The notes: a model not told the origin generated them from the sequence alone. 64,000 nucleotides of DNA from Phycisphaeraceae bacterium (GCA_029260635.1 JAJDCW010000038.1:745-64744), one strand, 5' to 3'. Counted from the first letter of the stretch, positions 1 through 64,000 are shown. Program-made: numbers and translations.

Positions 1-2
1 AT

Positions 3-71
3 CGGCGTAGTGCCGAGCAGATTATGACCGGGCTGCGTTACGCTGGTTGTTCGACCACTACCGGATATTAA
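3..71 (+). pseudogene. possible IS3-family OrfA-like remnant entering from the left edge (...RRSAEQIMTGLRYAG...stop)
   Basis: Own translation of frame 3. The pattern SAEQI..LR.A.G resembles the N-terminal start of IS3/IS407-group OrfA proteins. Only about 22 codons are visible, so this is weak. Confidence 0.2.
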
Positions 72-112
72 AGCCCTCCCAGCCAACAGGTTGCGGAGGG
101 CTTGTTCGTTCT
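72..112 (+). terminator. hairpin AGCCCTCC-N15-GGAGGGCT followed by the T-rich stretch TGTTCGTTCTT
   Basis: An 8-bp GC-rich inverted repeat at 72-79/95-102 lies directly after the stop at 69-71. The T tract is interrupted. Confidence 0.3.
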
Positions 113-221
113 TATCTGTACGCCCCAAGCCATTTCGCTCTTCGATGTGAGTTTTCGGGGTAGATACTCAGGCTGGGGGAAGCGCCTTGTAGATGGTATG
201 AACATCGAAAATATAATTATT

Positions 222-250
222 TGACCCCCTCCGGAAAACCTGATCCAAGG
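222..250. repeat. candidate left terminal inverted repeat of an IS3-family element (TGACCCCCTCCGGAAAACCTGATCCAAGG)
   Basis: It starts with TG and lies 45 nt upstream of an OrfA-like start. By eye it aligns with the reverse complement of 13047-13075 through the shared blocks CCTCC, GAA, CTG and CCAAG. Confidence 0.3.
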
Positions 251-294
251 AATATGAGAGAATCCACCCGGCCGTAGGCCGGAAAGAACTCCTC

Positions 295-348
295 GTGAAG
301 AAGCGACACAGTGCAGAACAGATCGTGAAATGTCCCACCTTGTTGTGA
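295..348 (+). pseudogene. IS3-family OrfA 5' remnant (GTG-KKRHSAEQIVKCPTLL-stop)
   Basis: Own translation. KKRxSAEQIV is the typical N-terminus of IS3/IS407-group OrfA. The frame terminates after 17 codons. Confidence 0.35.
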
Positions 349-511
349 ATAGGTTCCGGCGTAGTGTGTGCTCAACAGCCTACAAAAGAGGCTGATGAAG
401 TACATGCGGTGCCTCGAACCAAGAAACGACAACTGCAATGGCACACAGCCTCAAGCCGCTGGTGCAGGCGTTACACAGGCAAACGGTTGGGCGGGAAGGT
501 TTGTGCCGTGC

Positions 512-2083
512 TCAGTTATTTATAACGGGGATGGTTTTGTTGGTGGTGGTGCCCGGCCAATTGTCGGTGCGGAAGGGGGAGGCGGGGAGGCCCTGGGTGT
601 TGTAGAGGTTGCAGCCTTCGGGGTTATCCGACCAGGCGTAACGGACGGCCACCGGGTTGGGCACGTCTTCGCTTGAGACGATGACGGTGTTGCCATCGAT
701 GATGGCGTCGGCCCAGACGAAGTTCTTGTCATTGCCCGCGATCTCGAAGCGTTTTAGCGGGCCGTCTTTGGCGGTCAAGCCGCCCGGGGCGGGGGTGAAG
801 TGCAGGCGGATCTGGTCGGACTCGATCGTCATGTATTGGTATTGCGGGCCGGTGTAGGCGAGTTCGGTTTGGCCGTACTCAATAGCCAGGGCGCACAGCG
901 CGAGCCGGCGGGCGACCTCCTGTTTGTTGCGTGGGTGGATGTCGTCGGCTTCACCGAGGTCGATGGCGACGGCCATGGCGGTGTTGGACAGTGACAGGGC
1001 CATGGCTTGTGCTTCACGGAGTTCGGCCCAGGTGCTGGGGCCGGGCCGGTCCGCGGCGGGTTGGTAGTTGGCGAGCTGGACGAAGTAGAACGGGAAATCC
1101 CCCTGCCCCCAGCGGCCGCGCCAGTCGTGGATCAGCAGCGGAAACAGCGATCGGTACTGTTCTGCGCGGGTGGCGTTCTGTTCGCCCTGATACCAGATCG
1201 CGCCGCGGATCGTGTAGGGGATCAGGGGGTGTACCATGGCGTTGAACAGGTTGGCCGGGCGGCGCTGGTTGTCGGCGGGTGCGCGTTGACCGGACTGGTC
1301 TTCGCCTGTCTGGTAGTTTCGGGCGGCTCTGTCCCAGGTATCCAGGATGTCGCGTGCTTCGGGCAGGGACTCGAGCGCTGTACGGCTGGTCCAGGCTTCG
1401 CTCGGCGTGCCGCCCCAGGACGAAGCGATCAGGCCGATGGGGACATCGAGTTTCCGGTTCAGTTGTTTACCGAAGCAGTAGGCGACAGCGGAAAACTTTG
1501 CGACGCTGTCGGGTGTGGCCGGTTGCCAGGACGCTTCGAGGTCGTGGCTTGAAGTGCTTGAGGTTTGATTACGCACTTTAAATAATCGGATGTCGGCTTG
1601 GTCTGCTTCTTTGAGTATCTGTTCGTAGCCGAGGATGCCCGAGTTGTAGTCAGGGGCGACGGTCATTTCCATATTGGATTGGCCGGAGCAGAACCAGACA
1701 TCGCCCATGAGGATGTCGGTGATCGTGATCGCTTCTGATTGCGTCGATACGATCATCTCGTAGGGGCCGCCGGCGGGCATGGGGTCGAGGGTGACGGACC
1801 ACAGGCCTTGCGGGTCGGATTCGGTGTTATGGATTTGCGAGGCGATATGTAGTTCGATGGGCTGCCCGGGGGGTGCCCACCCCCAGACACGGACGTGCTT
1901 GTCGCGTTGCAGGACCATGTGATGATTAAGTACGCCGGGGAGTTTCAGTCTGGTTGGCGGGTCGATGGGCGGCGAAGATGATGGGGACGTCTTGGATGAC
2001 TGCGTGGGTGACAGCCAGAGCAGCAGACACGCGACGATGAGGATCAGCGATCCAAACAACAGTGTGGGGACGAGTCTCTTCAT
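512..2083 (-). CDS. sialate O-acetylesterase-like carbohydrate esterase (SGNH/DUF303 type), secreted
   Basis: Motifs FCSGQSNME, SSWGGTPSEAW, AIWYQGEQN, FYFVQLANY and DIHPRNKQEVARRLA. There is an N-terminal signal/TM segment. The start was trimmed to MKRLVPTLLF (ATG at 2083). Confidence 0.8.
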   Translation of the reverse strand: MKRLVPTLLFGSLILIVACLLLWLSPTQSSKTSPSSSPPIDPPTRLKLPGVLNHHMVLQRDKHVRVWGWAPPGQPIELHIASQIHNTESDPQGLWSVTLDPMPAGGPYEMIVSTQSEAITITDILMGDVWFCSGQSNMEMTVAPDYNSGILGYEQILKEADQADIRLFKVRNQTSSTSSHDLEASWQPATPDSVAKFSAVAYCFGKQLNRKLDVPIGLIASSWGGTPSEAWTSRTALESLPEARDILDTWDRAARNYQTGEDQSGQRAPADNQRRPANLFNAMVHPLIPYTIRGAIWYQGEQNATRAEQYRSLFPLLIHDWRGRWGQGDFPFYFVQLANYQPAADRPGPSTWAELREAQAMALSLSNTAMAVAIDLGEADDIHPRNKQEVARRLALCALAIEYGQTELAYTGPQYQYMTIESDQIRLHFTPAPGGLTAKDGPLKRFEIAGNDKNFVWADAIIDGNTVIVSSEDVPNPVAVRYAWSDNPEGCNLYNTQGLPASPFRTDNWPGTTTNKTIPVINN

Positions 2084-2260
2084 GGGGTTCCGCCAGATAT
2101 TCAGAAGAATAAGCACGAAGAAATTACTTTAACACACATATGCGACGGGGTCTCGAATGCAGGTGGGCTCGGTGGCACCAGCGAAGGGCGTGGTCGATCG
2201 GGTCATCCTAAAGGGTGCGGCCAGTGGTAGAGTGGTACACTTAGGCCGTCAAAATCCAGG

Positions 2261-3097
2261 ATGAATGTATTGGTTAATAGACTCATCAAGAAGGCCGTGG
2301 ATGCCTGCACGACATGGGCCTCGCATCGTGCGATCGATCTCGGGTTAAAGCACGGGCAGCGGAAGTATGTGCGTTTCGTGGTCGTTGGGACGGGACGGTC
2401 GGGGTCTAACTTCCTGCGTGGGCTGCTCAACGCCCACCCCGCGGCGCTGGCTCTAGGAGAAATATTCAGGGAGCACGGCAGGATCGGCTGGGATATCCGG
2501 GGGTACCCGCGTTCGCGCAAGGTCATGACACTGTTTGAAAGACAGCCGGCCCGGTTTATCGAGCAGGTTGTATACAGGCGGTACCCCGGGGGGTTGAACG
2601 CGGTGGGCTTCAAGCTCTTTTATCACCACGCGCGGGACGAGTCGTGGGCACCGGTCTGGGATTATCTTAAGGACGATAAAGATATTCGTGTTATTCACCT
2701 GAAGCGGAAGAACCTGCTGAAAGTGCATCTGTCACAGTGCAAGGCCGATCGTACGGGGCGATGGATCAACACGCGGGGGGTGCGTGAGGCGACGGAGCCT
2801 ATTGAATTGGATCATGACGGCTGCCTGGCGATGTTTGAGGAGACGCGGAGCGATGAGGAGGCTTGCGACAGGTTATTTGCTGAACATGAACTGCTGGGGA
2901 TGAGCTACGAAGACCTGACGACGGATGAGGCGGGGCAGATCGTGCGGGTCCAGACATTTCTTGGGTTGCCGTCCATGCCCGTGAAGCCGAGCACATACAA
3001 GCAGTCGAGCCTGCCGTTGATCCGGTCAATCAGCAACTACGAAGACCTGAGGCGTCGGTTTGCGGGCACGCCATGGGAGGGTTATTTTGAAGATTGA
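2261..3097 (+). CDS. sulfotransferase family protein (Stf0-like)
   Basis: PAPS-binding P-loop-like motif VVGTGRSGSNFLRGLL, then VIHLKRKNLLKVHLS. It is divergent from the esterase and sits at the head of the polysaccharide locus. Confidence 0.7.
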   Translation: MNVLVNRLIKKAVDACTTWASHRAIDLGLKHGQRKYVRFVVVGTGRSGSNFLRGLLNAHPAALALGEIFREHGRIGWDIRGYPRSRKVMTLFERQPARFIEQVVYRRYPGGLNAVGFKLFYHHARDESWAPVWDYLKDDKDIRVIHLKRKNLLKVHLSQCKADRTGRWINTRGVREATEPIELDHDGCLAMFEETRSDEEACDRLFAEHELLGMSYEDLTTDEAGQIVRVQTFLGLPSMPVKPSTYKQSSLPLIRSISNYEDLRRRFAGTPWEGYFED

Positions 3098-3243
3098 CGG
3101 CGTTCCTGAGAGCCGGTGATTGACCGATACATGTGGCAGCGTGCGGGTGGGAACGTGAAACTATTATTATAGTGGAAATAGTCGTATATTTCCGATAAAT
3201 CATTCGTGTCGAATCCTCCAAACGATACTTGAAAAAACCTGCT

Positions 3244-4785
3244 ATGGCATCCTCCCGGCCCACGGCATATATCGTTGTCTTGTTGATCGGCATGGCGGTG
3301 CTGTTCAATATCGAACGGCTGGATTTCGGCGCGGACAACCTGATCGACATCAGCTCGTATGTGTATGTGATCGCGAGCCTGGCGGCGGTGGCGGTGATCG
3401 CGATCCCCTGGCTGATGGGGTTGTCCCCCCTGTTGCTGATCGCGGGCTGCCTGGCTGTATATCTGGTCGCCAAGTTGCTTATCGAAGACGGGCACCCGAT
3501 CATCGGTGGGCTTTATACCTGGATATCCATCGTCGAGGTCGTGATGCTGTCGGCGCTGGTGTTTATCGCTCATCACCTGGCGCATGCGCTGCGTGATTTT
3601 GAGACGGCGTACGGCAAGACACGGCTGGCGGATGTCCGGCGGTCAGCAGATCCGCTGATCTCGGCGGCGCAGATGGTTCAGTCGGCATTCGCGTTGTGTC
3701 GCCGGCATGGCCACCCGTTGGCGGTGGTCGTGGTGGTGCCCGATGCCTCCAAAGACACGCCGGTATCGGGGACACGCCTGATCGAGCGGGTGATGCCGCA
3801 GCTACGCGGCACGGACCTGTTGATGGAGCAGGCCAGCGGCGGGCACCTGGTGGTTGTGTGCCAGCAGACGGAAGCGATCGGCGCGAAGACATTGATACGA
3901 CGCATCCACGCCATGACCGGTCAGCAGGCGGAGGAAGGGGTTATTTGTGCCATGGCGTGCTTCCCGGACGACGGCGTGACGTTTGAGGCCCTGGTACATT
4001 GCGCGGAGGACCGGCTCAAGATCGACCCGATGGATCGCGGCGGCGATGATCCGCCCACGTCGGCCAAGGCGGACCAGGGGGGGGATGAAGAATCGGACCC
4101 CGTGGCGGAAGAGGAAGCGACGCTCTTTGAACGCGTGCCCTGGTTTGGGAAGGTCCGCCCCGATGGACGCTGGTTGCGTGGGCACAAGTACCTGATCGCC
4201 AAGTGTGCGATGGATGTGACGCTGGTCCTTGTGACGATGCCGATTTGGTTGTTGTTTTTGGGCGTGTGTGCGCTGCTGATCAAGTTGGATTCCCCGAGTG
4301 ACCCGGTTATTTTTCATCAGCCGCGCACGGGCATGGGTGGCAAGCGGTATACGATGTACAAGCTGCGCACGATGGTCCGTGATGCCGAGAAGCTCAAGGA
4401 CCGGCACGCGGCGCAGAATCAGCGGCAGTGGCCCGACTATAAGATCGAGGGCGACCCGAGGGTCACGCGGGTCGGTCGGTTCCTGCGGAAGACCAGCCTG
4501 GATGAATTGCCCCAGCTATTTAATGTATTGAAGTGGGACATGAGCCTGGTCGGTCCCCGCCCGACTTCTTTTGAATCGGGGGAGTATCAGCACTGGCAGA
4601 CAGCGAGGCTTGAGGTGATGCCGGGCATCACGGGGCTTTGGCAGCTGATCGGGCGCGGCGACGCGGGGTGGGGCGAGCGCGTTCGGCTTGATATCGCCTA
4701 CATCGAGCGGCGGTGCCTTTGGTTGGACATCCAGATCCTGGTGCGCACGATACCGGCGGTGATCTTCGTGCGGGGTGCGTACTGA
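3244..4785 (+). CDS. polyprenyl-phosphate glycosyl-1-phosphate transferase (WbaP/EpsL-type priming sugar transferase) with N-terminal TM region and an internal degenerate GGDEF-like domain
   Basis: The C-terminal bacterial sugar transferase domain carries PVIFHQPRTGMGGKRYTMYKLRTM, DELPQLFNVLKWDMSLVGPRP and GITGLWQ. The middle segment resembles GGDEF but reads QASGGHLVVV at the signature position. The track start is a TTG at 3229; the ATG at 3244 is preferred. Confidence 0.85.
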   Translation: MASSRPTAYIVVLLIGMAVLFNIERLDFGADNLIDISSYVYVIASLAAVAVIAIPWLMGLSPLLLIAGCLAVYLVAKLLIEDGHPIIGGLYTWISIVEVVMLSALVFIAHHLAHALRDFETAYGKTRLADVRRSADPLISAAQMVQSAFALCRRHGHPLAVVVVVPDASKDTPVSGTRLIERVMPQLRGTDLLMEQASGGHLVVVCQQTEAIGAKTLIRRIHAMTGQQAEEGVICAMACFPDDGVTFEALVHCAEDRLKIDPMDRGGDDPPTSAKADQGGDEESDPVAEEEATLFERVPWFGKVRPDGRWLRGHKYLIAKCAMDVTLVLVTMPIWLLFLGVCALLIKLDSPSDPVIFHQPRTGMGGKRYTMYKLRTMVRDAEKLKDRHAAQNQRQWPDYKIEGDPRVTRVGRFLRKTSLDELPQLFNVLKWDMSLVGPRPTSFESGEYQHWQTARLEVMPGITGLWQLIGRGDAGWGERVRLDIAYIERRCLWLDIQILVRTIPAVIFVRGAY

Positions 4786-6026
4786 TGCCGCGCCGGTCGA
4801 AGGTGGCGTACATCATGTCGCGGTTCCCGCACCTGCCGGAGACATTTATCCTCCGAGAGATGCAAGAGCTTCGTCGGCTGGGCTGGGAAATTGCGCTGTA
4901 CCCCCTGGTTGTACAGGAGTCGGCGGTGGTTCACGACGAGGCCCGGGCGTGGATGCCAGAGGTCCGCTGCCCGGGGATGTTCAGGCCCGGGATTATTGGG
5001 CGTGCGTTGATGACGCTGGTACGCCAGCCGATCCGCATGGCGTCTCTCCTTGGCGAAGTCATATGGCATAATCGGGCGAGCCCGGGGTTCCTTCTGCGCG
5101 GGCTGATGATGTTGCCCAAGGCGGCGTGCGTGGCGGGGATGATGAAACGGGAAGGCGTCGAGCATATCCACGCCCATTACGGGACACACTCGGCGTTATT
5201 CGCTTATCTGGTCCACCGGCTTACAGGGATCAGCTATAGCGTGACGGTTCACGCGCACGACATCTTTGTTTGCCGGGCCATGCTCGGGACAAAGCTCAGG
5301 CACGCCGAGTTTGTCGTTGCGATATCCGAGTTTAATCGTGAGTACCTCGGCAAGAGGGTTGGGCTCTGGGTGCGGGAGAAGACGCACGTGATTCGGTGTG
5401 GGATCGATCCGGACCAGTACGCCTCAGCCGGCGGGTCGCCCCGGTCGGGCGGGGTGTTTGAGATATTTAGTATTGGCAGCCTCCAACCCTACAAGGGGTT
5501 TGCGCATCTGATCCGCGCGTGTGAGCTGCTCCGTGATCGAGATATAAACTTCCGATGCAGGATCGTGGGCGAGGGTGTGTTGAGGCAAGAGCTTCAGGCG
5601 ATGATCGACAAAGCGGGTATGGGCGACCGTGTCGAGCTTGTGGGAGCCAAGACACAGCAAGAGGTGGCGGGGATGCTGCCCGAAGCGGATTGCTATGTCC
5701 AGCCCAGTGTCGTGACGCCGTCCGGCAAGATGGAGGGGATACCGGTCGCGATCATGGAGGCGTTGGCCTGTGCCCGGCCGGTGGTGTCCAGCAAGCTATC
5801 GGGTATCCCGGAACTGGTTGAGGACGGCTTGACGGGATACCTGGTGCCTCCGGGTGACGCGGAAGCGTTATGCGAGCGTCTGGCGCTGGTACATGCGGAG
5901 CCCGATAGTGCGAAAAGATTGGGGATGGTGGGGCGGGCACGGGTGCTGGATGAATATCGGCTTGATCAGAATGTGGACCGGTTAGCAGGTCTGTTTAAAG
6001 ATACAATCCTTGTGAAGCAGACGTAA
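4785..6026 (+). CDS. glycosyltransferase family 4 (WcaL-like)
   Basis: GT4 C-terminal signature EGIPVAIMEALACARPVVSSKLSGIPELVEDGLTGYLVPPGD. The ATG overlaps the preceding TGA by 1 nt (TGATG). Confidence 0.85.
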   Translation: MPRRSKVAYIMSRFPHLPETFILREMQELRRLGWEIALYPLVVQESAVVHDEARAWMPEVRCPGMFRPGIIGRALMTLVRQPIRMASLLGEVIWHNRASPGFLLRGLMMLPKAACVAGMMKREGVEHIHAHYGTHSALFAYLVHRLTGISYSVTVHAHDIFVCRAMLGTKLRHAEFVVAISEFNREYLGKRVGLWVREKTHVIRCGIDPDQYASAGGSPRSGGVFEIFSIGSLQPYKGFAHLIRACELLRDRDINFRCRIVGEGVLRQELQAMIDKAGMGDRVELVGAKTQQEVAGMLPEADCYVQPSVVTPSGKMEGIPVAIMEALACARPVVSSKLSGIPELVEDGLTGYLVPPGDAEALCERLALVHAEPDSAKRLGMVGRARVLDEYRLDQNVDRLAGLFKDTILVKQT

Positions 6027-6041
6027 AGCGTATGCACGGGC

Positions 6042-7430
6042 ATGGAAAGACGGGTGGCGGGCCACGTCAATGGAATCATGTTTATGAAAGACTTGCTGCG
6101 GGTGGCGTATCGTGCCCTGCTTCGGGATGACCGGGGGCTGGTCCTGCTTGTATTTATCCTTTACACAAGGATCTCGGCACAACTCAGCGCGTATCACGGC
6201 ATCAACCGGGTGATGACCCTGGTGATGGGTGTGCTTGCTTTGGCGATTGTTACGCGCTGGTTGATCGATGGGGAGAGGACTCGGTACTGGGTTAGGCCGG
6301 CGCTGTGGATCGGGGTGTACATCACGATCTGCATGGCATCGATCCGTGGAGCGGAGGAGCCCGATCGCGCCTGGGCGGGGATTGAATTTCTTTTTAAGAG
6401 CACCCTGCTCGTGATGGTCCTGGTGACGCTGGTTCATTCCGCTGAGAATCTTCGGCGGGTGGTGTGGGCGGTGATCTTTGCGGGCATCGCGATGGGCTCG
6501 ATCTGCACGGTTCAGAGCCTGCTGGGCTTATCTGAAAACCACCTTGGTGGGTTTGCCGTCACACAGTACAGCCATATCGTGGGAAAACTGCACGCGTTTC
6601 GAGCGGGGGGAACTATCAATGATCCAAATTACTTCGCGCAGGTGATGGTAGTGGTCTTCCCGCTGGCGATAGAGCGGCTGTGGGCGGCAAGGCAGAGGCT
6701 CCATCTGATTTTGCCGGCGTGGGCGCTGTTTGTCAGCCTGTACACCGTCGTGCTGACGTATTCCCGGGCAGGTGTGTTGGCGATCTTTGTGATGGTGGTC
6801 CTGCTGATGCCGATGCTGGTCCGCCGCCGACCCCGACCGATCAACCTGGCGGTGATGGGCGTGGTATTGTTAGCACTGGTGCCTATACTGCCCGAGGGCT
6901 ATGTCAGCCGGATGACCGGACTCCATTATGTGATGCGGGACGACACTACCAAGTCCGACGAGGCCAAGACGACTTCGCAGAAACTGCTTGAGGAGCCCAG
7001 CTTCCGTGGTCGACTCAGCGAAAACATCGTCAGCCTTCAGATGTTCCGTGACCACCCGCTGCTTGGGGTGGGCTTGAATAACTACCAGGTGAATTACCAG
7101 CGGTATTCACAGCCGCTGGGTCTGGACCCGCGGACGGAAAGGCGCTCGGCACACAACCTGTACCTGGAATCGTTTGCCGAGACGGGGCTGCTGGGCGGTG
7201 TGGTATTCTGCAGCATGCTCTGCGTGCTCGTCTACGGGGCCAGGCGGACCAGGCTAGAACTCAAGCGACGCGGAGATGTTGAACAGGCGGAATTGGTTTC
7301 GGCGGTCACGATCGGGGCGATCGGTTTCTTTGTGGCTGCGGTATTCCTGCACGCATCCTTTGCTTATCACATGTGGTTCCTGATCGGCCTGGGCTTTGCA
7401 ATGCCGCGGGTGGCCGAGGCGACAGAATGA
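6042..7430 (+). CDS. O-antigen ligase/polymerase family membrane protein (Wzy-like)
   Basis: Polytopic membrane protein with the Wzy_C-type motif RSAHNLYLESFAETGLLGG. Confidence 0.75.
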   Translation: MERRVAGHVNGIMFMKDLLRVAYRALLRDDRGLVLLVFILYTRISAQLSAYHGINRVMTLVMGVLALAIVTRWLIDGERTRYWVRPALWIGVYITICMASIRGAEEPDRAWAGIEFLFKSTLLVMVLVTLVHSAENLRRVVWAVIFAGIAMGSICTVQSLLGLSENHLGGFAVTQYSHIVGKLHAFRAGGTINDPNYFAQVMVVVFPLAIERLWAARQRLHLILPAWALFVSLYTVVLTYSRAGVLAIFVMVVLLMPMLVRRRPRPINLAVMGVVLLALVPILPEGYVSRMTGLHYVMRDDTTKSDEAKTTSQKLLEEPSFRGRLSENIVSLQMFRDHPLLGVGLNNYQVNYQRYSQPLGLDPRTERRSAHNLYLESFAETGLLGGVVFCSMLCVLVYGARRTRLELKRRGDVEQAELVSAVTIGAIGFFVAAVFLHASFAYHMWFLIGLGFAMPRVAEATE

Positions 7431-8878
7431 GCCTGAGGCGAGCGACCGTTATCGGTGGGGTGTGGAGCTACGGCACGTTCGCGGTCGGCAAGGTTCTGAT
7501 CTTCCTGAGCACGGTTGTGTTGGCCCGCCTGCTGGTCCCCGCCGACTTCGGCTTGCTGGCGTTGGGGCTGGTTACGATCAACTACCTGGACCGGGTAAGC
7601 GGGATGGGGGTCGGGGCGGCGCTGATCTACCGCCAGGAGTCGCCACGGCGCAGCGCGGGCGTTGCCTTGACGCTGGCCGTCCTGATCGACGCGGCGCTGA
7701 TGTTGGCGGTGATCCTAGCTGCGCCCTGGATCGCGGCCGCGTTTGAGAACCCGGCCATCACGTCGATCGTGCGTGTGCTGGCGGTCGGCTTCTTTGTCGC
7801 GAACCTTAAGAATATCCCCGAGTCTCTGATCCGTAAGGACCTGGCGTTTCATAAGCGCGTCGTCCCGGAGCTTGGCAAGAGTTTTATCAAGGGCGGCGTG
7901 GCGATCCTGATGGCGTGGTGGGGCTGGGGCGTATGGAGCCTGGTCTGGGGGCAGGTGGCTGGGGGCGCGGCTTCGATGGTGCTGTACTGGGCGCTCTGCC
8001 GAAGCAGGCCCCGGTTTGCGTATGACCGTGAGATCGCCGGTTCGATCCTTGCGTATGGCGCGCCGATTGTGATGCTGGCCCTGCTGGGCACCGTCTGCAA
8101 CAGCCTGGATTACATCTTCATCGGCCTGCGGATGGACGCGGATCAGGCGGGGTACTACGCGATGGCGTTTCGGATGCCGGAGCTGGCGATTCTTAGCGTC
8201 GGGTATTCGATGAGCCACGTGTTATTCCCCGCCTATGCAAAAATCCAACACGCCCGGGAACAGATCCGTGGTGGGTATCTGATGACGCTTCGGTACCTGA
8301 CCATGCTCACGGCACCGTTAAGCGTGGGCCTTTATCTGGTAAGCCCAGAATTCGTGACGGTTTTTTATTCGCAGCGTTGGGAACCTTCGATTACGGTGAT
8401 GCAGATGCTGTCACTGTACGCGTTGGTCTTGTCGCTGTCCGGCAACGAGGGAGATGTTTACAAGGCGGTCGGTCGGCTGGATGTTCTGTATAAGCTGATG
8501 CTGGTGCAGGTGGTTTTGATGGGGCCGGTGTTGTGGTATGCGGCGGGGCACGGGATCTACGCGGTGTCGGTCGGACTGGTTGCTATGGGGGGGCTGCTAT
8601 TAGTCTTGCGTCTTGCGGTCGTCGGCCGCTTCCTGGGTATTAAGATGCGGGATCTATATAAAGCGCTTGGCCCGGCGGTGATCGGAACCTTAGTTATGTT
8701 CATTGGGACGTGGGCCGTCAGGTGGGGCTTGGCCGATTACGGCCCGGTGATGAAGCTGGCGGTTTCAGTGGTGGCCGGTGGGTTCCTGTATGTGGCGGCG
8801 CTGCGGGTGCTATATCCCGGCCTGGTGAAGCAGGCGGTCTCGATCGCCGGCCTGTCCAGGAAGGCGGCGAAGCCATGA
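7427..8878 (+). CDS. polysaccharide flippase (Wzx/MOP superfamily)
   Basis: About 12-14 TM helices in a typical lipopolysaccharide biosynthesis/Wzx arrangement. The start MSLRRATVIGG forms an ATGA overlap with the upstream stop. Confidence 0.75.
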   Translation: MSLRRATVIGGVWSYGTFAVGKVLIFLSTVVLARLLVPADFGLLALGLVTINYLDRVSGMGVGAALIYRQESPRRSAGVALTLAVLIDAALMLAVILAAPWIAAAFENPAITSIVRVLAVGFFVANLKNIPESLIRKDLAFHKRVVPELGKSFIKGGVAILMAWWGWGVWSLVWGQVAGGAASMVLYWALCRSRPRFAYDREIAGSILAYGAPIVMLALLGTVCNSLDYIFIGLRMDADQAGYYAMAFRMPELAILSVGYSMSHVLFPAYAKIQHAREQIRGGYLMTLRYLTMLTAPLSVGLYLVSPEFVTVFYSQRWEPSITVMQMLSLYALVLSLSGNEGDVYKAVGRLDVLYKLMLVQVVLMGPVLWYAAGHGIYAVSVGLVAMGGLLLVLRLAVVGRFLGIKMRDLYKALGPAVIGTLVMFIGTWAVRWGLADYGPVMKLAVSVVAGGFLYVAALRVLYPGLVKQAVSIAGLSRKAAKP

Positions 8879-10071
8879 CGGCGATACTATTTTGGGCCAG
8901 CGTGTTTGCGGTCTTTTATGTGTATGCCGGGTATCCGATGATGTTGACGGCGCTGGCGCGGGTGCGCAAGCCGATCGATTATGCGAGCCAACCGCCCTAC
9001 CGTCCTACCGTCACCTTGATAATCGCCGCGTATAACGAGCAGGCGGTGATCGGTGGCAAACTGGATAACACCCTTGCGAGCGGATACCCGGAAGAACGTC
9101 TACAAATCATCGTCGCGGCGGACGGGTCGGATGACCAGACCGTTCCGATCGTTCAAGGGTATGCGGACCGGGGTGTGGCGTTGAGCTATTCGCCTGAACG
9201 GCTCGGCAAATCAGCCGCGATCAACCGCGCGATGAGTATGGCTAAGGGTGAAGTCATTATCTTCTCGGATGCAAATAATCATTACGAGCACCAGACCCTG
9301 ACGCGGCTGGTACAGCCTTTTACCGACCCCGGGGTGGGCGCGGTCAGCGGCGCGAAGGTGATCCGGTCAGAGGACGGCCAACTCGGCGAGGCGGAGGGGG
9401 CTTACTGGAAATATGAATCGTTTATCAAGCGCCAGGAAACCAGGCTGGGGTCGTGTACCGCGGTGGCGGGTGAGATACTGGCGGTGCGCCGCGGTCTGGT
9501 GGCACCGATCCCGGACCGGGTGATTAACGATGACTTCTATCTGGCGATGCACGTGCTGCGCCGGGGATTCCGGATCGTGTATGAGCCCGGGGCGAGGTCG
9601 GTGGAGCGGGGATCGCTGACGGAGCGCGACGAGGCGATGCGCAGGGCGCGGATCGTGGCGGGCCGTTACCAGGCGATGCGGATGTCGCCGAGGTGCCTCC
9701 CGTGGTGGAGGCCTGTAGTTGTCTGGCAGGTGCTGTCACATAAATTTGCCAGGCCCCTGGTGCCGATCTTTATGATCGGGGCGCTGGTCGCCAACCTCGT
9801 TGCGGTGGCGGCACCTCCGCGAACGGGCGATGATGGGTTCTGGCGATTGGTGGAGCCTTACAACTGGATCGCGTTGGGTTTGCAGGGGCTGTTTTACATG
9901 ACCGCCCTGCTGGGTACATTTGTGAAAGGGCGAGGCGTGTTTGCAAGGATTGTATACATCCCGAGCTTTCTTGTGAGGAGCAACCTTGCGGCGTTGATCG
10001 GGTTGTTCCGCTTCGTGTCGGGTCGGCAGACACCGATCTGGCAACGGGTCGATCGGCAGGAGGAGGGGTGA
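8875..10071 (+). CDS. glycosyltransferase family 2 with C-terminal TM helices (synthase-like)
   Basis: Motifs IIAAYNEQAVI, VAADGSDDQT, IFSDANN and RRARIVAGRYQ. ATGA overlap with the flippase stop. Confidence 0.85.
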   Translation: MTAILFWASVFAVFYVYAGYPMMLTALARVRKPIDYASQPPYRPTVTLIIAAYNEQAVIGGKLDNTLASGYPEERLQIIVAADGSDDQTVPIVQGYADRGVALSYSPERLGKSAAINRAMSMAKGEVIIFSDANNHYEHQTLTRLVQPFTDPGVGAVSGAKVIRSEDGQLGEAEGAYWKYESFIKRQETRLGSCTAVAGEILAVRRGLVAPIPDRVINDDFYLAMHVLRRGFRIVYEPGARSVERGSLTERDEAMRRARIVAGRYQAMRMSPRCLPWWRPVVVWQVLSHKFARPLVPIFMIGALVANLVAVAAPPRTGDDGFWRLVEPYNWIALGLQGLFYMTALLGTFVKGRGVFARIVYIPSFLVRSNLAALIGLFRFVSGRQTPIWQRVDRQEEG

Positions 10072-11234
10072 TGTCGGCCGATCGTACGCGGGTGATGTAT
10101 ATGATCGATGCTCTGGGCCATGGTGGCGCGGAGCGCAATCTGTTCGGGTTTCTCAAGCATCTGGATACTCAGCGTTATGAGCCGAGGGTGTGTGCGCTGT
10201 CGGTGAAACAAGGCAACGTGGTCGCGGAGGATATCCGGGCGCTGGGGGTTGAGGTGGACCTGCTAGAGGTGGGCCGGTTGCTGGACCCAAGAGGAGGCAA
10301 GCGGTTGCGGGGCTACCTGAATGAACATCGGCCAGCGGTCCTGCACTCGCACCTGGATTACGCCGCCATGCTTGGCGGCCGGTCGTGCCGGGCGCTGGGT
10401 ATCCCGCACGTGACCACGCTGCACACGATGGATGGCTTTGCATGTCATACACGGGCGTACTGGCGGCAGCGCTTGCTGTACCGCTCGCTACAACAGTCAT
10501 GCAGCCGGGTGATTGCGGTCTCGGAGTCTGTCCGTACTCATCATCTGCAACGGTCGGGCTTGGATGCGGGGAAAGTCATAACCATCCATAACGGTATTGA
10601 ATTACAACGCTTCGGCCCTGTAACACGGGAGCGGCGCGATGCCGTGCGTGCGTCGTTTGGCGTCCCACCCGATGCCCCGCTGATCGTAACGGTCGCGGTG
10701 TTGCGTCCCGCCAAGGGTATTCAGCACCTAATTGACGCGGTGCCAGCGATTTGTAATACGCAACACGAGACCCGCGTGCTTATCATCGGTACCGGTTCAC
10801 ATGAGTCGTCTTTGAAAGATCAGGCGGCGGCGCTGGGCGTGGCCGAGCGTGTGATCTTCGCGGGACACCGCGAAGACGTGCCCGCCTTGCTCGGGGCGGG
10901 CGACATCTTCGTCTTGCCAACCCTGCGAGACGCGTTGCCGACGGTTGTGATCGAGGCGATGGCGGCGGGCACGCCCGTGGTGGCAAGCGGTGTCGATGGT
11001 TTGATGGAGATGATTGATCACGGGGCAACAGGCCTGTTGGTGCCACCCGCCGATGCGTCTGAACTGGCCAGCGCGTGCTTGAAGCTGTTGAATCAATCGG
11101 CGTTGTCTGCTTCAATTACACGGGCCGCGGGCATTGCGGTGGAGCAGCGGTTCGGGATCGGCGTGCATGTAAAACGTGTGACTGAGCTTTATGAGGAAGT
11201 TATCACAAAGGCCGCGGGGGCAAATAGCCCATGA
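10071..11234 (+). CDS. glycosyltransferase family 4
   Basis: Motif LPTVVIEAMAAGTPVVASGVDGLMEMIDHGATGLLVPP. The ATG shares one base with the upstream TGA. Confidence 0.85.
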   Translation: MSADRTRVMYMIDALGHGGAERNLFGFLKHLDTQRYEPRVCALSVKQGNVVAEDIRALGVEVDLLEVGRLLDPRGGKRLRGYLNEHRPAVLHSHLDYAAMLGGRSCRALGIPHVTTLHTMDGFACHTRAYWRQRLLYRSLQQSCSRVIAVSESVRTHHLQRSGLDAGKVITIHNGIELQRFGPVTRERRDAVRASFGVPPDAPLIVTVAVLRPAKGIQHLIDAVPAICNTQHETRVLIIGTGSHESSLKDQAAALGVAERVIFAGHREDVPALLGAGDIFVLPTLRDALPTVVIEAMAAGTPVVASGVDGLMEMIDHGATGLLVPPADASELASACLKLLNQSALSASITRAAGIAVEQRFGIGVHVKRVTELYEEVITKAAGANSP

Positions 11235-12469
11235 AAATCTTTGTTGTCGAACCAGTCGCGCAGGGCGGGCGGATACATTACGCGTATCAGCTCTGTAAGG
11301 CGCTCGCCGAACACGGCGCGGAGGTGGTGCTTGTCACGGCTGATGAGTACGAATTGGACGGGTTGCCACACAACTTCCGAGTCGATAAGTGTCTTAGGCT
11401 GTGGAACGCGTTCGATCCCAAATCGATGCGGCCACCGAACGGAAAGACCGCAAAGGCCTGGCGAAGAATCACCCGGTCTGTCAGGCGGCTGACCCGCGCG
11501 TTCCGCATGATGCGTCAGTACAGGGTCTTGAATCGCTACCTAATCGATCAGAAGCCCGACGTGGTTCAGTTCGGCATCATCCACTACCCCATCACGGCCC
11601 GTTTCCTGGCCAGGCTCCGTCGCCGGGGCATGATCCTGTCGCAGGTCATGCACGAGTACGAGCTGCGTGAACGGGCGGGGTCGCGGATCGCTTCACTGAT
11701 AACCCAATTGCAGGGGAAGACATACCATCACCTCGACATCATCTTCTTCCACGGCGAAGACCCGCGCCAGAGATTTCTTTCTATGTTCCCCTACCCCAAA
11801 GATCAAACACATCTGATTGAGCACGGCAACGTAGCGCTGTTCCTCCCCACATCAAAAACAGGCCAAGCGGTATTCGATGTGGATCGTTATTACCAACTCG
11901 AAGCGAACGATCCTGTCATATTATTCTTTGGCATCCTGCAGCCCAGCAAGGGCCTGCCCGATCTGATCGAGGCGTTTGCGGAAGTCAGTCAGCAATCTCC
12001 GCGTGCAAAGCTCCTCATCGTCGGCTACCCCTCGAAGCACATCAATATCAGTAGCATCCAACGGGCTATCTCCGGGTCTGGCGCCGCGGATCGGATTATC
12101 CTGGACACGCGTTACGTGCCGATTGAACAGGTGGGCGATCTGGTCAGGCGGGCCTGTGTCGTGGTCTTCCCGTATCTAAGCGGGACACAGAGCGGGGCTT
12201 TGCAGGTGGCCTACGCGTTTGGCCGACCCGTGGTGGCGACGACGGTGGGTACGATGCCACAGGATGTGGAGGATGGACGCAGCGGCCTGCTCGTGCCGCC
12301 GGGCAACCCGGCACGTCTGGCCGAAGCGATCCATGAGATTGTGTCGGACCCACAACGGGCCGAACAGATGGGCGCTCACGCCGAGCACCTGTCGGATACA
12401 CGCTTCGCCTGGGGGCCGATCGGGGCTGGTATTTTAGATGTTTACCAAAAGAGGGTCCGTGAGAAGTAA
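11231..12469 (+). CDS. glycosyltransferase family 4
   Basis: Motif GALQVAYAFGRPVVATTVGTMPQDVEDGRSGLLVPPGN. ATGA overlap with the upstream stop. Confidence 0.8.
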   Translation: MKIFVVEPVAQGGRIHYAYQLCKALAEHGAEVVLVTADEYELDGLPHNFRVDKCLRLWNAFDPKSMRPPNGKTAKAWRRITRSVRRLTRAFRMMRQYRVLNRYLIDQKPDVVQFGIIHYPITARFLARLRRRGMILSQVMHEYELRERAGSRIASLITQLQGKTYHHLDIIFFHGEDPRQRFLSMFPYPKDQTHLIEHGNVALFLPTSKTGQAVFDVDRYYQLEANDPVILFFGILQPSKGLPDLIEAFAEVSQQSPRAKLLIVGYPSKHINISSIQRAISGSGAADRIILDTRYVPIEQVGDLVRRACVVVFPYLSGTQSGALQVAYAFGRPVVATTVGTMPQDVEDGRSGLLVPPGNPARLAEAIHEIVSDPQRAEQMGAHAEHLSDTRFAWGPIGAGILDVYQKRVREK

Positions 12470-12597
12470 TCCCTATTATCGCGGGCGCGAGACTAATAGA
12501 CAATCCATCAGTTCTTGGGTATGTAATCGAACTTCTGCTCACCGATGGAGGCTTCGTACATCAAGCCCTTGCCGCTCAGGGTGAAGACGGCGACGCC

Positions 12598-13026
12598 GTG
12601 TTCGTAATCAGCATTGATCTATGCGTCGGCTGCGGCGGCCACCGCGGATGCCTGGGCGGCGACGACGTGGCCCGTGTACTGGATCGGGTCGCGCTGCAGC
12701 GAGGTGCATTGCCGGAGAAGATCCGGGTTGACAACGGGACCGAGTTTACGAGCAAGCGGTTGGATCAGTGGGCGTATCTGCGTAAGGTGCGTCTGAACTT
12801 CAGCCGTCCCGGAAAGCCTTCGTATAACGGCATAATCGAGGCGTTCAACGGCCGAGTGCGAGCCGAGTGCTTGAATGAGAACTGGTTCTTGAGCCTGGAG
12901 GACGCGAAGGAGAAAGTTGAATCCTGGCGTTGTCATTATAATATGGATCGTACCCACAGCGCCTTGGGCAACCTTGCCCCCGAAGAGTTCGCTGCTTCAT
13001 CCGGCCAGGCTAGCCTGGCCGGATGA
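12598..13026 (+). mobile_element. truncated IS3-family transposase OrfB (C-terminal part of the rve integrase core only)
   Basis: Sequence VARVLDRVALQRGALPEKIRVDNGTEFTSKRLDQWAY...FSRPGKPSYNGIIEAFNGRVRAECLN...RTHSALGNLAPEEF. There is no N-terminal catalytic half and no OrfA directly upstream. Confidence 0.75.
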
Positions 13027-13046
13027 AGCCCCAAAGCTCAACCTCG

Positions 13047-13075
13047 GCTTGGTACAGCTTCGGGAGGTAAGCGCA
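13047..13075. repeat. candidate right terminal inverted repeat of the IS3-family element
   Basis: The reverse complement TGCGCTTACCTCCCGAAGCTGTACCAAGCC aligns by eye with 222-250. It lies 20 nt after the OrfB stop. Confidence 0.3.
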
Positions 13076-13097
13076 GGTCCCTGACCCGTCACATACC

Positions 13098-13349
13098 GCT
13101 TATTCTCGTGACCAATCAGAAAAGATCTACGTCCAGAACCGTCTCATTGAACACGGCCACGAAATATGTAATTGGCTGCAACGCGGTGCCTGTTTCTATG
13201 TCTGCGGCGACGCCAAGCGGATGGCACGTGATGTTGATGACGCGATGCACAAGATCGTGTGTGACCACGCAAACATGAATGAAGCCGCTGCGAAGAAATT
13301 CCTAAGCGACCTAACGTCGCAGGGCCGGTATCAACGCGATGTCTATTGA
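13098..13349 (+). pseudogene. C-terminal remnant of a sulfite reductase flavoprotein / NADPH-cytochrome-P450-reductase-like gene (cysJ-like)
   Basis: Own translation: YSRDQSEKIYVQNRLIEHGHEICNWLQRGACFYVCGDAKRMARDVDDAMHKIV...LTSQGRYQRDVY-stop. This is the conserved FNR-type C-terminus. There is an in-frame stop at 13068-13070 and no N-terminal part. Confidence 0.65.
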
Positions 13350-13415
13350 TCGGAATACTTAATTAGGTAATCGTCTCCGTAGGCTCCACCAAGGCTCATC
13401 CTCTGAAGCCCGGTA

Positions 13416-14399
13416 TTACTTCTTGTGTGCCACTAACATGCCGACGGTGTGGGGTGGTACTTGCAGGTTGGTAAGCGACGTCTGTATAAACCCTTCGGCC
13501 TTCAACAAGGCTACCAGCGCCTCGGGAGTATACACATGCCCCTGTTCTGTCCTGAGTGCTAAGCCAAGGGCATAAAGCGTGCGGTTGATATCGCCTTGTG
13601 GATCGCCCGGGAAGATATCAAGTATGACGATCCTGCCTTTGTTCTTGAGCGCGGCGTAAACCTTCTTAAATAGTGATTGGTTGCTGGCGGGTGTTTCCAG
13701 GTGGGTGACATTGCCCATGATGGTCAGGTCATAGGTATCCGCGCCGAGATCAACCTCGTGGTAGTTGCCCGGGGAGGTGCTTAGTTGGTTTTCGATCCCC
13801 AATTGCTGTGCTGTATTCACCGCAATCGGGAGGACCGCCGGCCAATCAACGGCGGTCACGGTGCTAGTGTCATCATGGCTTGCAAGTGTAAGGCTCCAGA
13901 TCGCAGAACCCGCCCCGATATCGAGGATGTTCAGGTTATTGTTGTTTCCATCGGACCGTAGATGTATGGCCGCGGCTCCAGCCGCCGGGGCCAGCATCCA
14001 GCCTAAAGCGGCGGCCTGTTTCTGGTAATGCGTTTCACTCTGGGTCACCGAATCCATGGCTGTGATCGGCTTCCCCGTTTTGAGGTAACTAGGGAGGTGT
14101 CCCCAGTAGGGGTCACCTATCTCGCGGTATCCGCCACTAATAAGCATGGCAGCCAACGGAGTCAGTGTGAAAACCCGGTCACGATGTTGCACAAGCCCGA
14201 GGGTGCCGAGTACTTCCAGCAGCAGGTTTGTGGGCTCTTCCAGCGTCCCGCATGATGCCGCGATGTCTGACGCAGATTTAGGCTGTTTTGCTATCGCATC
14301 GAGTACGCCGTGCCGGATCGCCTCACGGTATACATGCGATGCGCCATTCATATTCATGAGCCGGAAGTAGTCAGCTCGGGTCTTTGTCTGGTCATTCAT
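13416..14399 (-). CDS. class I SAM-dependent O-methyltransferase (small-molecule OMT type with N-terminal dimerisation/wHTH domain)
   Basis: SAM motif ILDIGAGSAIWS. The overall 327-aa layout is typical of the COMT/CrtF-like family. Confidence 0.7.
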   Translation of the reverse strand: MNDQTKTRADYFRLMNMNGASHVYREAIRHGVLDAIAKQPKSASDIAASCGTLEEPTNLLLEVLGTLGLVQHRDRVFTLTPLAAMLISGGYREIGDPYWGHLPSYLKTGKPITAMDSVTQSETHYQKQAAALGWMLAPAAGAAAIHLRSDGNNNNLNILDIGAGSAIWSLTLASHDDTSTVTAVDWPAVLPIAVNTAQQLGIENQLSTSPGNYHEVDLGADTYDLTIMGNVTHLETPASNQSLFKKVYAALKNKGRIVILDIFPGDPQGDINRTLYALGLALRTEQGHVYTPEALVALLKAEGFIQTSLTNLQVPPHTVGMLVAHKK

Positions 14400-16186
14400 G
14401 ATTGGTTGCCAATTGTGGCGACGGATACGGTGAATATCCCGTCCTCGTCGATCTCCATGGTGGTTTTCATGAACCGGGCTTCACGGACCAGTTCATCGAG
14501 TTCCTCCTGTGTCCGGCGTCGCATGATCCAAGGATTACCCTCCCGATTGGGCAATACCCTGGCGATCATCTCGACCTCCGGGTGCCAGGGCTGGCCGTCG
14601 TATATGAAAACGCCCCCGTCCTTCAGTGCCTTGGCGATGCCACGAAGTGACCGCTGAATCCGTTCGTTATCCGGGTATAGCTCATACAGCCCGCATGCGA
14701 TCACGATACTGGGGGCGGGGCTCATGGCTGCCAGAGATTCTTCGTCGAATGCATCGCCGTGTTCGAACGTGACATTGGCAAGCCCTTTTTCCTTTACGAG
14801 CTTCCGTCCGGCTTCGAGATTGGGCTCCTGATAGTCTCGTAGGACCGCGGTGATATCGGGGTCTGCCAGTTTGGTAAGTGTGTCGAGGACATAACGCCCC
14901 TGGCCGGCAGCTATGTCTACGATATGAACAGGCCTCCCCGATTCCCTCTGCTGCTTGATTACATCGTAGAGCAGCCCTTCGATATTGATTTTCCGTTGGC
15001 GGACCGCGCGCCAGCCGACGTTGTTCAGATACATCCGGTCGAACACTTTGCCGATCAGCAGATCGCCCCGGGCCTTGTTCTGGTAGATGTAGTCGAGTGT
15101 GCGTCCGGAATCGAACCCGGAATGCCAGCCCAGCCGGATGCCACGGCCAAGGCGCCCCAGCGTATTCATGGCAAGCCGCTGACCGCTATACCGGCACCAT
15201 TTTGGTGACAACTTTGTAAGGGGTTGAGAAAGCCTGTCGTACTCGTCTTTCGTAAAGCCTTGCTTGTCCGCATCCAGCAAGGGGGTGCGGGTCTGGTTGT
15301 TGTCAAAAGACGTGTTAATGAACTCCCGGATCTCATCTAGTACCAGCACACGGTCTTTCTCGTGGAGGATGTCGTGGTACATCCCGTCAAACACGCGCAT
15401 CTTCTTGACAGACGAGCCAAGGCCGTCGAAGAACGCTTGTTGTGCGCCGACCTTGACAACCCAATCCGAACCACCCGCGAGCAGGAGCGTGGGGACACGG
15501 ATAGCGCCGGCGTCAGCTATCAAGCGGGTTGCTGTGTCGTTCAGGTCAAGGAGTATGTTGACGGCGATCGCCTTGGCGATCAGGGGGTCATTATCGTATC
15601 GTGACGCCTGAACGGGATCGTGCGTCAGCATCTTCGCCTTGACGTAACTCTTGATAAACGACTTGCGTTTGCCTTTGATCTTCTGAAGAAGTCTTAGACC
15701 GGGAATTGCAAGTGGGATATAGAGCTTGACGCGCAGGGCCGGAGTGAGCAAGACCAATGACCTGATCTGAGGGGCGTAGTCATGTACCCAGGCGGCAACC
15801 GTTACGGCGCCGACGCTGTGGGCCACCACCACGGTGTCTTGTATTGCTATGCCGTGTTCCGCCAGGACGTGATTTACAAAGCAATCGATATCTTTAATGA
15901 CACAGCCAAGGCTCGGCGCATATCCCCGTTCGCCCGGCGATCGGCCGTGTCCGCGTGCGTCCCATGCGAATATGGCCGTGTCTTGCAGACCGAGTTCTTC
16001 CACCACATCGCTGAAACGGCCGGAATGTTCGTGTCCGCGGTGAAATAGGAACACGGCTTTGCGGGCGGGCTGGTCGGGCAGCCATGCACGGTAAAACAGC
16101 TCGGTCCCGTCCCACGTGGCAAAGGTGTGTTCGGTCGAGCTGAAGGTGTCGGCCGATTGTGATAATGATTTGTCCAGCAGCGTCAT
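14396..16186 (-). CDS. bifunctional alpha/beta hydrolase (lysophospholipase/monoglyceride-lipase-like) :: class I SAM-dependent methyltransferase fusion
   Basis: The N-terminal half has HRGHEHSGR and the nucleophile elbow AHSVGA, with acid/His regions. The C-terminal half has the SAM motif VDIAAGQGRY...VIACGLYE. The stop overlaps the OMT start by 4 nt. Confidence 0.8.
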   Translation of the reverse strand: MTLLDKSLSQSADTFSSTEHTFATWDGTELFYRAWLPDQPARKAVFLFHRGHEHSGRFSDVVEELGLQDTAIFAWDARGHGRSPGERGYAPSLGCVIKDIDCFVNHVLAEHGIAIQDTVVVAHSVGAVTVAAWVHDYAPQIRSLVLLTPALRVKLYIPLAIPGLRLLQKIKGKRKSFIKSYVKAKMLTHDPVQASRYDNDPLIAKAIAVNILLDLNDTATRLIADAGAIRVPTLLLAGGSDWVVKVGAQQAFFDGLGSSVKKMRVFDGMYHDILHEKDRVLVLDEIREFINTSFDNNQTRTPLLDADKQGFTKDEYDRLSQPLTKLSPKWCRYSGQRLAMNTLGRLGRGIRLGWHSGFDSGRTLDYIYQNKARGDLLIGKVFDRMYLNNVGWRAVRQRKINIEGLLYDVIKQQRESGRPVHIVDIAAGQGRYVLDTLTKLADPDITAVLRDYQEPNLEAGRKLVKEKGLANVTFEHGDAFDEESLAAMSPAPSIVIACGLYELYPDNERIQRSLRGIAKALKDGGVFIYDGQPWHPEVEMIARVLPNREGNPWIMRRRTQEELDELVREARFMKTTMEIDEDGIFTVSVATIGNQS

Positions 16187-16944
16187 ACATGATCCTCCGG
16201 AGCGGCTATAGATGTGGCTTGAGTTGAATCGACTGATGCGAGAGCCGAAACGCTATTCTGTAGGTCATTACATATATCAACGACCGCGGATTTTCCTCGT
16301 TTCAGGTGCGAGTAGTGGCGCGGCTTGCCGATCATTATGCGGACACGCTTGGGGCTGGGGATGAACCGGCCCTTTGGCAGCGCCTCAAACGCGCCTTCGA
16401 TCCGGCATGGTATGACGGGGACATCATTGCCCGCCAGCAGGTAGCCGATGCCCGGTTTGAAATCGCTCATTTCTCCGGTGGGCGAACGCGTGCCTTCTGG
16501 GAAGATCAACAATATCGTGTTTGGCCTGTCGAGTAGTCGTGTACACAGGCTCAGGCTCTGCCGGATGTTCGTGTGGCGATCGAAGGGCAATGCGTTGACC
16601 ATTACCGCCGAGAAGGCTACCCGGGGGACGCTGACAAAGAAAAAATCCTTGGCCGCGGCCGGGAAAACTCTGTGTAGTGATTGAATAGGTAGCCCCGAAA
16701 GGATGCTGATCGTATCCAGGTGGCTGGTGTGGTTGGCGATCAGGACGTATGAACCATTATTGGGAAGGTTCTCACGGCCGGTTATCGTTAAGCGGTGATA
16801 GACGCGCATCCAAACACGGATCAATCCAGCCGCGATGAGTCGGAGGCTGTATACAAAAAGGTCTGGCTCACGGGGGACCCGCTGTAATCGTTCAATAACT
16901 GATTGATCGATATCTTCGGCTGTCTCGTATTTCCAGTCTTGCAT
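16183..16944 (-). CDS. lysophospholipid (1-acyl-sn-glycerol-3-phosphate) acyltransferase family protein
   Basis: HX4D motif NHTSHLD and motif FPEGTRS. The ATG at 16944 is preferred over the GTG at 16992. The stop overlaps the downstream start by 4 nt. Confidence 0.8.
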   Translation of the reverse strand: MQDWKYETAEDIDQSVIERLQRVPREPDLFVYSLRLIAAGLIRVWMRVYHRLTITGRENLPNNGSYVLIANHTSHLDTISILSGLPIQSLHRVFPAAAKDFFFVSVPRVAFSAVMVNALPFDRHTNIRQSLSLCTRLLDRPNTILLIFPEGTRSPTGEMSDFKPGIGYLLAGNDVPVIPCRIEGAFEALPKGRFIPSPKRVRIMIGKPRHYSHLKRGKSAVVDICNDLQNSVSALASVDSTQATSIAAPEDHV

Positions 16945-17075
16945 CGAGGCAGACCTTTGCGTATAGCCAACGACCCGACGGCGTGCAATCACAGGGGCCT
17001 ACGCCCCGGCTCCGCTAGATTATACAAGTTCCAGTTCACATCCGGTACGCATCAAAGGCTCCGGTAGTTCTGGAA

Positions 17076-18023
17076 TCAGTAAATGCCGTGGTAGTAGTTG
17101 CTCAGATGGAAAAACAGGGGCGCGACATAGATCAGGCTATCGATCCGATCCAGGACCCCGCCGTGACCCCGGATGGTCTGGCCCATGTCCTTGATGCCGA
17201 TATCGCGTTTGATCACGCTGAGGGACAGGTCCCCCAGTTGCCCGCCGACACCGACGACGAGGCCTATCAATAGGAGTTCAAGGGTGCCGAAGTGTGGGAA
17301 AGAAAAGTGTAGCACCCAAGGCAATACCATCGATACGGCTACCGCGCCTATGGCTCCCTCCCATGTCTTGTTCGGGCTGATGCTGCTACGGAGCGGGTGT
17401 CGGCCGAAGCACTTACCAAATACATACGCGGACACATCATTTATCTGGACGGCGAAGAGAAGATAGAGGAGGTACCCGTAGGCCCAGGAAGAGTTGGCTA
17501 GATACGTCGCGTGCCCGAACATCCAACCGATATACATGAAGCCGACGATCGCCAGGGCGATCACCTGGAGCTGACCAGCCGCACGGTTGCGCACGATGGG
17601 CACGGCTACGATCGCCGCGATGACGTAAACCGGCAGTGCCGCGTACAGGCCGTACCACCCGGGCACACCTAGAAAAGGATCGACCACAAAGGTTGTTACG
17701 CCACAGGCGATGAGCCCGAGGTAGACCACACAGGTCATCGTCCAGTCTCGATAAAGCCCGGTCGCACGGGCGTACTCCTTGAATCCGGCGAGTGCTACCA
17801 GGGTAAGCCCGAGGATCACAGCGATCCGGCCGAGGAAGACACCCCCCATGATTAAAGGGATCATGACAAGCCAGCCCCGGTATGATGCCCAAGCGTGCCC
17901 GACATCTTTCTTCAAGACCCACCGCAAAAAGGCGATTGATACGCCCGCGATCAGGAGCATCGTGGTGATCAGCACGAAATAAATCTTGAACACACCACTA
18001 TCCATCGCCGCGCTAGGAGACAT
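17076..18023 (-). CDS. cdsA: phosphatidate cytidylyltransferase (CDP-diacylglycerol synthase)
   Basis: CTP_transf_1 signature SVIKRDIGIKDMGQTIRGHGGVLDRIDSL. Polytopic membrane protein. Confidence 0.85.
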   Translation of the reverse strand: MSPSAAMDSGVFKIYFVLITTMLLIAGVSIAFLRWVLKKDVGHAWASYRGWLVMIPLIMGGVFLGRIAVILGLTLVALAGFKEYARATGLYRDWTMTCVVYLGLIACGVTTFVVDPFLGVPGWYGLYAALPVYVIAAIVAVPIVRNRAAGQLQVIALAIVGFMYIGWMFGHATYLANSSWAYGYLLYLLFAVQINDVSAYVFGKCFGRHPLRSSISPNKTWEGAIGAVAVSMVLPWVLHFSFPHFGTLELLLIGLVVGVGGQLGDLSLSVIKRDIGIKDMGQTIRGHGGVLDRIDSLIYVAPLFFHLSNYYHGIY

Positions 18024-18718
18024 TACACGCTCTCCGAAGGGCCGTCAGCACGGTCGTGGCCGGTATCATCTGTATCAAGAGCTCGCATAATGCGCACGAG
18101 CCTGACGACCATGGTCTGAATGCAGCCGGCGATAATCAATATTAGTGTCCAGTCCAGTACCGTGAGGCCACCGTACACGATCTGTTCATCCCCCCACCAC
18201 AGCAAGGCCAGTGTGGTCCAGGCTCCGATGTGTAGAGCCACCATCCGCCAGGGCTTAGACATCACCCCGCTGAACTCCCGCTGCACGCGTACCGCTTGCC
18301 CCAATATCCCGATGTAGGCGACCAGCAGGGCAAGGATCGTGACCCAGTAGGCGATCAACGGTTGGCAAAGGCCGCTGTGCGCCACGCCGACGAATATTAA
18401 AACATCGGAGATGCGGTCGGGCAGTTCGTTGATGACCTCACCGCGTCGGGAGGCTTTGCCTGATCCCAGGGCAACCATCCCATCGAGCATGTTCAACCAC
18501 AGGCGGAGGTAGCAGAACGCGACGGCGATAATTAATAGTGCGGGCGTGTCCTGGGATTGCCAGAAACAGACCCCCGCCGCCGCAGAGGACACGATGGAAA
18601 GATAAGACACCGTGTCGGGCGAGATGTTTCGTTTCACGCAGAACGCGACGGCACCGTTGGCCGTCTGCCGGAAGATGGCCGCGATGCTTCGTCGTGAGTC
18701 GGGTTGATAATCTGCCAT
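18023..18718 (-). CDS. CDP-alcohol phosphatidyltransferase family protein
   Basis: Signature D-G-x2-A-x8-G-x3-D-x3-D read as LDGMVALGSGKASRRGEVINELPDRISDV. The start was trimmed to MADYQPD (18718) to remove overlap with the upstream gene. TAATG overlap with cdsA. Confidence 0.8.
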   Translation of the reverse strand: MADYQPDSRRSIAAIFRQTANGAVAFCVKRNISPDTVSYLSIVSSAAAGVCFWQSQDTPALLIIAVAFCYLRLWLNMLDGMVALGSGKASRRGEVINELPDRISDVLIFVGVAHSGLCQPLIAYWVTILALLVAYIGILGQAVRVQREFSGVMSKPWRMVALHIGAWTTLALLWWGDEQIVYGGLTVLDWTLILIIAGCIQTMVVRLVRIMRALDTDDTGHDRADGPSESV

Positions 18719-18764
18719 GTGCTCGATCTCGATGTCGCGGACATAATATGGGGGGATGGTGATA

Positions 18765-19136
18765 CTACGACTCGATCCGCGCGTTCCCGATGCCCATGCA
18801 ATACATCCCGGCCAATAGCAAGACCATGCCAAAGATGTGGATAAGCCTAATAGGTTGAGCGTAGATAAGCCACCCAAGGACCGCCGCCCATATAAAGGTC
18901 GAGGCATAGATCGGATAAAGCACCGTAACGGTCCCGCCCTTCTTGAAGGCGTAGGTGAAGAAGAACATCACCACGATATAACAGATCATGCCGGCCAAGA
19001 CCCAGGGGGACCAGAGAAACGACAGGGCGCTCTCCCCCATGCGATCGGTCCCGATCTTGAATAAGTACTGTCCCCCTGCGCCAAGCAGCGCCGCGATCAA
19101 CACACAGACTATCGATACCAGCGGAGTATTTAGCAT
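18765..19136 (-). CDS. small 4-TM EamA/SMR-like (DMT superfamily) membrane protein
   Basis: A 124-aa protein with four hydrophobic helices, the same size class as ArnE/ArnF-like lipid-linked substrate flippase subunits. The start was trimmed to MLNTPLVSIV. Confidence 0.6.
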   Translation of the reverse strand: MLNTPLVSIVCVLIAALLGAGGQYLFKIGTDRMGESALSFLWSPWVLAGMICYIVVMFFFTYAFKKGGTVTVLYPIYASTFIWAAVLGWLIYAQPIRLIHIFGMVLLLAGMYCMGIGNARIES

Positions 19137-19212
19137 AGGGACATCCTTGGTACTGGGAGGCATCGGCCGCAGTGGTTTGTTCTTGTTTGAGGCACACCGT
19201 TTCGTCCTTCTC

Positions 19213-19845
19213 CTACGCCGGGGTGCTCGCGTGCGATTTTTTCCGGGCAAGGAACCGCCTGGCCAGCCAGCCTATGACCAGGCCTGCTATCAGCGAGGCC
19301 GCAACGAACTTGATGATGGTGTTGCGGACGTATGTATCGATCATTGAATTGCTGAACGGGTTGAGCGAGCTGTGTACGCGGGCGATCTTCCAACCGCCGT
19401 CGGACTTTCGGAACACGACAGTCCATTTTGAGGTAAATCGGTGCTCATCCCCCCCACCGGTGACCAGGGTGTTCTCAGAGTTTCCCTTGGCGATGGCGAT
19501 GTCGCCGTAAATGAGGCTGCGGTCCGGCAACAACGTTACCGAGTAGGTCCCCCCTTTGAGCATGGCCTCTCGGGTGGATTGCCACTGAGCCTTGAAGGCG
19601 GTGAAGTCGGTGAACTCACGATCGGTATACGACACCACCGAGAAGGGGTCATTCAGGTACGGCTCAATCAGTTCGAGGTTGTTCGTGTTGATGGCTTCTT
19701 CAAAAAGCATCTTGAACGCCCGGAGCGCATCATGATCAGCCTCATCCCCCTCTGCCCCGGCCGCATATAGTTGCCCGTACGGGGTACAGATCAGCATGAA
19801 GGCGAGTGTGATTAAGACTCGGAACAATAGATGGGTGGGTTTCAT
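19213..19845 (-). CDS. SnoaL-like/DUF4440 (NTF2-fold) protein with signal peptide and C-terminal TM anchor
   Basis: Sequence TSKWTVVFRKSDGGWKIARVHSS is the typical NTF2-like C-terminus. The N-terminus is hydrophobic (MKPTHLLFRVLITLAFMLIC) and there is a C-terminal helix. Confidence 0.55.
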   Translation of the reverse strand: MKPTHLLFRVLITLAFMLICTPYGQLYAAGAEGDEADHDALRAFKMLFEEAINTNNLELIEPYLNDPFSVVSYTDREFTDFTAFKAQWQSTREAMLKGGTYSVTLLPDRSLIYGDIAIAKGNSENTLVTGGGDEHRFTSKWTVVFRKSDGGWKIARVHSSLNPFSNSMIDTYVRNTIIKFVAASLIAGLVIGWLARRFLARKKSHASTPA

Positions 19846-19882
19846 CGGGTTCCTCGTGTCTATGTTTAACATTAGAAGCTGG

Positions 19883-20857
19883 TCACGCCCGCTCTTCCTC
19901 GCGATCAGTTGCGAGGCCCGGCCGGGGTGAGAGTGCCGAAACCTGTTCATGCAATTCTCGAGTCATATTGATGTCTAGTGACTTAAGTGCGGGTTCGAGT
20001 TGATCGAGGTTGCGGGCGCCGATAATCGGAGCGGTGATGCCCGGGTGCGCCGCGACCCAGGCGACTGCTAATGACACGACGTGACAGCCGTATTGTTCGG
20101 CGATCTTTGCCAATGACTTAGCCACATCGAAATTGGAATGATTGGCGTACCGCTTGCGGTAGGCTTCGCTTTCTTTGAGTCGGCCATCGACCTCAAGGTT
20201 CTTCTTCCCGTACTTGCCCGAGAGTATCCCGCCGGCTAATGGGCTGTAGGAGATCACGCCGACGCCTTCGGATTCTGACATCGGAAGCAACTCGACCTCG
20301 GCCTGACGCTTCAGCAGGTTGTACATCGGCTGGATGCAGCGGAACGGCGACCAGCCATTGGCATGAGCGATACCGTTTGCCTTGGCGATCTGCCACGCCG
20401 CGAAGTTGCTCGCCGCGGGGTAGCGGACCTTCCCCTGCCTGACTAGATCGTCCAAGGCACGCATCACATCATCGAGCGGGGGTTGCTCATGGAACCGGTG
20501 CAGAAAATAGATATCGATGTGGTCGGTACCCAGCCGGCGGAGGCTCTGCTCGACGTGGTGCATGATATGGGTGCGTGAGTAACCCGGGCCGGTGGCGTCG
20601 ATGCCCGCACCCATGCCGAGTTTCGTGGTGATGACGAGTGTGTCTCGCTCGTCTTTGATGAGTCGCCCCAGGATACGCTCGGACTCGCCTCCCACATACA
20701 CATTGGCACAATCGAAGAAGTTGATCCCGATGTCTCGGCAGCGGTTGTAGATGGCCCCAGCGGTATCAAAATCACAACCCTCGCCGCCGAAGGTCATGGT
20801 GCCGAAGCAGAGTTCAGAGACCTTGAGTCCGGTATTACCCAGGGGCACGTATTTCAT
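19883..20857 (-). CDS. aldo/keto reductase
   Basis: MKYVPLGNTGLKVSELCFGTMTFG, DCANVY, IDIYFLHR and GVISYSPLAGG are canonical AKR motifs. Confidence 0.9.
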   Translation of the reverse strand: MKYVPLGNTGLKVSELCFGTMTFGGEGCDFDTAGAIYNRCRDIGINFFDCANVYVGGESERILGRLIKDERDTLVITTKLGMGAGIDATGPGYSRTHIMHHVEQSLRRLGTDHIDIYFLHRFHEQPPLDDVMRALDDLVRQGKVRYPAASNFAAWQIAKANGIAHANGWSPFRCIQPMYNLLKRQAEVELLPMSESEGVGVISYSPLAGGILSGKYGKKNLEVDGRLKESEAYRKRYANHSNFDVAKSLAKIAEQYGCHVVSLAVAWVAAHPGITAPIIGARNLDQLEPALKSLDINMTRELHEQVSALSPRPGLATDREEERA

Positions 20858-20955
20858 TATTCATGGACCTCTTGGACTATGACAGGTATTGCTGATAGGT
20901 CAATGGCAAAGCATCCGCCGGAAGATGATAGCAAATTGGAGACTCGTTTATGAAA

Positions 20956-21789
20956 TCAAACAGTCTTTGGCCTGGAGAGGGTTGCGAGTGCGCCAAGCGT
21001 AAGAAGTGAAAGGCTCAGCGGTTCGGGGACCGTGCTCGCAGCGCCGGCGGCAGGTGGGCTGCCCGAGTTCCAGTTGCCAAGGACCCAATTAAGATCATCG
21101 ATGCCGACAAAGCGGTCGCCGTTCGTATCGCCCGCGGGGTAGTCCGGGAATGCGGCGGTGGCGTTCCAATTGCTCAGCACAGTGTTCAGGTCGTCGATGC
21201 CGACGAAGCCGTCGGAGCCGATGTCACCCGCCATCGTGGTGATGTTGAATTGGATGTTCTGTTTTGTGAAGGGTTGAGGCAAAGACGCGGGGTCGGTCAG
21301 CGCGGTGTTGGGTCCTAAGTCAAAATTCCCGACGCCGACAGGCGCGTTGGTGTTGATGGTGAACCTGTAGAACTGAAGGTCGCCTGATTTGTTCGCGACC
21401 TGGTCGGCCTGGTTGACGAGTCGGCCGGACACGAGCCCCGGGCCCGAGATCGTCTGGAAGACCATGGGGTCGCCGGAGAAGAAGTCGCGCGACGGGTCGG
21501 GTACCCCGTAGGCGACACCGAGCCCGCCGGGGATGAGGGTGGCGTAGGGCGGTAGGAAGAAGTCGTGCTGAGTGCCCCAGGTCAGGTCGCCATTAAGCCC
21601 GGTGTTGTCGGCGTAGACCCAGGCGGTGTATACGGTCGAGCCATCGGCGACCATGATGTTGTTCTGGGCGTAGGTGCCCATGACTGCGTTGGCATCGGCG
21701 GATTTAAAAGTCAGCAGAACCAAGCCGATTGCCAGGATTGTCCCGGCCTGTTTGACGAGGTATCGAGAATAGAAATCTGGGCGAAACAT
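20956..21789 (-). CDS. secreted PEP-CTERM-anchored protein with two dockerin-like repeats
   Basis: C-terminus VPEPLSLSLLTLGALATLSRPKTV (PEP-CTERM). Repeats GDIGSDGFVGIDDLNTVLSNWN and GDTNGDRFVGIDDLNWVLGNWN. The start was trimmed to MFRPDFYSRYL. Confidence 0.75.
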   Translation of the reverse strand: MFRPDFYSRYLVKQAGTILAIGLVLLTFKSADANAVMGTYAQNNIMVADGSTVYTAWVYADNTGLNGDLTWGTQHDFFLPPYATLIPGGLGVAYGVPDPSRDFFSGDPMVFQTISGPGLVSGRLVNQADQVANKSGDLQFYRFTINTNAPVGVGNFDLGPNTALTDPASLPQPFTKQNIQFNITTMAGDIGSDGFVGIDDLNTVLSNWNATAAFPDYPAGDTNGDRFVGIDDLNWVLGNWNSGSPPAAGAASTVPEPLSLSLLTLGALATLSRPKTV

Positions 21790-21985
21790 CTTTATCTCCC
21801 TCCGAGATATGTTGCCTGCGAGGAATGTAACCGAAGCATATGCCGTGGAATGGTCCCCACCAACGGCATCGAAACCATTACGTATTATCAGGAACGGGGC
21901 CGTGCTTGGCAAGGAAATTCCGCGATCTTGTAACCTATGGAATCCCCCCTGCCGCCCCCCTACCACCTCTTTACTGGGTTTACGT

Positions 21986-22023
21986 AAAAAAAACACGCCC
22001 GGGGTCGGTGACCCTGGCCGTGT
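21986..22023 (-). terminator. rho-independent terminator (minus strand): ACACGGCCAGGG-UCACCGA-CCCCGGGCGUGU followed by U8
   Basis: A 12-position stem with 10 pairs (21993-22004/22012-22023) is followed immediately on the minus strand by eight U (plus-strand A run 21986-21993). Confidence 0.75.
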
Positions 22024-22580
22024 TTCTTAGGAGGAGGATGTCGTGTTTGAGTCGGTGGGACCAACTCAGGCGGGGTCTTGCGGGCCCGCCTTGCTCTGCA
22101 TCCACCTGTCTGTACGCCGTGTTAAACCGGCGGGTTCGGGTAAACTGGAAAATCAGTTACCCGGCAATTGTCTCCCCCCGGTACCCTATCAGCGGTGTCT
22201 GTCGGCCGTGAATCTGCACACGCGGCCGAGGCTTGCGGGCCAAAATAAAACAGCGAAGGCGCCGTCTGTGTGTCGGCTTCCGTCAGACATGGTGCGCGGT
22301 AGCGGTAGCAACCGATCACTGATGCGTCTGACAACCTGGAGTTCCGCTGAACCGTCCTTGGTTCAATCGTCGTCCAGTCAACCGGCCACCTGAAGACGGA
22401 CACGAATCCGTTCATTGACCTCCGCTGGTGCTGGGGCAGATCCATTAATACTTGTGGGGGATCTGCCGTTGCTTGTGCCCCTCAGGCGGTGACGATCGGC
22501 CTTGACCATCATTCGCCCCGGGGCGGTGTTTCAAATAGTTGATTTCCCCTGTCGTTAGTGTGTGTCCGGTTCCTTCCGAA

Positions 22581-23066
22581 TCATTCCGAATTGTTTCGCC
22601 GACGCCTCATGGCCAATCGTGGGTTCATGAGGATGTCGGGCTGATCTTTGAGCTTGCTTTCCAGATGTTCGTACCAGGCTATTCGGTCTCTGACTTCCAT
22701 GTGATCCTTCACGCCGATCAGGACGACTTCCGATCCCAGCCCCGCCCGTGTCAGCAGGTCGCTTGGGAGCGTGACTCTGCCGTGCTTATCGAGCTCAACC
22801 GATCTGGATAAGGCGTAGAACACGCGCTCGTATTCGAGCAGTTCGTCGGCATCCATCTCGGAGCGGTCTAACTCATCCGCCCGCTGTTCGTACCCTTTCT
22901 CCGTATACAGGCACAGCGTCCCGTCCTTGCCGAGCGTGACATACATGAAGATCGCGTCGTCGTCACCGGTTCCGGTTGAACGCTTGATCCGCGTTCGGAC
23001 TTCGGCCGGGATGGCCAAACGGTTCTTCTTGTCGATCGAATGGTCATAGGTACCAGTAAAAACCAA
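22581..23066 (-). CDS. mraZ: transcriptional regulator MraZ
   Basis: MFTGTYDHSIDKKNRLAIPAEVR and the second half-domain VELDKHGRVTLPSDL show the duplicated SpoVT/AbrB-like MraZ repeats. Confidence 0.9.
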   Translation of the reverse strand: MVFTGTYDHSIDKKNRLAIPAEVRTRIKRSTGTGDDDAIFMYVTLGKDGTLCLYTEKGYEQRADELDRSEMDADELLEYERVFYALSRSVELDKHGRVTLPSDLLTRAGLGSEVVLIGVKDHMEVRDRIAWYEHLESKLKDQPDILMNPRLAMRRRRNNSE

Positions 23067-23099
23067 AGTGTTACTCGCTCAAGGACGAAGGGGATGATA

Positions 23100-23137
23100 C
23101 CCCACTTCGCCCCTATCCTCAACACTAAAGCCCACTC
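23100..23137 (-). promoter_or_regulatory. candidate MraZ operator: AGTG-core direct repeats with 10-bp phasing upstream of mraZ
   Basis: On the minus strand: GAGTGGGC (23130-23137), TTAGTGTT (23121-28) and AAGTGGGG (23100-07). The CACT cores sit at plus-strand positions 23103, 23123 and 23133, with a degenerate copy at 23113. The array lies 35-70 nt upstream of the start codon. Confidence 0.35.
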
Positions 23138-23334
23138 GGCCCTTATTTTTCTTGAAAAAATCTCGCCCGCGTTGATTCAGTGCCATGAAGGCGGTTCTTA
23201 TTGGCATCGACGACGACTTTGCGCCCAGTTAACGACAGGATACACACAGTTTGTTCAGTTGCGTCAAGTTCGTTGTGAATGATTTTGTGTGCACCCAGGG
23301 TTTGGGTGGTCCGTAGCGGGCCGGGAAATGAGTG

Positions 23335-24144
23335 TCAGGCGGATTGCCGCAGGGGGCTGGCCAGGGGGATATCCAGGTGGAAGGTGGTGCCCTCGCCAGG
23401 GGTGCTCTCGAAGGTCAGGCTTCCGCCGGCTTTCGTGACCAGGTCCTTGCAGATGCTCAGCCCAAGCCCGGACCCTTTGGTGTCCCCATGGTCTGCTTCG
23501 GCGTCGTGGGTGACAAAGGGCTCAAAGAGACGATCCGCGATCTGTGGTGGGACCCCCCCGCCCGTGTCTGAAAGATCAATATGAACAATGTTCTGTGCCG
23601 ACTTCGCCCGGATTTTTAGTGTGCCCCCCTGCTGCTGCATGGCTTTGCGTGCATTCAGGATGAGGTTCAGCATGACCTGCTCAAGATTCACCCGCGGCAT
23701 CGACACGGCTACATCCTCAAGTTCAAGGATGAGCTGAATGTGGTCCCGGTCCAGGCTCTTGGTCAGGTAGCTGAGGGCTGCATCGATGGTATCAATCAGT
23801 TTTGTTTGAGAGGTGCCGTCTTCTTCTCGGGAATAACCAAGCAGCGAAGTAGCGATCTCTTCCGCCCGCCTGGCTCCGGACAAGGCCTTGCCCAGCGCCT
23901 TTCTTGATAGCTCGGCATCGCCGGGGTTCGCCAACGCCATCTGGGCATAGCCAATGATGGGCGAAAGTATATTGTTGAACTCGTGCGCGACCATGGCGGA
24001 CAGCGTGCCCAGCGTCGCCAGCCGTTGCATGTGCTCGAGGCCTTCCCTGGCCTGGGCATAATGCGATTCTGATTCGGCCAGTCGATCCAGCGCATCCTGG
24101 GTGCTGGTAAGGTTCATGGGGTTGTGGGCTGGCGGTTCAGGCAT
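23335..24144 (-). CDS. soluble sensor histidine kinase (HisKA + HATPase_c)
   Basis: H-box MVAHEFNNILSPI, N-box LNLILNARKAM, G1 DTGGGV and G2 GSGLGLSI. Confidence 0.85.
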   Translation of the reverse strand: MPEPPAHNPMNLTSTQDALDRLAESESHYAQAREGLEHMQRLATLGTLSAMVAHEFNNILSPIIGYAQMALANPGDAELSRKALGKALSGARRAEEIATSLLGYSREEDGTSQTKLIDTIDAALSYLTKSLDRDHIQLILELEDVAVSMPRVNLEQVMLNLILNARKAMQQQGGTLKIRAKSAQNIVHIDLSDTGGGVPPQIADRLFEPFVTHDAEADHGDTKGSGLGLSICKDLVTKAGGSLTFESTPGEGTTFHLDIPLASPLRQSA

Positions 24145-24359
24145 AGTATAGAGTCCCCCCCTACTATCGGCCCAGTTCTGCCCTGCCCTGTGGCGGCATT
24201 TGGTGTGTCCTATAAATCATTTGGCGCTAAGAAGTATATAAACATAAATAATACAATTATTTATAATAATAGTTCTCGTATTGTTGTTACGGGGTTCTGT
24301 AGGGTGAACAGCGTTCATTTAGATGGGTCATTGATCTGCGGGGCCGGAAATACGATCTG

Positions 24360-24375
24360 TGTTCCACGTGGAACG
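24360..24375. promoter_or_regulatory. parS site (TGTTCCACGTGGAACG)
   Basis: The core GTTCCACGTGGAAC is a perfect 14-bp palindrome. It closely matches the canonical chromosomal parS TGTTNCACGTGAAACA. Confidence 0.7.
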
Positions 24376-24436
24376 TGCCCCTCTGCTATCCTCTGGCATC
24401 AGGTCCCAACAGTCATCACGGGTCGTTTTTGGGTGA

Positions 24437-24452
24437 GGTTTCACGTGGAACG
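24437..24452. promoter_or_regulatory. parS site (GGTTTCACGTGGAACG)
   Basis: Second near-consensus parS, 77 bp from the first and 140 bp upstream of parB. Confidence 0.7.
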
Positions 24453-24591
24453 CGCGGAATTCCGGCTGAAGTCTTTTTCGGTGGTAGCTGGGGCTATTAA
24501 GTAGTGGCCGCCCCACCGCTTTTGCATGATCGGGTTGTACGGCTACACTAATCCGGAATTTCACATTCTTTTACCGGACACGGAGGTCAAC

Positions 24592-25644
24592 ATGGCGACA
24601 GATAAAAAACGTTCACCCAGGCTTGGTAGGGGTCTTAGCAGTCTGATGTCCAGCCCGGTTCAGGTGCAGCCCCCGGAGGCCACGACGGGTCCGTCTGAAT
24701 CCCCGAAGCACAGGCAGGTGAAGGGCGATTTGACGGATGCGACGCAAGTTCCCAGTTCATCTACTCCGCCCGACTCCCCACCGGAAAAAAGATCAAAAGC
24801 AGGCACCAGGGAGGAAGCCCCTTCTAAAACCCAGGAACAGGCCGGCCTTACCTATCTCTCCGTGAGCAGTCTCCAGCCTAACAGGCATCAGCCTCGGCAG
24901 CGCTTTGATGAGGCGGCGCTGAAGCGTCTCGCGGATTCGATCGCGTCTGAGGGGGTGATGCAGCCGATTGTGGCTCGGCCCTGTGTAGATCAGCCCGGCC
25001 GGTTTGAGGTGGTCGCCGGTGAACGCAGATGGCGCGCGGCTCAGTTGGCCGGCCTGATGAAGATGCCTGTGATTGTCCGGAATTTGAACGATCGACAGAT
25101 CGCTGAATGGGCTCTGATCGAGAATCTCCAGCGTGAAGACCTCAACCCGATCGAAAGGGCGGAGGCCTTCTCCAGGCTGATCGAGCAGTTCGGCCTGAGC
25201 CATGAAGAGGCGGGGGCTAGGGTCGGGATGGACCGATCCAGCATCTCAAACCACCTGCGCCTGTTGAGCTTGAGCGATACGGTCAAAGACCTGATCGGTG
25301 AGGGTTTGCTCTCGATGGGACAGGCAAGAGCGCTGTTGGGGTTATCAGCCCCTGATCAGCAGCAGATGTTGGCCGAGCGTGTGGTACGGCAGGGCATGTC
25401 CGTTCGGGAAGTCGAGGCCGAGGTCCGCAAGATCTCTTCGGGAGCAGCGCTGTCGAGCAAGCCGTCTCGCCAGTCGAAGGCCCCTTTCCTGGCCGACCTC
25501 GAAAAACAGATCGCCGAGCAGCTTGGCACCAGAGTCACGATACGCTCCGGTCGAAAGAAGGGCTCGGGTACTTTGAGTATCGAGTTCTATTCCCTGGATC
25601 AGTTTGACTCGCTGGTTAGCAAGCTGGGTGTCAAAACAGATTGA
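24592..25644 (+). CDS. parB: chromosome partitioning protein ParB/Spo0J
   Basis: Motifs GRGLSSLM, LQPNRHQPRQRFDE and VVAGERRWRAAQLAG, plus an HTH region. GGAGG sits 5 nt upstream of the ATG at 24592. Confidence 0.9.
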   Translation: MATDKKRSPRLGRGLSSLMSSPVQVQPPEATTGPSESPKHRQVKGDLTDATQVPSSSTPPDSPPEKRSKAGTREEAPSKTQEQAGLTYLSVSSLQPNRHQPRQRFDEAALKRLADSIASEGVMQPIVARPCVDQPGRFEVVAGERRWRAAQLAGLMKMPVIVRNLNDRQIAEWALIENLQREDLNPIERAEAFSRLIEQFGLSHEEAGARVGMDRSSISNHLRLLSLSDTVKDLIGEGLLSMGQARALLGLSAPDQQQMLAERVVRQGMSVREVEAEVRKISSGAALSSKPSRQSKAPFLADLEKQIAEQLGTRVTIRSGRKKGSGTLSIEFYSLDQFDSLVSKLGVKTD

Positions 25645-25907
25645 ACCCACGACATAAATACACTATAAATCATTATTTTATAGTTATTTATATAATTTAC
25701 GGGGCTTGTTGTTTATACATACGCCAGCAAACGTAGATACGTCCCGGTCTCGTTTGGTTGCTGAATCCATTATTTGGGGTTTGGTTGAGTGACCGGTTTT
25801 CCGCGGAGTCTTCTTGTCAGCGTTGCGCGTATGGTTTTTCCCTTGCGATGGCGACCCCGATCCGGGTTCACTCATATCAGTCGGCATGATCGAAAGCTTG
25901 AGGTTTA

Positions 25908-26276
25908 TCAGGCGGCTTCGCGGGATAACGTTTCTTTGATTCGTTCACGCAGCGTGTCAGGCGTGAACGGTTTCACGACGTAGTTATTGACGCCCGACTT
26001 GATTGCTTCGACGACTTGAGAACTGTCTGATTCGGTGGTGGCCATGATGACCGGGGCCTTGCTGCCCTGGTCACGCAACTTCTTGACAAATGCCAGCCCG
26101 TCCATGTTGGGCATGTTCCAGTCAACCAGAAGCAGATCGGGCCGATAAATACGGGCTTTTGACAGGGCTTCCTGGCCGCTACACGCCTCGTCAAAATCGC
26201 TGTAACCCAGTTGTGTCAGGATCCCTTTCTGGATGTTCAGCATGGTTTTGGAACCGTCGACTAACAGGACCTTCAT
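25908..26276 (-). CDS. single-domain CheY-like response regulator receiver
   Basis: Motifs MKVLLVDGS, LLLVDWNMPNMDG, APVIMATTE and VVKPF. Confidence 0.9.
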   Translation of the reverse strand: MKVLLVDGSKTMLNIQKGILTQLGYSDFDEACSGQEALSKARIYRPDLLLVDWNMPNMDGLAFVKKLRDQGSKAPVIMATTESDSSQVVEAIKSGVNNYVVKPFTPDTLRERIKETLSREAA

Positions 26277-26670
26277 TGTGATCTACTCCGGATTGAGCGC
26301 GCGTGTTTGTAAGAGACCCTGTTTTGTCGAACTTAGTGCAGTCCCTTTAATAACGGGTCGGCATCCACCGTGGAAAGTTTCAATCGATGTATCGACAGGG
26401 ACCCGCATCGAAGTCCAGCTGTAAATACGGTATGTTTAATACAGCATCGGGGACGCCGGTTCCGCGCTTTAGTGATAGACGCTCGTTGATCCGGATGTGT
26501 TCCAATGGGAGGGGAAAAACGACTTATCGGAGTCGGTGAATCTGGGTAGGCACTGGTATGGATTTGCGCTTGCTCGGCGGGGTTGGAGGTGTCCGCGGGC
26601 AGCCGGTGGAGAAGATGGCGTTGATTCATTGTGTAGCGGGGGTGCTTGTGGGCGGTTAAACTGACTTGCC

Positions 26671-27267
26671 ATGAGATACCATGCCGCCATCCGGATGTAC
26701 TTAATCGTATGCGTGCTTTTGACGTTGTCAGGCTGCTCCCGGCCCATCGTTCAGGCTGATAACCCCTCAGCCATACCCGAGAGAGCCTACGAGCCGACAT
26801 TTAGCACCGCTATCGAGGTTCTTCGCGACAACGGATTTACGATCGATCGCCGGGATTACCGGTTTGGTGAGATCACGACCATGCCTTTGGGGTCGCCAAA
26901 TCTTTTTGAAGTCTGGAACTCGCAGAACACAACGAACGAACAGGCGGTGGAGTCAACGCTGGCCAGCGAGCAGCGGCGCGTCAAGGTGAGATTTACCAGA
27001 CTGGACACGGCCGCTGAGCCGGGCTCCGCGGAAGGTGGCGGAAGGTATGCGATTGAGTTAGAGGTCATGCTTGAGCGCCTGCAAGTACCGACCCGGCGGT
27101 TGGCGGGCTCGGCAAGGCGCAATGTATTCTCCAACCTGGCTGCTCCACCCCGGGACCTGATCGACAAGGGCGTCACCGGGAATTACTGGGAAGCGGTCGG
27201 ACGAGATCCGCTGCTGGAGGCGCGCCTGATCAGGCAGATCACCGAGCGGGCGGTTTCAAACCCGTAA
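26671..27267 (+). CDS. lipoprotein, function unknown
   Basis: Lipobox LLTLSGC after a hydrophobic leader. No recognisable domain. Confidence 0.55.
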   Translation: MRYHAAIRMYLIVCVLLTLSGCSRPIVQADNPSAIPERAYEPTFSTAIEVLRDNGFTIDRRDYRFGEITTMPLGSPNLFEVWNSQNTTNEQAVESTLASEQRRVKVRFTRLDTAAEPGSAEGGGRYAIELEVMLERLQVPTRRLAGSARRNVFSNLAAPPRDLIDKGVTGNYWEAVGRDPLLEARLIRQITERAVSNP

Positions 27268-27351
27268 TCGGATTCGGGGCACAAAGTCGAAAACCCGGCC
27301 TATCTACAAGGATTTTCGCCGGGGCGGGATGAACCCGCTACACTTCTGCCT

Positions 27352-28260
27352 ATGAACACTCAAATCGATGCCGAGCGCATGACGCTTCGGATCGGGCACA
27401 GCCCCGACCCGGATGACGCGTTTATGTGGTACCCGTTAGCCAACTTCACTGCGCCGGATGGCCAGAAGCTGACCCCGAAGATCGACACCGGCCGGTACGA
27501 CTTCGTCCATGTCCTGGAAGACATCCAGTCGCTGAACGAGCGGAGCGAGAAGGGGGAGCTGGAGATCACAGCCCTGTCGATCCACCAGTACCCGTTCATC
27601 GCGGATAAGTACGCGCTGACCAGCTGCGGCTCCTCGATGGGCGATGGGTACGGCCCGATGATCGTGTCGTCCGGGCCGATGAGCGTTACGGACCTAAAAG
27701 GTAAAAGACTGGCGATCCCCGGCTACCAGACCACGGCCTGGTTGTCGGCGCAGCTCATGTTGGCCGAGCAGGGGATGAGCAAGGACGACCTGACCGCTGA
27801 ATTCGTGATGTTCGATGAAATCATCCCTAGAGTGGTTTCGGGTGAATACGACGCAGGGCTCATTATCCACGAGGGGCAGCTGACTTATGGGAACGACGGG
27901 TTAGCTTGTGTGGTTGATCTGGGCAAGTGGTGGACCGATTCGAGGAATCTGCCCCTGCCATTGGGTGGCAACGCGATCCGCCGTGACATGGGTGAGCAGA
28001 TGCCTGCTATATGTCGGGTGTTGCTTGACTCTATCGAGTACGCGCTTGAGAACCGCGAGGAAGCGGTGGCGTTTGCCTTGAACTGGGCGCGGAACATGGG
28101 TTCGGACCTGGCGGACGAGTTTGTCGGGATGTACGTGAACCAGTGGACACTCGACTACGGCGACAAGGGCCGGCAAGCGGTGCGCAAACTTCTGGGTGAA
28201 GCGGTGGCGGCTGGACTCGTGCCTGATTGCGGGGAGATTTATTTTGTCGATCCGGGCTAG
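27352..28260 (+). CDS. MqnA/MqnD/SBP-family protein (futalosine-pathway-related periplasmic-binding fold)
   Basis: The N-terminus LRIGHSPDPDDAFMWYPL is characteristic of this family. Possible alternative start at MTLRIG (27379). Confidence 0.65.
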   Translation: MNTQIDAERMTLRIGHSPDPDDAFMWYPLANFTAPDGQKLTPKIDTGRYDFVHVLEDIQSLNERSEKGELEITALSIHQYPFIADKYALTSCGSSMGDGYGPMIVSSGPMSVTDLKGKRLAIPGYQTTAWLSAQLMLAEQGMSKDDLTAEFVMFDEIIPRVVSGEYDAGLIIHEGQLTYGNDGLACVVDLGKWWTDSRNLPLPLGGNAIRRDMGEQMPAICRVLLDSIEYALENREEAVAFALNWARNMGSDLADEFVGMYVNQWTLDYGDKGRQAVRKLLGEAVAAGLVPDCGEIYFVDPG

Positions 28261-28304
28261 TTGAATATGGCTAGATCTTGGTGGTTGCTTGCAATGAATA
28301 GGAG

Positions 28305-29027
28305 ATGGCGATGTCAATCCATAGGGTGAGTTTGGTTTATACCTGGCCGGTGCTTATTTTGTGTTTGGCAGCGATCTCCGTGTTGGCTAACGACGAGTCA
28401 GCGCAGAGCCAGCCATCGATCGAAAAACCCGAGACGATTACCGCGGAGCAGTGGGGGACGGACCCGCTGCCGATCCCCGAGGAACGCAGGCACACGCCGA
28501 AGTTCATCACGATCCATCACGCCGGGGTCGATTGGGTGGCGGGCAGCGATCCTTATGAGAAGATACGCAATCTCCAGGCCTGGGGGAAGAAGTCGGTCGA
28601 GGACGGCGGGAAAGACTGGCCGGACTTGCCTTACCACTTCCTGATCGCGCCGGACGGTCGTATCTTCGAGGGCCGGCCGGTCGAGTACGAGCCCGAGACG
28701 AACACGAACTACGATGTAAACAGCCACATCGGCGTGCAGATCTGGGGAAATTTCCAGGCCCAGCGCGTCAGCCCGCAGCAGGTGGCGTCGGCGGTGAATC
28801 TGGTCGCATGGTTATCTCAAGAGTATGAGGTTGAGGATGCGCAGATCGGCGGACACCGCGACGTGGCAGAGGATACCACGTGTCCCGGTGCTGATTTCTA
28901 CCGATACCTTGAAGACGGGCAGTTCCTGGGCTGGGTCAATCAGGTTCGTGCCGGCGAGTTGCCGGAAATCGATCTTGGACCGCCCCTTGAGGATGGGCCG
29001 ATCGAGATGATCCCGCTACCGGAATAG
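28305..29027 (+). CDS. N-acetylmuramoyl-L-alanine amidase (amidase_2 / PGRP / T7-lysozyme fold) with signal peptide
   Basis: Motifs ITIHHAG, LPYHFLIAPDGRIFEGR and GGHRDVAEDTTCPG. AGGAG lies upstream of the ATG. Confidence 0.8.
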   Translation: MAMSIHRVSLVYTWPVLILCLAAISVLANDESAQSQPSIEKPETITAEQWGTDPLPIPEERRHTPKFITIHHAGVDWVAGSDPYEKIRNLQAWGKKSVEDGGKDWPDLPYHFLIAPDGRIFEGRPVEYEPETNTNYDVNSHIGVQIWGNFQAQRVSPQQVASAVNLVAWLSQEYEVEDAQIGGHRDVAEDTTCPGADFYRYLEDGQFLGWVNQVRAGELPEIDLGPPLEDGPIEMIPLPE

Positions 29028-29208
29028 TATTTCTTACATTCTAAACACGTTTATGTCGTGTTAACACGCGTAAACGCTGTTTTGTTTAGTCGGGCCGTAT
29101 GACCGCAAACCAATTGACTACTTGACTTTACCGGTGTCAGGGCGTGTATACTTATATAAGGCTTTTCTGCCTGGGTTCGGTCTGGCCGGCATCTACGCTG
29201 GCGGGAGT

Positions 29209-29676
29209 ATGTCTATGGCGACCATCGTTGTGCTGAACGGACAGAACAAGGGGGAGTGGTACACCATCGGGGATAGGGCGTTTGTCTTCGGGCGGGACAA
29301 CAAACTTCTTGCCCAGATCAACGACGTCTGTGTGTCTCGGGAACACATGGAAGTGAGGAAAGAATCCAGCGACAACTGCTACTACGCGGTGGATATGGAC
29401 AGCCACAACGGGGTGTTCGTGAACAGCGAGCGGGTCGTGAAGTTTAAGGCCCTGCACGAGGGGGACGTCATCCAGATCGGCCACACACTGATGGCGGTCA
29501 CGCTCGACGAGTTCGATGACGATCTGCAAGCCAGGCGATACCTGCGAAACTGCGAGAAGAAATTCCAGAGCGAGATCGAGCACATGAAGGAAGCCGAGGA
29601 GGGGCGTCGGGAACAGATCTCCGGCGCGACGCTCGGCCTGCGGGCCCTGCTCCCGTTTGTTAAACGGCGGAAGTGA
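29209..29676 (+). CDS. FHA domain-containing protein
   Basis: FVFGRDNKLLAQINDVCVSREHMEV...DMDSHNGVFVNSERV...LHEGDVIQIG is the canonical FHA pattern. The start was set to MSMATIVVL. Confidence 0.8.
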   Translation: MSMATIVVLNGQNKGEWYTIGDRAFVFGRDNKLLAQINDVCVSREHMEVRKESSDNCYYAVDMDSHNGVFVNSERVVKFKALHEGDVIQIGHTLMAVTLDEFDDDLQARRYLRNCEKKFQSEIEHMKEAEEGRREQISGATLGLRALLPFVKRRK

Positions 29677-29718
29677 CCCGTTTGATGATCGCGTGTCCCG
29701 TTTTGGTTTCCGGTGAAT

Positions 29719-31227
29719 CTACAGATAACTCATGGCGGTCAGGTCCGCCGATCCGGATTCCAGATTTACTATCATGTACCGCAGCGCATCGCAGAGGTGA
29801 TCCGGCCCGTCTTTGACGGGGTCTTCACGCCGCGGGTTATTTATATCAAAGTGGTACCGCCGCATGGCTTCGATGAGTCGGTTGCACCGGGGGTGTATGT
29901 ACAGTGTTTGCCGGTCAAGCCTTCGGCGGATGCGTTCGATCCCGTCTCGTAGCGTTGATCGTTTTGTTTGCACGGTGTGGCCCAGTTTGCGCAGGGCCTG
30001 GACGTCACTGATTCCCGTATGGCTGTTGCGCTGGTTGCCCGCGGGATCGACACCTAACCAGGCGGGATGTGGCCATCCGTACAGCGCGGCCTGCTGGCCA
30101 ATGGCAGCCACATGCTGGTCGAATGTGATACCCGCCCGCAGATACTCGTCCATGATATGGACGACTGTTTGGTTGCTATCGATATGGTTATTATAAACAC
30201 GGGCCCAGAGCATGACGGTGGGGTTGCGAAGGCCAAAGTCCATGCCGCCGATCCAGAATTGTTTGCTGCTTTCCAAGTCCTCCTCACGGACGTGGAGGGC
30301 CGGGTCGAACTGGGGATAAACACAATCGCTGACCTCAGGCTGTCGGCACATCATCTCGACGGACCACGCATGTCGACTGGTCCGTTTCCACTGCTGCACA
30401 AGGTCATCGACCGGGATAAATCCGATTGCGGATTTGGCTCGGCCCCGGCAATCGTCCCACAGGACGCACCCCTCGCAGGGGCGCTCATCCGGGCAGCGCT
30501 CGATGACATCCATCGCGGTCCACTTGAAAAGTCTTGACTCGCCGGGCGCGTCTGTTTGCAGGTCAGCGGTGATTCCCGCCATCAGGCCGAACGGCCGGTG
30601 CATGGTGGACAGGGCCTCTACGGCACCACGGACGTACTTGTCGCCGCACCGGCCGGATCGTGTGACCATCTGGGCGGCCTCCCAGACGCCGGGCTCGAAC
30701 TCCTCGACCTCGTCGCAGCGAAGCTTCTGCACGCGTACGCCCCGAACAGAGCGTTGTGACCCGGCGAGGAGTTGCACGTTGCTGCCGTTGGAAAGCGCGA
30801 CCCGCCGTTGTGTTGGTTCGCCGTCAAGCAGTCCACGGAACCAGGGCTTCTCAAACAGGGCGACCAGGTGCTCAAACATCTTCGATGACTGCTCAAGTGA
30901 GCCGCCTAGGATGCGGACCTGAATACCGGGTTTGAACACCAGGTCAAGGAGCGTGGCGGCCGCTCCGAGCATGGTCTTGCCCCCGCCCCGATTCGCCCAA
31001 ACGACCGCATCTTTGTTGATTGCGTTGTTGCCTGACGGGTCCGGTTCGAAAAATGTGTGTGTCAGGTAGTCGAAGGGGGCGCTGCTGCCGGGCACCAGAG
31101 GTATACGCGGCACGACCATGCCTAGTGCCGCCTGAGTAAAACGGTGCAGTTGCCTCGGGGTTTTTGGTTCTAGTTTGATTAGTTCATGGCAGTCATCGAT
31201 GCGGGGGGTCGATGATCGCTTATTCAT
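29719..31227 (-). CDS. phage terminase large subunit (TerL)
   Basis: Walker A WANRGGGKTMLGA and Walker B LRCDEVEEF. C-terminal RNaseH-like nuclease motifs IGGMDFGLRNPTV and GVDPAG. The ATG at 31227 lies inside the last codons of the upstream gene (GATGAATAA). Confidence 0.85.
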   Translation of the reverse strand: MNKRSSTPRIDDCHELIKLEPKTPRQLHRFTQAALGMVVPRIPLVPGSSAPFDYLTHTFFEPDPSGNNAINKDAVVWANRGGGKTMLGAAATLLDLVFKPGIQVRILGGSLEQSSKMFEHLVALFEKPWFRGLLDGEPTQRRVALSNGSNVQLLAGSQRSVRGVRVQKLRCDEVEEFEPGVWEAAQMVTRSGRCGDKYVRGAVEALSTMHRPFGLMAGITADLQTDAPGESRLFKWTAMDVIERCPDERPCEGCVLWDDCRGRAKSAIGFIPVDDLVQQWKRTSRHAWSVEMMCRQPEVSDCVYPQFDPALHVREEDLESSKQFWIGGMDFGLRNPTVMLWARVYNNHIDSNQTVVHIMDEYLRAGITFDQHVAAIGQQAALYGWPHPAWLGVDPAGNQRNSHTGISDVQALRKLGHTVQTKRSTLRDGIERIRRRLDRQTLYIHPRCNRLIEAMRRYHFDINNPRREDPVKDGPDHLCDALRYMIVNLESGSADLTAMSYL

Positions 31228-31696
31228 CAGATGTCTCGATGGATTCGATGACACGGGTGGGGTGATCTCCCTCGATTGAATCCTGATAGAGCAGATTGCG
31301 TAAGGAATCGATCCCGGATTCCGATACGATGTCTGAAGGAGCGATTGTAATCTCTGTGTCGATGTCTGCCCGCTTCATTTCAAGTTTCAAAAGATCGACA
31401 CAGGCCCGGCGGGCGTTTTCCAGCCCGGCCTTGCTGTCGTCGGGTTGGTTAGTGGCCAGCTCGATCAGCCGGCCGGCCGCGATCAGCCTGTACCGGCTAA
31501 GCAGCAGTTGAGTTTGCAGATCGGCCAGCACGCACAGGCCCGCAAGGCACCGGTGGTTGGTTTCATCTTGTATCCATTGTGACAGGCTGTCGGGTGACAG
31601 CGCGTACTTGCTGTGAAGAGCGGTCAGGTCGAAGTCTGCGTTGATCAGGTCTTTGATGAGTGCCGACCGGCGTTTGGCACTGATTTTTCTAGGCAT
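31220..31696 (-). CDS. terminase small-subunit-like protein (positional call)
   Basis: A 158-aa protein directly upstream of TerL and translationally coupled to it. It has a basic N-terminus (MPRKISAKRRSALIKDL) and an acidic tail. No diagnostic motif. Confidence 0.45.
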   Translation of the reverse strand: MPRKISAKRRSALIKDLINADFDLTALHSKYALSPDSLSQWIQDETNHRCLAGLCVLADLQTQLLLSRYRLIAAGRLIELATNQPDDSKAGLENARRACVDLLKLEMKRADIDTEITIAPSDIVSESGIDSLRNLLYQDSIEGDHPTRVIESIETSDE

Positions 31697-31723
31697 GGGT
31701 CCTCTGGGTTATTGAGTACGTTG

Positions 31724-32371
31724 TTAAGTTAAGGGCTGTGGCGCTGTGTCGGGCTCGCCGCTTGCGGGTTTTACCTGTTCGATGAGTTTCATCAGGGCCT
31801 GTTCACGCGGACCTTCGTATTGACGGAGGGCGAGGTCCAGCCGTGATTTTTCTTCGGGCTTGAGGAAAAAAAAGACCGCGACCGGCATCTGATCGAGGGG
31901 CCTGGGTGGACGTGGGGTGGGGGGATGATCCTTGAATTCCAGATACTTCTTGATCTGTTCGACACGTTCGGGCAATAGGCGGGTGAGTCGTTTGATTCCG
32001 TGCTGATCGGCAAGGCGACTGAGAAGCTTCGCGCGTTTACGAGGATCGTCCTGTCCCTGCAAGCGGTTGAGTGTTGCCAGAAGCAGCAGGGCTTCCTGGT
32101 CATCTGCCTGCCATACAACACACTCGGCAGAGTCTTTGCCCGCCTCTTTCAATGCCCGGGCTCGATGATGGCCATCGAGGATCTGGTAATAGTCATTGGC
32201 ACCTGGCGGGCAGTTGAAATCAGGGTCACGAAACGGGCGGACAATCAATGGAGGGTATCGCCCCGTACGTTGGATGTGGCTGGCCAATTTGTCTACCAAC
32301 GCCTCGGGCATCACGTTGCTGTTGTTCGGGTGCGCTCGCAGCTGGTTCAATGGAATTGTTTGTGTATTCAT
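31724..32371 (-). CDS. ParB N-terminal (ParB/sulfiredoxin-like nuclease) domain protein
   Basis: Sequence LRAHPNNSNVMPEALVDKLASHIQRTGRYPPLIVRP...YQILDGHHRARALKEAG. Confidence 0.75.
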   Translation of the reverse strand: MNTQTIPLNQLRAHPNNSNVMPEALVDKLASHIQRTGRYPPLIVRPFRDPDFNCPPGANDYYQILDGHHRARALKEAGKDSAECVVWQADDQEALLLLATLNRLQGQDDPRKRAKLLSRLADQHGIKRLTRLLPERVEQIKKYLEFKDHPPTPRPPRPLDQMPVAVFFFLKPEEKSRLDLALRQYEGPREQALMKLIEQVKPASGEPDTAPQPLT

Positions 32372-32380
32372 ATGTATGAT

Positions 32381-33175
32381 TTACGGAACAAGGGCCGAGT
32401 TGTCGTGTAGGTAGTACACAGGGTCCAGCATCAGACGCTCTCGGGCAGCTTGTAGATGAGTGGATGGGTCGGTGCTGTGAGCAATACTCCGGCCATCGTT
32501 CTGCCTGTACCAGCGGTAGAGTTCTTTGTAGAACCAATCTCGTGTGCTGGTACTAAGCGATTTGATTCTCTGGCTGAGTTGAGGCGTCAAAGCCAGGCTG
32601 ACCGTGTTTAGTCCAATGGATTGCATAGCTTGAATGAGTCTTGCGTCGCAGGCGTGTTGGGGCCGGGGGTAGGCGGTCATGCCGGCACGCTGGAAGAACG
32701 GGTTGACTCGGCCCATCGCCGCGAGGGCTTCGGTATAGCGCGTGGTGGGTGTTTGTAGCGCGGCCCTTACCAGGCGGACCGCTAAGCCGATGCCGCGCCA
32801 GCATGGGTGGACGACGACCCGGCTGATCACACGGACCTCTAGGTTTAAGAGCGTCGCCTGCTGTCGGGGTGTCAGCCAGTTGCCGTAACGGTCATTCAGG
32901 GCGTAGTTTCGCATGGTGCAAGACAAGCTGGGTAACGATTCCAGCAGTACCGCGACAGGTTGATCGCGTGCCGGAGTGCTGGTGAATCTATCCGTGGCTG
33001 TATGTGCGGACCGAACCAGAGTCAGGACCCGCGTGGCGGTCGCGGGGCGGTCGGCCCGGTAGTGATGTTCTTTTAAGCCCTTGTAGTCGGTTAAGGTGCC
33101 GATTCTTAGCCTGAGTTTGTCACCGGGGTCGGCCCGGGAGATCGATGTGAAACGCTGTTGTATATCCGATGTCAT
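32381..33175 (-). CDS. hypothetical protein with GNAT-acetyltransferase-like core motif
   Basis: ISRVVVHPCWRGIGLAVRLVRAAL matches the acetyl-CoA-binding R/Q-x-x-G-x-G/A motif context of GNAT. The rest is unrecognised. There is a 5-nt gap to the upstream ATPase gene. Confidence 0.45.
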   Translation of the reverse strand: MTSDIQQRFTSISRADPGDKLRLRIGTLTDYKGLKEHHYRADRPATATRVLTLVRSAHTATDRFTSTPARDQPVAVLLESLPSLSCTMRNYALNDRYGNWLTPRQQATLLNLEVRVISRVVVHPCWRGIGLAVRLVRAALQTPTTRYTEALAAMGRVNPFFQRAGMTAYPRPQHACDARLIQAMQSIGLNTVSLALTPQLSQRIKSLSTSTRDWFYKELYRWYRQNDGRSIAHSTDPSTHLQAARERLMLDPVYYLHDNSALVP

Positions 33176-33180
33176 CGTGA

Positions 33181-33849
33181 CTACTTCTCGATCAGGTCAA
33201 GCGACTCGCCCAGATGTTTTTCGATGAGTGTGTCGGGTGACAGGGCTTCCAGGAGGTCGTCGTGTGTGGTGGCGGCGACGAAGCAGGCCCCAGAGCGCGT
33301 GACCCATCTGCGGACATTGCGAGCGATGGCTTTGGCGGTGGTCCGGTCGAGTGTGGAGCAGAACTCGTCCGCAAGGATGATGCTCAATTGATCGGATCGG
33401 ACCTTGGCTTCGGTCATAGCCATGGCCTGAGCCAGGCGCAGCCGGTAGCGTTGGCCGTCGGATAGCTGCGAGGGTTTACGGAGCATGACGAAGGCGTCGT
33501 TCAGCCCCGCGAGGCTAAGAAGACGGAGTACATCACTGAGTGGTCGTTTAGGGAAGACGTCCACGAGGGGGCGGTCTTCGATCGCTGGCATCGAGTTGAA
33601 ATTGAGGGCGTGCGTAAGTTCCTCGTGCTTGAGTTGTTCGTGGATCAGTTGGAGCACCGTGGACTTGCCGCTGCCGCTGGCCCCCGTGACAAAGATTAGT
33701 CGGCTGGGGGACAGATTCAGGCTGGTTTCGGGGATCAACTGGATGGAGCGTTTCTGATCGATACCCAGGCCGAACATCGCGGCGACCTCCAGGACATGGG
33801 GGGTCGGATCAACGGCGGACGGGACGCTGTGATTGAGCGTGATCTGCAT
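33181..33849 (-). CDS. stand-alone ABC-type ATPase (single NBD, no TM domain)
   Basis: Walker A GASGSGKST, signature LSDGQRYR, Walker B ILADEF and H-loop TTHD. GGAGG sits 5 nt upstream of the ATG. Confidence 0.8.
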   Translation of the reverse strand: MQITLNHSVPSAVDPTPHVLEVAAMFGLGIDQKRSIQLIPETSLNLSPSRLIFVTGASGSGKSTVLQLIHEQLKHEELTHALNFNSMPAIEDRPLVDVFPKRPLSDVLRLLSLAGLNDAFVMLRKPSQLSDGQRYRLRLAQAMAMTEAKVRSDQLSIILADEFCSTLDRTTAKAIARNVRRWVTRSGACFVAATTHDDLLEALSPDTLIEKHLGESLDLIEK

Positions 33850-33956
33850 GAAACCTCCAGAATTTCAAAAATTATTCAACCTTATGTATTAAACGTATAT
33901 ATGTGCCATTCAGCGAAAGTGGCGAACGAATCGGATGCTAATTCAAGGATTTGTCC

Positions 33957-34373
33957 CTAGACAAACAGTCGAGCCGTAGCGCGAACCGTACTCATATGGT
34001 CCCTGACCTTGTGGAGAGACTGGCCGGATATTTCTGCTGTCTTGCGCATGCTTTGGCCGTTGAGGACGACCTGCTTGGCGGTGGCGCGGACCTCGGGCGG
34101 GAGCGTGTTCATTTGCAGGGCGACAAACTTGAAGTGCTTTTTTGACAAGCGTTTAATAATTGATTGGGCACGGCGCTGCAGGCACCGTGCGGGTAATTGA
34201 TACAGCCGAGCGAGCTGTGCCATGGGCAGATTCCCGTCAAGAACCTGCTCGATGAGCAACTTGTCATCTGAAGGCAGATATTCAGCCAGGGCTCGAAGTT
34301 CATCGATCTGACGACGCCTGTTGTGGCGAAGTGCGTGTGCCTGGTCGGAGAGATTGTTCAGGGCGTGCTGCAT
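33957..34373 (-). CDS. small DNA-binding protein with two tandem sigma70-region-4/LuxR-like HTH modules
   Basis: The two modules are LPSDDKLLIEQVLDGNLPMAQLARLYQLPARCLQRRAQSIIKRL and LPPEVRATAKQVVLNGQSMRKTAEISGQSLHKVRDHMSTVRA. It is the first gene of the minus-strand phage operon. Confidence 0.6.
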   Translation of the reverse strand: MQHALNNLSDQAHALRHNRRRQIDELRALAEYLPSDDKLLIEQVLDGNLPMAQLARLYQLPARCLQRRAQSIIKRLSKKHFKFVALQMNTLPPEVRATAKQVVLNGQSMRKTAEISGQSLHKVRDHMSTVRATARLFV

Positions 34374-34428
34374 GGGGCTTGCAAATATTGTTTGTATGGT
34401 ATATGTTAGGTATTAGACCGGGGACCTG

Positions 34429-34445
34429 ACCCCTTGTCAAGGGGT
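34429..34445. promoter_or_regulatory. perfect palindrome ACCCCTT-GTC-AAGGGGT in the divergent promoter region (candidate operator)
   Basis: 7+7 bp inverted repeat 30 nt upstream of the repressor ATG and 56 nt upstream of the dual-HTH gene. It is flanked by AT-rich -10-like sequence. Confidence 0.4.
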
Positions 34446-34474
34446 TGTTCAGAGTTTTTTTAACACTGGGATAA

Positions 34475-35317
34475 ATGCTTCAGATGCAGACCGTAGGTGA
34501 GATGATCCGAGTGCTTCGCCTTGAGCGTGGCATGACACTGGCGGCTGTCGCTGAATCGATTGGTTCGACCAAGAGCTATCTGTCGATGATCGAGAACCAC
34601 CGTGTCGCCAAGCCGCCTTCGGTTAAGTTTTTGAAGCTGCTTGAACAGGTGCTTGGGGTGACTGACGGTCGGCTTCACCGTGCGGGCGACCTGGAGCGAT
34701 CGCCGCAGACGGTCAGAGAGCAGGTTCAGCAGTTGACATGTAATGCGGCGCGTGGGCGTGAGCTCGCGTCGTTTCTTACCACGTCCGCACGGAACGGCAG
34801 GGGGGGTGGAAAAAATCTCGATGAACTCTACCGCAGCGGGGAATTGCGCCGTCGGATCGAGCTTACGCTTGAGTCGGCCGCGACAGAAGATGCCAGCGAG
34901 GGTCTTCACCAGATCGATCTTTACCGTGTCCCACTGGTTAACAAGGTGGCGGCGGGATACCCCACGGGGTTTACCGATCTGGATTACCCCGCGCGGGTCG
35001 CGGACGATTATCTGAGCAGCCCGGGGTTGGATGACCTCGATGCCTTTGCGGCGACCGTGATCGGGGCGTCGATGGAGCCGGACTACCGGGAGGGAGACAT
35101 CGTGGTCTTTTCTCCGGCGGCGGATGTGACTGACGGGTGTGATTGTTTCGTCAGGCTTGAGCCGGACCATGAGACAACCTTTAAACGTGTGTTTTTTGAC
35201 GCGGATGGGTCGTTGGTCCGTCTTCAGCCGTTGAATCCAAAGTTTCCACCTTCCGTCCACGAGCGGCAGCTTGTCGCGGGTTTGTATCGAGCCGTCTTCC
35301 GTTATTCCCGGCTGTAA
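34475..35317 (+). CDS. CI/LexA-like repressor: XRE-family HTH + S24 self-cleaving peptidase domain
   Basis: N-terminus IRVLRLERGMTLAAVAESIGSTKSYLSMIENHR. C-terminus GASMEPDYREGDIVVF...TTFKRVFF, giving the Ser/Lys dyad context. Confidence 0.85.
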   Translation: MLQMQTVGEMIRVLRLERGMTLAAVAESIGSTKSYLSMIENHRVAKPPSVKFLKLLEQVLGVTDGRLHRAGDLERSPQTVREQVQQLTCNAARGRELASFLTTSARNGRGGGKNLDELYRSGELRRRIELTLESAATEDASEGLHQIDLYRVPLVNKVAAGYPTGFTDLDYPARVADDYLSSPGLDDLDAFAATVIGASMEPDYREGDIVVFSPAADVTDGCDCFVRLEPDHETTFKRVFFDADGSLVRLQPLNPKFPPSVHERQLVAGLYRAVFRYSRL

Positions 35318-35666
35318 CAGGCGCGTGTATCCGGGTGTGTCTTTACGCATGTCAGGTGATTGGTGTCGGCTGTTAGTGTCGTGAAACTCGCGTCTACTTA
35401 TGGCGGATCTGCCGCCCGTGTGCGCACTTTTATGGGTAAAGAAGTGTTCAGATACAATTAACCAGGTGACTCCACGGGTTTTAGCGATTCTTTGGGGATG
35501 CACTTTTTCATTACGGATATGAACGGTGTGTGCGCACCGACCCGACCATTTCGGGTCGGGCAGTATGTCCAATAATCAACCCGGACACAGATCAATACCG
35601 GGTCTGGCTGAATCAGGCAGCGTCATTTTACGATGATAGGGTTGAAACCCTATCCACGGAGCCTGA

Positions 35667-36128
35667 ATGATTATGCACGAACTGTCCTCGATGAAACGTA
35701 ACGGTGGTTTTACACTTGTCGAACTCATCATTGTGGTAACCATATTGGGGATATTGGCGGCGCTAGTTATTCCTAAGTTTACGGATGCGAGTGTGCGCGC
35801 CCAGACCGCGGCGACTCAGGACCAGCTCCGCTCCGTGCGGACGGTGTTGGAACGCTACAAGCTGGATCACAACGACAGTTACCCCGACATCGGAGACCTT
35901 TGGGGCGTGGTGACCGCTAAGACCGATGCCGACGGGACTCTGAATGCCGCGGGCGACTACGGGCCTTACATGAAGTCTTCACCGGAAAACCCTTTCACAA
36001 ATAGCGTTACCGTCGTCGCTTTTGGGGCGGGTACCGCGACCGACGGCTGGGAGTACGATGTGACGGAGACGCCGGTTATCAACGCCGTGGGATTTAATGA
36101 GGTGGCGGGTACTTACACCGCCCCGTGA
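35667..36128 (+). CDS. type II secretion GspG-like pseudopilin (prepilin-type N-terminal cleavage/methylation domain)
   Basis: Sequence GGFTLVELIIVVTILGILAALVIPKF. The real start may be MKRNGGFTL at 35691. Confidence 0.8.
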   Translation: MIMHELSSMKRNGGFTLVELIIVVTILGILAALVIPKFTDASVRAQTAATQDQLRSVRTVLERYKLDHNDSYPDIGDLWGVVTAKTDADGTLNAAGDYGPYMKSSPENPFTNSVTVVAFGAGTATDGWEYDVTETPVINAVGFNEVAGTYTAP

Positions 36129-36160
36129 TCGCTTCACGCGTTATCCAGTAACATTATCTA

Positions 36161-37369
36161 TCATCGCAGTTTGATCGTCGCCAGCGCGATCGCGGTCAGC
36201 AGTGCGCTGATCAGCCAGAACCGCACGACGACCTGCTGCTCGGTCCAGCCCGAGAGATGGAAGTGGTGGTGGATGGGGGCACACTTGAAGATGCGCTTAC
36301 CGCCGGTGGCCTTGAAGTAGCCGACCTGCAGCAGGACGCTGAGCACCTCCATCAGGAAGACGCCGCCGATGACCATGAGCAGGAACTCCTGGCGGATAAC
36401 GACGGCGATATATCCCAACAGGCCCCCAAGCGGCAGCGAGCCCGAGTCTCCCATGAAGACCTGCGCGGGGGAGCAGTTAAACCACAGGAAGCCGAGGCAG
36501 GCCCCGACCATGGCCCCCGCGACGATGGCAAGCTCGTCGCTGAACGGGATGTGCGGGACGAGCAGTTTCTTGGCGAGCACGAAGTCGCCGTCGGTGTAGC
36601 CCGCGATGATGCAGAGCACGACGAAGGCAAACGCGACGATCACCATGTTCCCCGCAGCGAGCCCGTCCATACCGTCGGTGAGGTTTACGGCATTGGACGA
36701 GTACGTGATAATAAAAATCGTCAGGAGGACGAACTGCCATGTGCCCAGGACGATCAGATAGGGGGACGGGACGTATGCCCCGTCCTGAAAGACCCAGGTT
36801 TTCAGTAGTGGAAGTGTCAGGCTGTGGCTCATGACCTGTTCATTGGGGTCGGGGAACAGGACGCTGTTGTTGCCCCAGTGATGGATAAACAGGCCAAGGA
36901 TCACCGCGAGCCCAAGTTGGAGCAGGAGTTTTTCACCGGAATAGAAGCCGTGGCGCGAGCCGGGCTTGCGGCGAGCGGTGGTGAGCTTCAGCCAGTCATC
37001 GACGAAGCCGACCAGGAATAGATAGATCAGGCAGACCAGGGCCATGATGACGTAGAAGCTGTCCAGGTCCGCAAGCAGGACGGTCGAGACAAAGATCGCA
37101 AAGGCGATCAGGATCCCGCCCATCGTTGGGGTGTTTTTCTTCTGCTTCATCAACTGGTCGAGTTCTTTGTGATCGAAGCTTGGGTTGTCGCCGATTTTCT
37201 GTTTGACCAGCCACCGTATCGTGCGCTTGGCGAAGAGGACGACAATCAGGAAGCTCAAAACGATCGAGAGGATGGCCCGGAACTCGACCCAGCGGAAGAC
37301 GCCCAGCGGACCCAGCACGGGGCTGTTGTCAATAGTTTCCTGGAGGTATTGAACGAGCAGGTAGATCAT
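36161..37369 (-). CDS. mraY: phospho-N-acetylmuramoyl-pentapeptide transferase
   Basis: Motifs NAVNLTDGMDGLA, VFMGDSGSLPLGG and APIHHHF. Ten-TM layout. Confidence 0.95.
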   Translation of the reverse strand: MIYLLVQYLQETIDNSPVLGPLGVFRWVEFRAILSIVLSFLIVVLFAKRTIRWLVKQKIGDNPSFDHKELDQLMKQKKNTPTMGGILIAFAIFVSTVLLADLDSFYVIMALVCLIYLFLVGFVDDWLKLTTARRKPGSRHGFYSGEKLLLQLGLAVILGLFIHHWGNNSVLFPDPNEQVMSHSLTLPLLKTWVFQDGAYVPSPYLIVLGTWQFVLLTIFIITYSSNAVNLTDGMDGLAAGNMVIVAFAFVVLCIIAGYTDGDFVLAKKLLVPHIPFSDELAIVAGAMVGACLGFLWFNCSPAQVFMGDSGSLPLGGLLGYIAVVIRQEFLLMVIGGVFLMEVLSVLLQVGYFKATGGKRIFKCAPIHHHFHLSGWTEQQVVVRFWLISALLTAIALATIKLR

Positions 37370-37430
37370 GGCGGGGCAGTTTGATCTTTATAGGTGTCTG
37401 TTGCAAGTAAATCGGTGGCGGGTTCGGTTG

Positions 37431-38870
37431 CTATTCTAGGGTCTGATCGGTAAATCGGCCGTCTATGGCGGGCAGGAGTATTTCTAATTGCATACCCCGG
37501 GAGCCTTTGAGCAGGACCACGTCGTTGGGCCGGATCAGATCAACGATGTTGGCGTGATTCGATTCAGACATCTCAGGGTGGTAGGTCACGTGATCTACGT
37601 GACCGGCTCGGCAGAGTTCGTCGTGGGTCCATGCCATCAGGGGGCCGAGAAGTACGGCACGATGGAGTATTCCTGATGTGAAGAGTTTGTTCAAGGTTTG
37701 CCCGACTTCGCGGTGGGACGATTCGGCGATGTCGCCCAGTTCGAGCATATCGCCCAGGATCACCATACGTCGGCCGCTGGTGCCGGGAGCGTAATCGGCC
37801 AGGACATGCAGGGCGGCCCGGGCAGAGTCGGGGTTCGCGTTGTAAGAGTCGTCGATGAGCGTGACATGACCAAACCGCTTGACTTCCAGCCGGCCCGGCA
37901 TAGGCGAGACGACTTCCAGGGCGGATTTAATCTTCGACACGGGCACGCGCATCGCCCGTCCGACCACGACGGCTGCCATGGCGTTAAGGCGGTCGTGAGG
38001 CGCGATCAATGGGAGGCGTATCGTGGCGCCGCCGACAATTAACGATTGTCGGGCTTGCTTTAATTGATCTGGCGTCGCCTCGTTACCGTCGCCGCCATAG
38101 ACGGTGATGTTTGTCTTGGGGTTAAACGATGGCGCCTTGCGGACCCATTGATACGCATCCGATTCGATGAACACCGGGCCCCGATCGGGCAGGTGACGGG
38201 TGATGGCTGCTTCTTCGTTTGCGACGCCGTTGAGGTCGCCAAAGAACTCCATGTGTTCTTTGCCGATGCAGGTGATGACAGCGGAGTCGGGCTGTAGCAG
38301 TTCACCCAAGGCGTCGATCTCGCCTGGGTGATTGGTGCCGACCTCGGCCACGAGGAAATCGTCATCCAGTGACGCGCCGAGCAGTGTGAGCGGGACACCG
38401 AGGTGGTTATTAAAACTCTTGGGTGATTGGGTCCCCTTGAGCGCGGATGAAAGGACCGCGTGTATCAGGTGACGTGTTGTTGTTTTTCCATTTGAGCCGA
38501 CCACGGCGATGATGTGACAACCCGAAGCGCGTAGTTCTTTCCGGTAGGCTATAGCCAGCTGTTGCAATGCGGCAACGGTGTTGTCAACCAGAAGCAGCCC
38601 GGCATCCTGTCGACTGCTCTCACCATCATATTTTTCGGCGATGATGATAGAAGCGCCGGCGTCAATTGCCTTGTTAATGAACTGATGCCCGTCGAACTGG
38701 TCGCCCTTGACCGCGAGGAAAGCCCGGCCGGGCTTGATGGTTCTCGAGTCGATGCCAAGACCCATGAGTAATTGTTCTGGATCGGTGGGGGGCGTGAGCC
38801 ATCGGCCGTGTGTGACGTCTTGGATCCATGCAGGCGTCCAGATGTTTTTGGTCACGATGTTGGAGGTCAT
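37431..38870 (-). CDS. murF: UDP-N-acetylmuramoyl-tripeptide--D-alanyl-D-alanine ligase
   Basis: The Mur ligase P-loop VVGSNGKTTT, the position between murE and mraY, and a 4-nt overlap with murE. Confidence 0.9.
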   Translation of the reverse strand: MTSNIVTKNIWTPAWIQDVTHGRWLTPPTDPEQLLMGLGIDSRTIKPGRAFLAVKGDQFDGHQFINKAIDAGASIIIAEKYDGESSRQDAGLLLVDNTVAALQQLAIAYRKELRASGCHIIAVVGSNGKTTTRHLIHAVLSSALKGTQSPKSFNNHLGVPLTLLGASLDDDFLVAEVGTNHPGEIDALGELLQPDSAVITCIGKEHMEFFGDLNGVANEEAAITRHLPDRGPVFIESDAYQWVRKAPSFNPKTNITVYGGDGNEATPDQLKQARQSLIVGGATIRLPLIAPHDRLNAMAAVVVGRAMRVPVSKIKSALEVVSPMPGRLEVKRFGHVTLIDDSYNANPDSARAALHVLADYAPGTSGRRMVILGDMLELGDIAESSHREVGQTLNKLFTSGILHRAVLLGPLMAWTHDELCRAGHVDHVTYHPEMSESNHANIVDLIRPNDVVLLKGSRGMQLEILLPAIDGRFTDQTLE

Positions 38871-40465
38871 CGCTGGACCGCCTTCTGGGTTACCCAGGCC
38901 TTGAGCGCTTTCAAGGCGTGCTCACGGTCATCGAAGTGGATGTTATCCGTGCCGATGGTCTGGTAGTCCTCGTGTCCTTTGCCGGCCAGGAGTACGGTGT
39001 CGCCCTCCTGTCCAGCTAATACGCTCGCAAGGATGGCCGCGGCGCGGTCACTGATAATGGTCAGGTCGTCGCGTTTATCAGCGGGGACGCCTTCGGCCGC
39101 TTCCCTAATGATCTGCTCGGGGTCTTCGGTGCGTGGGTTATCCGAGGTGAGGAAGACCTTGTCTGCCAATTGACTGGCCGCCTTGGCCATGAGTGGGCGT
39201 TTGCTATTATCGCGGTCTCCGCCACAACCGAACATGACGATCAGTCTTCCCCGGGTCACCGGGCGCAGCGCGGACAGTGCGTTGACCAAGGCGTCGGGCG
39301 TGTGTGCATAGTCAACAAGTACTGCCGGCGGTTCGGCCCCGGAAATAACTTCGGTATCGTCGGCCGGTGAAAAAACCACCTTTTCGAGCCGCCCGGGTAC
39401 CTGCGGGATCGACTCCAGTGCTTCGATGAGTGTTTCTGACAAGTCGGTGATCGAGTGTGCCGCGGCAATGGCTTGCAGGGTGTTGCAGATATTGTGCCCA
39501 CCCACCAGCGGCAGGTCTGCTTTTACATCCCCCCAGGGCCCCGTAAATCGAGCGGTGCTGTCACCGGCCCGGAGCGTTACCTCAAAGGCGCGCGCGATGA
39601 TCTTTGATTTATCTGTTACGGATTCACTCAACGTGGTCCACCAGGCGGGTCCCCGCCGATCAGCGAGGACCTGCACCACATAGGGATCGTCCAGGTTCAG
39701 GATGGCGTGGCCGTCAGGCGCGAGTAGTTGGAAGAGGATCGACTTGGCCCCGGCGTAGGCGTCCATCGTCTTGTGGTAATCAAGGTGGTCCTGGGTGAGG
39801 TTGGTGAAGACAGCGGTCTTAAATGTTAAAGCACCGGTCCGCCCCTGTTCCAAGGCGTGGCTTGAGACCTCAGCGACGACGGCTTTGCAGCCCGCGTCGG
39901 CCATGCGCGCGAGCTCGCGTGAGAACTGGATCGCGCCGGGTGTCGTGAGGCTGGCGGATCGTCGGCCGGTTTCGGTGCCGTCGTCGGTGTGTATCGTGCC
40001 GATCACACCGGTTTGTACGCCGGCATGCCGGAGCAGGTGCTGGATCAGCAGGGAGGTGGTGGTCTTGCCATTGGTCCCCGTGATGCCGATCAGCCCAAGC
40101 TTCTTGGCCGGTTCACCAAAGAATCGTTCGGCCAGCATGCCCGCCAGCCGCTGATCGACCTGGTCGTGATGGAACCAGGGGATAGTGGTCGGGATGTTGG
40201 GGTAATCGATGGACTCACTGATGACAGCCGACGCACCGTTATTCAGTGCCTGCCGGACGTGTTCTGCCTGCTGGTGTGACCGTCCGCGTGAGATGAACAG
40301 GCTTCCCGCCGTGATGATTCTGGAATCGTCGGTCAGGTCGGTGACGAGCGCGTCTTTCGGTCCGGCGTGGTGGCGGAGCCCTAAGCCCTGAATGAGTGGG
40401 TCTAATCTCATGACGGTCAAGCCTTTGGGGCCGGTGTTGGCTGGCATTTCGATACTGCCAGTCAT
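38867..40465 (-). CDS. murE: UDP-N-acetylmuramoyl-L-alanyl-D-glutamate--2,6-diaminopimelate ligase
   Basis: P-loop GITGTNGKTTT and the DNPR motif (TSDNPRTEDP), which is typical of meso-DAP-adding MurE. Confidence 0.9.
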   Translation of the reverse strand: MTGSIEMPANTGPKGLTVMRLDPLIQGLGLRHHAGPKDALVTDLTDDSRIITAGSLFISRGRSHQQAEHVRQALNNGASAVISESIDYPNIPTTIPWFHHDQVDQRLAGMLAERFFGEPAKKLGLIGITGTNGKTTTSLLIQHLLRHAGVQTGVIGTIHTDDGTETGRRSASLTTPGAIQFSRELARMADAGCKAVVAEVSSHALEQGRTGALTFKTAVFTNLTQDHLDYHKTMDAYAGAKSILFQLLAPDGHAILNLDDPYVVQVLADRRGPAWWTTLSESVTDKSKIIARAFEVTLRAGDSTARFTGPWGDVKADLPLVGGHNICNTLQAIAAAHSITDLSETLIEALESIPQVPGRLEKVVFSPADDTEVISGAEPPAVLVDYAHTPDALVNALSALRPVTRGRLIVMFGCGGDRDNSKRPLMAKAASQLADKVFLTSDNPRTEDPEQIIREAAEGVPADKRDDLTIISDRAAAILASVLAGQEGDTVLLAGKGHEDYQTIGTDNIHFDDREHALKALKAWVTQKAVQR

Positions 40466-40668
40466 ACGGTCAAAGGTACATATTATCGGTCAGAGATCGG
40501 AGAGCGAATCAAACTTTAGGCATCGGAGAGGACCCGGGTAGTTCATTTCGAGGTACCGATTTGTGTTCGCCGCCGCGATAAGCCGTGTTGAGCTCTCAGC
40601 GTTGCTTGAACCGGAGAGATGTTTGTACCTGTTTCGCCCGAGAACGTCCCCGCCAGGGAGTGCCGGTC

Positions 40669-40899
40669 TCAGGCGCAGGCCCGGGTGATCGAGGCGGGGG
40701 CGATGCCTTCACGGACCCAGACGCTGGTTCTGCCGCGGTGGCCCTGGACGGTCGTGAGCCGGCGGAGGTAGGTCCGCAGCGCCTCTTCATCAAACTTAAC
40801 CAGGAAGTCGCTCGATGCCGAGCGGTTACGTTGACGGATGAGGTCGATCATTTGCTGCTTGCTCATGCCTTGCTCCGATGGCGTTAACTTGTCATGCAT
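40669..40899 (-). CDS. small hypothetical protein (76 aa)
   Basis: A protein-like amphipathic sequence (MSKQQMIDLIRQRNRSASSDFLVKFDEEALRTYLRRL) that occupies most of the murE upstream gap. No known motif. Confidence 0.35.
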   Translation of the reverse strand: MHDKLTPSEQGMSKQQMIDLIRQRNRSASSDFLVKFDEEALRTYLRRLTTVQGHRGRTSVWVREGIAPASITRACA

Positions 40900-41158
40900 G
40901 GGTCGTGAAGAGATGACCCATCGCGACGTGACTTCCCGTCGCCCGCCTTGGATCGGACAGCTTTGCGCGATGTCTTGAGGGTGTAACTTCAGCGGACCAA
41001 AGATCGTGTCGAAGCCGGTGGGTTATTCGTAGCGAATTGTGTTGATCCCGTATGGCTGTTGTGTCCGAATATATCTATCGGCGACCGCTTATGATCCAGT
41101 TGATGGTCTGTGGTTCGGGCTTGATCGAGTATTTGTATACCGGTAGGAGATTCGTTTC

Positions 41159-42364
41159 ATGGCGTTGATCGTTCACAGCCCGCACGACGGCCAGGAGGTC
41201 AAGGTCCGTGACCAGGACCTTCAGCGTGCGATCCGGGACAGTGAAGGCCGTATCTTTTATGCGGTTAAGCGCAGCGACGGTCAGGGCTACTACGGTTCCT
41301 TCACACGCAAAGGGTCTGATAAGGATGAGCAGCGCTACCTGGATATGCTTGAGAAGACGCAGCGGGCCCGTGAGGTCGGCGCAGAGCTTTCGGCGCAGCA
41401 GGTCCACGACGCGACCGGCAAACCGGCGGGGCCAGGCATCATGCGCTGGATTTTATTATTGGTCGTTGCGGCATTGATCGCCGCCATATCCTGGTATGTG
41501 TTTAGTTCCGATAAGTTAAATGGCGGAGGAGGCCAATCGTCACCCGGTAGGCAACAGCCTCCGGCCGTTCCCGGGGGCTCATCCGGGACCGCGGATTTAG
41601 GCATCCGTTCCTGGCTGGCATCGAACACATCGGGTATGCGAGAGGGTGCCTATCGGGCGCACTTCATCGGGACATCCTCGGGGTTGCACTATTCCGTTCT
41701 TCGGCCGGGCACCGGTGAGGTTGCCGCCGCGGGCCGTTACGTCCAGATCCACTACACCGCTTCGACGTTGTCCGGCGAGCTGTTCGACCGATCAGTGGAA
41801 GACAGGCCGGTGGGCTATGTCTTGTGGTCCGGTCGTGTGCCCCGTGGATTGGACGAGGGCGTGGCCGGGATGCGTGTGGGGGAGAAACGCCGACTGGTGC
41901 TGCCATTGGAGCTTATGGCGGGGCCTTACCCCGGGGACGTGGTCCTGCCGGATACGCCTCTGGTTTTCGATATCGAATTGGTTGGTGTGCTCCCCGGGAT
42001 ACGGTCTGTCATGAATGAGCCCGGTCGGGGGGCGATCGCACGCCCGGGTGACACGGTTCAGGTTCATTACAAGGCCTTCCTCGGCCGCGATACGGAGGCC
42101 TATGACGACACCTATGACCGGGCTGAGCCGGCTGAATACCGTATCGGCACAGGTGAGGTGATTCAGGGGTGGGAGCTTGGGGTGGTCGGGATGGCAGAGG
42201 GCGAGACCCGGACCATCGAGATCCCCGCGTATTTAGGCTACGGCCCACGCGGTGCCGCGGGGGTGATCCCGCCTGGTTCCAGCCTGCGGTACACCATCGA
42301 ATTGCTTCAGGTGACCGGTCCGGCCACACGGCACATCGATATCAGTCTTGCACAGGGCAACTAA
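41159..42364 (+). CDS. membrane-anchored peptidyl-prolyl isomerase with two FKBP domains
   Basis: FKBP_C signatures GEKRRLVLPLEL...LVFDIELVGV and GETRTIEIPAYLGYG...LRYTIELLQV. A TM helix at about residues 98-118 follows an unassigned 95-aa N-terminal domain. Confidence 0.85.
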   Translation: MALIVHSPHDGQEVKVRDQDLQRAIRDSEGRIFYAVKRSDGQGYYGSFTRKGSDKDEQRYLDMLEKTQRAREVGAELSAQQVHDATGKPAGPGIMRWILLLVVAALIAAISWYVFSSDKLNGGGGQSSPGRQQPPAVPGGSSGTADLGIRSWLASNTSGMREGAYRAHFIGTSSGLHYSVLRPGTGEVAAAGRYVQIHYTASTLSGELFDRSVEDRPVGYVLWSGRVPRGLDEGVAGMRVGEKRRLVLPLELMAGPYPGDVVLPDTPLVFDIELVGVLPGIRSVMNEPGRGAIARPGDTVQVHYKAFLGRDTEAYDDTYDRAEPAEYRIGTGEVIQGWELGVVGMAEGETRTIEIPAYLGYGPRGAAGVIPPGSSLRYTIELLQVTGPATRHIDISLAQGN

Positions 42365-42430
42365 GATAATCTGTCCGCATTGTATATCGGGTGTGCTGAT
42401 GGATATTGCATAACAAGCTACACTCTTGGC

Positions 42431-44179
42431 ATGGTCAAGCGGATCGTTGCGATCATCCTGGTGATGTTCTCCGTGCCACTGATTATCGGTGTGGGCGACC
42501 CCATGCCCAGGGCGGACTTCGTTTTTGTCGAGAGCGCCGAGTACAACAGCCGTGACCCGCAGCGGATGACCTACCTGGCCGACATCAGGCTGGCCGGGCG
42601 GTTGTTTGAGACGCTGGTCGATCTGAACTTCGACGACATGTCGCGCAACCCCGCCGCCGCCGAGCGTTGGGAAGTGTCAGAAGACGGCCGGACCTACACG
42701 TTCTATATCCGAAACGACGCCTACTGGTCCAACGGCGACCCGTTGACGGCCCACGACTACATCTACGCCTGGCGCCGCGCCATCATCCCGGATACGGCGG
42801 CGGGCTACGCCTTCTTCCTCTTCGCGATCGAGGGCGCTCAGGATTTTTACAACTTCCGAGAAACACAGCTCGAAGCCTATGTGGAAGAAACGAAGGAGAC
42901 CGGCGGTAGCGAGGAACGGGCGACGGAACTGTGGGTCGAGGCTTTAGAGAAATGTGACGAGATGGTCCGCATGCGTGCGGTCGATGACAAGACAATCGAA
43001 CTGACCATCAACCAGCGTACGGATTATTTTCTGGACCTGGTCGCCTTCGCGACCTACATGCCGGTCCATCGGGCGAGTGTCGAGGCGGGTGTGACCTACA
43101 ACGCCGAGTCCGGCACACGCATGGACGACCCGACCTATTGGAATGACCCCGAAAGGCTGATCTCCAACGGGCCGTACGTCCTGAACAAACGCAAGTTCCG
43201 ACAGTACAGCTACCTCACCGCTAACCCGTATTACTGGAACCGTGGTGCATTAAAGAACCAATCGCTATTAGCACGCATCATCGCCGACGATATGGCGATG
43301 CTGATGGCGTACGACCAGGGCGTGGTTGACTATGTGCCGCTGGTCTCGACCGGGACGGCACACGACCTGGTCGCTGACGAGCGGAATGACGTGCATGTGG
43401 TGCCGTTGGCCGGGACCTATATCTACAACTTCAATTGCCTGCCCAAGCTAAAGAATGGTGATCCCAATCCGCTGGCGGATTGGCGTGTGAGGCGGGCGCT
43501 GAGTAGCGCCATTGACCGCAGACAACTCGGCGAGAGGGTAACACGTCTGAACGAACCACCGGCCTATAGCTTTGTGCCGCCGGGTTCTTGCGCCGGCTAT
43601 GAGCCACCGGTGGAGGCGTCGCCCGTGTTTGATCCGGAAGCGGGGAAAGCCTTGTTGAAGGAGGCGGGCTACGTCGACGGCTCAAAGGTCAAGGGGTTGA
43701 GCATCCTATACAACACCGGTTCCGGCCATGAGAACATCGCGCAGGCGGTTAAGAATATGTGGCAGGAACACCTGGGGGTGGTCGTGACGCTTGAGGGCGT
43801 AGAATCAAAGATCAGCTCACAGCGTGGCCGCAGCCAGGACTACACGATCCGCAGAGCGGGTTGGTACGGGGATTACGCCGACCCGACCTCGTGGCTGGAC
43901 ATCCGTTCCAGTAAGGATGAGAACAATACGACCAAATGGAGCAACCTCGAGTTCGATGCTTTGCTTGCCAAAGCGGCTCTATCTGCGGACCCGGTCAAGC
44001 GGATGGTTTACCTCCAAGATGCTGAGGCCATCATGCTCAAGGAATGCCCGCAGGCTGTTTTGTTTCACTATGTCGGGGTGTCGCTGTTTGACCCGGACAG
44101 GGTTAAGGGGCTGGTCCCTAATGCGTGGACGCGGGACAGGTTCGAGCAGGTCTACACGGTTGATCAGGGTGGGGATTAA
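42431..44179 (+). CDS. ABC transporter substrate-binding protein, family 5 (oligopeptide/dipeptide type)
   Basis: SBP_bac_5 layout (WSNGDPLTAHDYIYAWRR, NPYYWN). N-terminal TM/signal anchor MVKRIVAIILVMF. Confidence 0.85.
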   Translation: MVKRIVAIILVMFSVPLIIGVGDPMPRADFVFVESAEYNSRDPQRMTYLADIRLAGRLFETLVDLNFDDMSRNPAAAERWEVSEDGRTYTFYIRNDAYWSNGDPLTAHDYIYAWRRAIIPDTAAGYAFFLFAIEGAQDFYNFRETQLEAYVEETKETGGSEERATELWVEALEKCDEMVRMRAVDDKTIELTINQRTDYFLDLVAFATYMPVHRASVEAGVTYNAESGTRMDDPTYWNDPERLISNGPYVLNKRKFRQYSYLTANPYYWNRGALKNQSLLARIIADDMAMLMAYDQGVVDYVPLVSTGTAHDLVADERNDVHVVPLAGTYIYNFNCLPKLKNGDPNPLADWRVRRALSSAIDRRQLGERVTRLNEPPAYSFVPPGSCAGYEPPVEASPVFDPEAGKALLKEAGYVDGSKVKGLSILYNTGSGHENIAQAVKNMWQEHLGVVVTLEGVESKISSQRGRSQDYTIRRAGWYGDYADPTSWLDIRSSKDENNTTKWSNLEFDALLAKAALSADPVKRMVYLQDAEAIMLKECPQAVLFHYVGVSLFDPDRVKGLVPNAWTRDRFEQVYTVDQGGD

Positions 44180-44197
44180 TACAGACGGGAGCGGTCG

Positions 44198-45139
44198 ATG
44201 GCACGGATGATCCTTTGGCGGCTGGTGCAGTTCCCACTGATCCTTGGCGCGATCTTTGTCGTGACGCTGACGCTGGCATGGATCGTGCCGGGCGATCCTT
44301 TGGACACGGATGACGGTCGGGAGATCGCGCCGGAGATCAAGGCGGCGATGCTCAAGCAGTACAACATGGATGAAGGCCCCGTTAAATTCGGGGTCAGCTA
44401 CCTCAAGGGCCTTGTGTTTGGTACGGATCGCGGTTGGCCAGACTTCGGCCCGTCGCTTGCTTACAAAGAAGAGCGGGTTTCAGACATGATCATGGACAGC
44501 CTGCCCGTGAGCATCATGCTCGGGTCGTCGGCGCTGGCGGTGGCGTTGTTCATCGGGACCGTGTCGGGCGTGATCGGTGCGTTAAGACCGGGCAGTGCGT
44601 TAGACCTGTCGAGTCTCGCAGTGGCGTTGTTGGGTATCAGCCTGCCGAATTTTGTGACCGGATCGATCCTGTTGGCCGTATTCGCCGGAGCGTGGGGTTG
44701 GTTCCCCGCCGGGGGGTGGGACTCGTCCTGGCACATGGTGTTGCCGGCGGTGACGCTGGGCATCGCGCCGGCTGCTTACATCGCACGGCTGGTCAGGTTA
44801 GGCCTGGCGGACATCATGTCCAGCGACTACATCCGCACCGCACGCGCCAAAGGCCTGTCACAACACAGGGCACTCTTCGAGCACGCGCTGAAGGTAGCTT
44901 ACCTGCCAGTATTAAGTTTCATGGGGCCGGCGGCGGCGAGCGTGATGACAGGTTCATTCGTCATCGAGAAACTATTCAACATACCCGGCATGGGCGATCA
45001 CTTCGTCAAGTCTGTCATCAACAAGGACCAGTTCCTGATCCTCGGCGTCGTGCTGACGTTCTCGACGATGCTGGTATTGTTTAATTTGATCGTCGATGTT
45101 GCGTACGCATGGATAGACCCGCGTATCGATCTGGCGTGA
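44198..45139 (+). CDS. ABC transporter permease (OppB/DppB-like)
   Basis: Six TM helices. EAA-loop YIRTARAKGLSQHRALFEHALK. Confidence 0.85.
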   Translation: MARMILWRLVQFPLILGAIFVVTLTLAWIVPGDPLDTDDGREIAPEIKAAMLKQYNMDEGPVKFGVSYLKGLVFGTDRGWPDFGPSLAYKEERVSDMIMDSLPVSIMLGSSALAVALFIGTVSGVIGALRPGSALDLSSLAVALLGISLPNFVTGSILLAVFAGAWGWFPAGGWDSSWHMVLPAVTLGIAPAAYIARLVRLGLADIMSSDYIRTARAKGLSQHRALFEHALKVAYLPVLSFMGPAAASVMTGSFVIEKLFNIPGMGDHFVKSVINKDQFLILGVVLTFSTMLVLFNLIVDVAYAWIDPRIDLA

Positions 45140-45158
45140 CGCAGGCTCAGAGGGGGCA

Positions 45159-46181
45159 TTACTCTGGGGACGATTCTTGTTGTTTGGTTGATCGCCAGCC
45201 GCCCATTGCGCTGGACTTGCGTTTCTGCGAGACGATGACCAGGGCGACGCCAAACACAAACAGCAGGATGCTCAGCCACTGCCCGCGGGTGATGTGCAGC
45301 GTGGCAAATTCTTTATCGATCAGGTGCGCATCGGGCATGCGGAAGAACTCGTTAGAGATGCGCATGACGGCGTAGGTCATCGAAAAGGTTCCGGCGATCA
45401 CGCCCGGTTTGCGGGGCTTTATCCAGATGACCGCCAGCACCGCCAACACGATCAGGCCCTCCATCACGCCGGCGTAGAGCTGGGACGGGTGGCGTGCGGT
45501 CAGGAATGGTTCGACCGCTCGCCCGATCGTAACGTTGCCGTTGTGGATTAAATCAGCGAATGTCGGCCAATCCCATTCTGATAACCCGGGTACGATCGAG
45601 TCCGGCGGGGGGAGGGCCGCATAGATCTTGTTGAGTTGCTCGGCGTCGGCATCCAGCAGTTCCTGTGGAAACTTGACCGCCAGCGGGAAATCGGGGTCGC
45701 AGGGGCGCCCCAATAATTCGCCGTTGATGAAGTTTGCAACCCGACCGAAGAAGATGCCAAGTGGGGCGGTGAAGGCGAAAAGGTCGGTGAGGTAAAGGAA
45801 GTCGTGCTTGTTGCGCCGGGCGTAGTACAGGCACCCCAGCATCCCCCCGATCATACCGCCGTGGCTTGCCATACCGCCCTTGTTGATAGCGAGTACGTCC
45901 CAGAAGGGTGGCGTGGTTGAGAACTCTCCCAGCATCTCGGGTTTATACAGAAGCACATATCCCAGTCGCCCGCCCACAACGATACCGATGGCTACGGCCA
46001 TGACCAGGTCTGCAGCATTCTCCGGCTTGAGTGTTGAGGCGCCGACCCGGCAGACCCGTTTAACCATAAGAAAGGCGACAAGAAAACCGGCCAGGTACGA
46101 CAGCCCGTACCAGCGTATCGGGATCGGCCCCAACTCGATGAGGATCGGGCTTAGGTTGTGTAGCCATACCGCGAGTGTCAT
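45159..46181 (-). CDS. lgt: prolipoprotein diacylglyceryl transferase
   Basis: Motifs IRWYGLSYLAGF, GGRLGYVL, SHGGMIGG, FGRVANFINGELLGRP and HPSQLY. Confidence 0.9.
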   Translation of the reverse strand: MTLAVWLHNLSPILIELGPIPIRWYGLSYLAGFLVAFLMVKRVCRVGASTLKPENAADLVMAVAIGIVVGGRLGYVLLYKPEMLGEFSTTPPFWDVLAINKGGMASHGGMIGGMLGCLYYARRNKHDFLYLTDLFAFTAPLGIFFGRVANFINGELLGRPCDPDFPLAVKFPQELLDADAEQLNKIYAALPPPDSIVPGLSEWDWPTFADLIHNGNVTIGRAVEPFLTARHPSQLYAGVMEGLIVLAVLAVIWIKPRKPGVIAGTFSMTYAVMRISNEFFRMPDAHLIDKEFATLHITRGQWLSILLFVFGVALVIVSQKRKSSAMGGWRSTKQQESSPE

Positions 46182-46219
46182 GGTGGATCAATCGGGTGTC
46201 GGGGATCGTTACCGGCGTG

Positions 46220-48673
46220 TCAGCGTTTTTTACGGCTGCGGGGCTTGTTCTTTGGCTTCTTCCCGGCTTGGCTCTTGGGCTTGTCCGGTGTGGCTTTCTT
46301 CTTGCCCGGGGTCTTCCGGTGCTTCTTCTTCGTTTTAGCTTTATCTGGGTGTTTTGGTTGATCGCGACTGGTCTGGCCTTGCCGGAGGTTCGGGGATCGC
46401 TTCTTGTTTGCGCCGCTATCGACGATCACCATCTCCATGGTCCGCCGAGCCAGATCGACGGCGGCGACGCGGACGGTGAAGGTGCTGCCGATGGAAACGG
46501 TCTTGCCCGAGCGTTGAGCGACCAGAGCCCCGGTCTTTGGGTTGTGTTTCCAGCGGTCGTTGGCTGCACCCGGCAGGTCGTTGCTGCGGACAAAGCCGTC
46601 GATCAGGTATTTGTCGATCTGGATATAGACGCCCGCCCCCGTCACGCCGGTAACGGTTCCGGGGAAGTCCTCGCCCAGGTGCTCGCCCAGAAGTTGAAGG
46701 ACCAGGAAATTGCGTAGCTCGCGTTCGGCACTCTCGGAGTTCCGCTCCGTGGTCGAGCAGTGCTTGCCCAGTTCGCGGAGACTGTCTTCGGTGGGGACCA
46801 GATTTTCTGAAGCGAGTTGCCTGCCGATCTTCTGGGACTTCGGTTTCTTACTCTTCGGGTCGGTCGGTACGTGTTTGAGGTAGGCGTCGATCCCGCGGTG
46901 GACGACCAGGTCGGGGTATCGGCGGATCGGGCTGGTGAAGTGGGTGTAATGCTCGCTGGCCAGGGCGAAGTGTCCGATCAGCATCGGGGAGTACTCGGCC
47001 TTGCTGAGTGTGCGCAGGACCGCCATGTTCACGGAACGCTGCGCGGGCTTGTCTTTCACGGACAGCAGCAGTGTCTGGAGTTGCTTGCGGCTGGGTTTGC
47101 TGGGGATGTTGTAGCCGGCGACACGTGCGAACATGCGCAGGTCGTTGATGCCGTGGGCGTCTGGGTCGGGGTGGATACGCCGGATCATCGGGACGTCCAG
47201 GCGGTTGAACAACCGAGCCGCGGCTTCGTTCGCCTCGACCATGAACATCTCGATGAGCGTGTGTGTGAAGGCGTCGTCTTCCGGTTCAGCGTCGATCACT
47301 CGGCCGGAGTCGTCGAAGACCAATTCCACCTCGGGGAGCCCCAGCACGATCATGCCCTGGTCGAGCCTGCGGGCGCGGATGCGCTTGGCGAGGTCGTTCA
47401 TCAGCCGCGTCGCGTCGACGATAGGCTTGGGATAATTTGGTTCGGTTTTCGTGTGCTTGCGCGCTTCGGCGAGGTCGCCCTCGATCAGAGCCTGAGCCTC
47501 CAAGTAGGTCATCCGTTTGTCGGAGCAGATGACCGTGCGGGCGAAGCGTTCATGGAGAACCTTCCCGTTGTCATCGTATTTGATGAAGCAGGACTTGGCG
47601 TACCGATTGACGCCTTCCTGTAACGAGCAGACCCCGTTGCTGAGGACCTCCGGGAGCATCGGGACGACAACCCTGGGCAGGTAGGTGCTGTTGCCGCGTG
47701 CGTAGGCCTCTTCATCAAGCGCCGATCCGGGCGTGACGAAGTGGGCGACGTCAGCGATGTGTACGCCAAGCTCGAAAAATGTTTTGCCGTTCTCTTCGTA
47801 GGTCTGGATCGAGATGGCGTCGTCGTAGTCCTTAGCGGTGGGCGGGTCGATCGTGAGCGTGAGGATGCCGGTGATGTCTTCACGGTCCGGTGGTATCACG
47901 TCGCCGTTGAAGGCCTGCGATACCTTGCGGGCCTCTTCGGTGACGGCCGGGGGGAACTTGTCTGCCAGGCTGTACGCCCGCATGACAGACAGGGTTTCGA
48001 TCTCCGGTTCGCCGCCCTCACCGAGGACCTCGGTGATGACGCCCTCAGCCAGGTCGTGGGCGTCTTTAGGGTATTCGGTGATGTCGATGACGACCTTGTC
48101 GCCGACACGTGCGTTCTTGACCGAGGGGTCACGGATGACCACGGGGTCTTTCATCATCCGACCGTCGACCTGGACGACGTGGGTCTTTCCGCGTTTGATA
48201 AGCGTGCCGACGTATTGGCGGTCGACCCGTTCGAGGACCTCGATGATGCGTCCGACGAAGGGGGATTTGCCTGAGCCGGCGCGTTTGCCTTCGTGGATGA
48301 CTCGGGCGCGGACGCGGTCGCCATTCATGGCGTCGCCGCCGGAGCCGGGCGGGATGAACAGGTCCCCGTGCTGCGTGAGTTCGTCGGGCTGGAGGAAGCC
48401 GAAGCCCTTCTCGTGGGCGCGGAAGACGCCGACCATGTGCTTGCCCGGCGGGGGCAGGGCGATGGTGTCGGAGGACCCGAGGATGACGCAGCCGTCTTCG
48501 AGCAGGCCCTGGGCGGCCACCTCGAATTCGCCGAAGTCGGCATCACTGACGCCCAGGTCCTGGGCCAGTTGCCGGAGTGTGCGGGGTTCATACCGCGTGT
48601 TGGCGATATGCTTAAGTATGCTGCTGGTGTAACGTTGAGGCATGAGGGGCAATGAAACGAGGGGGCGGCTCAC
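46220..48673 (-). CDS. rnr: ribonuclease R
   Basis: Cold-shock/OB N-terminus, RNB catalytic domain (TIDPPTAKDYDDAISI, HFTSPIRRYPDLVVHR), S1 domain and a Lys-rich C-terminal tail. Confidence 0.9.
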   Translation of the reverse strand: MSRPLVSLPLMPQRYTSSILKHIANTRYEPRTLRQLAQDLGVSDADFGEFEVAAQGLLEDGCVILGSSDTIALPPPGKHMVGVFRAHEKGFGFLQPDELTQHGDLFIPPGSGGDAMNGDRVRARVIHEGKRAGSGKSPFVGRIIEVLERVDRQYVGTLIKRGKTHVVQVDGRMMKDPVVIRDPSVKNARVGDKVVIDITEYPKDAHDLAEGVITEVLGEGGEPEIETLSVMRAYSLADKFPPAVTEEARKVSQAFNGDVIPPDREDITGILTLTIDPPTAKDYDDAISIQTYEENGKTFFELGVHIADVAHFVTPGSALDEEAYARGNSTYLPRVVVPMLPEVLSNGVCSLQEGVNRYAKSCFIKYDDNGKVLHERFARTVICSDKRMTYLEAQALIEGDLAEARKHTKTEPNYPKPIVDATRLMNDLAKRIRARRLDQGMIVLGLPEVELVFDDSGRVIDAEPEDDAFTHTLIEMFMVEANEAAARLFNRLDVPMIRRIHPDPDAHGINDLRMFARVAGYNIPSKPSRKQLQTLLLSVKDKPAQRSVNMAVLRTLSKAEYSPMLIGHFALASEHYTHFTSPIRRYPDLVVHRGIDAYLKHVPTDPKSKKPKSQKIGRQLASENLVPTEDSLRELGKHCSTTERNSESAERELRNFLVLQLLGEHLGEDFPGTVTGVTGAGVYIQIDKYLIDGFVRSNDLPGAANDRWKHNPKTGALVAQRSGKTVSIGSTFTVRVAAVDLARRTMEMVIVDSGANKKRSPNLRQGQTSRDQPKHPDKAKTKKKHRKTPGKKKATPDKPKSQAGKKPKNKPRSRKKR

Positions 48674-48787
48674 AGTGATTCGGGTCCGGGCTTGAGCCCA
48701 CAGCCCGTCGAGCGTCTTGTGCCCGACCCCGCTATGCTACCGCAGATCAATCAAACGCGATAGAAGTACCCATACTGAGGTTAAATC

Positions 48788-49174
48788 ATGGCAACCGATG
48801 ACCAGATTATGAAAGCGGCGGGAGAACTTGGGGAATTGCTCGGGAAACATCCCAAGGTCGGTCGGCTCGAAGCGGCGATCAGCAAGCTCAAGGAAGATGT
48901 TGAGGCCCAGCGTGCCTTGAATGACCTGAACCGTCATCTGCAAACCGTGGCGGAAAAGGAGATGTCCGGACAGCCGATCGAGGTGGCGGACAAACGTAAG
49001 CTCCAGGAATTACAGACCTCGGTGGTCCACAACTTGGTCCTGCAGGAGTTCCAGCTCGCGCAGATGGATTACGTAGACCTGGTCCGTCGCCTGGATGACG
49101 CGATGTACGGCCGAAGCGCCGCGGCTCAAGCCGTCGGGGTGACCGGGGCACCGAGTCCCGCGACTCAGGGCTGA
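48788..49174 (+). CDS. YlbF/YmcA-like small helical protein
   Basis: The length and heptad-like pattern (LKEDVEAQRALNDLNRHLQ...LQELQTSVVHNLVLQEFQLAQMDYVDLVRRL) resemble the UPF0342/YlbF family. The call is tentative. Confidence 0.4.
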   Translation: MATDDQIMKAAGELGELLGKHPKVGRLEAAISKLKEDVEAQRALNDLNRHLQTVAEKEMSGQPIEVADKRKLQELQTSVVHNLVLQEFQLAQMDYVDLVRRLDDAMYGRSAAAQAVGVTGAPSPATQG

Positions 49175-49191
49175 GAAGCAGGTTTGACCCT

Positions 49192-50262
49192 TTATTCAGC
49201 GGGTGCTTGCTCGCCGACCGCCAACTGTTCATCTGTGAAGTTGAACGGCGGCGCTTTGAGGACCTCACGCCAGCGATCGACCGAGACTTTCAGTTCAGCC
49301 GCGTTATTAGGATCGACCAGCTGAGGCGGGTTAATCCTGGCGACCTGGCGAGCGATATCGTCCATGACCCGGCCACAGATGCCCGCCATTGAAGCCTTAT
49401 CCTGTTTGATCGCTTCGGCTTCATCATCATCGGGGTTGTCGTTGCCCGCGGACATCTGTTCGGCGATCAGCGCGTAGTAGCGGAAGGCGATCCGTGCCAG
49501 TTCCTTCTGTTCCCTGTCCACGTTCTGGTTGCCGGCCCGTTGGGCGATCAGCTTGCTCCAGAGTTGCTGCATCCCGCCGTGGACGGGCTTGAAGCGGACG
49601 CCTGGATTCTGTTTGTGGAAAATAACGCGGGCGTCGAGGCCATCAAGGACCTTCTGGATCGCCTCAGGTAATTCAATCTCGGACAGAGCGAGCATCACCT
49701 GCTCGAGGACCAGTGAGGAGTCTTCGGCCTTGAGGCGGGCGGCCATCACGTCTAGAACCTCCTGCTGCTCCGGTTTGCTGAGTCGTTTATTCTTAGCTGC
49801 GGCGCCTACGGATTTGGCGATCCAGTAACGCACGGCGGGGCTTGGGTCGTCGGCCCCGGCCTTGAGCACCGTGACCAGGCTCCGGCCGGATAATTTAGCA
49901 GTGACGATCGCGATATTTAACCGTGTCATCAGTGGGCCGTTGGGCACCAGCAACGGGGACACCCGCTGGGCGATGGCCTGGCTGTAGTAGAGGGTGAACA
50001 CGGGCGTGCTGCCGAGCCCGAATGGCTCTGCCAGCAGCGATCGGCCCAGGGCGACCTGCTCGGGATCACTGCTCTGCAAGCGGACGACCTGGGCGTCTAT
50101 AAAGCTATCGATCGTCGCCTTGGCGTCGGCGGATAACTCGTCTGGCTCCTGCAGTATGGCGGCGGGGAGCGAATCCTGTGCGAATAGAGGCTGATTCCCC
50201 AAGCCCAGCACCAGTACACACGTCGCCGCCAGTAGCCAATGCAGGCGTCGGCTGAAATTCAT
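49192..50262 (-). CDS. secreted alpha-helical (HEAT/ARM-like) hypothetical protein
   Basis: Signal peptide MNFSRRLHWLLAATCVLVLGLGNQPLFAQ. Helical repeat-like composition (DPSPAVRYWIAKSV). Confidence 0.5.
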   Translation of the reverse strand: MNFSRRLHWLLAATCVLVLGLGNQPLFAQDSLPAAILQEPDELSADAKATIDSFIDAQVVRLQSSDPEQVALGRSLLAEPFGLGSTPVFTLYYSQAIAQRVSPLLVPNGPLMTRLNIAIVTAKLSGRSLVTVLKAGADDPSPAVRYWIAKSVGAAAKNKRLSKPEQQEVLDVMAARLKAEDSSLVLEQVMLALSEIELPEAIQKVLDGLDARVIFHKQNPGVRFKPVHGGMQQLWSKLIAQRAGNQNVDREQKELARIAFRYYALIAEQMSAGNDNPDDDEAEAIKQDKASMAGICGRVMDDIARQVARINPPQLVDPNNAAELKVSVDRWREVLKAPPFNFTDEQLAVGEQAPAE

Positions 50263-50432
50263 CGGAATCCTCTCAGGCATTCGGGGAAATAAGCCGTCTG
50301 TCGCGGGGACGCGGCCTGTCCAGTATTGAAAAATTAGCATCGACCCCGAATACTGTCAAACATCCGGGCCTCGGCCCATCGCTCAACTGCTGACAAAACA
50401 AAGCCTTGTAGATCCGGTAGGACCCAGCGGGA

Positions 50433-50942
50433 CTAGCGGATCGAATTAATGCCCGGGAAGTCCAGGGGATACCAGAGCATGACAAAAATGGACCCGACGT
50501 AAAGCGCCAATCCGATCATGGTCATCACGATCCCGATTCGGTAATACCGGGTTTTTCGGTCCCTGTAAGCGAGGGTCAGATCAAGCCATGGCTCGATCTC
50601 CTGGCCCGGGTGCTGGGTCAACCAGCGCAGGTGCAGTACGCCGTAGCACACGGTCGCTGCGGCCGCCATTACCAGGGCGACCCCGCTTATGATCAGCCAT
50701 TTGGCGAGGTCATTAGTACCGGCGATCAGCCTGCCGGAGAACCCCGTGGTCGTGATGACGATGCCTGAAAGGCCAAGCAGGACCTGTGAGCGGTGGTGCA
50801 GGACCATGAAGTGCCGCTCGAGCATCTCCATGATGGAGCGGACATCATCCCGGCCATAGACCTGAATGATGCGGCGGACCTCTTCCTGACGGGTGCTGTC
50901 AGACATAAGATCATGATAACACAGGCGGGTGGTTTTCATCAC
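50433..50942 (-). CDS. hypothetical membrane protein (3 TM)
   Basis: Soluble 45-aa N-terminus followed by three hydrophobic helices. No known motif. Confidence 0.45.
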   Translation of the reverse strand: MMKTTRLCYHDLMSDSTRQEEVRRIIQVYGRDDVRSIMEMLERHFMVLHHRSQVLLGLSGIVITTTGFSGRLIAGTNDLAKWLIISGVALVMAAAATVCYGVLHLRWLTQHPGQEIEPWLDLTLAYRDRKTRYYRIGIVMTMIGLALYVGSIFVMLWYPLDFPGINSIR

Positions 50943-51080
50943 GCCGTTAATCTGGAGTGGTGGTATGGCCTAGGGGTGGGTCTTCGGTGTAGGGGGTTCC
51001 ATACGACTGGCTGGACTCTGCCGGTTGTGGGGGAGGTCTGTCAGAGATGAGGGTCGTCTTGACCAACTCACGCTCATTCT

Positions 51081-51698
51081 TTGGCTGTGGCACCCGATAG
51101 CCAGTGCATGGCGAGCCTGGATTCATCATTGCATAGCGTCGGGCAAGATCGGCGGCCTGGTGCGGGGCAGAGCCGCTCTAATCCATGGGCGTGTCTTGAA
51201 TGGAAACAGTGGGCACGCACAATCGTTTCAATCCGGGCAACCCCCAGGCAGATCGCATTGGGGATGGCGTTGGGGTCGTTTATCGCCTTCACGCCTCTGA
51301 TCGGCTTGCAGACCCTGCTGGCCGCCTTGTTTGCAACCCTGATCGGCGCTTCTAAAAAAGCAGCGATGTTGGCGGTCTGGATCAGCAACCCCCTGACCAT
51401 GGGGCCGATCTTTGCGGTGACGTATCAACTGGGTGTGCTGTTGGGCTCTCCGACGCCCGCGATGGCGTCTGCCCCCGGGCCCGTGATCGCCGGGACCGAA
51501 GCACCCATCAGCACGTTGGCGAGCAATCCCTACAGTTTCGAATGGCTGATGCAGGCCGGCTGGGGATACATCCTGCCCATGTTTCTGGGGGGCGCGCTGG
51601 TGGGCCTTCTGGCAGCATTCGTTGCTTATCAACTGACGCACCGCGGCGTCTTGGCATATCAAACCGCTCACACCCGTCGGCAATGTGTCCGATCATAA
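51081..51698 (+). CDS. DUF2062 family membrane protein
   Basis: ATPRQIALGMALGSFIAFTPLIGLQTLLAALFATLIGASKKAAMLAVWISNPLTMGPIF is the DUF2062 core. The start is uncertain (TTG at 51081 or ATG at 51108). Confidence 0.7.
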   Translation: MAVAPDSQCMASLDSSLHSVGQDRRPGAGQSRSNPWACLEWKQWARTIVSIRATPRQIALGMALGSFIAFTPLIGLQTLLAALFATLIGASKKAAMLAVWISNPLTMGPIFAVTYQLGVLLGSPTPAMASAPGPVIAGTEAPISTLASNPYSFEWLMQAGWGYILPMFLGGALVGLLAAFVAYQLTHRGVLAYQTAHTRRQCVRS

Positions 51699-51806
51699 GG
51701 CAGCGTCCGGATAAAAAACGTTATTTGGCCTGCTTTACTTTTTTTGAAGCAGTTTCAGGTGGTGTTATGCCATAGCCCTTTGCCCTGTAAGCCGATAGCT
51801 GCGTGT

Positions 51807-52478
51807 ATGAGCAGCCCTTTATCCAAGTCGTCGGGTGCCCGTGGATCGAGTATCGACTCGTCGGGTGCGGTCCGACTACGCCGCTGGTTGCGTGTGTTGA
51901 TCCCATTGCATACCAGCCCCAGGCGGATCGCGTTGGGCGTCTCGATCGGTGTACTGATCGCGTTCACGCCTTCTATCGGTTTTCAGATGGGGCTTGCGCT
52001 CGTGTTGGCATCCATCCTGAACGCATCGCGTGTTGCAGCGGTATTGTGCGTCTGGATCACGAACCCGTTGACGATGGGGCCTGTTTTTGCCCTGACTTAT
52101 GCGGTGGGACGCCCGTTTTGGTTTACTTCCCCGGATGTGGGTTTAGTCGAACTCAGCCAGTCAGTCGGCGGGAGTTACGGTTTTTTAAATTTTGTTGCCG
52201 TATTCAATGGATTCCAGAATATCTTCGGCCTGGGTTCGCAGATTGTCTTCCCGATGTTGATCGGCGGTTTAATCGTCGGGGCCATAACGGGGGGCCTGAG
52301 TTATCTCCCCGTGATAACGATCGCGTCTCACATTCAGAAACAGCGTCGTCGCCGGAAGCGAAGTGTTGGCCGACGCGAGATTCAAGGTATCGAAAGATCG
52401 TCACGCGGATCAGTCCGGTCGGTCGCCGACCGGGGTGCTGGCAACAGAATCACGGTGCCCACCCGACGGGCCGCGTAA
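51807..52478 (+). CDS. DUF2062 family membrane protein (tandem paralog) with basic C-terminal tail
   Basis: TSPRRIALGVSIGVLIAFTPSIGFQMGLALVLASILNASRVAAVLCVWITNPLTMGPVF. C-terminal KQRRRRKRSVGRRE. Confidence 0.7.
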   Translation: MSSPLSKSSGARGSSIDSSGAVRLRRWLRVLIPLHTSPRRIALGVSIGVLIAFTPSIGFQMGLALVLASILNASRVAAVLCVWITNPLTMGPVFALTYAVGRPFWFTSPDVGLVELSQSVGGSYGFLNFVAVFNGFQNIFGLGSQIVFPMLIGGLIVGAITGGLSYLPVITIASHIQKQRRRRKRSVGRREIQGIERSSRGSVRSVADRGAGNRITVPTRRAA

Positions 52479-52512
52479 TCGCAGCCTGGTTGATCGAAAA
52501 CAGGCGTTTCAC

Positions 52513-54132
52513 TTAATCCATCGATTCGTCGTGCGACTCGATATTCAATTCCTTGATCTTTTTATTAAGCGTGTTGCGGTTGATCCCCAGGAAGTCTGCG
52601 GTGCGGACCTTGATGCCGTTGTTGTGTGACAGCGCTTCGCGGATGAGCTGCTTTTCTATCTCGCCGACCACCAGGTCATAGACCTGGCCTTCGCAGGACT
52701 GGAACTCGCGAACCGCGTGCTCGGAAAGCCGTGCCGCCAGTGATTCGATCGACGTGTCGGTCGTCTCGGACCGGGTTTGCTTTGAGAACAAGCGTATCTG
52801 AAGCGGCAGCAGGTCAACTGATAAATCTTCGCCGGTCGATAAGACCACCGCCCGTTCCATCGCGTTCTCGAGTTCACGCACGTTGCCGGGCCAGGGGTAT
52901 CTCAGCAGGGTATTCAAGACATCGCGGTTGATTTTCCGCAGCCCGCGTTGATTCTCGGTGTTGTACTTATCGAGAAAAAAATCGATCAGGCGGGGGATGT
53001 CTTCCCGCCGTTTACGCAATGGCGGCAGGTTGATCTGGACCACGTTCAGTCGGTAGTAAAGGTCTTCGCGGAATGTGCCTTTGCGTACCTCGTCTTCAAG
53101 ATCAAGGTTGGTCGCCGCGATGATCCGCGTATCGACCTTGACCGTGCGGTGGTCACCCACACGCTCGAACTCGCGCTCCTGAAGAACGCGCAGGAGCTTG
53201 ACCTGGAGCTGGGGGTCCAGGGTCCCGATCTCGTCGAGGAATATCGAGCCACCCTCTGCGGCCTCGAACCGACCGACCTTGTCTTTGGTTGCGCCCGTAA
53301 AAGCGCCTCGGACGTGGCCAAACAATTCTGACTCCAGCAGCTGCGGCGACAAGGCACCGCAGTTGATCCGGATCAGGGGCTGGTCGGCCCGTGGTGAATT
53401 AAAGTGGATGGCCTTGGCGATCAACTCCTTACCACACCCGGTCTCACCCAGAAGCAGAACGGTTGCCCGGCTGCTGGCGACCTGACCAATCATCGCCAGG
53501 ACGTCCAGCATGGCTGAGCTGGAACCGATGATATTGTCGAACTTGTACTTGCCCCGAAGGTTGTCCCGCAGCAACTGCGTCTCTTCAAGCCAGTGCCCTT
53601 TTTCGACCTGGATCAGGTTGTGGATCCGGATGGTCTGGGCAATCGAGCCGGCGACGATGGTCAGTAGCCTGGTATCGGCGTGCAGGTGCTCATCGTCGAT
53701 ATAGGGCTTGTCGATACTGATGGTCCCGACGGTCTGGCCGCCATCATTCACAGGGACACAGATGAAGCTGATCGGCTTCGGTTCATGGCCAGCCTCGTCG
53801 AGGTCTCGGCTGCCCGTGCGGTTCAGGAACTCAGGATGACTTGCGATGTCTTTGATCACGGCGGGCTCACCCGAAGCCAGCACCTGCCCGGTCACCCCTT
53901 CACCGACGGCGTAGCGCCCCCTTTGCTGCTCTTGGGTACTTAATCCGGTACTCGCCACGATGCGCAACTGACCAGACGCCTGGTCCCATAAAACCAGTGC
54001 AGATCGCTGGATATGTAATTTTTCACTCAACAGCGACATGACACGTTGAAAGAGTTGGCTCAGCTCTAGACCATCGCCAAGGATTTGGCTGATCTGCTCC
54101 AGTATGTCTAATTCTTGTTCAGATCGATGCAT
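52513..54132 (-). CDS. sigma54-dependent transcriptional activator (GAF sensor + AAA+ + Fis-type HTH; NifA-like architecture)
   Basis: Motifs LLGETGCGKE, ESELFGHVRGAFTGA and GGSIFLDEIG. C-terminal HTH RTADFLGINRNTLNKKIKEL. The N-terminal 170 aa are GAF-like. Confidence 0.9.
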   Translation of the reverse strand: MHRSEQELDILEQISQILGDGLELSQLFQRVMSLLSEKLHIQRSALVLWDQASGQLRIVASTGLSTQEQQRGRYAVGEGVTGQVLASGEPAVIKDIASHPEFLNRTGSRDLDEAGHEPKPISFICVPVNDGGQTVGTISIDKPYIDDEHLHADTRLLTIVAGSIAQTIRIHNLIQVEKGHWLEETQLLRDNLRGKYKFDNIIGSSSAMLDVLAMIGQVASSRATVLLLGETGCGKELIAKAIHFNSPRADQPLIRINCGALSPQLLESELFGHVRGAFTGATKDKVGRFEAAEGGSIFLDEIGTLDPQLQVKLLRVLQEREFERVGDHRTVKVDTRIIAATNLDLEDEVRKGTFREDLYYRLNVVQINLPPLRKRREDIPRLIDFFLDKYNTENQRGLRKINRDVLNTLLRYPWPGNVRELENAMERAVVLSTGEDLSVDLLPLQIRLFSKQTRSETTDTSIESLAARLSEHAVREFQSCEGQVYDLVVGEIEKQLIREALSHNNGIKVRTADFLGINRNTLNKKIKELNIESHDESMD

Positions 54133-54406
54133 TGATCGCTAATTAAATCATCACTTACGGACGGATGCAAGCCTTATGTGCCGAAATGGTGCGCACAAAA
54201 CCAAACAAAAACCATACAAATATTAACGATTCGCCCTTTTCGCTTTGCTTTTGACATTACTGGGCTTACTCACTTTTTGTTACCCCATGGTCAGTCTTTG
54301 TGCGCTGACTTCTGACGTTTCGGCCAAAGGTGTAGGGCCTGTGTGTAGGCAACGGCTGATGGCTCTAACGCGAAACAACACGTCAACTGGTAGCGAGTGA
54401 TTTCAG

Positions 54407-55882
54407 ATGAGCCACACGGCCGAACACGCAATCTCAGACACAGTGCCTTCTGCCTTGGTTGAACTGCTGATCGAAGAGCATCAGGCGAGTACCGAGCCTC
54501 GGTTGCGCAGACTCTGGGATTATTACCGCAACCCTTCCAAGCGGGAAACGGGGGGAAAACTCAGTCACCTGGCACAAGAGGTGGGCCTGCCCAAGCGGTT
54601 GGCCCGATCAGGCGGCGGGGATTCCACAAGCGCAGTGGCCAGCCGAGAGGTCGTGATCGAGAACGACATCGCCTGGCGGATGCACACACACGTGGATTTT
54701 ATGTTTGGCAAGCCCCTGTCGATTCAGAGCACGGTTAAAGACCCGGCCCGGGCGAGAGCGATCCAACGCTTCCTGCAAAAAGTCATCGCGTCAAATGGTG
54801 GATCGAGATTCTTTCAGGATCTGGGCCTGCTGGGCTCTATCTACGGGTATGTGGATGTCCTGGTCCGCGTGGCTGACATCAACGAAACACCGGTGGATGG
54901 CGATTCGTCAGCGGCGGATCGGGTCGTGCTTGAAACCATCGAGGCCCCGCGTGCCATCCCGCTGCTGGATTCCCGGGATTACCGTCAACTCGACGCCTAC
55001 GTCCTGCACTTCCGCCAGAGAACGACACAGGTCGAACAAAACCATTTCTTATCAAGGGTTCGCAACCGCGTCCTTGGCGGAGTGGGACGTAGGCAGCGGG
55101 TGGTGGTTGAGCATACCGAGGTCTGGACAGCACAAACCCATCAGAACTTTGTCGGGAAAGAGGGGGTGCCGATCGCCGACCGAACGCTTGTCGGTCAGGG
55201 CCTGAACCGGCTAGGCCGGATCCCCGTTGTCCATATCCAGAATCTGTCACAGCCGTTTTTCTATGAGGGGCTCAGTGAGGTTGAACCGTTGATCCCGTTG
55301 CAGGACGAGTTGAACACGCGCCTGTCTGACCGGGCGAACCGGGTGACCTTCCAGTCGTTCAAGATGTATCTGGGCAAGGGGATCGAGAAGTTTACCGAAC
55401 GGCCCGTCGGCCCCGGTCAGATGTGGGCGACGGATAACCCGGACGCATCGATCACCGAATTTGGTGGCGATGGGAGCAACCCGTCTGAGGAAGAACACAT
55501 CCGTGAGATGCGCGAGGCGATGGATAAGGCCAGCGCTGTCAACCCGCTTGCCGCGGGCGTGCTGCGGTCCAAGGTCGGCAACCTTACCAGCGAGAACGCG
55601 CTGCGCATCGTGATGATGGGGTTGCTGGCCAAGGTTGACAAGAAGCGGCTGACCTATGGTGACGGTATCGAACAAGTCTGTGAGATGGTGCTCCACGCCG
55701 CCGACGTGTACGGCCTATTCCCCAACCTTCCGGAAGAACGCGGGGTCCGACTGGATTGGGCCGAACCCCTGCCGGACACCGACTCACAGCTGCTCCGTAA
55801 CGCGCTTCTAAAACTCGAAGCGGGCGTGCCCCGTCAACAGGTCTTGACCGAGTTGGGATACGCCGATCAGGCCGGAACATAA
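54407..55882 (+). CDS. phage portal protein (positional plus size call)
   Basis: A 491-aa protein immediately upstream of the scaffold and major capsid genes, with an acidic, helix-rich C-terminal half. I recognise no strict motif. Confidence 0.6.
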   Translation: MSHTAEHAISDTVPSALVELLIEEHQASTEPRLRRLWDYYRNPSKRETGGKLSHLAQEVGLPKRLARSGGGDSTSAVASREVVIENDIAWRMHTHVDFMFGKPLSIQSTVKDPARARAIQRFLQKVIASNGGSRFFQDLGLLGSIYGYVDVLVRVADINETPVDGDSSAADRVVLETIEAPRAIPLLDSRDYRQLDAYVLHFRQRTTQVEQNHFLSRVRNRVLGGVGRRQRVVVEHTEVWTAQTHQNFVGKEGVPIADRTLVGQGLNRLGRIPVVHIQNLSQPFFYEGLSEVEPLIPLQDELNTRLSDRANRVTFQSFKMYLGKGIEKFTERPVGPGQMWATDNPDASITEFGGDGSNPSEEEHIREMREAMDKASAVNPLAAGVLRSKVGNLTSENALRIVMMGLLAKVDKKRLTYGDGIEQVCEMVLHAADVYGLFPNLPEERGVRLDWAEPLPDTDSQLLRNALLKLEAGVPRQQVLTELGYADQAGT

Positions 55883-55948
55883 AACGGTAACGGATACGAA
55901 CAAACAGATGGGCCGACGCCCACGAACCCTTTGAACCAGGAAGACGAC

Positions 55949-56476
55949 ATGACGGACAGTGTAATGAATGAGACAACTCATCAGGCAGACACAATCGGAG
56001 AAGATTTGGTTGATCCGGCGACAAGCCCGGACAAGCTGGTGCCTGTGAGCGAGGCGATCCGTTATCGCAAGCGAGCTCAGGCCGCCGAGCAACAGCTCGA
56101 AGCGCTCCACGGAGAATTAGATACAGCTCGGACAAGGTTGTCCGAAGCGGATCAAACCATCGTGGGGTTGGAACGTCAGCAGAAAGTCGATGCGTTATTG
56201 ACCGAAGCCGATGTGATCGATCTGGAGACCGCCCGCCTGCTTACCGAACAGGCGGTGTCCACGATGGACGAGGCGGACGTCGAACTGGCCGTTAAAGACC
56301 TAAGACGCCACAAGCCATACCTGTTCCGACGCAGGCAGAGCCGGGCCGCTTCCGCGATGGCGCCCAACATCGACTCACTTGACCACAACCCGACCGAACA
56401 AGCTGCCGAGAAGGCGACTTTGTCGGGGGATCGTCGTGACCTGCTTCGCTATCTACGTCTGCGCCGCCAGCAATAG
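55949..56476 (+). CDS. phage scaffolding-like coiled-coil protein
   Basis: AIRYRKRAQAAEQQLEALHGELDTARTRLSEADQTIVGLERQQKVDALL lies between the portal and capsid genes. AGGAAG sits upstream of the ATG at 55949. Confidence 0.5.
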   Translation: MTDSVMNETTHQADTIGEDLVDPATSPDKLVPVSEAIRYRKRAQAAEQQLEALHGELDTARTRLSEADQTIVGLERQQKVDALLTEADVIDLETARLLTEQAVSTMDEADVELAVKDLRRHKPYLFRRRQSRAASAMAPNIDSLDHNPTEQAAEKATLSGDRRDLLRYLRLRRQQ

Positions 56477-56546
56477 TGTTCGAAATGCAGGCAAACACGC
56501 CGTGATTCAAACTACATTTAAATTCCAAACTTATTAGGAACACATC

Positions 56547-57716
56547 ATGCCATTTACAGGAAAAGCCACTTACACCGCAGGGGCCAGTCTCCCGGAACTA
56601 GTCGAAGACGTCTCCGACATCATCAGCATCGTAAGCCCCTTCGAGACGCCTTTGCTGGACCACCTCGGCGATCCGCAACGCACCGCAACCAGCACGGTTC
56701 ACGAGTGGTTGGAGGACTCGCTGCTACCCAATACGGATACCATCCAGGACCCCGTGATCTCATCCCCTCTGACCGAAACAACTTTTACCGTTGGTAACGG
56801 GGGCCGTTTCCGTGTTGGCGATCAGATACAGGTCACCGGCTCCAGAGAGGTCATGTTTGTTACCGGTGTCTCCAGCAACGATTTGACCGTGATACGCGGG
56901 TACGGTGGAACGACATCGGAGGGCCTGGTGGATGACGCGACGATCCGTATTCTGGGCAACGCAGCACTTGAGGGGGATGATGCGCCGGCGTCACGGTTCA
57001 CCAGCCGGGTCCGCAAGACTAACTACACGCAGATCTTCACTTCGACGGTGGAGGTGTCGGGCTCTCAACTTGCCTCCAAACAGATCGGATTGTCTGACGA
57101 GTTGGATTATCAGAAGCAGGAGCGTCTGCGTGAACTGATCCGAGACCTTGAAAATTGCGTAATCAACGGTGTCGCCGCGATGTCGAACCCCGAGGGCAAT
57201 GCATCGATACGTCGGACCATGCAGGGGATCATCCCGTTCATACAGACGAATGTATATGAAAGTGGGGCCGGGGGCTTCCCCTCGGGCTCCGGAGCGGGTT
57301 CCGATGAGCTGACGGAAGAACAGATCAATGCCGCGCTGAGGCGGGTATGGGACGAATCGTCCGGTTCGATCGACACGATCCTGGTTGGTGGGCTCCAGAA
57401 GCGGCGGATCAACAGCTTTATTACTGGCAGTCGGGGTTATAGCGAGAGTTCGACACGATTCCGCGATCTGGTCAGCACATATGAATCCGATTTCGGCGTC
57501 TGCCGGGTAGTTCTCTCTCGCTGGGTCCCTCAAGACACCGTTCTGCTTTTGGATTCTTCTCGGATCGATGTGCTGCCCCTGGCCGGCCGAAGTTTCGGAT
57601 TCAAAAAACTGGCCTCGACCGGCGACAGCGAGACCGGGCAGGTGATCGGCGAGTACTCGCTGGAGCTGCGTAACGAGCTGGGGCACGGGCTGATCCGTGG
57701 CCTCGCGACGAACTGA
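56547..57716 (+). CDS. phage major capsid protein (DUF5309/SU10-type, HK97-fold family)
   Basis: The N-terminus TAGASLPELVEDVSDIISIVSPFETPLLDHLG resembles the conserved start of this capsid family. The 389-aa size and the position after the scaffold also fit. Confidence 0.65.
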   Translation: MPFTGKATYTAGASLPELVEDVSDIISIVSPFETPLLDHLGDPQRTATSTVHEWLEDSLLPNTDTIQDPVISSPLTETTFTVGNGGRFRVGDQIQVTGSREVMFVTGVSSNDLTVIRGYGGTTSEGLVDDATIRILGNAALEGDDAPASRFTSRVRKTNYTQIFTSTVEVSGSQLASKQIGLSDELDYQKQERLRELIRDLENCVINGVAAMSNPEGNASIRRTMQGIIPFIQTNVYESGAGGFPSGSGAGSDELTEEQINAALRRVWDESSGSIDTILVGGLQKRRINSFITGSRGYSESSTRFRDLVSTYESDFGVCRVVLSRWVPQDTVLLLDSSRIDVLPLAGRSFGFKKLASTGDSETGQVIGEYSLELRNELGHGLIRGLATN

Positions 57717-57757
57717 TACGCCGGGCCTTGATAGAGGATTCTCTACACGGCTATAGG

Positions 57758-57781
57758 GCCGGGGGTTTAATCGCCCCCGGC
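57758..57781 (+). other. GC-rich stem-loop GCCGGGGG-N8-CCCCCGGC directly after the capsid gene
   Basis: Perfect 8-bp stem at 57758-65/57774-81. No U tract follows. Confidence 0.4.
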
Positions 57782-57821
57782 ACCTATTGAAGATCATGCC
57801 ACTTACGACGGGGATACAGCG

Positions 57822-58460
57822 ATGAATTTTTCAACAGACCGGGACCTGCTTGCGATCGAGCCCGCGGTATTTGAAGACGTACCGTTTGCGGCCCAGCGCA
57901 GAGTGAGTGTAGTGGACGGGGTCGTCAGTGGGACAACGCTAACCAGTAATAGCGCGGATTTTGTATCCGCTCAGGTCGATGCGGGGGCGGTTCTTCTGAT
58001 CAGTGGTATCGCACACGAGGTTCTGACGCGTGTAGATGCCAACACACTTACGGTTTCCCTGCCGCGACCGCACAAGACCGACGCGGGCATCCCCGGCGGC
58101 GATGGCTCATCGTTGGAAGTCACCGTTCAGACCTTCTCTCCACAGGCGGAGCTGATCCATGACGGGCTGCTGAGGCTGCTGGGCATCGATCCGGATGACC
58201 CCGATTCGGTATTAGATGAGTCAGCGATCATCTCGCAGTCATTGATGGCTCGGCTGGAAGCGTTGGGAACACTTGAGGTTGTTTACTCCGGTGCGGCTTC
58301 CTTGATCGGTGACAACGACACCCTCCTGATGAAGGCGGGGGAGTATCGCAGGCGGTTCCGCCAGGCCTGTGCGGGAGCGCGTGTGTCGCTGGATACCGAT
58401 GGGGATGGTGTGGTGGATGAGCGATTGTCACTCGGGACGATCCGATTTTCTCGCGCCTAA
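57822..58460 (+). CDS. phage structural-module hypothetical protein
   Basis: Co-oriented, follows the capsid gene and has protein-like composition. Confidence 0.5.
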   Translation: MNFSTDRDLLAIEPAVFEDVPFAAQRRVSVVDGVVSGTTLTSNSADFVSAQVDAGAVLLISGIAHEVLTRVDANTLTVSLPRPHKTDAGIPGGDGSSLEVTVQTFSPQAELIHDGLLRLLGIDPDDPDSVLDESAIISQSLMARLEALGTLEVVYSGAASLIGDNDTLLMKAGEYRRRFRQACAGARVSLDTDGDGVVDERLSLGTIRFSRA

Positions 58461-58479
58461 GCGTATTGGCAGTGTACCA

Positions 58480-58860
58480 ATGGGGCATGACATGGTGACT
58501 TTTGATGACCAAACTTTATTTGGGCCGGGGCCTGCGCGGTTCAAGATCGGGCCAATCAAACTTCGGCACGCGATTCAGCACCCGCTCGGTTCGCGTGGGG
58601 TACGTATCGAACATCAAGGCACCGAGGCGAGGGAGTTCAGGCAGACTGGTGTTCTTATAGATGATACACCCGAGAGATTACAGGTGATAATTGACGCGAT
58701 CGAATCATACATTGATGGCTTGCCACACACACTGGTGGATAGCGTTGGCCGTACTTGGAATGACACGGTCATGCTGGAGGCGGAGGCTGACCCATTTGTG
58801 CGGGCCGGGGCGCGTTGGAAGGCTTCTTACCGAATCACATACCTGCAGGTCATCGTATGA
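58480..58860 (+). CDS. phage structural-module hypothetical protein
   Basis: The start was trimmed to MGHDMVTFDD to remove overlap with the upstream gene. The stop overlaps the next start (ATGA). Confidence 0.45.
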   Translation: MGHDMVTFDDQTLFGPGPARFKIGPIKLRHAIQHPLGSRGVRIEHQGTEAREFRQTGVLIDDTPERLQVIIDAIESYIDGLPHTLVDSVGRTWNDTVMLEAEADPFVRAGARWKASYRITYLQVIV

Positions 58861-59579
58861 GCAGTTTTGTCACGATCGATGCGACACAGGACATCTTCGA
58901 GCTGGTCCTGGCCCGACCGGTGATAACAGCCACCGGCGAACATCCGTGGTTGGTTCACCTCTGGTGGCGGGCACCCCTTCAGGGGGACCGGGTTGTGCAG
59001 ATTTACGTTCAGGATGAGTTGTATGACGTGTCACTTGATTCCTGGGCAAGAGCAATGTTTCTGGTGCTTGACCGCACACGAACCAACCGTATGGAGTTAC
59101 TGGCGGTGCCGGCGGGTGACCCCGAGGCGATCTGGCGTGCACAACCCGACCTGCTTAGGTCGTGGCAGCCGCGCGTGTCGGATGTGGCGGCGGTCTCTCT
59201 TATCCGCGACGAGACGCTGTCGGTTGATACACGGGTCGATGTTGAAGTGGATGGCGTTGTTATCGATTCGGGTTTGATGTGGTCTAATCAAGTGCATCGT
59301 TCAGATCCAGATGGAAACTTGGAGGCGGGCGATGTGGCCGGGCTGGGCCTGGGTATCGGCAATCTCGGTGCCGGCCGGCTGGGTTATGACGCGGCATCAT
59401 TGTGTTGGCGTCGAGACGATCTTCGGCAGGGCACATACGACATCGTAATCGGCGCGGTGGATTCGAGCGGCCACCCCGCGGCCGACCCATTGCTGCTTGA
59501 TGATGTTTTGATCGATGGTTTGCCTGGCCAAGTTGTAGGCCTGTCGATTGATCGGGCGTTCCAGATTTCCTGGGACTAA
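58857..59579 (+). CDS. phage structural-module hypothetical protein
   Basis: Start MSSFVTIDATQ forms an ATGA overlap with the upstream stop. Confidence 0.5.
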   Translation: MSSFVTIDATQDIFELVLARPVITATGEHPWLVHLWWRAPLQGDRVVQIYVQDELYDVSLDSWARAMFLVLDRTRTNRMELLAVPAGDPEAIWRAQPDLLRSWQPRVSDVAAVSLIRDETLSVDTRVDVEVDGVVIDSGLMWSNQVHRSDPDGNLEAGDVAGLGLGIGNLGAGRLGYDAASLCWRRDDLRQGTYDIVIGAVDSSGHPAADPLLLDDVLIDGLPGQVVGLSIDRAFQISWD

Positions 59580-59651
59580 TGATATTCAACGTCGTTTGAC
59601 TCAGACCCGGGAGTGTTATCCCGTGTGTCATGATGATCAGAGGAAAATATA

Positions 59652-60104
59652 ATGCCTATCCAGGAACTTACCCCCGATCAGATTGATAGTCTGGTCGGCA
59701 CGCGCCACCCCGAGACGGGCATCGAGTACCCGCCGAACGGTCTGCAACCTTACTACCACTGGTTGATCCGTGCGTTGCACCTGTTGGCGGAATCATCACT
59801 CGGGGCGTTACGGGTCGCGGAAGTCGACTCGTCAGACACAGCGATACAGATCGCACCCGGTCGGGTAAGCATCTCGGGGGTAGTGTTGGATTTTGCCGGC
59901 CAGGTCAGCGAGTTGGCTGCCTTTAACAACGACACCGCCTACATTTCGATATTCAATAATGCGGGGTCGCCTGGGATTTCTATTAGTGCCGACGCCAGCG
60001 GTTGGCCCGTTGGGTCACACATCAAGTTGGCGGAAGTTACGATCACGGCGGGGGTGATCAGCAACATCCTGGATCGTCGTATGGAAACCGTATTCAGTAT
60101 TTAG
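59652..60104 (+). CDS. phage structural-module hypothetical protein
   Basis: A 150-aa ORF with GAGGAAAA upstream of the ATG. Confidence 0.5.
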   Translation: MPIQELTPDQIDSLVGTRHPETGIEYPPNGLQPYYHWLIRALHLLAESSLGALRVAEVDSSDTAIQIAPGRVSISGVVLDFAGQVSELAAFNNDTAYISIFNNAGSPGISISADASGWPVGSHIKLAEVTITAGVISNILDRRMETVFSI

Positions 60105-60136
60105 CACTTCACGGTTTACCTGTTGGGTGGTTTACG

Positions 60137-62353
60137 ATGCAAATACACAAACACATTGATTTTCAGGTGCCCGGGTGGGGCGAGTACTCACAGGGACCGA
60201 CCACAGGGTCCAGCGCTCTGCTGACCCAATCCGATTCCGCCTCATTCCCGGACCGGCCGAGCCGGGACGGCATAGGTTTAGACGTGGCGATGTCGGTTGG
60301 CGATGAAGGCTCATATCTCACACACGATTTGGGCGCTGAGCAGTCGGCCCTACATGTCCGGCTGCTGCTGAATCCCCAGGGGGTCAGTGGGGGTTCGATT
60401 ACGTTGCTCGCGGGGTTGGATGGGGCGGACGTGGAGTCGATGCGTGTTTCGCTGGATGCAGACAGCGGCGACCTATTCGTCTGGTTCGCTGGCGGTACGA
60501 CGTTGTCTGCGTCGTTTGGCACCGGGATATTATGGCATTGCGTGGAGGTGGCGGTTGATACCGTGGCCGACCAGGCTGATCTATGGATCAACGGTGTGCC
60601 GGCCGATCAGGTGAATGCAGGCCTGTCGGCCGCAACGATTCAGACCATCCGGCTTGGTGCCGTCCACAAAGACACCAACGTGACCGGCAGCCTATATCTG
60701 GACGAAGTCGTCTTTGCGGACAGCTATATCGGACCGGTGATTGTCGCGCCGGGCGAATCACATGCGGGGGACCCCGCCCATTGGCTGGTTGTCTACAACT
60801 CCGCAGACCCGGACGCGGGAGCCTGGGCGGAAGCATATCGATTAGCCCGAAGCATCCCCTATGCAAACCTGTTGGGTCTTGCGTTGCCAACTGCTGAAAT
60901 CATCAGCACGTCGCAATACGCCGATCTTGTGACCAGGGTTGACGCTTACCTCTCTTTAAATCAGCTCGACGGCCAGATCATGGGTGTGCTGCTTGGTTAC
61001 CGTGTGCCGGGGTACATCGACTCGATCGGCGGGGGGATTTACGAGTCGGTGCCCGCGCAGATGCAGACTGCCAGCACGACACTCGGTCCCGCGTTAAATA
61101 CCCTGGCATCACCGGCCAGCTATGAGAGGCTCACGACTCCAGACCTCGCCGGCAAGCGGATGACCGCCAGGATCGACGGGCCTGATTTGGCCACCGCTAT
61201 TCAACTCATCGATCGGGCGACCGCGATTTGTGAAACACGTCTTAGCGCAGACGACGCATTGTTTTACTTCGATCCATTTGTTGGCGATGGCGCTGTCTAT
61301 CAGTCGGCATTCAATGACATGATCGACTGGATCACCGGTAACGGGGGGATGCAAACCCGGTTAAACATCGTCCTCAGCGGTGATCCAGGCGGCAATGAAG
61401 ATGCGGGATTCGAGACGGTATCGGGTGACGGGTTGTTCTGGGGCTGGTCACTAACGCTTCCTGATGCCGACATATTCACTGCGCCTGCGGGTCGACGCGC
61501 GCTCTGCGGGCAGGTGTATCTAGACGGAGCGTCGGCTACCACCCTGCGCAGTATGTCACCAGGCAATTGGGCGGACATACCTCTGGCGGCGGGCTATGCG
61601 GCTGTCGTCGCATCCTCGAGAAACAGCCCGGTGTTCTGGATACCCGATGCCGGCGCATTGTTTGATACGCTTACGCTTGGGTGGACACTCACGGAGGCGT
61701 GGTTTGTCGCGCAGCCGGTGATACGGGGCGGCTTCTATCTCGTCGGCGACCCCTTGATGACCATCGGGATGCCACGAACGGGTACCGAAGTCTTTGGCCC
61801 TCTCGAGAGCTTAAAAGACCTGGACACGGATTCGCCGGCATTCATACTGCCGGAAAGCGTTCGTGAACTCGATCTATTCAGCGCCGCCCCCGCCGAAGAT
61901 CAGGAGGCGGTCTACGTTGTTCGACATACGGACGAGATGGGACGCGCCGAATCATCTCCGACCTCCATTCGGATCACTCACGTCGACGGCCAATCTCTCA
62001 TGCCCCCGGCCATGCCGGTGTGGCCCGATGCTGCGGGTTGGATGGCTGATGTAGAAGAGGGACAGATTCGGCTTCTGACATGTTGGGCCGGACCGATTGC
62101 GGGGATGCGTGTCGGGTCCGTTGAGTTAATGGGTCAGCTCGAGGGCGGGGCGGAGGTCGTTACAGCGCAGGCGGCAATCAACCCACGGGATGATTACGTC
62201 TTGGTAATTGAACCCCTCCCCCCGGTACGCACAAGATACCGTTGGCGTGTGACATCGCCTGATGGCGTTGTAGAGTACACGGACTGGTCCGAGTACATCG
62301 ACCCAGCTTCGGAGCCCGCGTCTTCACTTCAGCAGATCGGAGCCAGCTATTGA
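60137..62353 (+). CDS. large phage tail/receptor-binding candidate: N-terminal LamG/ConA-like lectin fold + TIGR03790-like segment
   Basis: LWHCVEVAVDTVADQADLWINGV...LYLDEVVFADSYIGP is a LamG-like pattern. WLVVYNSADPDAGAWAEAYRLARSIPYANLLGLALP resembles the TIGR03790 family start. The ATG at 60137 is preferred over the 60002 extension. Confidence 0.55.
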   Translation: MQIHKHIDFQVPGWGEYSQGPTTGSSALLTQSDSASFPDRPSRDGIGLDVAMSVGDEGSYLTHDLGAEQSALHVRLLLNPQGVSGGSITLLAGLDGADVESMRVSLDADSGDLFVWFAGGTTLSASFGTGILWHCVEVAVDTVADQADLWINGVPADQVNAGLSAATIQTIRLGAVHKDTNVTGSLYLDEVVFADSYIGPVIVAPGESHAGDPAHWLVVYNSADPDAGAWAEAYRLARSIPYANLLGLALPTAEIISTSQYADLVTRVDAYLSLNQLDGQIMGVLLGYRVPGYIDSIGGGIYESVPAQMQTASTTLGPALNTLASPASYERLTTPDLAGKRMTARIDGPDLATAIQLIDRATAICETRLSADDALFYFDPFVGDGAVYQSAFNDMIDWITGNGGMQTRLNIVLSGDPGGNEDAGFETVSGDGLFWGWSLTLPDADIFTAPAGRRALCGQVYLDGASATTLRSMSPGNWADIPLAAGYAAVVASSRNSPVFWIPDAGALFDTLTLGWTLTEAWFVAQPVIRGGFYLVGDPLMTIGMPRTGTEVFGPLESLKDLDTDSPAFILPESVRELDLFSAAPAEDQEAVYVVRHTDEMGRAESSPTSIRITHVDGQSLMPPAMPVWPDAAGWMADVEEGQIRLLTCWAGPIAGMRVGSVELMGQLEGGAEVVTAQAAINPRDDYVLVIEPLPPVRTRYRWRVTSPDGVVEYTDWSEYIDPASEPASSLQQIGASY

Positions 62354-62403
62354 AAGCCTGTGCATCCCTTGGTCCTGTCCCGCGCGCCAATGTAATAGAT
62401 GGC

Positions 62404-64000
62404 GTGCAGCCATTCGTACTGATTAATGACACACCCGAGCCCCGGCTGTCGGTTGAATCATTCAAGGTGCGCGGCCCACTGGACCTGCGAACCGCAAGAA
62501 TCATGATGGATGAGCCGGTTGGTCCAGCCGGGGTGCCACAGGTGTGGTTGAACGCTCTGGTGGCAATCGCCTGGCCCGTCAGGCTCAATGATGATGAGAC
62601 CGCCTGGCCGGTCCTGATGCGCGGAGAGCTTAAGCAGGTCCAAGCGACAGATTCGAGTGCCCAGCACGACCGATGGTATGAACTCTCAGACTTGTGGGGA
62701 CAGGCCATATCACAGCCCTTGAATTCTATCCCACAACTCAACCCGGCCGGTTCGCTGATCACGCAACCGTATGGGGCGCTGATGATCGGCCGAGAAGGGA
62801 ATCGCTCGGCGGATCGATTCACGGTGAACGGCGAGCAGGTCCACGTCATCCAGCAGGAGTCGGGTTTGATGTGGACGGTTCAATCGGCACTTGAATACTT
62901 ATCCGCGTCAGGCAGCCTCGATCTCCTGCTGACCGGTCTCCCCAGAGAGATTGCTCACGCCGATCTGGATGACACGATCGATCTGACTAAACCCCTAGAC
63001 GGGTTGCTTGAAAACATGCTGACCGAGTGCGGGTTGGTCATCCAACGCGACATCGCACGTCAAGGCGGTTCTATCAGCGAGACCCGGGCGGTACGTCCTA
63101 CCGGGTCCGGGCGACCGATACGGGTCGTTTGGGCCAACGGTTTGCGGCCTCTGGGTGATGCCTTAAAGATATCGGTTGATAGGCCCGCACAACCCGCACA
63201 ACTCTGGACCGCCCGGGCAGGCGGTTGGGTTGTCGAGTCAACATTCGAGTTGGTCGGCGGTTGGGCCCCGGCTCTGGAAGGTCAGGCAGACGATGAATAC
63301 GACGAGAGCTTAAGCAGTGACTTTGCGACCTACGCCGATGTATACCGCAACTGGGTCCTCAATGAAGACGGGTTCTATACGCAGCCGCTATTTAATCGTG
63401 GCCCCGCGTATGACTTGGCTTTGTTGTTTGGCGAACCCGGCATCGACCCTCAACCGATTGCATTACAACCAAACTTGACACTCGACGATAAAGGTTCTCC
63501 CCTTGACCCGATTGTTCAGATGAGCACGGACAGCGGGTCGAACTGGTCCGTCTTTCCCAAGTCCAGCACGATCCTGAAGGACCGAGCAGGGGTTTATCTT
63601 GACTCACAATCTCTACCGACGACATTTCTAGCCGCCGCCAAGGCCGGCAGCGCGCGCCTGCGTGCGACCGCCAGCCTACGGAGCCCGCTACCCGTCGAAC
63701 AATCCCGGTGGAAAGGCAACGCCTTTACTTCGATCCTGCCGCCGCGGGTAGTCGACCTCGCGGAAACCCATCTATTTCATCGTGTCGATCAGAACAGTAT
63801 CCATTACGACAACATACATGCGGGGGCGCTGGTTGCGGATGAGGTGGATGACAGTCATCGGTTACTCGGTTCGCTTGTTAAACAGATGGATCACGGTTCG
63901 GAGGGCGGGCGAGCCACACTTGATCTGTCGGGTGCCTGGCCGCTGCTGCGAGTTGGTGATTGTTTGCGAGAGATACGTGGACCAGGTGTTGCGGCGGACG
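62404..64000 (+). CDS. phage structural protein (tail/baseplate candidate), partial, runs off the right edge
   Basis: Own translation. The frame is open from the previous stop to position 64000 (...LINDTPEPRLSVESFKVRG...DCLREIRGPGVAAD). It is not in the ORF track because it has no stop. The start is uncertain (GTG 62404, ATG 62503 or TTG 62350). Confidence 0.55.
   Translation, partial: MQPFVLINDTPEPRLSVESFKVRGPLDLRTARIMMDEPVGPAGVPQVWLNALVAIAWPVRLNDDETAWPVLMRGELKQVQATDSSAQHDRWYELSDLWGQAISQPLNSIPQLNPAGSLITQPYGALMIGREGNRSADRFTVNGEQVHVIQQESGLMWTVQSALEYLSASGSLDLLLTGLPREIAHADLDDTIDLTKPLDGLLENMLTECGLVIQRDIARQGGSISETRAVRPTGSGRPIRVVWANGLRPLGDALKISVDRPAQPAQLWTARAGGWVVESTFELVGGWAPALEGQADDEYDESLSSDFATYADVYRNWVLNEDGFYTQPLFNRGPAYDLALLFGEPGIDPQPIALQPNLTLDDKGSPLDPIVQMSTDSGSNWSVFPKSSTILKDRAGVYLDSQSLPTTFLAAAKAGSARLRATASLRSPLPVEQSRWKGNAFTSILPPRVVDLAETHLFHRVDQNSIHYDNIHAGALVADEVDDSHRLLGSLVKQMDHGSEGGRATLDLSGAWPLLRVGDCLREIRGPGVAAD

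Follow-up and report, generated by a model that had tools for sequence, protein, structure and literature searches.

Gene content and flanks of the block

The window, i.e., the whole 64-kb stretch of DNA analysed, contains a block of seven co-oriented open reading frames (ORFs) on the minus strand at 13416-19845, all present as the preliminary description had listed them. In the direction of transcription, they encode a SnoaL-like protein (19213-19950; likely start MKPTH at 19845, likely gene 19213..19845), a small protein with four transmembrane (TM) segments (18765-19250; probable start 19136, likely gene 18765..19136), a YnbA-type CDP-alcohol transferase (18023-18907; probable start 18718, likely gene 18023..18718), a CdsA-like protein (17076-18023), a PlsC-like acyltransferase (16183-16992, with an alternative ATG start at 16944), a hydrolase::methyltransferase (MT) fusion orthologous to YnbC (14396-16186), and a further methyltransferase, OMT (13416-14399). 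The three ORFs at the upstream end extend beyond the probable gene starts. The overlapping junctions reported earlier are borne out: at the TAATG at 18023 the transferase stop and the CdsA-like start have one base in common, and ATGA overlaps at 16183-16186 and 14396-14399 mark both ends of the hydrolase::MT gene. Promoter and terminator scans were uninformative, and we infer co-transcription of the block from the overlaps and short gaps only.

Upstream, an aldo/keto reductase gene (19883..20857, minus strand; Aldo_ket_red 3e-73) ends 37 nt from the block and may be co-transcribed with it. The only sigma-70-like sites near the block on this strand lie upstream of this gene, at a frequency no higher than chance. 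Its product shares only 25% identity with E. coli PdxI; the gene was not found at L001 and L002, two loci discussed below, and does not belong to the conserved cassette. The downstream edge is formed by a 3' fragment of an IS3-family transposase on the plus strand (12598-13026; rve_3 1.5e-23; positions 257-368 of 369 of the NCBIfam model transpos_IS3), in agreement with the IS debris noted previously. Beyond this fragment, a polysaccharide cluster occupies 2261-12469 on the strand opposite to the block. The block is indeed lower in GC than its surroundings, as had been judged by eye (0.564 versus 0.582 for the window), but the dip is marginal (~1.3 sd, with 6.6% of equal-sized windows as low), and the GC argument for a foreign origin is not significant.

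Enzymes and membrane proteins of the block

Pfam and NCBIfam matches agree with the domain identities proposed earlier, the transferase and EamA/ArnE calls lying under cutoff, and catalytic motifs are intact in all block enzymes, in variant form in the transferase. The PlsC-like protein (Pfam Acyltransferase 5e-22) carries the motifs H88-x4-D93 and F164PEGTR. The CdsA-like protein (CTP_transf_1 1e-54) has all catalytic motifs and scores only 104.5 against the housekeeping equivalog PRK11624, whose cutoff is 385. Pairwise comparison is ambiguous (110 bits to YnbB, 102 bits to CdsA) and does not separate it from the housekeeping enzyme; an HMM of 33 cassette-linked CdsAs gives the window CdsA 188.7 bits over its full length versus 130.7 for E. 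coli CdsA. Both this protein and the transferase fall within a divergent PVC/Acidobacteriota subgroup.

The hydrolase::MT protein is a full-length orthologue of E. coli K-12 YnbC (48% identity over 577 aa), combining Hydrolase_4 (1e-65) with Methyltransf_20 (PF12147, 1e-120). Monoacylglycerol lipases in the PDB match its hydrolase half at 1e-23; the triad S124, D241, H271 is nearly invariant in the family, and SAM motif I lies at 423-430. The AF2 model of its MT domain (pLDDT 94) is closest in fold to the uncharacterised 3ocj, with small-molecule MTs next. The OMT, the last gene of the block and the occupant of the place held by YnbD in most cassettes, combines a winged-helix dimerisation domain with a class I MT (Pfam Dimerisation and Methyltransf_2) and is of the family-2 small-molecule type. 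Its AF2 model (pLDDT 92) matches the folds of Npun_R0239, MfnG, DsyB and RedM at TM 0.7-0.77. Homologues number 385 at E<=1e-10, and in all five places sampled (L084-L087, L090) the gene lies directly 3' of YnbC.

The conserved block opens with a gene for an NTF2-like protein (DUF4440 7.7e-9, SnoaL_3 1.6e-7) in which a TM scan finds a signal-like N-terminal hydrophobic segment (residues 6-24) and a C-terminal TM anchor (~173-199). Homologues lie immediately upstream of the cassette at L001, L002, the betaproteobacterial L017/L032/L036, and L090 (50% identity). The small EamA/ArnE/SMR-like protein (123 aa, four TM segments in the same type of scan) matches Pfam EamA (1.1e-4) and NCBIfam ArnE (1.2e-4) weakly and is a candidate flippase or exporter; homologues adjoining the OMT occur in L001-L003, Bacteriovorax L028/L039, and L086 (53% identity).

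The transferase, 31% identical to E. coli YnbA, matches Pfam CDP-OH_P_transf (PF01066) at 20.8 bits, under the cutoff of 22. It lies far under the cutoffs of the NCBIfam PIP/AIP synthase models, the best match being archaetidylinositol-phosphate synthase (71 bits versus a cutoff of 180). Its variant motif, N76-x2-D79-G-x2-A-L-x8-G-x3-N97-x3-D101-x3-D105, shares the form N-x2-DG...N-x3-D-x3-D with E. coli YnbA. Of the four catalytic Asp residues, D1 and D3 are replaced by Asn in 49 of the 49 cassette-linked transferases, and at the positions of PgsA1 D68 and D89, which coordinate the two Mg ions, every YnbA-type protein has Asn. Unlike E. coli YnbA, the window's subgroup also misses the Arg of 'AR'. 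Since two canonical Asp residues and this Arg are absent, the transferase could carry out different chemistry or could even be non-catalytic.

Among solved structures, the best relatives of the YnbA family are mycobacterial/actinobacterial PgsA1/PIPS: the family profile matches PgsA1 over its full length (6h53, 3e-19) and also 6wm5 and 5d91; its matches to PgsA (E=0.037) and PssA (E=0.22) are remote. K155, R158 and R206 of the transferase align with R152, R155 and R195 in the acceptor-phosphate pocket of PgsA1, positions that are an invariant K, R, R in the YnbA family (PMC6506517). Because the transferase resembles PIP synthases and has retained the acceptor-phosphate residues, the acceptor, X, is probably anionic, carrying a phosphate or other anionic group. 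The earlier view that X is not predictable can thus be narrowed. The PIPS pathway, in which a phosphorylated lipid is made and then acted on by a PIP phosphatase, has a two-step logic that parallels YnbA and YnbD of the common cassettes; the window variant, however, has neither a phosphatase nor a linked inositol-phosphate synthase gene, and in none of the loci examined does the cassette come with a gene for head-group precursor synthesis.

Distribution of the cassette and its relation to E. coli ynbABCD

Two Phycisphaeraceae chromosomes (L001 and L002) carry the identical seven genes in identical order between unrelated flanks. More broadly, YnbC lies beside a YnbA-type transferase and a YnbB-type CdsA paralogue, often with PlsC (adjoining YnbC in 42 loci), in most of 80 loci. 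This linkage extends over Planctomycetota, Verrucomicrobiota, Acidobacteriota, Alpha-, Beta- and Gammaproteobacteria, Campylobacterota and Bdellovibrionota. Given the repeated seven-gene order and the recurrence of the core, the arrangement is far beyond chance. Most cassettes include YnbD, a PAP2/dual-specificity phosphatase. The window cassette has no YnbD, and neither do its relatives from Planctomycetota, Bacteriovorax and Acidobacteriota; in all of these the OMT instead comes right after YnbC, often with the small EamA-like and anchored SnoaL-like proteins.

Thirty-one plasmids carry cassettes, among them a conjugative IncF plasmid of E. coli and a Burkholderia plasmid of 19 kb, and natural fusions join YnbA to YnbC (P0135, P0310) and an MT to PAP2 (P0265). 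The window YnbC and CdsA share 54-63% identity with proteins from other phyla, Acidobacteriota included, a level that points to lateral transfer.

The block belongs to an already known cassette family, ynbABC(D), and its arrangement is therefore not a one-off. E. coli K-12 ynbABCD (b1408-b1411) likewise has a CdsA-family paralogue as the next gene after the transferase, the start of the one overlapping the stop of the other. It differs in possessing YnbD (PAP2_3 and DSPc) and in lacking the PlsC, OMT, EamA-like and SnoaL-like genes of the window. The operon is accessory in E. coli: H-NS silences ynbB, which is dispensable, and BglJ-RcsB activates the ynbA promoter (PMC6362211, PMC3950696); YnbB makes CDP-DAG and cannot replace the essential CdsA (PMC6362211, PMC7018664). 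Cluster 25 of Pseudomonas protegens PBL3 and plasmid cassettes annotated in RefSeq such as that of Burkholderia ambifaria (NZ_CP066768.1) match the window in five-gene content except for the last enzyme. They share the CDP-alcohol phosphatidyltransferase, the bifunctional alpha/beta hydrolase/class I SAM methyltransferase, the lysophospholipid acyltransferase and the phosphatidate cytidylyltransferase, but where the window has the OMT and the EamA-like protein they have a PAP2/dual-specificity phosphatase and a hypothetical small membrane protein.

Proposed pathway and competing explanations

We favour, as a probable explanation, that the block is an accessory, horizontally mobile operon of the ynbABC(D) type, leading from lyso-PA via PA and CDP-DAG to phosphatidyl-X, which is then tailored and exported. 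The PlsC-like enzyme would acylate lyso-phosphatidate to phosphatidate, from which the YnbB-like CdsA paralogue would form CDP-diacylglycerol with CTP, and the YnbA-type transferase would pass the phosphatidyl group to X, yielding phosphatidyl-X(-P) at the cytoplasmic face. The soluble YnbC and the family-2 OMT may next methylate the lipid and deacylate or re-acylate it, a methyltransferase standing in for the YnbD phosphatase with which most other cassettes would complete the pathway. The EamA-like protein with its four TM segments might flip or export the product, and the membrane-anchored NTF2-like protein, predicted to face the periplasm, might bind it or hand it on. The block represents a planctomycete version of the widespread E. 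coli ynbABCD cassette, with the OMT and the small putative transporter replacing the usual phosphatase. The dedicated CDP-DAG lipid pathway of the preliminary description thus survives as the best explanation, backed by cross-phylum synteny, plasmid carriage, YnbA::YnbC fusions and the coexistence of ynbABCD and cdsA in E. coli; its GC argument falls away, and the ynbABC(D) family had gone unrecognised. The missing Asp residues of the transferase, the ambiguous pairwise scores of the window CdsA and the lack of linked genes for a head-group precursor in the loci examined count against this explanation.

Published work on the E. coli operon concerns YnbB only, which is tied to the glycolipid MPIase and to no phospholipid: YnbB supports GlcNAc-PP-DAG and MPIase synthesis, the sole experimental data on the family and the one biochemical role published for any of its genes (PMC6362211, PMC7018664). 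The cassette could, on this precedent, make a diacylglycerol-pyrophosphate-linked sugar primer (an MPIase-type glycolipid anchor) instead of a classical phospholipid, with the CdsA paralogue and/or the YnbA-type enzyme joining CDP-DAG to a sugar-1-phosphate and the other genes trimming, methylating and flipping it. YnbA, with its acceptor-phosphate residues and minus two acidic ones, would suit a phosphate nucleophile; YnbD-kind PAP2 enzymes typically act on lipid pyrophosphates; and the small protein is ArnE-like, with a polysaccharide cluster adjacent. Yet no locus examined has a glycosyltransferase in the conserved cassette, the window cassette has no evident MPIase-type glycan genes, the polysaccharide cluster lies on the other strand beyond the IS fragment and is missing beside L001 and L002, and the window variant has no YnbD. 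The MPIase work involves no YnbA, YnbC or YnbD, and MPIase is barely altered in an E. coli ynbB knockout. We consider a sugar primer unlikely. Slightly less likely still is a remodelling or salvage module that makes no new head group, in which the lipase deacylates phospholipids, PlsC re-acylates them with particular fatty acids, the methyltransferases act on other substrates, and CdsA and the transferase return salvaged phosphatidate to ordinary PG- or PI-type lipids. The monoacylglycerol-lipase/lysophospholipase-like hydrolase and the PlsC linkage fit such a role, and the P. protegens copy has been labelled a 'membrane phospholipid remodelling/biogenesis module' (PMC13541209, comparative genomics). 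A distinct product is argued, however, by the invariant, non-canonical motif of a transferase distant from PgsA and PssA, and by the two strictly linked methyltransferases, one of them fused to the hydrolase or even to the transferase.

We give very little credence to a soluble glycerophospho-X end product (an osmolyte or signal) that the lipase domain would free from the lipid intermediate and the small DMT-like protein would export. Small-molecule-type folds in both methyltransferases, the constant fusion of the lipase domain to a methyltransferase and the export of small molecules that an EamA/SMR-like protein could provide would accommodate it, but making a diacyl lipid merely to strip it is costly, the anchored NTF2-like protein and the YnbA::YnbC fusion put the chemistry at the membrane, and the family offers no precedent. 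It is just as improbable that the block is ordinary housekeeping, i.e., the organism's only cdsA/plsC set clustered by happenstance with unrelated genes. No further cdsA, pgsA or pssA was seen in the 64-kb window, the CdsA motifs are complete and its BLAST similarity to E. coli CdsA equals that to YnbB, and CTP_transf_1, the HX4D acyltransferase motif and the CDP-alcohol transferase fold are common to the housekeeping enzymes. Nevertheless, its phospholipid enzymes score under the equivalog cutoffs and are linked to a lipase and two methyltransferases, and the block is kept as a unit across phyla and, in related cassettes, on plasmids, and has no uppS/dxr/rseP context, whereas E. coli has cdsA in dxr-ispU-cdsA-rseP and ynbB in addition. 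L090, a close relative of the window cassette, is without any cdsA or plsC, and that organism therefore needs another source of CDP-DAG; the YnbB-type HMM, for its part, favours the window CdsA over that of E. coli.

Layout of the seven-gene block and its YnbC-type fusion protein

The seven minus-strand open reading frames that the preliminary description had placed between 13416 and 19845 are all present in the window, and so are the tight junctions it named. The stop codon of the transferase gene and the start codon of the adjoining CdsA gene have one base in common in a TAATG at 18023, and ATGA overlaps join the PlsC-like gene to the YnbC-type fusion gene at 16183-16186 and the latter to the OMT-type methyltransferase gene (OMT) at 14396-14399. 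Set against their homologues, three of the frames seem too long at their 5' ends, the probable starts being 19845 for the SnoaL-like gene (MKPTH..., 37 nt beyond the point where the upstream aldo/keto reductase gene ends), 19136 for the small membrane protein and 18718 for the transferase (MADYQP...), and these revised starts give intergenic gaps of 76 and 46 nt. A scan for promoters and terminators returned counts at chance level. The insertion-sequence debris reported beside the block was confirmed as an IS3 transposase fragment (12598-13026). The reported drop in GC is real (0.564 versus 0.582) yet marginal, at about 1.3 standard deviations, with 6.6% of equal-sized windows as low, and GC and GC3 were therefore dropped as signs of foreign origin. 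The gene set and order are kept amid unrelated flanks (including a glycoside hydrolase and NAD-salvage genes) in the nearest relatives, two complete Phycisphaeraceae chromosomes (L001 and L002, 61-77% identity), and the block thus behaves as one unit.

The fusion protein contains Hydrolase_4 (1e-65) and Methyltransf_20 (PF12147, 1e-120) domains and is a full-length orthologue of E. coli K-12 YnbC, with 48% identity across 577 aa. Its alpha/beta-hydrolase fold carries the triad S124 (in HSVGA), D241 and H271, conserved at 90% or more among 52 homologues, and is matched by monoacylglycerol lipases in the PDB (1e-23 to 1e-18). The methyltransferase domain retains SAM motif I, and its family is small, 596 of 1.84 billion representatives matching at E<=1e-10; YnbC proteins form at least 6,529 clusters. 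Neither a profile search of the PDB, whose best match to this domain was the distant 9sls (4e-5), nor Foldseek returned a characterised structural relative; the AF2 model (pLDDT 94) is closest to the uncharacterised Bordetella protein 3ocj (TM 0.64), followed by generic small-molecule methyltransferases. We considered a likeness to cyclopropane-fatty-acid synthases, to which Foldseek found no special resemblance, nor did it give a substrate clue. Natural fusions of a YnbA-type transferase to YnbC (P0135, 807 aa; P0310, 834 aa) and of a PF12147 methyltransferase to a PAP2 domain (P0265, 400 aa) support a direct functional coupling of these activities at the membrane.

The domain assignments of the preliminary description were upheld, save that the CDP-alcohol transferase falls short of its Pfam threshold and the EamA/ArnE resemblance is weak: the small membrane protein scores 22.9 against an EamA cutoff of 28.2 and 22.3 against an ArnE cutoff of 92, its hydropathy scan indicating three or four hydrophobic, transmembrane-like segments. 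PlsC, CdsA, YnbC and OMT all keep their catalytic motifs. The PlsC-like protein (Pfam Acyltransferase, 78.5 bits; TIGR00530 only 49 versus 102.95) has H88TSHLD (HX4D) and F164PEGTR intact. The CdsA-like protein (CTP_transf_1, 186.6 bits versus a cutoff of 24) bears the C-terminal signature K-R-x4-K-D...HGG-x2-DR-x-D (SVIKRDIGIKDMGQTIRGHGGVLDRID). Pairwise BLAST does not discriminate between its relatives (110 bits to YnbB versus 102 to E. coli CdsA). Against an HMM derived from 33 CdsA sequences of such cassettes it aligns end to end at 188.7 bits, compared with 130.7 for E. coli CdsA. OMT (13416-14399, minus strand) passes the thresholds of the PF00891 methyltransferase and Dimerisation domains (36.2 versus 22.3 and 35.3 versus 25.6), with SAM motif I (LDIGAGS) at residue 159 and an invariant histidine, H233. 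Its AF2 model resembles 2r3s, MfnG and RedM (TM 0.73-0.77) and looks like a typical family-2 small-molecule OMT; the fold search gave no clue to the substrate, returning only generic members of that family.

A non-canonical active site in the YnbA-type transferase

The transferase (18023-18718, minus strand) scores 20.8 against PF01066, under the gathering score of 22, and its signature NxxDGxxAL...GxxxNxxxD differs from the family's D1xxD2GxxAR...GxxxD3xxxD4. In a gap-free signature alignment of 49 cassette-linked transferases, taken from loci carrying a YnbC gene (L001-L080), the E. coli K-12 ynb region (L081, 3622-4227) and the window, asparagine occupies D1 and D3 (N76 and N97 in the window) without exception, E. 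coli YnbA included. The arginine of the 'AR' pair is also missing in the PVC/Acidobacteriota subgroup, to which the window's enzyme belongs. The literature searched makes no mention of these features.

A profile built from 26 of the cassette-linked sequences and searched against the PDB aligns over its full length with the mycobacterial PIP synthase PgsA1 (3e-19), followed by other PIP synthases (1e-15 to 1e-13), AF2299 (7e-11) and choline/ethanolamine phosphotransferases (1e-8); PgsA (0.037) and PssA (0.22) match far more weakly than PgsA1. Homology to solved members covers the whole six-TM core. None of the NCBIfam equivalog cutoffs compared was reached (AIP synthase, 71.2 versus 180; PIP synthase, 36.6 versus 170; BT1523-type, 32.3 versus 350). 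In PgsA1, D68 and D89 are ligands of the two Mg ions and D93 is the presumed catalytic base, while the phosphate of inositol phosphate is held by S132, R155, R195 and the backbone of R152 (PMC6506517). The counterparts of D68 and D89 in YnbA-type enzymes are asparagines and that of D93 is kept; R152, R155 and R195 line up with K155, R158 and R206, which do not vary in the YnbA family. Since these phosphate-pocket residues are kept, we infer an anionic acceptor X, in the simplest case an alcohol phosphate, which also fits a YnbD phosphatase as the following step in the common type of cassette. Neither the window nor the genes that recur around the cassette in the loci showed an inositol-phosphate synthase (MIPS-like) gene, and a look for head-group precursor genes among these recurrent genes found only lineage-specific Lnt-like, P450, SDR and MFS genes.

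Distribution, modularity and mobility of the cassette

A scan for YnbC genes with one genome per species yielded 80 loci, whose neighbourhoods were then analysed by tblastn and ORF clustering; they come from Planctomycetota, Verrucomicrobiota, Acidobacteriota, Alpha-, Beta- and Gammaproteobacteria, Campylobacterota and Bdellovibrionota. YnbC is accompanied by a CDP-alcohol transferase in at least 48, by a CdsA-family gene in at least 56, by a PlsC-like acyltransferase in at least 42 and by a match to the roughly 450-aa YnbD (PAP2_3 membrane domain plus DSPc phosphatase) in at least 55, the neighbour counts being lower bounds because contigs break off and the ORF calls were crude. Of the known systems E. 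coli ynbABCD, known as a gene set, comes closest. The window carries three of the four parts that define this family, its YnbB-type CdsA as a putative one: E. coli ynbABCD and most cassettes include the phosphatase YnbD, whereas the window has OMT instead, and neither E. coli YnbD nor any of three YnbD-like proteins matched it by tblastn. YnbD is also absent from L001, L002 and a third YnbC-bearing locus, L003. Searched against the PDB, E. coli YnbD matched only generic dual-specificity phosphatases, and nothing tied it specifically to PGP or PIP phosphatases.

OMT directly follows YnbC in the window, in the usual place of YnbD, and the same swap occurs in three Bacteriovorax loci (L028, L039 and L046) and an acidobacterial contig (L006). 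Among 385 OMT homologues at E<=1e-10, the few top matches with a source name come from Pirellulaceae; in all five places sampled, the homologue lies directly 3' of YnbC with a transferase upstream, usually a CdsA gene and sometimes PlsC. The gene after it at one of these places encodes a 117-aa protein that shares 53% identity with the window's small membrane protein. At another, a metagenomic locus (L090), neither cdsA nor plsC lies nearby, and the order is a SnoaL-like gene, the 834-aa YnbA::YnbC fusion (7001-9505) and OMT. A SnoaL-like gene also lies upstream of the transferase in three betaproteobacterial cassettes that have YnbD. The family is thus modular, with a core of YnbA and YnbC, usually YnbB and often PlsC, to which one of two finishing modules is added: YnbD together with a small two-TM protein, or OMT, often with a small EamA-like protein. 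The anchored NTF2-like protein is an optional part. The version in which OMT, often with a small transporter, takes the phosphatase's position is recurrent and apparently undescribed.

The cassette is also found on mobile elements. YnbC-encoding copies occur in 31 plasmid records, among them a conjugative IncFIA/IncFIC plasmid of an E. coli from human faeces (NZ_CP045714.1), so that some E. coli strains would have three CdsA-family genes, and a 19-kb Burkholderia ambifaria plasmid (NZ_CP066768.1) with an entire five-gene set next to the cellulose genes bcsB/bcsZ. The YnbC and CdsA proteins of the window share 54-63% identity with acidobacterial homologues, which is high between phyla and suggests lateral transfer.

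Candidate pathway and genomic surroundings

The best reading of the cassette is an accessory, mobile lipid pathway. In such a pathway, the PlsC-like enzyme would form phosphatidate, the CdsA paralogue would convert it to CDP-DAG and the YnbA-type enzyme would use the latter to make an anionic phosphatidyl-X lipid, which YnbC and OMT might methylate and/or deacylate and which the small DMT-like protein and the periplasm-facing NTF2-like protein may then move; the order of the reactions, the target of methylation and the roles in transport are put forward as presumptive. The rival that these are plain housekeeping genes would sit with the absence of any further cdsA, pgsA or pssA from the 64-kb window. 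On the other side, the CdsA-like protein scores 104.5 against a cutoff of 385 for the housekeeping equivalog PRK11624, and the surroundings of its gene are the cassette, with no uppS/dxr/rseP context. E. coli K-12 keeps its essential cdsA in dxr-ispU-cdsA-rseP-bamA and ynbB separately in ynbABCD; ynbB is dispensable, and its product yields CDP-DAG in vitro and does not substitute for cdsA (PMC6362211, PMC7018664). The ynbA promoter requires activation by BglJ-RcsB (PMC6362211, PMC3950696).

Our literature search found no paper on the function or product of YnbA, YnbC or YnbD, and RefSeq names for the cassette parts are generic. YnbB can serve as a backup in making the glycolipid MPIase (PMC6362211, PMC7018664), its only published role, which speaks for an MPIase-like diacylglycerol-pyrophosphate sugar primer as the product; this alternative is weakened, however, by the lack of glycosyltransferases linked to the cassette. 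A remodelling or salvage module that makes no new head group is another rival, and the Pseudomonas protegens copy appears in a comparative-genomics paper under the label 'phospholipid remodelling module' (PMC13541209). A further rival is a soluble glycerophospho-X product, which the YnbC hydrolase might release. Within the accessory-pathway reading, we also entertain a more specific scheme, which we think improbable as a whole: the YnbA-type enzyme, with asparagine for two metal-binding aspartates and its phosphate pocket kept, would make an undescribed phosphatidyl-X-phosphate, whose head group, in the planctomycete, Bacteriovorax and acidobacterial variant, would be methyl-capped by the YnbC methyltransferase and OMT rather than dephosphorylated by YnbD, and the lipid would then be flipped by the DMT-like protein and passed to the periplasmic NTF2-like carrier. 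If this were true, the product would be a methylated envelope lipid of a new class, and the planctomycete cassette would share a pathway logic, likewise new, with the cryptic ynb operon of E. coli.

The ynbABC(D)-type cassette occurs in many phyla, on plasmids and even in E. coli K-12, yet has no assigned lipid product, and the family as a whole is a sizeable known unknown of bacterial lipid biochemistry. It comes in at least two interchangeable finishing versions, with a phosphatase or with OMT and a small transporter, and its transferase has a conserved non-canonical active site; together these provide testable handles, namely the acceptor used, the role of the asparagines and the atom methylated, for which the E. 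coli homologue offers a genetic system.

Several neighbouring genes in the window deserve mention. The gene upstream of the cassette (19883-20857) encodes an aldo/keto reductase; E. coli pdxI (L081, 222-1082) is 2.5 kb from the ynb genes with ydbD between, and two Acinetobacter loci have a reductase about 6 kb away. We rejected it as a cassette part given the low identity among these reductases (25-34%; 25% between the window's and E. coli PdxI) and its absence from L001 and L002, and the adjacency is probably a coincidence. Just upstream of it, 20956-21996 (minus strand) encodes a 346-aa protein with no Pfam match, in which we recognised by eye a C-terminal PEP-CTERM-like signal (VPEP...hydrophobic...RPK) and two dockerin-like GDxNGDxxVGIDDLN repeats. 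On the other side, beyond the IS3 fragment, a plus-strand polysaccharide-synthesis cluster (2261-12469) is oriented convergently with the lipid operon; it is not beside the cassette in L001 or L002. The cluster encodes a sulfotransferase-like protein, a priming sugar transferase (Bac_transf), four glycosyltransferases (three GT4, one GT2), a polymerase/ligase of the Wzy type and a flippase (Polysacc_synt_3). Further away, mraZ stands alone (22581-23066, minus strand), and mraY, murF and murE lie 13 kb 'upstream' on the same strand (36161-40465), separated from it by genes for ParB, an amidase and an MqnA-like menaquinone protein and by a terminase-like block; the dcw order is not canonical. 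Phage-like genes occupy 29719-35572 (minus strand; terminase large-subunit-like Terminase_6C, ParB_N and an ABC/AAA ATPase) and 54407-57716 (plus strand; SPP1-type portal and SU10-type major capsid protein), and these two regions could represent either prophage remnants or an element resembling a gene-transfer agent.

Follow-up and report, generated by a model that had tools for sequence, protein, structure and literature searches.

Are the phage-derived capsid, portal and terminase genes found in the chromosome of a Phycisphaeraceae bacterium (Pfam and PHROG assignments for TerL, portal and the major capsid protein, MCP) a prophage broken by an inversion, the remains of old prophages or a system kept by its host? 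The window (the whole stretch of DNA analysed, 64,000 nucleotides) contains a regulatory and packaging block, module A, of which TerL is the last gene, and a head and fibre block, module B, of which the portal gene (54407, + strand) is the first. The modules are separated by approximately 19 kb of host core genes (pseudopilin, mraY, murF, murE, FKBP, oppA/B, lgt, rnr, HEAT, DUF2062 and GAF-sigma54 EBP), and TerL is convergent with a host FHA gene.

The original prediction, that a phage-like gene set is split exactly at the TerL/portal junction by host genes, was confirmed in the window. It had also reported no inverted repeats at the breakpoints and no integrase or replication genes: likewise, none were found at 29.68-29.72 kb and 54.13-54.41 kb, or among the ORFs annotated across the window, respectively. 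Integrase and replication genes were not seen in the flanks of relatives either (± 10 kb examined). Logan contigs of run SRR15505512, assembled separately, carry both junctions (EBP|portal on L001, TerS-TerL|FHA on L217); this speaks against a misassembly, with the reservation that the reads behind both assemblies may be identical. The G+C content of both modules (0.56-0.59) is near that of the adjoining host genes (0.57-0.62).

Gene content of the two modules

The gene calls proposed earlier for modules A and B all stand (Pfam/PHROG), that of TerS by position only. Module A comprises:

34475..35317, + strand: HTH_3 + Peptidase_S24 repressor, cI/LexA-like, self-cleaving type (Pfam, PHROG)
33957..34373, - strand: sigma70-region-4-like HTH protein, 138 aa, HTH138 (NCBIfam sigma70-ECF C-terminal match, E 1e-3)
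33181..33849, - strand: ABC-type ATPase (Pfam, PHROG_293, PDB profile)
32381..33175, - strand: GNAT-like protein, 264 aa, PHROG_886 (RGxGxA-type motif, weak PDB GNAT matches)
31724..32371, - strand: ParB_N (nuclease/CTPase-like) domain protein (Pfam, PHROG)
31220..31696, - strand: helical protein, 158 aa, with an HTH-like N-terminus, in the small-terminase position (alignment of homologues)
29719..31254, - strand: TerL, ATPase + RNaseH-like nuclease (Pfam Terminase_6C, PHROG TerL families)

Module A was kept as a unit in at least 40 metagenomic loci. The S24 repressor, divergent from the packaging operon, was syntenic in 40 metagenomic loci and stays with the module down to approximately 40% TerL identity. 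HTH138, encoded by the first gene of the packaging operon, is a candidate activator or DNA-binding factor, and its homologues give faint Pfam Sigma70_r4 matches. The ABC ATPase carries Walker A, LSGGQ-like signature, Walker B and H-loop motifs; the GNAT-like protein always adjoins it and is retained even in the most distant loci. The 158-aa protein matched no family in Pfam and PDB searches and is a putative TerS, named from its position only. According to gene callers, the true start of TerL is likely at 31227 (502 aa).

Module B comprises:

54407..55882, + strand: SPP1-type portal protein, first gene of the head operon
55949..56476, + strand: scaffolding protein (weak profile match, canonical position)
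56547..57716, + strand: SU10-type (HK97-fold) MCP (Pfam E 5e-89, PHROG_1328)
57822..58460, + strand: conserved 212-aa head-associated protein (g212), in both long and short locus versions
58480..59579, + strand: two conserved ORFs (gene calls on L001, synteny) of 126 aa (58480-58860) and 240 aa (58857-59579), which open a variable 'tail-like' sub-module
59652..60104, + strand: 150-aa protein (weak PDB match, 8kec, the long tail fibre of a phage)
60137..62353, + strand: 738-aa protein, g738 (NCBIfam, AF2 model with pLDDT 90, Foldseek)
62350..64000, + strand: conserved protein of approximately 591 aa, of which at least the N-terminal 550 aa are in the window; last large gene of the long locus version

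Six conserved ORFs lie between MCP and the end of the window. The 738-aa protein combines an N-terminal ConA/LamG lectin-like jelly roll, a central TIGR03790-like alpha/beta domain and C-terminal beta-sandwiches; it may serve as a receptor-binding or fibre protein. No protein of a tube, sheath or baseplate and no tape-measure protein was recognisable. Downstream of module B, relatives share three further conserved genes, for a TM + coiled-coil protein, a lipoprotein and a 96-aa protein; together these resemble a module for envelope disruption or release.

Fibre/tail-like genes are present in approximately 70% of lineages and were missing in 15 of the 51 determinable loci (approximately 30%); two complete genomes with the 'short' version gave no homologue of the 738-aa protein. 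Such lineages may make tailless particles, which would be a poor fit to a classical GTA.

Distribution, selection and regulation

Searches with the portal gave more than 3,400 matches and those with TerL more than 1,900, and all the taxon-named ones were Phycisphaerae or Planctomycetota. Portal relatives are encoded in 322 GTDB species representatives, and the best 80 of these 322 are all Phycisphaerae-type. In IMG/VR, a related portal was present in only 1 of 2.9 M contigs, which looks chromosomal, and cultured phages gave at most 29% identity. TerL was directly upstream of the portal gene in none of the best 80 genome loci; approximately 45 of these have the EBP|portal junction, and loci without the EBP have varied host genes upstream of the portal. 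A complete 3.9-Mb MAG (approximately 70% protein identity) has the identical split and identical flanking host genes, and the same arrangement was found in genomes only 50-80% identical at the protein level, including a finished isolate genome. The distance between TerL and portal is 39 kb in Poriferisphaera sp. WC338, an isolate, and 60 and 68 kb in two further large Phycisphaerales assemblies; across genera the gap is 23, 24, 39, 60 or 68 kb and the orientation is divergent, tandem or convergent.

Portal and capsid distances track those of the host RNase R (Mantel portal~rnr r=0.85, MCP~rnr r=0.79, p<=5e-4), and MCP diverges less than RNase R does (mean p-distance 0.27 vs 0.34). A check for inactivating mutations had been proposed: no stop codons were found in the portal, MCP and TerL matches, which are full-length in essentially all loci. 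Since dS was saturated for most pairs, dN/dS was estimated from few close pairs with unsaturated dS: portal 0.061, MCP 0.028, g212 0.20 and g738 0.23 in the head block; TerL 0.16, ABC ATPase 0.07, GNAT-like protein 0.095, repressor 0.057, TerS-position protein 0.10 and ParB_N protein 0.38 in the packaging block; rnr 0.022 and lgt 0.094 for the host, with dS similar to that of the phage-like genes. The values for capsid, portal and TerL, within the limits of those few pairs, indicate the purifying selection that had been put forward as a mark of domestication.

The regulatory features are:

34374..34474, no strand: regulatory region from which the repressor and the HTH138 operon diverge (sequence, palindrome scan)
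35419-35428 and 35529-35538, no strand: pair of GTGCGCAC palindromes, 110 bp apart, between the repressor stop codon and the pseudopilin gene
52513..54132, - strand: NifA-like GAF-sigma54 EBP, conserved divergent neighbour of the portal gene
54188..54308, no strand: operator-like palindrome pair upstream of the portal gene, approximately 110 bp apart (palindrome scan)

The divergent region contains a perfect 17-bp palindrome, ACCCCTTGTCAAGGGGT, at 34429-34445. In this window, the repressor's own divergent promoter has no GTGCGCAC-type palindrome. The pair upstream of the portal consists of GGTGCGCACA (54188-54197) and the degenerate TTTGTGCGCTGA (54297-54308), and relatives keep such a pair at about -200 and -85. 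Within 320 bp upstream of the portal, sites of the GTGCGCAC type have a density of 2.07/kb, vs 0.09/kb overall, and are paired, 100-114 bp apart. The motif TTGTG-NN-CACAA (here GTGCGCAC) is common to the regulatory regions of both modules: it occurs at 0.70/kb upstream of the portal and, in 9 of 40 module-A loci, at a fixed +190 to +225 from the repressor start (0.63/kb vs 0.016/kb).

The original prediction had placed the structural operon under the adjacent sigma54 activator. This was not borne out by the 45 genomes compared, in which no -24/-12 promoter was detectable upstream of the portal: in their EBP|portal intergenic regions, no TGG[CT]-N8-[TG]GC was found in the portal orientation at a conserved position, and there was no good match to a sigma-54 promoter near 54.1-54.4 kb in the window. 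Loci without the EBP still carry the same portal-upstream palindromes. Membership of the EBP in the system is doubtful.

Interpretation and alternative explanations

The two blocks are probably (a probability of about 0.7) the halves of a single particle system of the Phycisphaerales (Planctomycetota), derived from a phage, domesticated long ago, inherited vertically and GTA-like in kind. A capsid and packaging set that is ancient, vertical and kept by selection in hundreds of species is a strong GTA-like candidate. Of the earlier proposal of a domesticated GTA-like element, the domestication part was supported (order-wide, syntenic, co-diverging, under purifying selection, without mobility genes and near-absent from viral databases); gene transfer remains its candidate function.

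A functional temperate prophage was rejected: the position is fixed, the flanks are host core genes, and neither integrase or replication genes nor inverted repeats were seen. It is barely credible that the locus is an ordinary recent prophage, split by a strain-specific inversion or an invertible segment between 29.7 kb and 54.3 kb. The geometry that suggested a single inversion holds in the window, where one inversion at both points restores regulator...TerS-TerL-portal-capsid, and this colinear order is found in real phages: Rhizobium phage RHph_Y2_11 has ParB-ParB-ABC-...-p264-like-...-TerL-portal-...-MCP (p264 being the GNAT-like 264-aa protein). A metagenomic contig shows part of this order, p264-TerL followed by the portal approximately 470 bp on. 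The gene order of RHph_Y2_11 is that expected of the element's ancestor. However, the event is neither recent nor strain-specific: the synteny comparison, for which an ordinary prophage predicted a strain-specific inversion, gave the same split and flanks at approximately 70% identity and across the 50-80% range. As the split is fixed across genera, the reading of an ordinary rearranged prophage fails. One inversion, moreover, cannot restore the tandem or convergent genomes with modules 60-68 kb apart, and phage-like and flanking host genes agree in dS. Two inert loci left behind by one or two old prophages, functionless and persisting by chance in slow decay, would account for the missing mobility, replication and recognisable tail genes and for the loss of the tail-like sub-module from approximately 30% of loci, but are very improbable: intact portal, MCP and TerL persist throughout an order-level radiation, dN/dS (0.03-0.2) is on par with housekeeping neighbours, RNase R evolves faster than the capsid protein, and the regulatory palindromes are conserved.

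A domesticated and functional system other than a GTA (a PBSX-like killer or defective particle, a cf-PICI-like tail borrower, DNA release or another capsid-based host function) is unlikely but a serious contender. Short loci without fibre/tail genes still have portal, MCP and TerL; SOS-induced defective phages such as PBSX are typically controlled by an S24 repressor; and the lectin-like receptor-binding domain of the 738-aa protein suits killing or delivery alike. Against the cf-PICI type, such satellites are mobile, with integrase and replication genes that were not found at this vertically inherited, fixed locus; against the tailocin type, those killers lack the capsid, portal and terminase that are all conserved here. 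Sequence alone does not tell a PBSX-like killer from a GTA, and PBSX itself packages host DNA.

For the domesticated GTA-like system, the following course is proposed. An ancestral temperate phage would have lost its mobility genes, and a rearrangement, possibly one inversion, would have cut it at the TerL/portal junction before the genera radiated, the element being retained because of a benefit to the host. Module A would supply control and DNA packaging and module B would build the particle. One DNA-binding regulator may co-ordinate both loci; the best candidate is the S24 repressor, in which case production would be tied to RecA/SOS-type cleavage. Upon derepression, a subpopulation would make capsids, TerL would fill them with DNA, and the particles would be released and act like a gene transfer agent. 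The fuller version, of an order-wide, independently evolved GTA from an SU10-capsid phage, with two loci cut between TerL and portal, a shared operator, an SOS-type self-cleaving repressor and some lineages that gave up their own tail, is put forward tentatively, at somewhat below even odds. No GTA described in Planctomycetota was found in the open-access and bioRxiv papers covered, and this one, if real, would be the first. Hexagonal particles were reported from Poriferisphaera heterotrophicis cultures (PMC10945688); if the proposal is true, those particles could come from this locus and not from the unrelated 'Phage-ZRK32' sequence.

Comparison with known systems

The ABC ATPase/PHROG_886 cassette of module A is shared with RHEph10/RHph_Y2_11-type Rhizobium phages and SSU5-like Klebsiella phage-plasmids. 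In RHph_Y2_11, the only one whose context was read, a ParB_N-ABC-PHROG_886 cassette lies directly upstream of TerL-portal-scaffold-MCP; the ABC ATPase is 41% and the PHROG_886 GNAT-like protein 28% identical to the proteins of this phage. TerL, portal and MCP of the RHph_Y2_11 type have no detectable similarity to those of the element, and, unlike the element, these types are autonomous phages or phage-plasmids of 110-117 kb with replication genes.

The properties of RcGTA (Rhodobacter capsulatus, Caulobacter; Alphaproteobacteria) are well established (Lang et al. 2017, as cited in bioRxiv 10.1101/2022.02.18.481119). Like RcGTA, the element consists of head and packaging genes of phage origin and has neither integrase nor replication genes; it is conserved at order level in syntenic places on the chromosome, is under purifying selection, co-diverges with its host, and has its genes spread over more than one locus, with a total size of approximately 16-17 kb. 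By family assignment (SU10_MCP, SPP1_portal and, for TerL, Terminase_6C only), the element has no detectable relationship in sequence to the head-tail cluster proteins of RcGTA (HK97-type g5 capsid, g3 portal, g2 TerL). In RcGTA, TerS-TerL-portal-capsid are contiguous and under CtrA/GafA-type control, whereas the element is cut exactly between TerL and portal and has a linked S24 repressor with an ABC/GNAT/ParB cassette. The candidate element also differs in having no recognisable siphovirus tail genes and a tail-like module that is absent in approximately 30% of lineages.

PBSX/PBSZ of Bacillus, which make GTA-like killer particles, are defective phages fixed in the chromosome throughout a host clade; they have terminase, portal and capsid genes and a repressor with SOS-type control. 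The element has the same fixed defective-phage gene set (terminase, portal, capsid and repressor). PBSX, however, is one contiguous myovirus-like cluster of approximately 28 kb with clear tail genes in a narrow host group, whereas the element is split, lacks sheath/tube genes and occurs in hundreds of species.

The cf-PICIs have TerS/TerL, portal, capsid and head-completion genes of their own but none for a tail, and this gene content resembles the 'short' version of the locus. They are mobile and patchily distributed, with integrase, replication genes and att sites, whereas the element, without linked mobility genes, is fixed in position and vertically inherited.

Gene content of the two phage-like blocks

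The split into two phage-like blocks described in the original prediction was confirmed, and its gene calls for both blocks were borne out by ORF maps and profile searches. The regulatory and packaging block (module A, 29719-35317) and the head and fibre block (module B, from 54407 past the end of the window), together referred to as the element, contain the following genes:

Genes of modules A and B
29719-31254, minus strand: TerL, matching Terminase_6C and several PHROG TerL families (start set at 31227 by the gene callers)
Module A, minus strand: putative TerS, assigned by its position (helical protein of 158 aa)
Module A, minus strand: ParB_N protein
Module A, minus strand: GNAT-like protein of 264 aa
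Module A, minus strand: ABC-type ATPase
Module A, minus strand: 138-aa HTH protein resembling sigma70 region 4 (HTH138)
34475-35317, divergent from the rest of module A: repressor with HTH_3 and Peptidase_S24 domains
54407 (start), plus strand: SPP1-type portal, first gene of module B
Module B, after the portal: scaffold protein
Module B, after the scaffold: SU10-type capsid protein (E 5e-89)
Module B, after the capsid gene and reaching the window end: six conserved ORFs

The interval 35.6-54.1 kb consists of host genes (pseudopilin, mraY, murF, murE, FKBP, oppA/B, lgt, rnr, HEAT, DUF2062 and a NifA-like GAF-sigma54 activator, hereafter EBP), and the remainder of the window is host DNA with polysaccharide, lipid and two-component genes, plus parB and mraZ. 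No tRNA was found in the window. As had been predicted for the modules, no integrase turned up in the ORFs annotated across the entire window, and no inverted repeats were found marking either junction. Both junctions were seen again on Logan contigs from a separate assembly (L001 and L217). The content of module B beyond 64000 was deduced from relatives.

The TerS candidate matched only TALE repeats among PDB profiles; no individual stretch passed the threshold, and the matches were judged spurious. Module A was rejected as a defence island, as no specific defence-system match was obtained with PADLOC. An Amidase_2/PGRP-type N-acetylmuramoyl-L-alanine amidase with a signal peptide (28305-29027), endolysin-like according to PHROG, lies two genes from TerL; because its position in a 70%-identity relative (L003) is taken by an unrelated 490-aa protein, the amidase probably does not belong to the element.

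In the host DNA, the dcw genes are dispersed (22581-23066, 24526-25644, 36161-40465): mraZ lies 13 kb from murE-murF-mraY, with the chromosomal parB and module A between them, and mraY is followed by the pseudopilin in place of murD. The polysaccharide biosynthesis cluster (3229-12469; sugar transferase, GT4s, Wzy-like, flippase and GT2, all on the plus strand) has an unusually strong GC skew of 0.15-0.2.

Separation of TerL and portal in relatives

Searches with the portal and TerL returned more than 3,400 and more than 1,900 matches, respectively. The best 120 matches for each were 48-85% identical, all taxon-named matches belonged to Phycisphaerae or Planctomycetota, and portal and TerL matches were frequently located on contigs of equal size. 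A complete 3.9-Mb MAG (~70% protein identity) has gene for gene the same arrangement as the window, with murE-murF-mraY-pilin-repressor / HTH-ABC-GNAT-ParB-TerS-TerL / FHA...MqnA on the TerL side, opp-lgt-rnr-...-DUF2062-EBP / portal-scaffold-MCP... on the portal side (MCP, major capsid protein), and 24 kb between TerL and portal. Distance and relative orientation differ among other genomes:

Separation and relative orientation of TerL and portal
Window: 23 kb, divergent
Poriferisphaera sp. WC338 (finished isolate): 39 kb, divergent
CBDCYN010000023: 60 kb, tandem
CBDCBB010000010: 68 kb, convergent

When one genome per GTDB species was scanned, a portal relative was present in 322 species, the best 80 of which were all Phycisphaerae-type. 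TerL was directly upstream of the portal in none of these 80 loci; the divergent left neighbour was the EBP in ~45, whereas the rest had a different host gene to the left, coding for an ABC/MacB transporter, an M17 aminopeptidase, a TIR-pentapeptide protein or a class II aaRS. One locus (L015) carries such a defence-like TIR plus pentapeptide-repeat gene (7539-8735) directly upstream of the portal, with no EBP neighbour. In a metagenome scan with TerL, the repressor / HTH-ABC-GNAT-(ParB-TerS)-TerL unit was conserved down to ~40% TerL identity.

TerL and portal do lie on one strand in a few distant contigs, with a gap of ~470 bp (L135) or 5-9 kb (L097, L093 and L038). Homologues of the module A cassette occur in true phages (ABC ATPase 41%, GNAT-like protein 28% and ParB_N 27% identity), and the annotated order in Rhizobium phage RHph_Y2_11 is ParB, ParB, ABC, ..., PHROG_886 protein, ..., TerL, portal, ..., MCP. 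Together, this order and the cassette homologues indicate that module A joined to module B makes a genuine phage packaging and head module; judged by gene order, the two are apparently the halves of one phage module.

A single inversion was one of the two explanations of the split offered in the original prediction. Its insight of colinearity was right; its proposed comparison of synteny found the same split and flanks in the ~70%-identity MAG, and TerL and portal apart elsewhere. A recent event is rejected: the break was in place before these genera diverged, and gene order was rearranged again afterwards. An ancient inversion, before the genera diverged, would be a reasonable origin of the TerL/portal break, and additional rearrangements would have occurred in lineages after it.

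Selection, particle genes and regulatory sites

Across 17 genomes, portal and MCP distances were correlated with those of RNase R (Mantel r 0.85 and 0.79, respectively, both p<=5e-4), and MCP evolved more slowly than RNase R. No stop codons were found in the portal, MCP and TerL matches. The dN/dS ratios were obtained from contigs L008/L010 for module B, the one pair with unsaturated dS, and from the pair L096/L097 for module A. The capsid, portal and TerL genes, for which this measurement had been proposed, were under purifying selection (MCP 0.028, portal 0.061, TerL 0.16). The 212-aa and 738-aa proteins of module B gave 0.20 and 0.23, and the host genes rnr and lgt, used for comparison in L008/L010, 0.022 and 0.094; in this pair the dS of module B genes was of the same order as that of flanking genes. 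The other module A genes gave 0.07 (ABC), 0.095 (GNAT), 0.057 (repressor) and 0.10 (TerS candidate). In G+C content, both modules differ little from the host genes around them.

In IMG/VR, a related portal and MCP were found on a single contig, which also carries hsdM and radical-SAM genes; 47 IMG/VR TerL relatives have the ATPase domain alone in common and no other gene, and cultured phages reach at most ~29% identity. Seven IMG/VR contigs (L173, L174, L183, L190, L194, L207 and L208) carry a gene for a TerL ATPase domain with ~40% identity to residues 32-322 of the window protein and have the nuclease-domain homologue as a separate upstream gene, i.e. a split/permuted large terminase.

No tube, sheath, tape-measure or baseplate protein was recognisable in module B. 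The 150-aa protein shows weak similarity to the long tail fibre of a phage, and the 212-aa and 738-aa proteins have no significant PDB profile match. The predicted fold of the 738-aa protein (60137-62353; pLDDT 90) has an N-terminal ConA/LamG jelly roll, like toxin/sialidase carbohydrate-binding domains and phage virion LamG proteins, a central TIGR03790-like alpha/beta domain and C-terminal beta-sandwiches. Since its N-terminus (MQIHKHIDFQVPGWGE) matches that of a separate 251-aa LamG protein (15736-16491 of the comparison contig L002), the gene for which stands before that of a 712-aa homologue in relatives, a fusion of two genes by deletion in the window lineage is suggested.

A conserved trio of genes closes the locus in relatives (L002 20424-21418, equivalents in ~34 loci), lying beyond the window end here; its products are a 90-aa protein (TM segment at the N-terminus plus coiled coil), a 160-aa lipobox (LNGC) protein and a 96-aa protein. 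The trio, kept after the structural genes even where the left flank differs, may by its protein features be a spanin/holin-like release module for envelope disruption. In the long version of the locus (36 loci) the 212-aa gene is separated from the trio by the fibre-like genes; in the short version, which has none of these fibre/tail-like genes (15 loci including Poriferisphaera, ~30% of portal loci; e.g. L053, L026, L029, L034, L044 and L071) the trio directly follows the 212-aa gene, and portal, capsid and 212-aa genes are intact. No 738-aa homologue was found in two complete genomes with the short version.

The sigma-54 control of the structural genes proposed in the original prediction was not upheld: no -24/-12 promoter was found upstream of the portal in 45 genomes or in the window, and the EBP was dropped as driver of the portal operon. 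For this reason, the adjacency of portal and activator may be plain synteny. A scan of module B for generic sigma-70 promoters and terminators was at chance level.

A conserved palindrome, GTGCGCAC (extended form TTGTGCGCACAA), is paired upstream of the portal, at about -200 and -85 from its start (100-114 bp apart), with a density of 2.07/kb there vs 0.09/kb overall; the pair is kept even in loci without the EBP. Its three matches in the 64-kb window (54188, 35419 and 35529) are at chance level by count (2.56 expected) and notable by placement alone, all being intergenic and adjoining the modules. A degenerate fourth site lies near 54300. In 9 of 40 module A loci, TTGTG-NN-CACAA recurs at a fixed +190 to +225 from the repressor start (40-fold enrichment), which speaks in favour of a single regulator for the two loci, with the S24 repressor as the obvious candidate. 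A conserved operator in the repressor/HTH138 divergent region was rejected, as the palindromes vary among lineages and only the TTGTG-NN-CACAA type recurs. The pair at 35419-35538, with 110-bp spacing as at the portal, is upstream of the type IV/T2SS pseudopilin gene (35667-36128); co-regulation of this gene with the element was not adopted, as, outside the window, the closest relative alone has the pilin beside the repressor.

Significance and comparison with known systems

Comparative genomics supported the domesticated, GTA-like (gene transfer agent) element of the original prediction, and a domesticated particle system maintained by selection is the main reading (probability about 0.9). 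GTA function stays putative; we place the specific assignment at slightly short of even odds. A PBSX-like killer particle is possible, as is an element with cf-PICI-like tail borrowing.

If true, an order-wide capsid/terminase system maintained by selection in Phycisphaerales would be a new GTA origin, would make horizontal gene transfer accessible to study in a phylum for which genetic tools are scarce, and would explain why 'prophage' calls keep appearing at one site in these genomes. Both the arrangement in two loci under a shared operator and the occurrence of tail-less variants would be natural experiments on the rewiring of a domesticated virus, and the ABC-GNAT-ParB cassette beside TerL, common to real phages, hints at a so far unstudied accessory role in packaging. 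The hypothesis is directly testable, since cultured isolates exist (Poriferisphaera, Phycisphaera).

Poriferisphaera heterotrophicis ZRK32 is reported to release hexagonal particles with nitrate or ammonium; these were attributed to an extrachromosomal 21.9-kb 'Phage-ZRK32', published as a 'chronic phage', with Pseudomonas-like AMGs and not found in the host chromosome according to the authors (PMC10945688). Phage-ZRK32 (OP650935) was rejected as a relative of the element, being absent from the portal/TerL tblastn matches in the phage collection and placed outside the chromosome by its authors. In Poriferisphaera genomes the conserved capsid locus adjoins a NifA-like regulator. As a speculation, the ZRK32 particles could instead be products of the conserved capsid locus.

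No description of a GTA or conserved phage-like cluster in Planctomycetota/Phycisphaerae was found in full-text searches of open-access papers and bioRxiv preprints. To our knowledge, GTAs have arisen independently just a few times, and no origin is known from PVC/Planctomycetota lineages. The element matches comparative GTA hallmarks: its phage-type head and packaging genes are chromosomal, lack mobility and replication genes, occupy more than one locus, descend vertically throughout the clade and are under purifying selection. It differs from RcGTA in its protein families; further distinctive features are the break between TerL and portal, the cassette of ABC, GNAT and ParB genes, the linkage to an S24 repressor and the occurrence of tail-less variants.

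Follow-up and report, generated by a model that had tools for sequence, protein, structure and literature searches.

The three genes between a phage-type regulator and the terminase genes in the window, the whole 64,000-nucleotide stretch of Phycisphaeraceae DNA that was analysed (GCA_029260635.1 JAJDCW010000038.1:745-64744), belong to a 5.6-kb operon that encodes, in order, a sigma-like HTH protein, an ABC ATPase, a GNAT-fold protein, a ParB protein, a TerS-like protein, and the large terminase TerL, with a divergent S24 repressor in control. It is well supported that this operon serves as the control and packaging arm of a phage-derived particle system that is split, fixed in the chromosome, and vertically inherited, and equally that the ABC ATPase and the 264-aa GNAT protein are two halves of one conserved enzyme that is split here. 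The reading that we favor, with moderate confidence, is that of a split, domesticated packaging arm resembling those of gene transfer agents (GTAs), in which the ABC-GNAT pair, together with ParB, would acylate DNA in an ATP-dependent and packaging-coupled manner.

The packaging operon and its regulators

The trio lies on the minus strand (Table 1), with intergenic gaps of 5 nt between the ABC and GNAT genes and 9 nt between the GNAT and ParB genes; the three genes, both gaps, and the motifs quoted in the sequence-only reading were all present in the ORF list. Each gene has a single-copy orthologue in 31 of 41 related genomes and dN/dS values in one close pair were 0.08–0.29; the trio was thus considered to consist of true genes rather than chance ORFs.

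Table 1. Features of the packaging arm, its control region, and the head arm (positions counted from the first nucleotide of the window)
Feature	Coordinates	Strand	Basis or remark
Large terminase TerL, 511 aa, packaging ATPase-nuclease	29719..31254	-	Terminase_6C and PHROGs
Small-terminase candidate, 158 aa	31220..31696	-	Position only
ParB/Srx N-domain protein, 215 aa	31724..32371	-	ParB_N and PHROG matches
GNAT-fold acyl-CoA transferase-like protein, 264 aa, phrog_886 family	32381..33175	-	Profile and AF2 fold
Soluble minimal ABC-type ATPase, 222 aa	33181..33849	-	ATPase half of ABC-GNAT pair
138-aa protein, sigma-region-4-like HTH modules, operon gene 1, putative activator	33957..34373	-	
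Divergent control region, promoter-like elements and inverted repeat	34374..34474	.	
XRE-HTH/peptidase S24 self-cleaving repressor, 280 aa, divergent	34475..35317	+	Pfam
GAF/sigma-54-interaction/HTH_8 enhancer-binding protein, divergent from portal	52513..54132	-	
SPP1-type portal	54407..55882	+	PF05133 1.8e-16, phrog_64 2.5e-25; syntenic in relatives
Scaffold-like protein	55931..56476	+	Weak: phrog_2303, PF06810 (6e-4 to 7e-4)
SU10-type major capsid protein	56547..57716	+	PF17236 5e-89, phrog_1328 1.2e-81
Five further conserved head/particle genes, 212, 254, 150, 783, 586 aa	57822..64000	+	

The ATPase contains FVTGASGSGKST, QLSDGQRYR, SIILADEF, and AATTHDD, with Walker A, the LSDGQ signature, Walker B, and the H-loop all intact, and it matched Pfam ABC_tran (3.8e-10) and phrog_293 (3.5e-31). 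A profile search of the PDB recovered transporter-type nucleotide-binding domains (ABCB1, OpuCA, LolD, and MJ0796; 1e-28 to 1e-19) and no recognizable DNA-binding element. The earlier statement that the ATPase has no membrane partner, coiled-coil insert, or second nucleotide-binding domain agrees with the operon ORFs, among which no permease gene or other such feature was present. An ABC transporter was rejected because neither the operon nor its orthologous cassettes contain a permease or transmembrane-domain partner, and the database label “ABC transporter,” which is also attached to the ∼40% identical (E 1e-40) genes of phages RHEph10, SSU5, and hairong, is a misnomer.

The GNAT-like protein, which contains SRVVVHPCWRGIGLAVRLVRAAL, had no Pfam or NCBIfam match; it matched phrog_886 at 1.5e-12, and sequence profiles recovered only generic GNAT chains over the motif (5e-4 to 4e-3). 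Its AF2 model (pLDDT 87.5) has a GNAT fold that matched many GNATs with a Foldseek probability of 1.00, and includes a helical insertion and a C-terminal strand with an invariant Tyr. Residues invariant from phages to archaea comprise the acyl-CoA motif, R127-x-x-G130-x-A132 in this protein and defined as R-x-x-G-x-A/G across bacteria, archaea, and phages, together with R89, N111, R119, E149, and Y254. The top PDB matches of the model were NAT10 (2.6e-5), Mu Mom (7.5e-5), and TmcA (8.9e-5), with Kre33 also among the best, followed by tRNA-acetylating GNAT toxins with generic GNATs close behind; the likeness to NAT10, TmcA, and Mom is at the level of the fold only, with modest scores (TM ∼0.37). 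Viral BFVD matches included GNAT-endonuclease-type fusion proteins, which may be Mom-type fusions of the kind described in PMC7824862. A GNAT toxin-antitoxin pair (TacT/AtaT/KacT; a GNAT of ∼160–180 aa and an adjacent RHH antitoxin) was rejected: the protein here is 264 aa long, contains an additional helical region, and is encoded in an operon together with an ATPase and a terminase, and the likeness to the toxins is again confined to the fold.

The ParB protein contains ILDGHHRARAL, in which the GxxRxxA box is kept (DGHHRARA) and aligns with the GERRYRA box of Spo0J, and it has a short C-terminal domain. Its ParB_N match (7.8e-6) falls exactly at the gathering score; several ParB PHROGs matched at 1e-12 to 1e-14, and phrog_498, which comprises ParB-methyltransferase fusions, at 4.8e-14. 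ParABS partition was rejected, with no ParA in the cassette and a TIGR00180 score of 29.6, below the cut-off of 58.45; the ParB of the chromosome is encoded separately, at 24526–25644.

The small-terminase candidate overlaps the start of TerL and is conserved in relatives; its AF2 model (pLDDT 70.9) consists of three short N-terminal helices and then long coiled-coil helices, and it had no Pfam, PHROG, PDB, or Foldseek match. TerL is single-copy in the genome, matched Terminase_6C (4.5e-5) as well as phrog_10250, phrog_2, and phrog_5653, and has Walker A, Walker B, motif III, and three nuclease Asp motifs that are conserved across the order. The genes 3′ of TerL are host genes (FHA, amidase, and mqnA-like); the portal and capsid genes are not directly downstream, unlike the arrangement in phages.

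At the other end of the operon, the 138-aa HTH protein had only weak matches (sigma70-ECF, 1.1e-3); the gene is conserved in the cassette, and a distant orthologue matched Sigma70_r4 at 8e-8. The repressor matched Peptidase_S24 (3.8e-14) and HTH_3 (3.9e-10), contains an AAG site, the Ser of GASMEP, and the Lys of KR, is the sole S24 protein found in the genome, and is conserved beside the operon. The control region between the two carries leftward TTGACA…TAATAC promoter-like elements and an inverted repeat, GTTCAG-N6-TTTAAC, at 34447–34464 (consensus in relatives, GTTCAA-N6-TTGAAC), both conserved across genera, as well as a perfect palindrome, CCCCTTGTCAAGGGG, that is unique in the genome and not conserved in relatives. 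From the S24 fold we infer that the operon may be under SOS control; the inverted repeat, a putative operator, was not found upstream of recA.

Distribution of the ABC-GNAT pair with TerL

The ABC and GNAT genes were adjacent at all loci examined, and jackhmmer searches with the window proteins recovered them as a single fused gene in families f61 (4/4), f22, f35, f59, and f2/g32. Many fusions also occurred among the homologues listed, including those of Bathyarchaeia, with the JGI name “ABC-type ATPase with predicted acetyltransferase domain,” a fused form that we take to be COG2401. Carriers of the fused form include other Planctomycetota and proviruses of Bathyarchaeia. The GNAT family comprised 1482 representative clusters, many of them 450–580 aa long with a C-terminal GNAT domain.

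Linkage of the pair to TerL was similarly consistent. The order ParB-ParB-ABC-GNAT-TerL was found in 61 of 80 viral contigs, the remainder being cut by contig ends, and annotated phages of the SSU5, RHEph10, and Nickievirus types have the same order. In an archaeal provirus the fusion is immediately next to TerL, and in other contexts it lies within ∼2 kb of TerL; in Gemmataceae, a TerL-like protein is encoded two genes from the fusion, and the linkage was present at every cellular locus examined. Accessory genes varied: ParB is kept in the cassette of most Phycisphaerae and missing from some (f2 and f61), the f2 cassette also has no TerS, and the f61 cassette consists of the ABC-GNAT fusion and TerL only, with no TerS-like gene and host genes on both flanks. 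The proposed link of the trio to TerS and TerL was upheld, and the gene-neighborhood check showed that the trio co-occurs massively outside this genome. The description of the trio as cargo did not survive the comparison, since the ABC-GNAT pair, often one fused protein, accompanies TerL as a core component in phages, in proviruses of archaea, and in cellular cassettes. The combination had also been called unrecognized; this holds insofar as it corresponds to no named or characterized system and no well-characterized function was assigned to the trio by Pfam, PADLOC, PHROG, or NCBIfam, but the fused form already has its JGI name, and section 3.4.7 of PMC7824862, citing Iyer et al. (2013) from Aravind's group, predicts that an ABC ATPase and GNAT pair acylates a DNA base. 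Literature searches recovered no study, in any system, that tests the module biochemically or genetically.

The module of SSU5-like phage-plasmids, Rhizobium phage RHEph10, and Pseudomonas Nickievirus (phrog_293 and phrog_886) is the closest counterpart described here, with a homologous ATPase, a GNAT-like protein 23–28% identical to that of the window and with the same invariant residues, a ParB_N partner, and the same orientation directly upstream of TerS/TerL. The window has one ParB gene, after GNAT, whereas the phage module has two, before ABC; the window TerL belongs to another lineage, with no BLAST similarity to the TerL of hairong; and, unlike the phage module, that of the window is chromosomally fixed, vertically inherited, and accompanied by an S24 repressor, with head genes 19 kb away rather than immediately downstream. 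Ranging from SSU5-type phage-plasmids of enterobacteria and phages of rhizobia and pseudomonads to archaeal proviruses, ABC-GNAT(-ParB) is among the most widespread of terminase-associated gene sets, and it is routinely labeled “ABC transporter.”

The same linkage, near-universal and sometimes with overlapping genes, would suit a terminase accessory or packaging-specificity factor, in which ABC-GNAT assists TerL in DNA recognition or regulation; it might be TerS-like, or its acetylation targets might be TerS, TerL, the portal, or polyamines that are packaged, with ParB marking the packaging start site. The f61 cassette, in which the fusion and TerL occur without a TerS-like gene, points the same way, as do the polyamine and arylalkylamine N-acetyltransferases among the fold matches and a weak match of the ATPase to phrog_800 (“terminase small subunit”), although that match spans the P-loop only. 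We nevertheless regard this reading as unlikely: phages and most Phycisphaerae cassettes have a separate gene in the TerS position as well, the published enzyme partners of ParB are DNA-modifying enzymes, and the acyl-CoA motif and the candidate catalytic residues are strictly conserved, which speaks for an enzymatic rather than a scaffolding role.

A split, vertically inherited element in Phycisphaerae

A matching head module occupies 54.4–64.1 kb, 19 kb from the cassette, and encodes an SPP1-type portal, a scaffold-like protein, an SU10-type capsid protein, and five more proteins; the host dcw genes mraY-murF-murE lie between the two arms. The gene order of the head arm is conserved in relatives, including the location of the scaffold-like gene between those for portal and capsid, and the capsid gene is single-copy, with 80–89% identity within the genus and 65–69% within the order. 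The five further genes, the last of which (586 aa) extends past the window to 64110, had no family match in Pfam or PHROG, and some lineages are without them, retaining only portal-scaffold-MCP-h212. The gene for the enhancer-binding protein adjoins the portal gene in six genomes of the family; this protein may regulate the head arm, although no sigma-54 promoter consensus was found.

Cassette and head arm agree in 36 of 41 relatives (both in 27, neither in 9); of the five discordant genomes, four lack only a capsid match, and the portal is present in three of those four. At the level of the phylum, the SU10-type capsid coincides with the cassette in Phycisphaerae and f61. The complete genome G041 has the whole cassette and neither portal nor SU10 capsid, and in families f11, f22, f35, and f59 the ABC-GNAT cassette occurs but an SU10 capsid does not; this head may therefore be dispensable for the cassette, or a different one may take its place.

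The cassette itself was single-copy in 31 of the 41 relatives, with identity that drops with kinship and a chromosomal site that is identical within the genus. Its modal order was found across 80 species and its distribution is all-or-none by family; in the ABC and GNAT tree, the taxonomic families each form a single clade, and support for the order is 97%. The dN/dS of cassette genes was 0.014–0.29, with dS within the range of flanking host genes. No integrase, excision, or replication genes were found beside either arm in the ORFs scanned. The single-copy, syntenic, and taxonomy-tracking cassette under purifying selection, together with the matching head module, thus assigns the trio to the packaging arm of a domesticated, GTA-like element that is split in two, and the previous designation as phage or prophage does not fit one that is chromosomally fixed and vertically inherited, with its two arms 19 kb apart and host dcw genes between them. 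Judged from its genes, the whole is a candidate gene-transfer-agent-like element rather than a prophage with cargo; no such system was found described for this phylum in the literature. Since the module has been under selection for very long in a cellular, vertically inherited element, it is integral to a packaging-related function and not disposable cargo.

It is very improbable that the operon is a functionless leftover of a prophage in decay. Such a reading would agree with the missing integrase, replication, and lysis modules beside the operon, the splitting of the element by host genes, and the loss of parts in some lineages (the head arm in G041, ParB and TerS in f2), but every reading frame is intact throughout a bacterial order, the catalytic motifs of TerL and GNAT are kept, the cassette tree is congruent with taxonomy, and the selection data contradict decay.

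Distribution also bears on a role in defense or counter-defense, either as a restriction-like pair of acyl modification and TerL as nuclease-translocase or as an anti-restriction or superinfection-exclusion cassette. The logic of a modification enzyme with an ATP-dependent nuclease fits such a pair, as does the two-gene form between host genes in f61; phage DNA base modifications commonly guard against restriction (PMC7824862), and the ATPase had partial PADLOC matches to mad3 (2e-14) and mad8, which cover the ATPase domain only. PADLOC identified no system, however, and the GNAT, TerS, and TerL proteins had no PADLOC match at all; the cassette is single-copy, at a fixed locus, and all-or-none by family, against the patchiness of defense islands; the operon is wired to a repressor and not constitutive; the adjacent TerL in phages is their own packaging enzyme; and the matching capsid arm co-occurs with the cassette. 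A defense function is accordingly improbable, and of the three roles first suggested from sequence, anti-defense and superinfection exclusion find no support, and a DNA-modification or packaging-specificity module is the best.

Proposed mechanism and related systems

ATP-dependent DNA acylation coupled to packaging is the likeliest mechanism that we infer for the module. Transcription of the operon would become possible once the S24 repressor is lost, for instance through self-cleavage stimulated by RecA. A dimer of the ABC ATPase would then, through ATP binding and hydrolysis, engage nucleic acid and present a base, and the GNAT subunit would transfer an acyl group from acyl-CoA to the exocyclic amine of that DNA base, a step that would be analogous to the ATP-dependent acetylation of RNA cytidine by TmcA/NAT10 and to the action of phage Mu Mom on DNA. 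ParB might serve as a DNA-loading or activating partner. Coupling of the reaction to TerS/TerL, in time or physically, would ensure that the DNA packed into capsids is the DNA that is marked. The more specific proposal that ABC-GNAT is an ATP-driven DNA N-acyltransferase on the terminase, acylating DNA while it enters the capsids, and that in Planctomycetota it belongs to the packaging arm of a hitherto undescribed, damage-inducible GTA-like system exporting marked chromosomal DNA, is a tentative possibility. DNA acylation, if true, would add a new member to the enzymatic modifications of DNA and might serve as a tool; export of marked DNA, if true, would give a new kind of base modification a cellular and not only a viral role.

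The relation to TmcA, NAT10, and Kre33 appears to be one of analogous mechanism and not of family membership: these too pair an ATPase with an acyl-CoA-dependent GNAT whose target is a base in a nucleic acid, but their ATPase is RecD-like, of the helicase type, and on the same chain, and their substrate is RNA. Their rank among the structural matches, and a tRNA-Met(CAT) gene 2 kb upstream of the module in phage hairong, would suit an RNA-modifying pair, a split analogue of TmcA/NAT10 that might form ac4C on the CAU-anticodon tRNA. We give this low probability, given the ABC class of the ATPase, the absence of any Pfam sequence match to GNAT_acetyltr_2, DUF1726, or tRNA_bind_2, the constant partnership with ParB and TerL, which are DNA-handling proteins, and the absence of a tRNA gene association in the planctomycete cassette loci that were read.

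Two further comparisons are with phage systems that modify DNA. Mu Mom (8bv8, the fourth PDB match) is a GNAT-fold enzyme of DNA adenine N6-acyl modification late in infection; it acts without a partner ATPase or ParB and has no link to terminase, and Pfam and profile searches found no sequence-level similarity of the GNAT protein to it. For ParB, there is experimental precedent as the obligatory partner of a phage DNA-modifying enzyme (PMC13229309). In these 5mYOX and ParB thymine dioxygenases, as proposed here, a ParB/CTPase-fold partner of a DNA-modifying enzyme is encoded near terminase genes; the partner there, and in phrog_498 fusions, is a dioxygenase or methylase, whereas that in the window is the ABC-GNAT pair.

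The favored GTA-like reading can be compared with the RcGTA type of Alphaproteobacteria and the Caulobacter GTA. These share with the candidate element of the window chromosomally fixed head and packaging genes that are vertically inherited under purifying selection, separate loci, and host-type regulators; integrase and replication genes are not found near the GTA genes, nor were any found beside the two arms in the window among the ORFs scanned. The families are unrelated, the window element having an SU10-type capsid, an SPP1-type portal, and a TerL distantly T5-like; no tail genes were recognized in it. The ABC-GNAT-ParB module, which the window element includes, is to our knowledge lacking from known GTAs. 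The planctomycete version sets the module in a candidate GTA-like system, and cultured carriers of the cassette are available as Poriferisphaera strains; with these, and with model phages that carry the homologous module and grow on laboratory strains of E. coli and Salmonella, both the enzyme and the particle questions are directly testable.

Terminase-linked operon and its inheritance

All three genes of the trio (ABC ATPase, GNAT-like protein and ParB-like protein) were found in the ORF list of the window, with the 5-nt and 9-nt spacings and the motifs quoted in the sequence-only reading. That reading had described the ATPase as a transporter-type nucleotide-binding domain (NBD) with no membrane partner; no permease is encoded nearby, and a strict phmmer search of the PDB with the ABC protein at 1e-8 gave nothing, whereas a profile search retrieved transporter-type NBDs. 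The third gene was also rightly called ParB-like, given the ParB_N match and stronger matches to ParB PHROGs, and its GxxRxxA box lines up with the Spo0J box. The GNAT-like protein had no match in Pfam, NCBIfam or PADLOC, and its family, phrog_886, carries the wrong label 'ABC transporter ATP-binding subunit'. The protein in the TerS position had no family, PDB or Foldseek match and is called TerS by position.

Features of the packaging and head arms in the window
Feature	Location	Strand	Length and matches
XRE-HTH/peptidase S24 repressor	34475-35317, divergent from HTH gene
HTH protein	upstream of trio		138 aa; sigma-region-4-like HTH
ABC ATPase	33849..33181	minus	222 aa; ABC_tran 3.8e-10, phrog_293 3.5e-31
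GNAT-like protein	33175..32381	minus	264 aa; phrog_886 1.5e-12
ParB-like protein	32371..31724	minus	215 aa; ParB_N exactly at gathering score
TerS-position protein	downstream of trio		158 aa
TerL	downstream of trio		511 aa
Head block (portal, scaffold-like, capsid, five further genes)	54407-64110, the last gene running past the window	plus
SPP1-type portal	head block	plus	PF05133, 1.8e-16
Scaffold-like protein	head block	plus
SU10-type major capsid protein	head block	plus	PF17236, 5e-89
Five further genes	head block	plus	no family match

The trio had been taken for the cargo of a prophage, a setting that did not hold up: the cassette is syntenic, single-copy and vertically inherited as judged from its tree and dN/dS, and the head genes lie apart from the packaging genes. 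Of 41 related genomes, 31 encode the GNAT-like protein in single copy (all 10 of those in the genus, 19 of 24 in the family), with identities of 63-72% within the genus, ~50% within the family and 40-49% within the order. Synteny among relatives extends over the whole cassette (S24 repressor gene, then HTH-ABC-GNAT-ParB-TerS-TerL), and this gene order is also the most frequent one among 80 species-level genome loci, which by record title all come from Phycisphaerae or Planctomycetota. Within the genus the site is constant, flanked by pilin-mraY-murF-murE at one end and by FHA, amidase and mqnA-like genes at the other. In the ABC+GNAT tree each taxonomic family forms one clade, requiring the minimum of 11 label changes (0 of 200 shuffles were as low), and the order is recovered at 97% support with two phages outside it. 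Across the order TerL retains Walker A, Walker B, motif III and the nuclease aspartates; among isolates, T5-like phages come closest to it, with no more than 26% identity in the nuclease domain.

In one close genome pair, dN/dS of the cassette genes was 0.014-0.29 at dS of 0.06-0.39, a range like that of the flanking host genes. Because of these selection data, the reading of the element as inert debris is contradicted, and comparison of the genes places the ABC-GNAT pair under selection inside a domesticated packaging operon. At the level of the phylum the gene is single-copy and its distribution is all-or-none by family, which speaks against the trio being a defence or anti-defence system, as does the lack of any PADLOC system match.

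Variants of the cassette were seen within the phylum. In the cultured Poriferisphaera strain ZRK32 (L108 8001-13914) and Poriferisphaera sp. WC338 (L114), the GNAT gene is shifted upstream of HTH, giving the order GNAT, HTH, ABC, ParB, TerS, TerL, and no S24 gene was detected near the cassette. In four loci of the planctomycete family f61 (L034 9083-11640, L035, L048 and L049), the cassette consists of an ABC~GNAT fusion with a short TerL (412-428 aa) immediately after it; the aligned Walker B region of these TerLs reads LILCEA, not hhhhDE. At L034 this two-gene cassette is flanked by host genes (arginase, adenylate cyclase), and the f61 genomes with this form have one SU10 capsid gene at another location. 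Just beyond TerL in the window (28305-29676), Amidase_2 (with a signal peptide) and FHA proteins are encoded; of five genus genomes compared, four have both proteins here, and in the remaining locus (L015) the amidase was not detected. The Amidase_2 protein is a possible lysis function of the predicted particle system.

A separate head arm

Head genes were sought first as HK97 families (capsid PF05065 and portal PF04860) in the genome of the window (G000) and ten complete relatives. Since these searches were almost all negative, the cassette was first read as capsid-less; this was dropped after a scan of the whole window, which revealed head genes of other families (SPP1_portal and SU10_MCP). 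The head block begins 19.1 kb from the repressor gene, and pilin, mraY, murF, murE and other apparently cellular ORFs lie between it and the cassette; in relatives the two arms are 12 to 130 kb apart. Head gene order is conserved, and some lineages retain only portal-scaffold-capsid-h212. The SU10 capsid protein is single-copy and highly conserved, at 80-89% identity among genus members and 65-69% across the order.

Capsid and cassette agree in presence or absence in 36 of the 41 relatives, both occurring in 27 and neither in nine; four of the five discordant genomes have the cassette and no capsid match, and a portal is present in three of those four. Across the phylum, SU10 capsid and cassette coincide in Phycisphaerae and f61, not in families f11, f22, f35 and f59. 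The complete Phycisphaeraceae genome G041 carries a full seven-gene cassette (L046 7422-12808) and has no match to portal or SU10 capsid; thus, the packaging arm can persist without a head arm of the SU10 kind. In another relative, two equal-scoring HK97-type capsid matches far from the cassette (G009:C2:1784343-1785170 and 2465873-2466700) probably represent an unrelated prophage that is present twice.

Among the ORFs scanned, no integrase or replication gene was seen beside either arm. Together the two arms make up a candidate GTA-like particle system, derived from a phage, domesticated and split; no description of a GTA-like system in Planctomycetota was found in the searchable literature.

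The ABC-GNAT pair and its predicted chemistry

Homologues of the ATPase at ~40% identity occur in 78 phage-collection records, including SSU5-like phage-plasmids, Rhizobium RHEph10-like phages and Pseudomonas Nickievirus, and homologues of the GNAT-like protein were found in the same phages. The annotated phage order is ParB, ParB, ABC, small ORF(s), GNAT-like, small ORF(s), TerS-position gene, TerL and portal; the record of Pseudomonas phage hairong runs on to a capsid gene, and that of RHEph10 stops after the portal. Among 80 IMG/VR contigs retrieved with the ATPase alignment, ParB-ParB-ABC-GNAT-TerL in one orientation was found in 61, and the other 19 are truncated versions of this order. 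No ASCH domain was matched among the small ORFs of the hairong and RHEph10 modules; RHEph10 gp080 (L032 7630-7932), between the ABC and GNAT genes, has a Tad2-like (Thoeris anti-defence 2) domain (5e-23).

The GNAT family comprises 1482 representative clusters. Jackhmmer searches from the window proteins recovered single ORFs with both ABC and GNAT domains in planctomycete families f61, f22, f35, f59 and f2/g32. With the fusion as query, hundreds of homologues were obtained, many of fusion length and some from Bathyarchaeia, for which the JGI name is 'ABC-type ATPase with predicted acetyltransferase domain'. Five fusion contexts were looked up, one of them an archaeal provirus that also encodes tail-tube and head-tail connector proteins; in each, TerL or a TerL-like protein is encoded next to the fusion or within one to two short genes of it. 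It is thus well supported by gene fusion and co-occurrence that ABC and GNAT act as one enzyme, and conserved neighbourhoods show the pair to be bound in evolution to TerL, usually also to ParB.

An AF2 model of the 264-aa protein (pLDDT 87.5) has a GNAT fold with a helical insertion and a returning C-terminal strand. Its best Foldseek matches in the PDB were NAT10 (2.6e-5), phage Mu Mom (7.5e-5), Kre33 and TmcA (8.9e-5), with tRNA-acetylating toxins next; the NAT10, Mom and TmcA scores are modest, with generic GNATs close behind, and sequence profiles reach no further than generic GNATs, over motif A. Viral fold matches included NAT_SF proteins as well as GNAT-endonuclease-type fusions. One alternative raised is that the pair is an RNA or tRNA acetyltransferase. 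In NAT10 and TmcA an ATPase coupled to a GNAT acetylates a nucleic-acid base, whereas the GNAT here is paired with an ATPase of a different class, and the likeness is one of analogous mechanism, not of family membership. Since bacteria, archaea and phages all share the R-x-x-G-x-A/G acyl-CoA motif and residues R89, N111, R119, E149 and Y254 unchanged, the GNAT-like protein is argued to be an active transferase; in the alignments the pair retains both the acyl-CoA transferase residues and those of an ABC ATPase.

A passage of PMC7824862, after Iyer et al. 2013, predicts that an ABC ATPase and GNAT pair acylates a DNA base, and a literature search found no experimental work on such a pair. For ParB there is an experimental precedent, in which a phage DNA-modifying enzyme strictly requires a ParB-fold protein as its activator, and terminases are among the commonest neighbours of ParB-dependent DNA-modification pathways (PMC13229309). 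The sequence-only reading is partly supported: of the roles that it proposed for the trio, DNA modification is kept as the likeliest, in which the pair would carry out ATP-dependent acylation of a DNA base, ParB would serve as loader or activator, and acylation would be coupled to packaging. Otherwise the pair could assist the terminase, catalytically or structurally, with proteins or polyamines as its targets; the tight TerL link, seen in the two-gene form of f61 and in overlapping genes, argues for this. The ABC-GNAT-ParB kind is known only as a computational prediction, and the form seen here is split, single-ParB, domesticated and repressor-controlled.

Regulation and candidate cis-elements

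The S24 protein has an Ala-Gly site and Ser and Lys motifs in its sequence, and DNA-damage induction of the cassette may be expected from its fold. It is the only Peptidase_S24 match in G000 (92% complete), and thus no canonical LexA was found. The divergent region contains conserved promoter-like elements and an inverted repeat, GTTCAA-N6-TTGAAC, degenerate here at 34447-34464. This candidate operator is not present upstream of recA (split over contigs C13 and C54 in G000) and is not repeated exactly anywhere else in the genome, so a role of the S24 protein as global LexA is not supported and the repressor is treated as dedicated to the cassette. Two other candidates were set aside: the palindrome CCCCTTGTCAAGGGG, unique in the genome and not conserved in relatives, is probably not the operator, and a TTCGCC..TTTCGCT motif common to the regions upstream of ABC and portal is likewise not conserved in relatives.

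A GAF/sigma-54-interaction/HTH_8 enhancer-binding protein is encoded divergently from the portal gene (52513-54132), an adjacency kept in six family genomes. No sigma-54 promoter consensus was found near either arm, the total number of matches being below chance, or near the sites of the octamer GTGCGCAC. This octamer occurs just 50 times in the 3.9-Mb genome; a pair ~110 bp apart lies just 3' of the S24 gene (35420-35427 and 35530-35537), and a single copy lies between the enhancer-binding-protein and portal genes (54189-54196). The placement recurs in loci of other genera (L020 12750/12863, L026 7319/7456, L046 7380/7489, L222 12114, L223 6108, L230 6119 and L228 12412), and GTGCGCAC may be a cis-element common to, and linking, the two arms. 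Additionally, the 107-bp gap between HTH and ABC contains an AT-rich inverted repeat, TTTCAAAAATTATTCAAC (33859-33880), which resembles the operator on the S24 side and could be the site of an internal promoter or operator.
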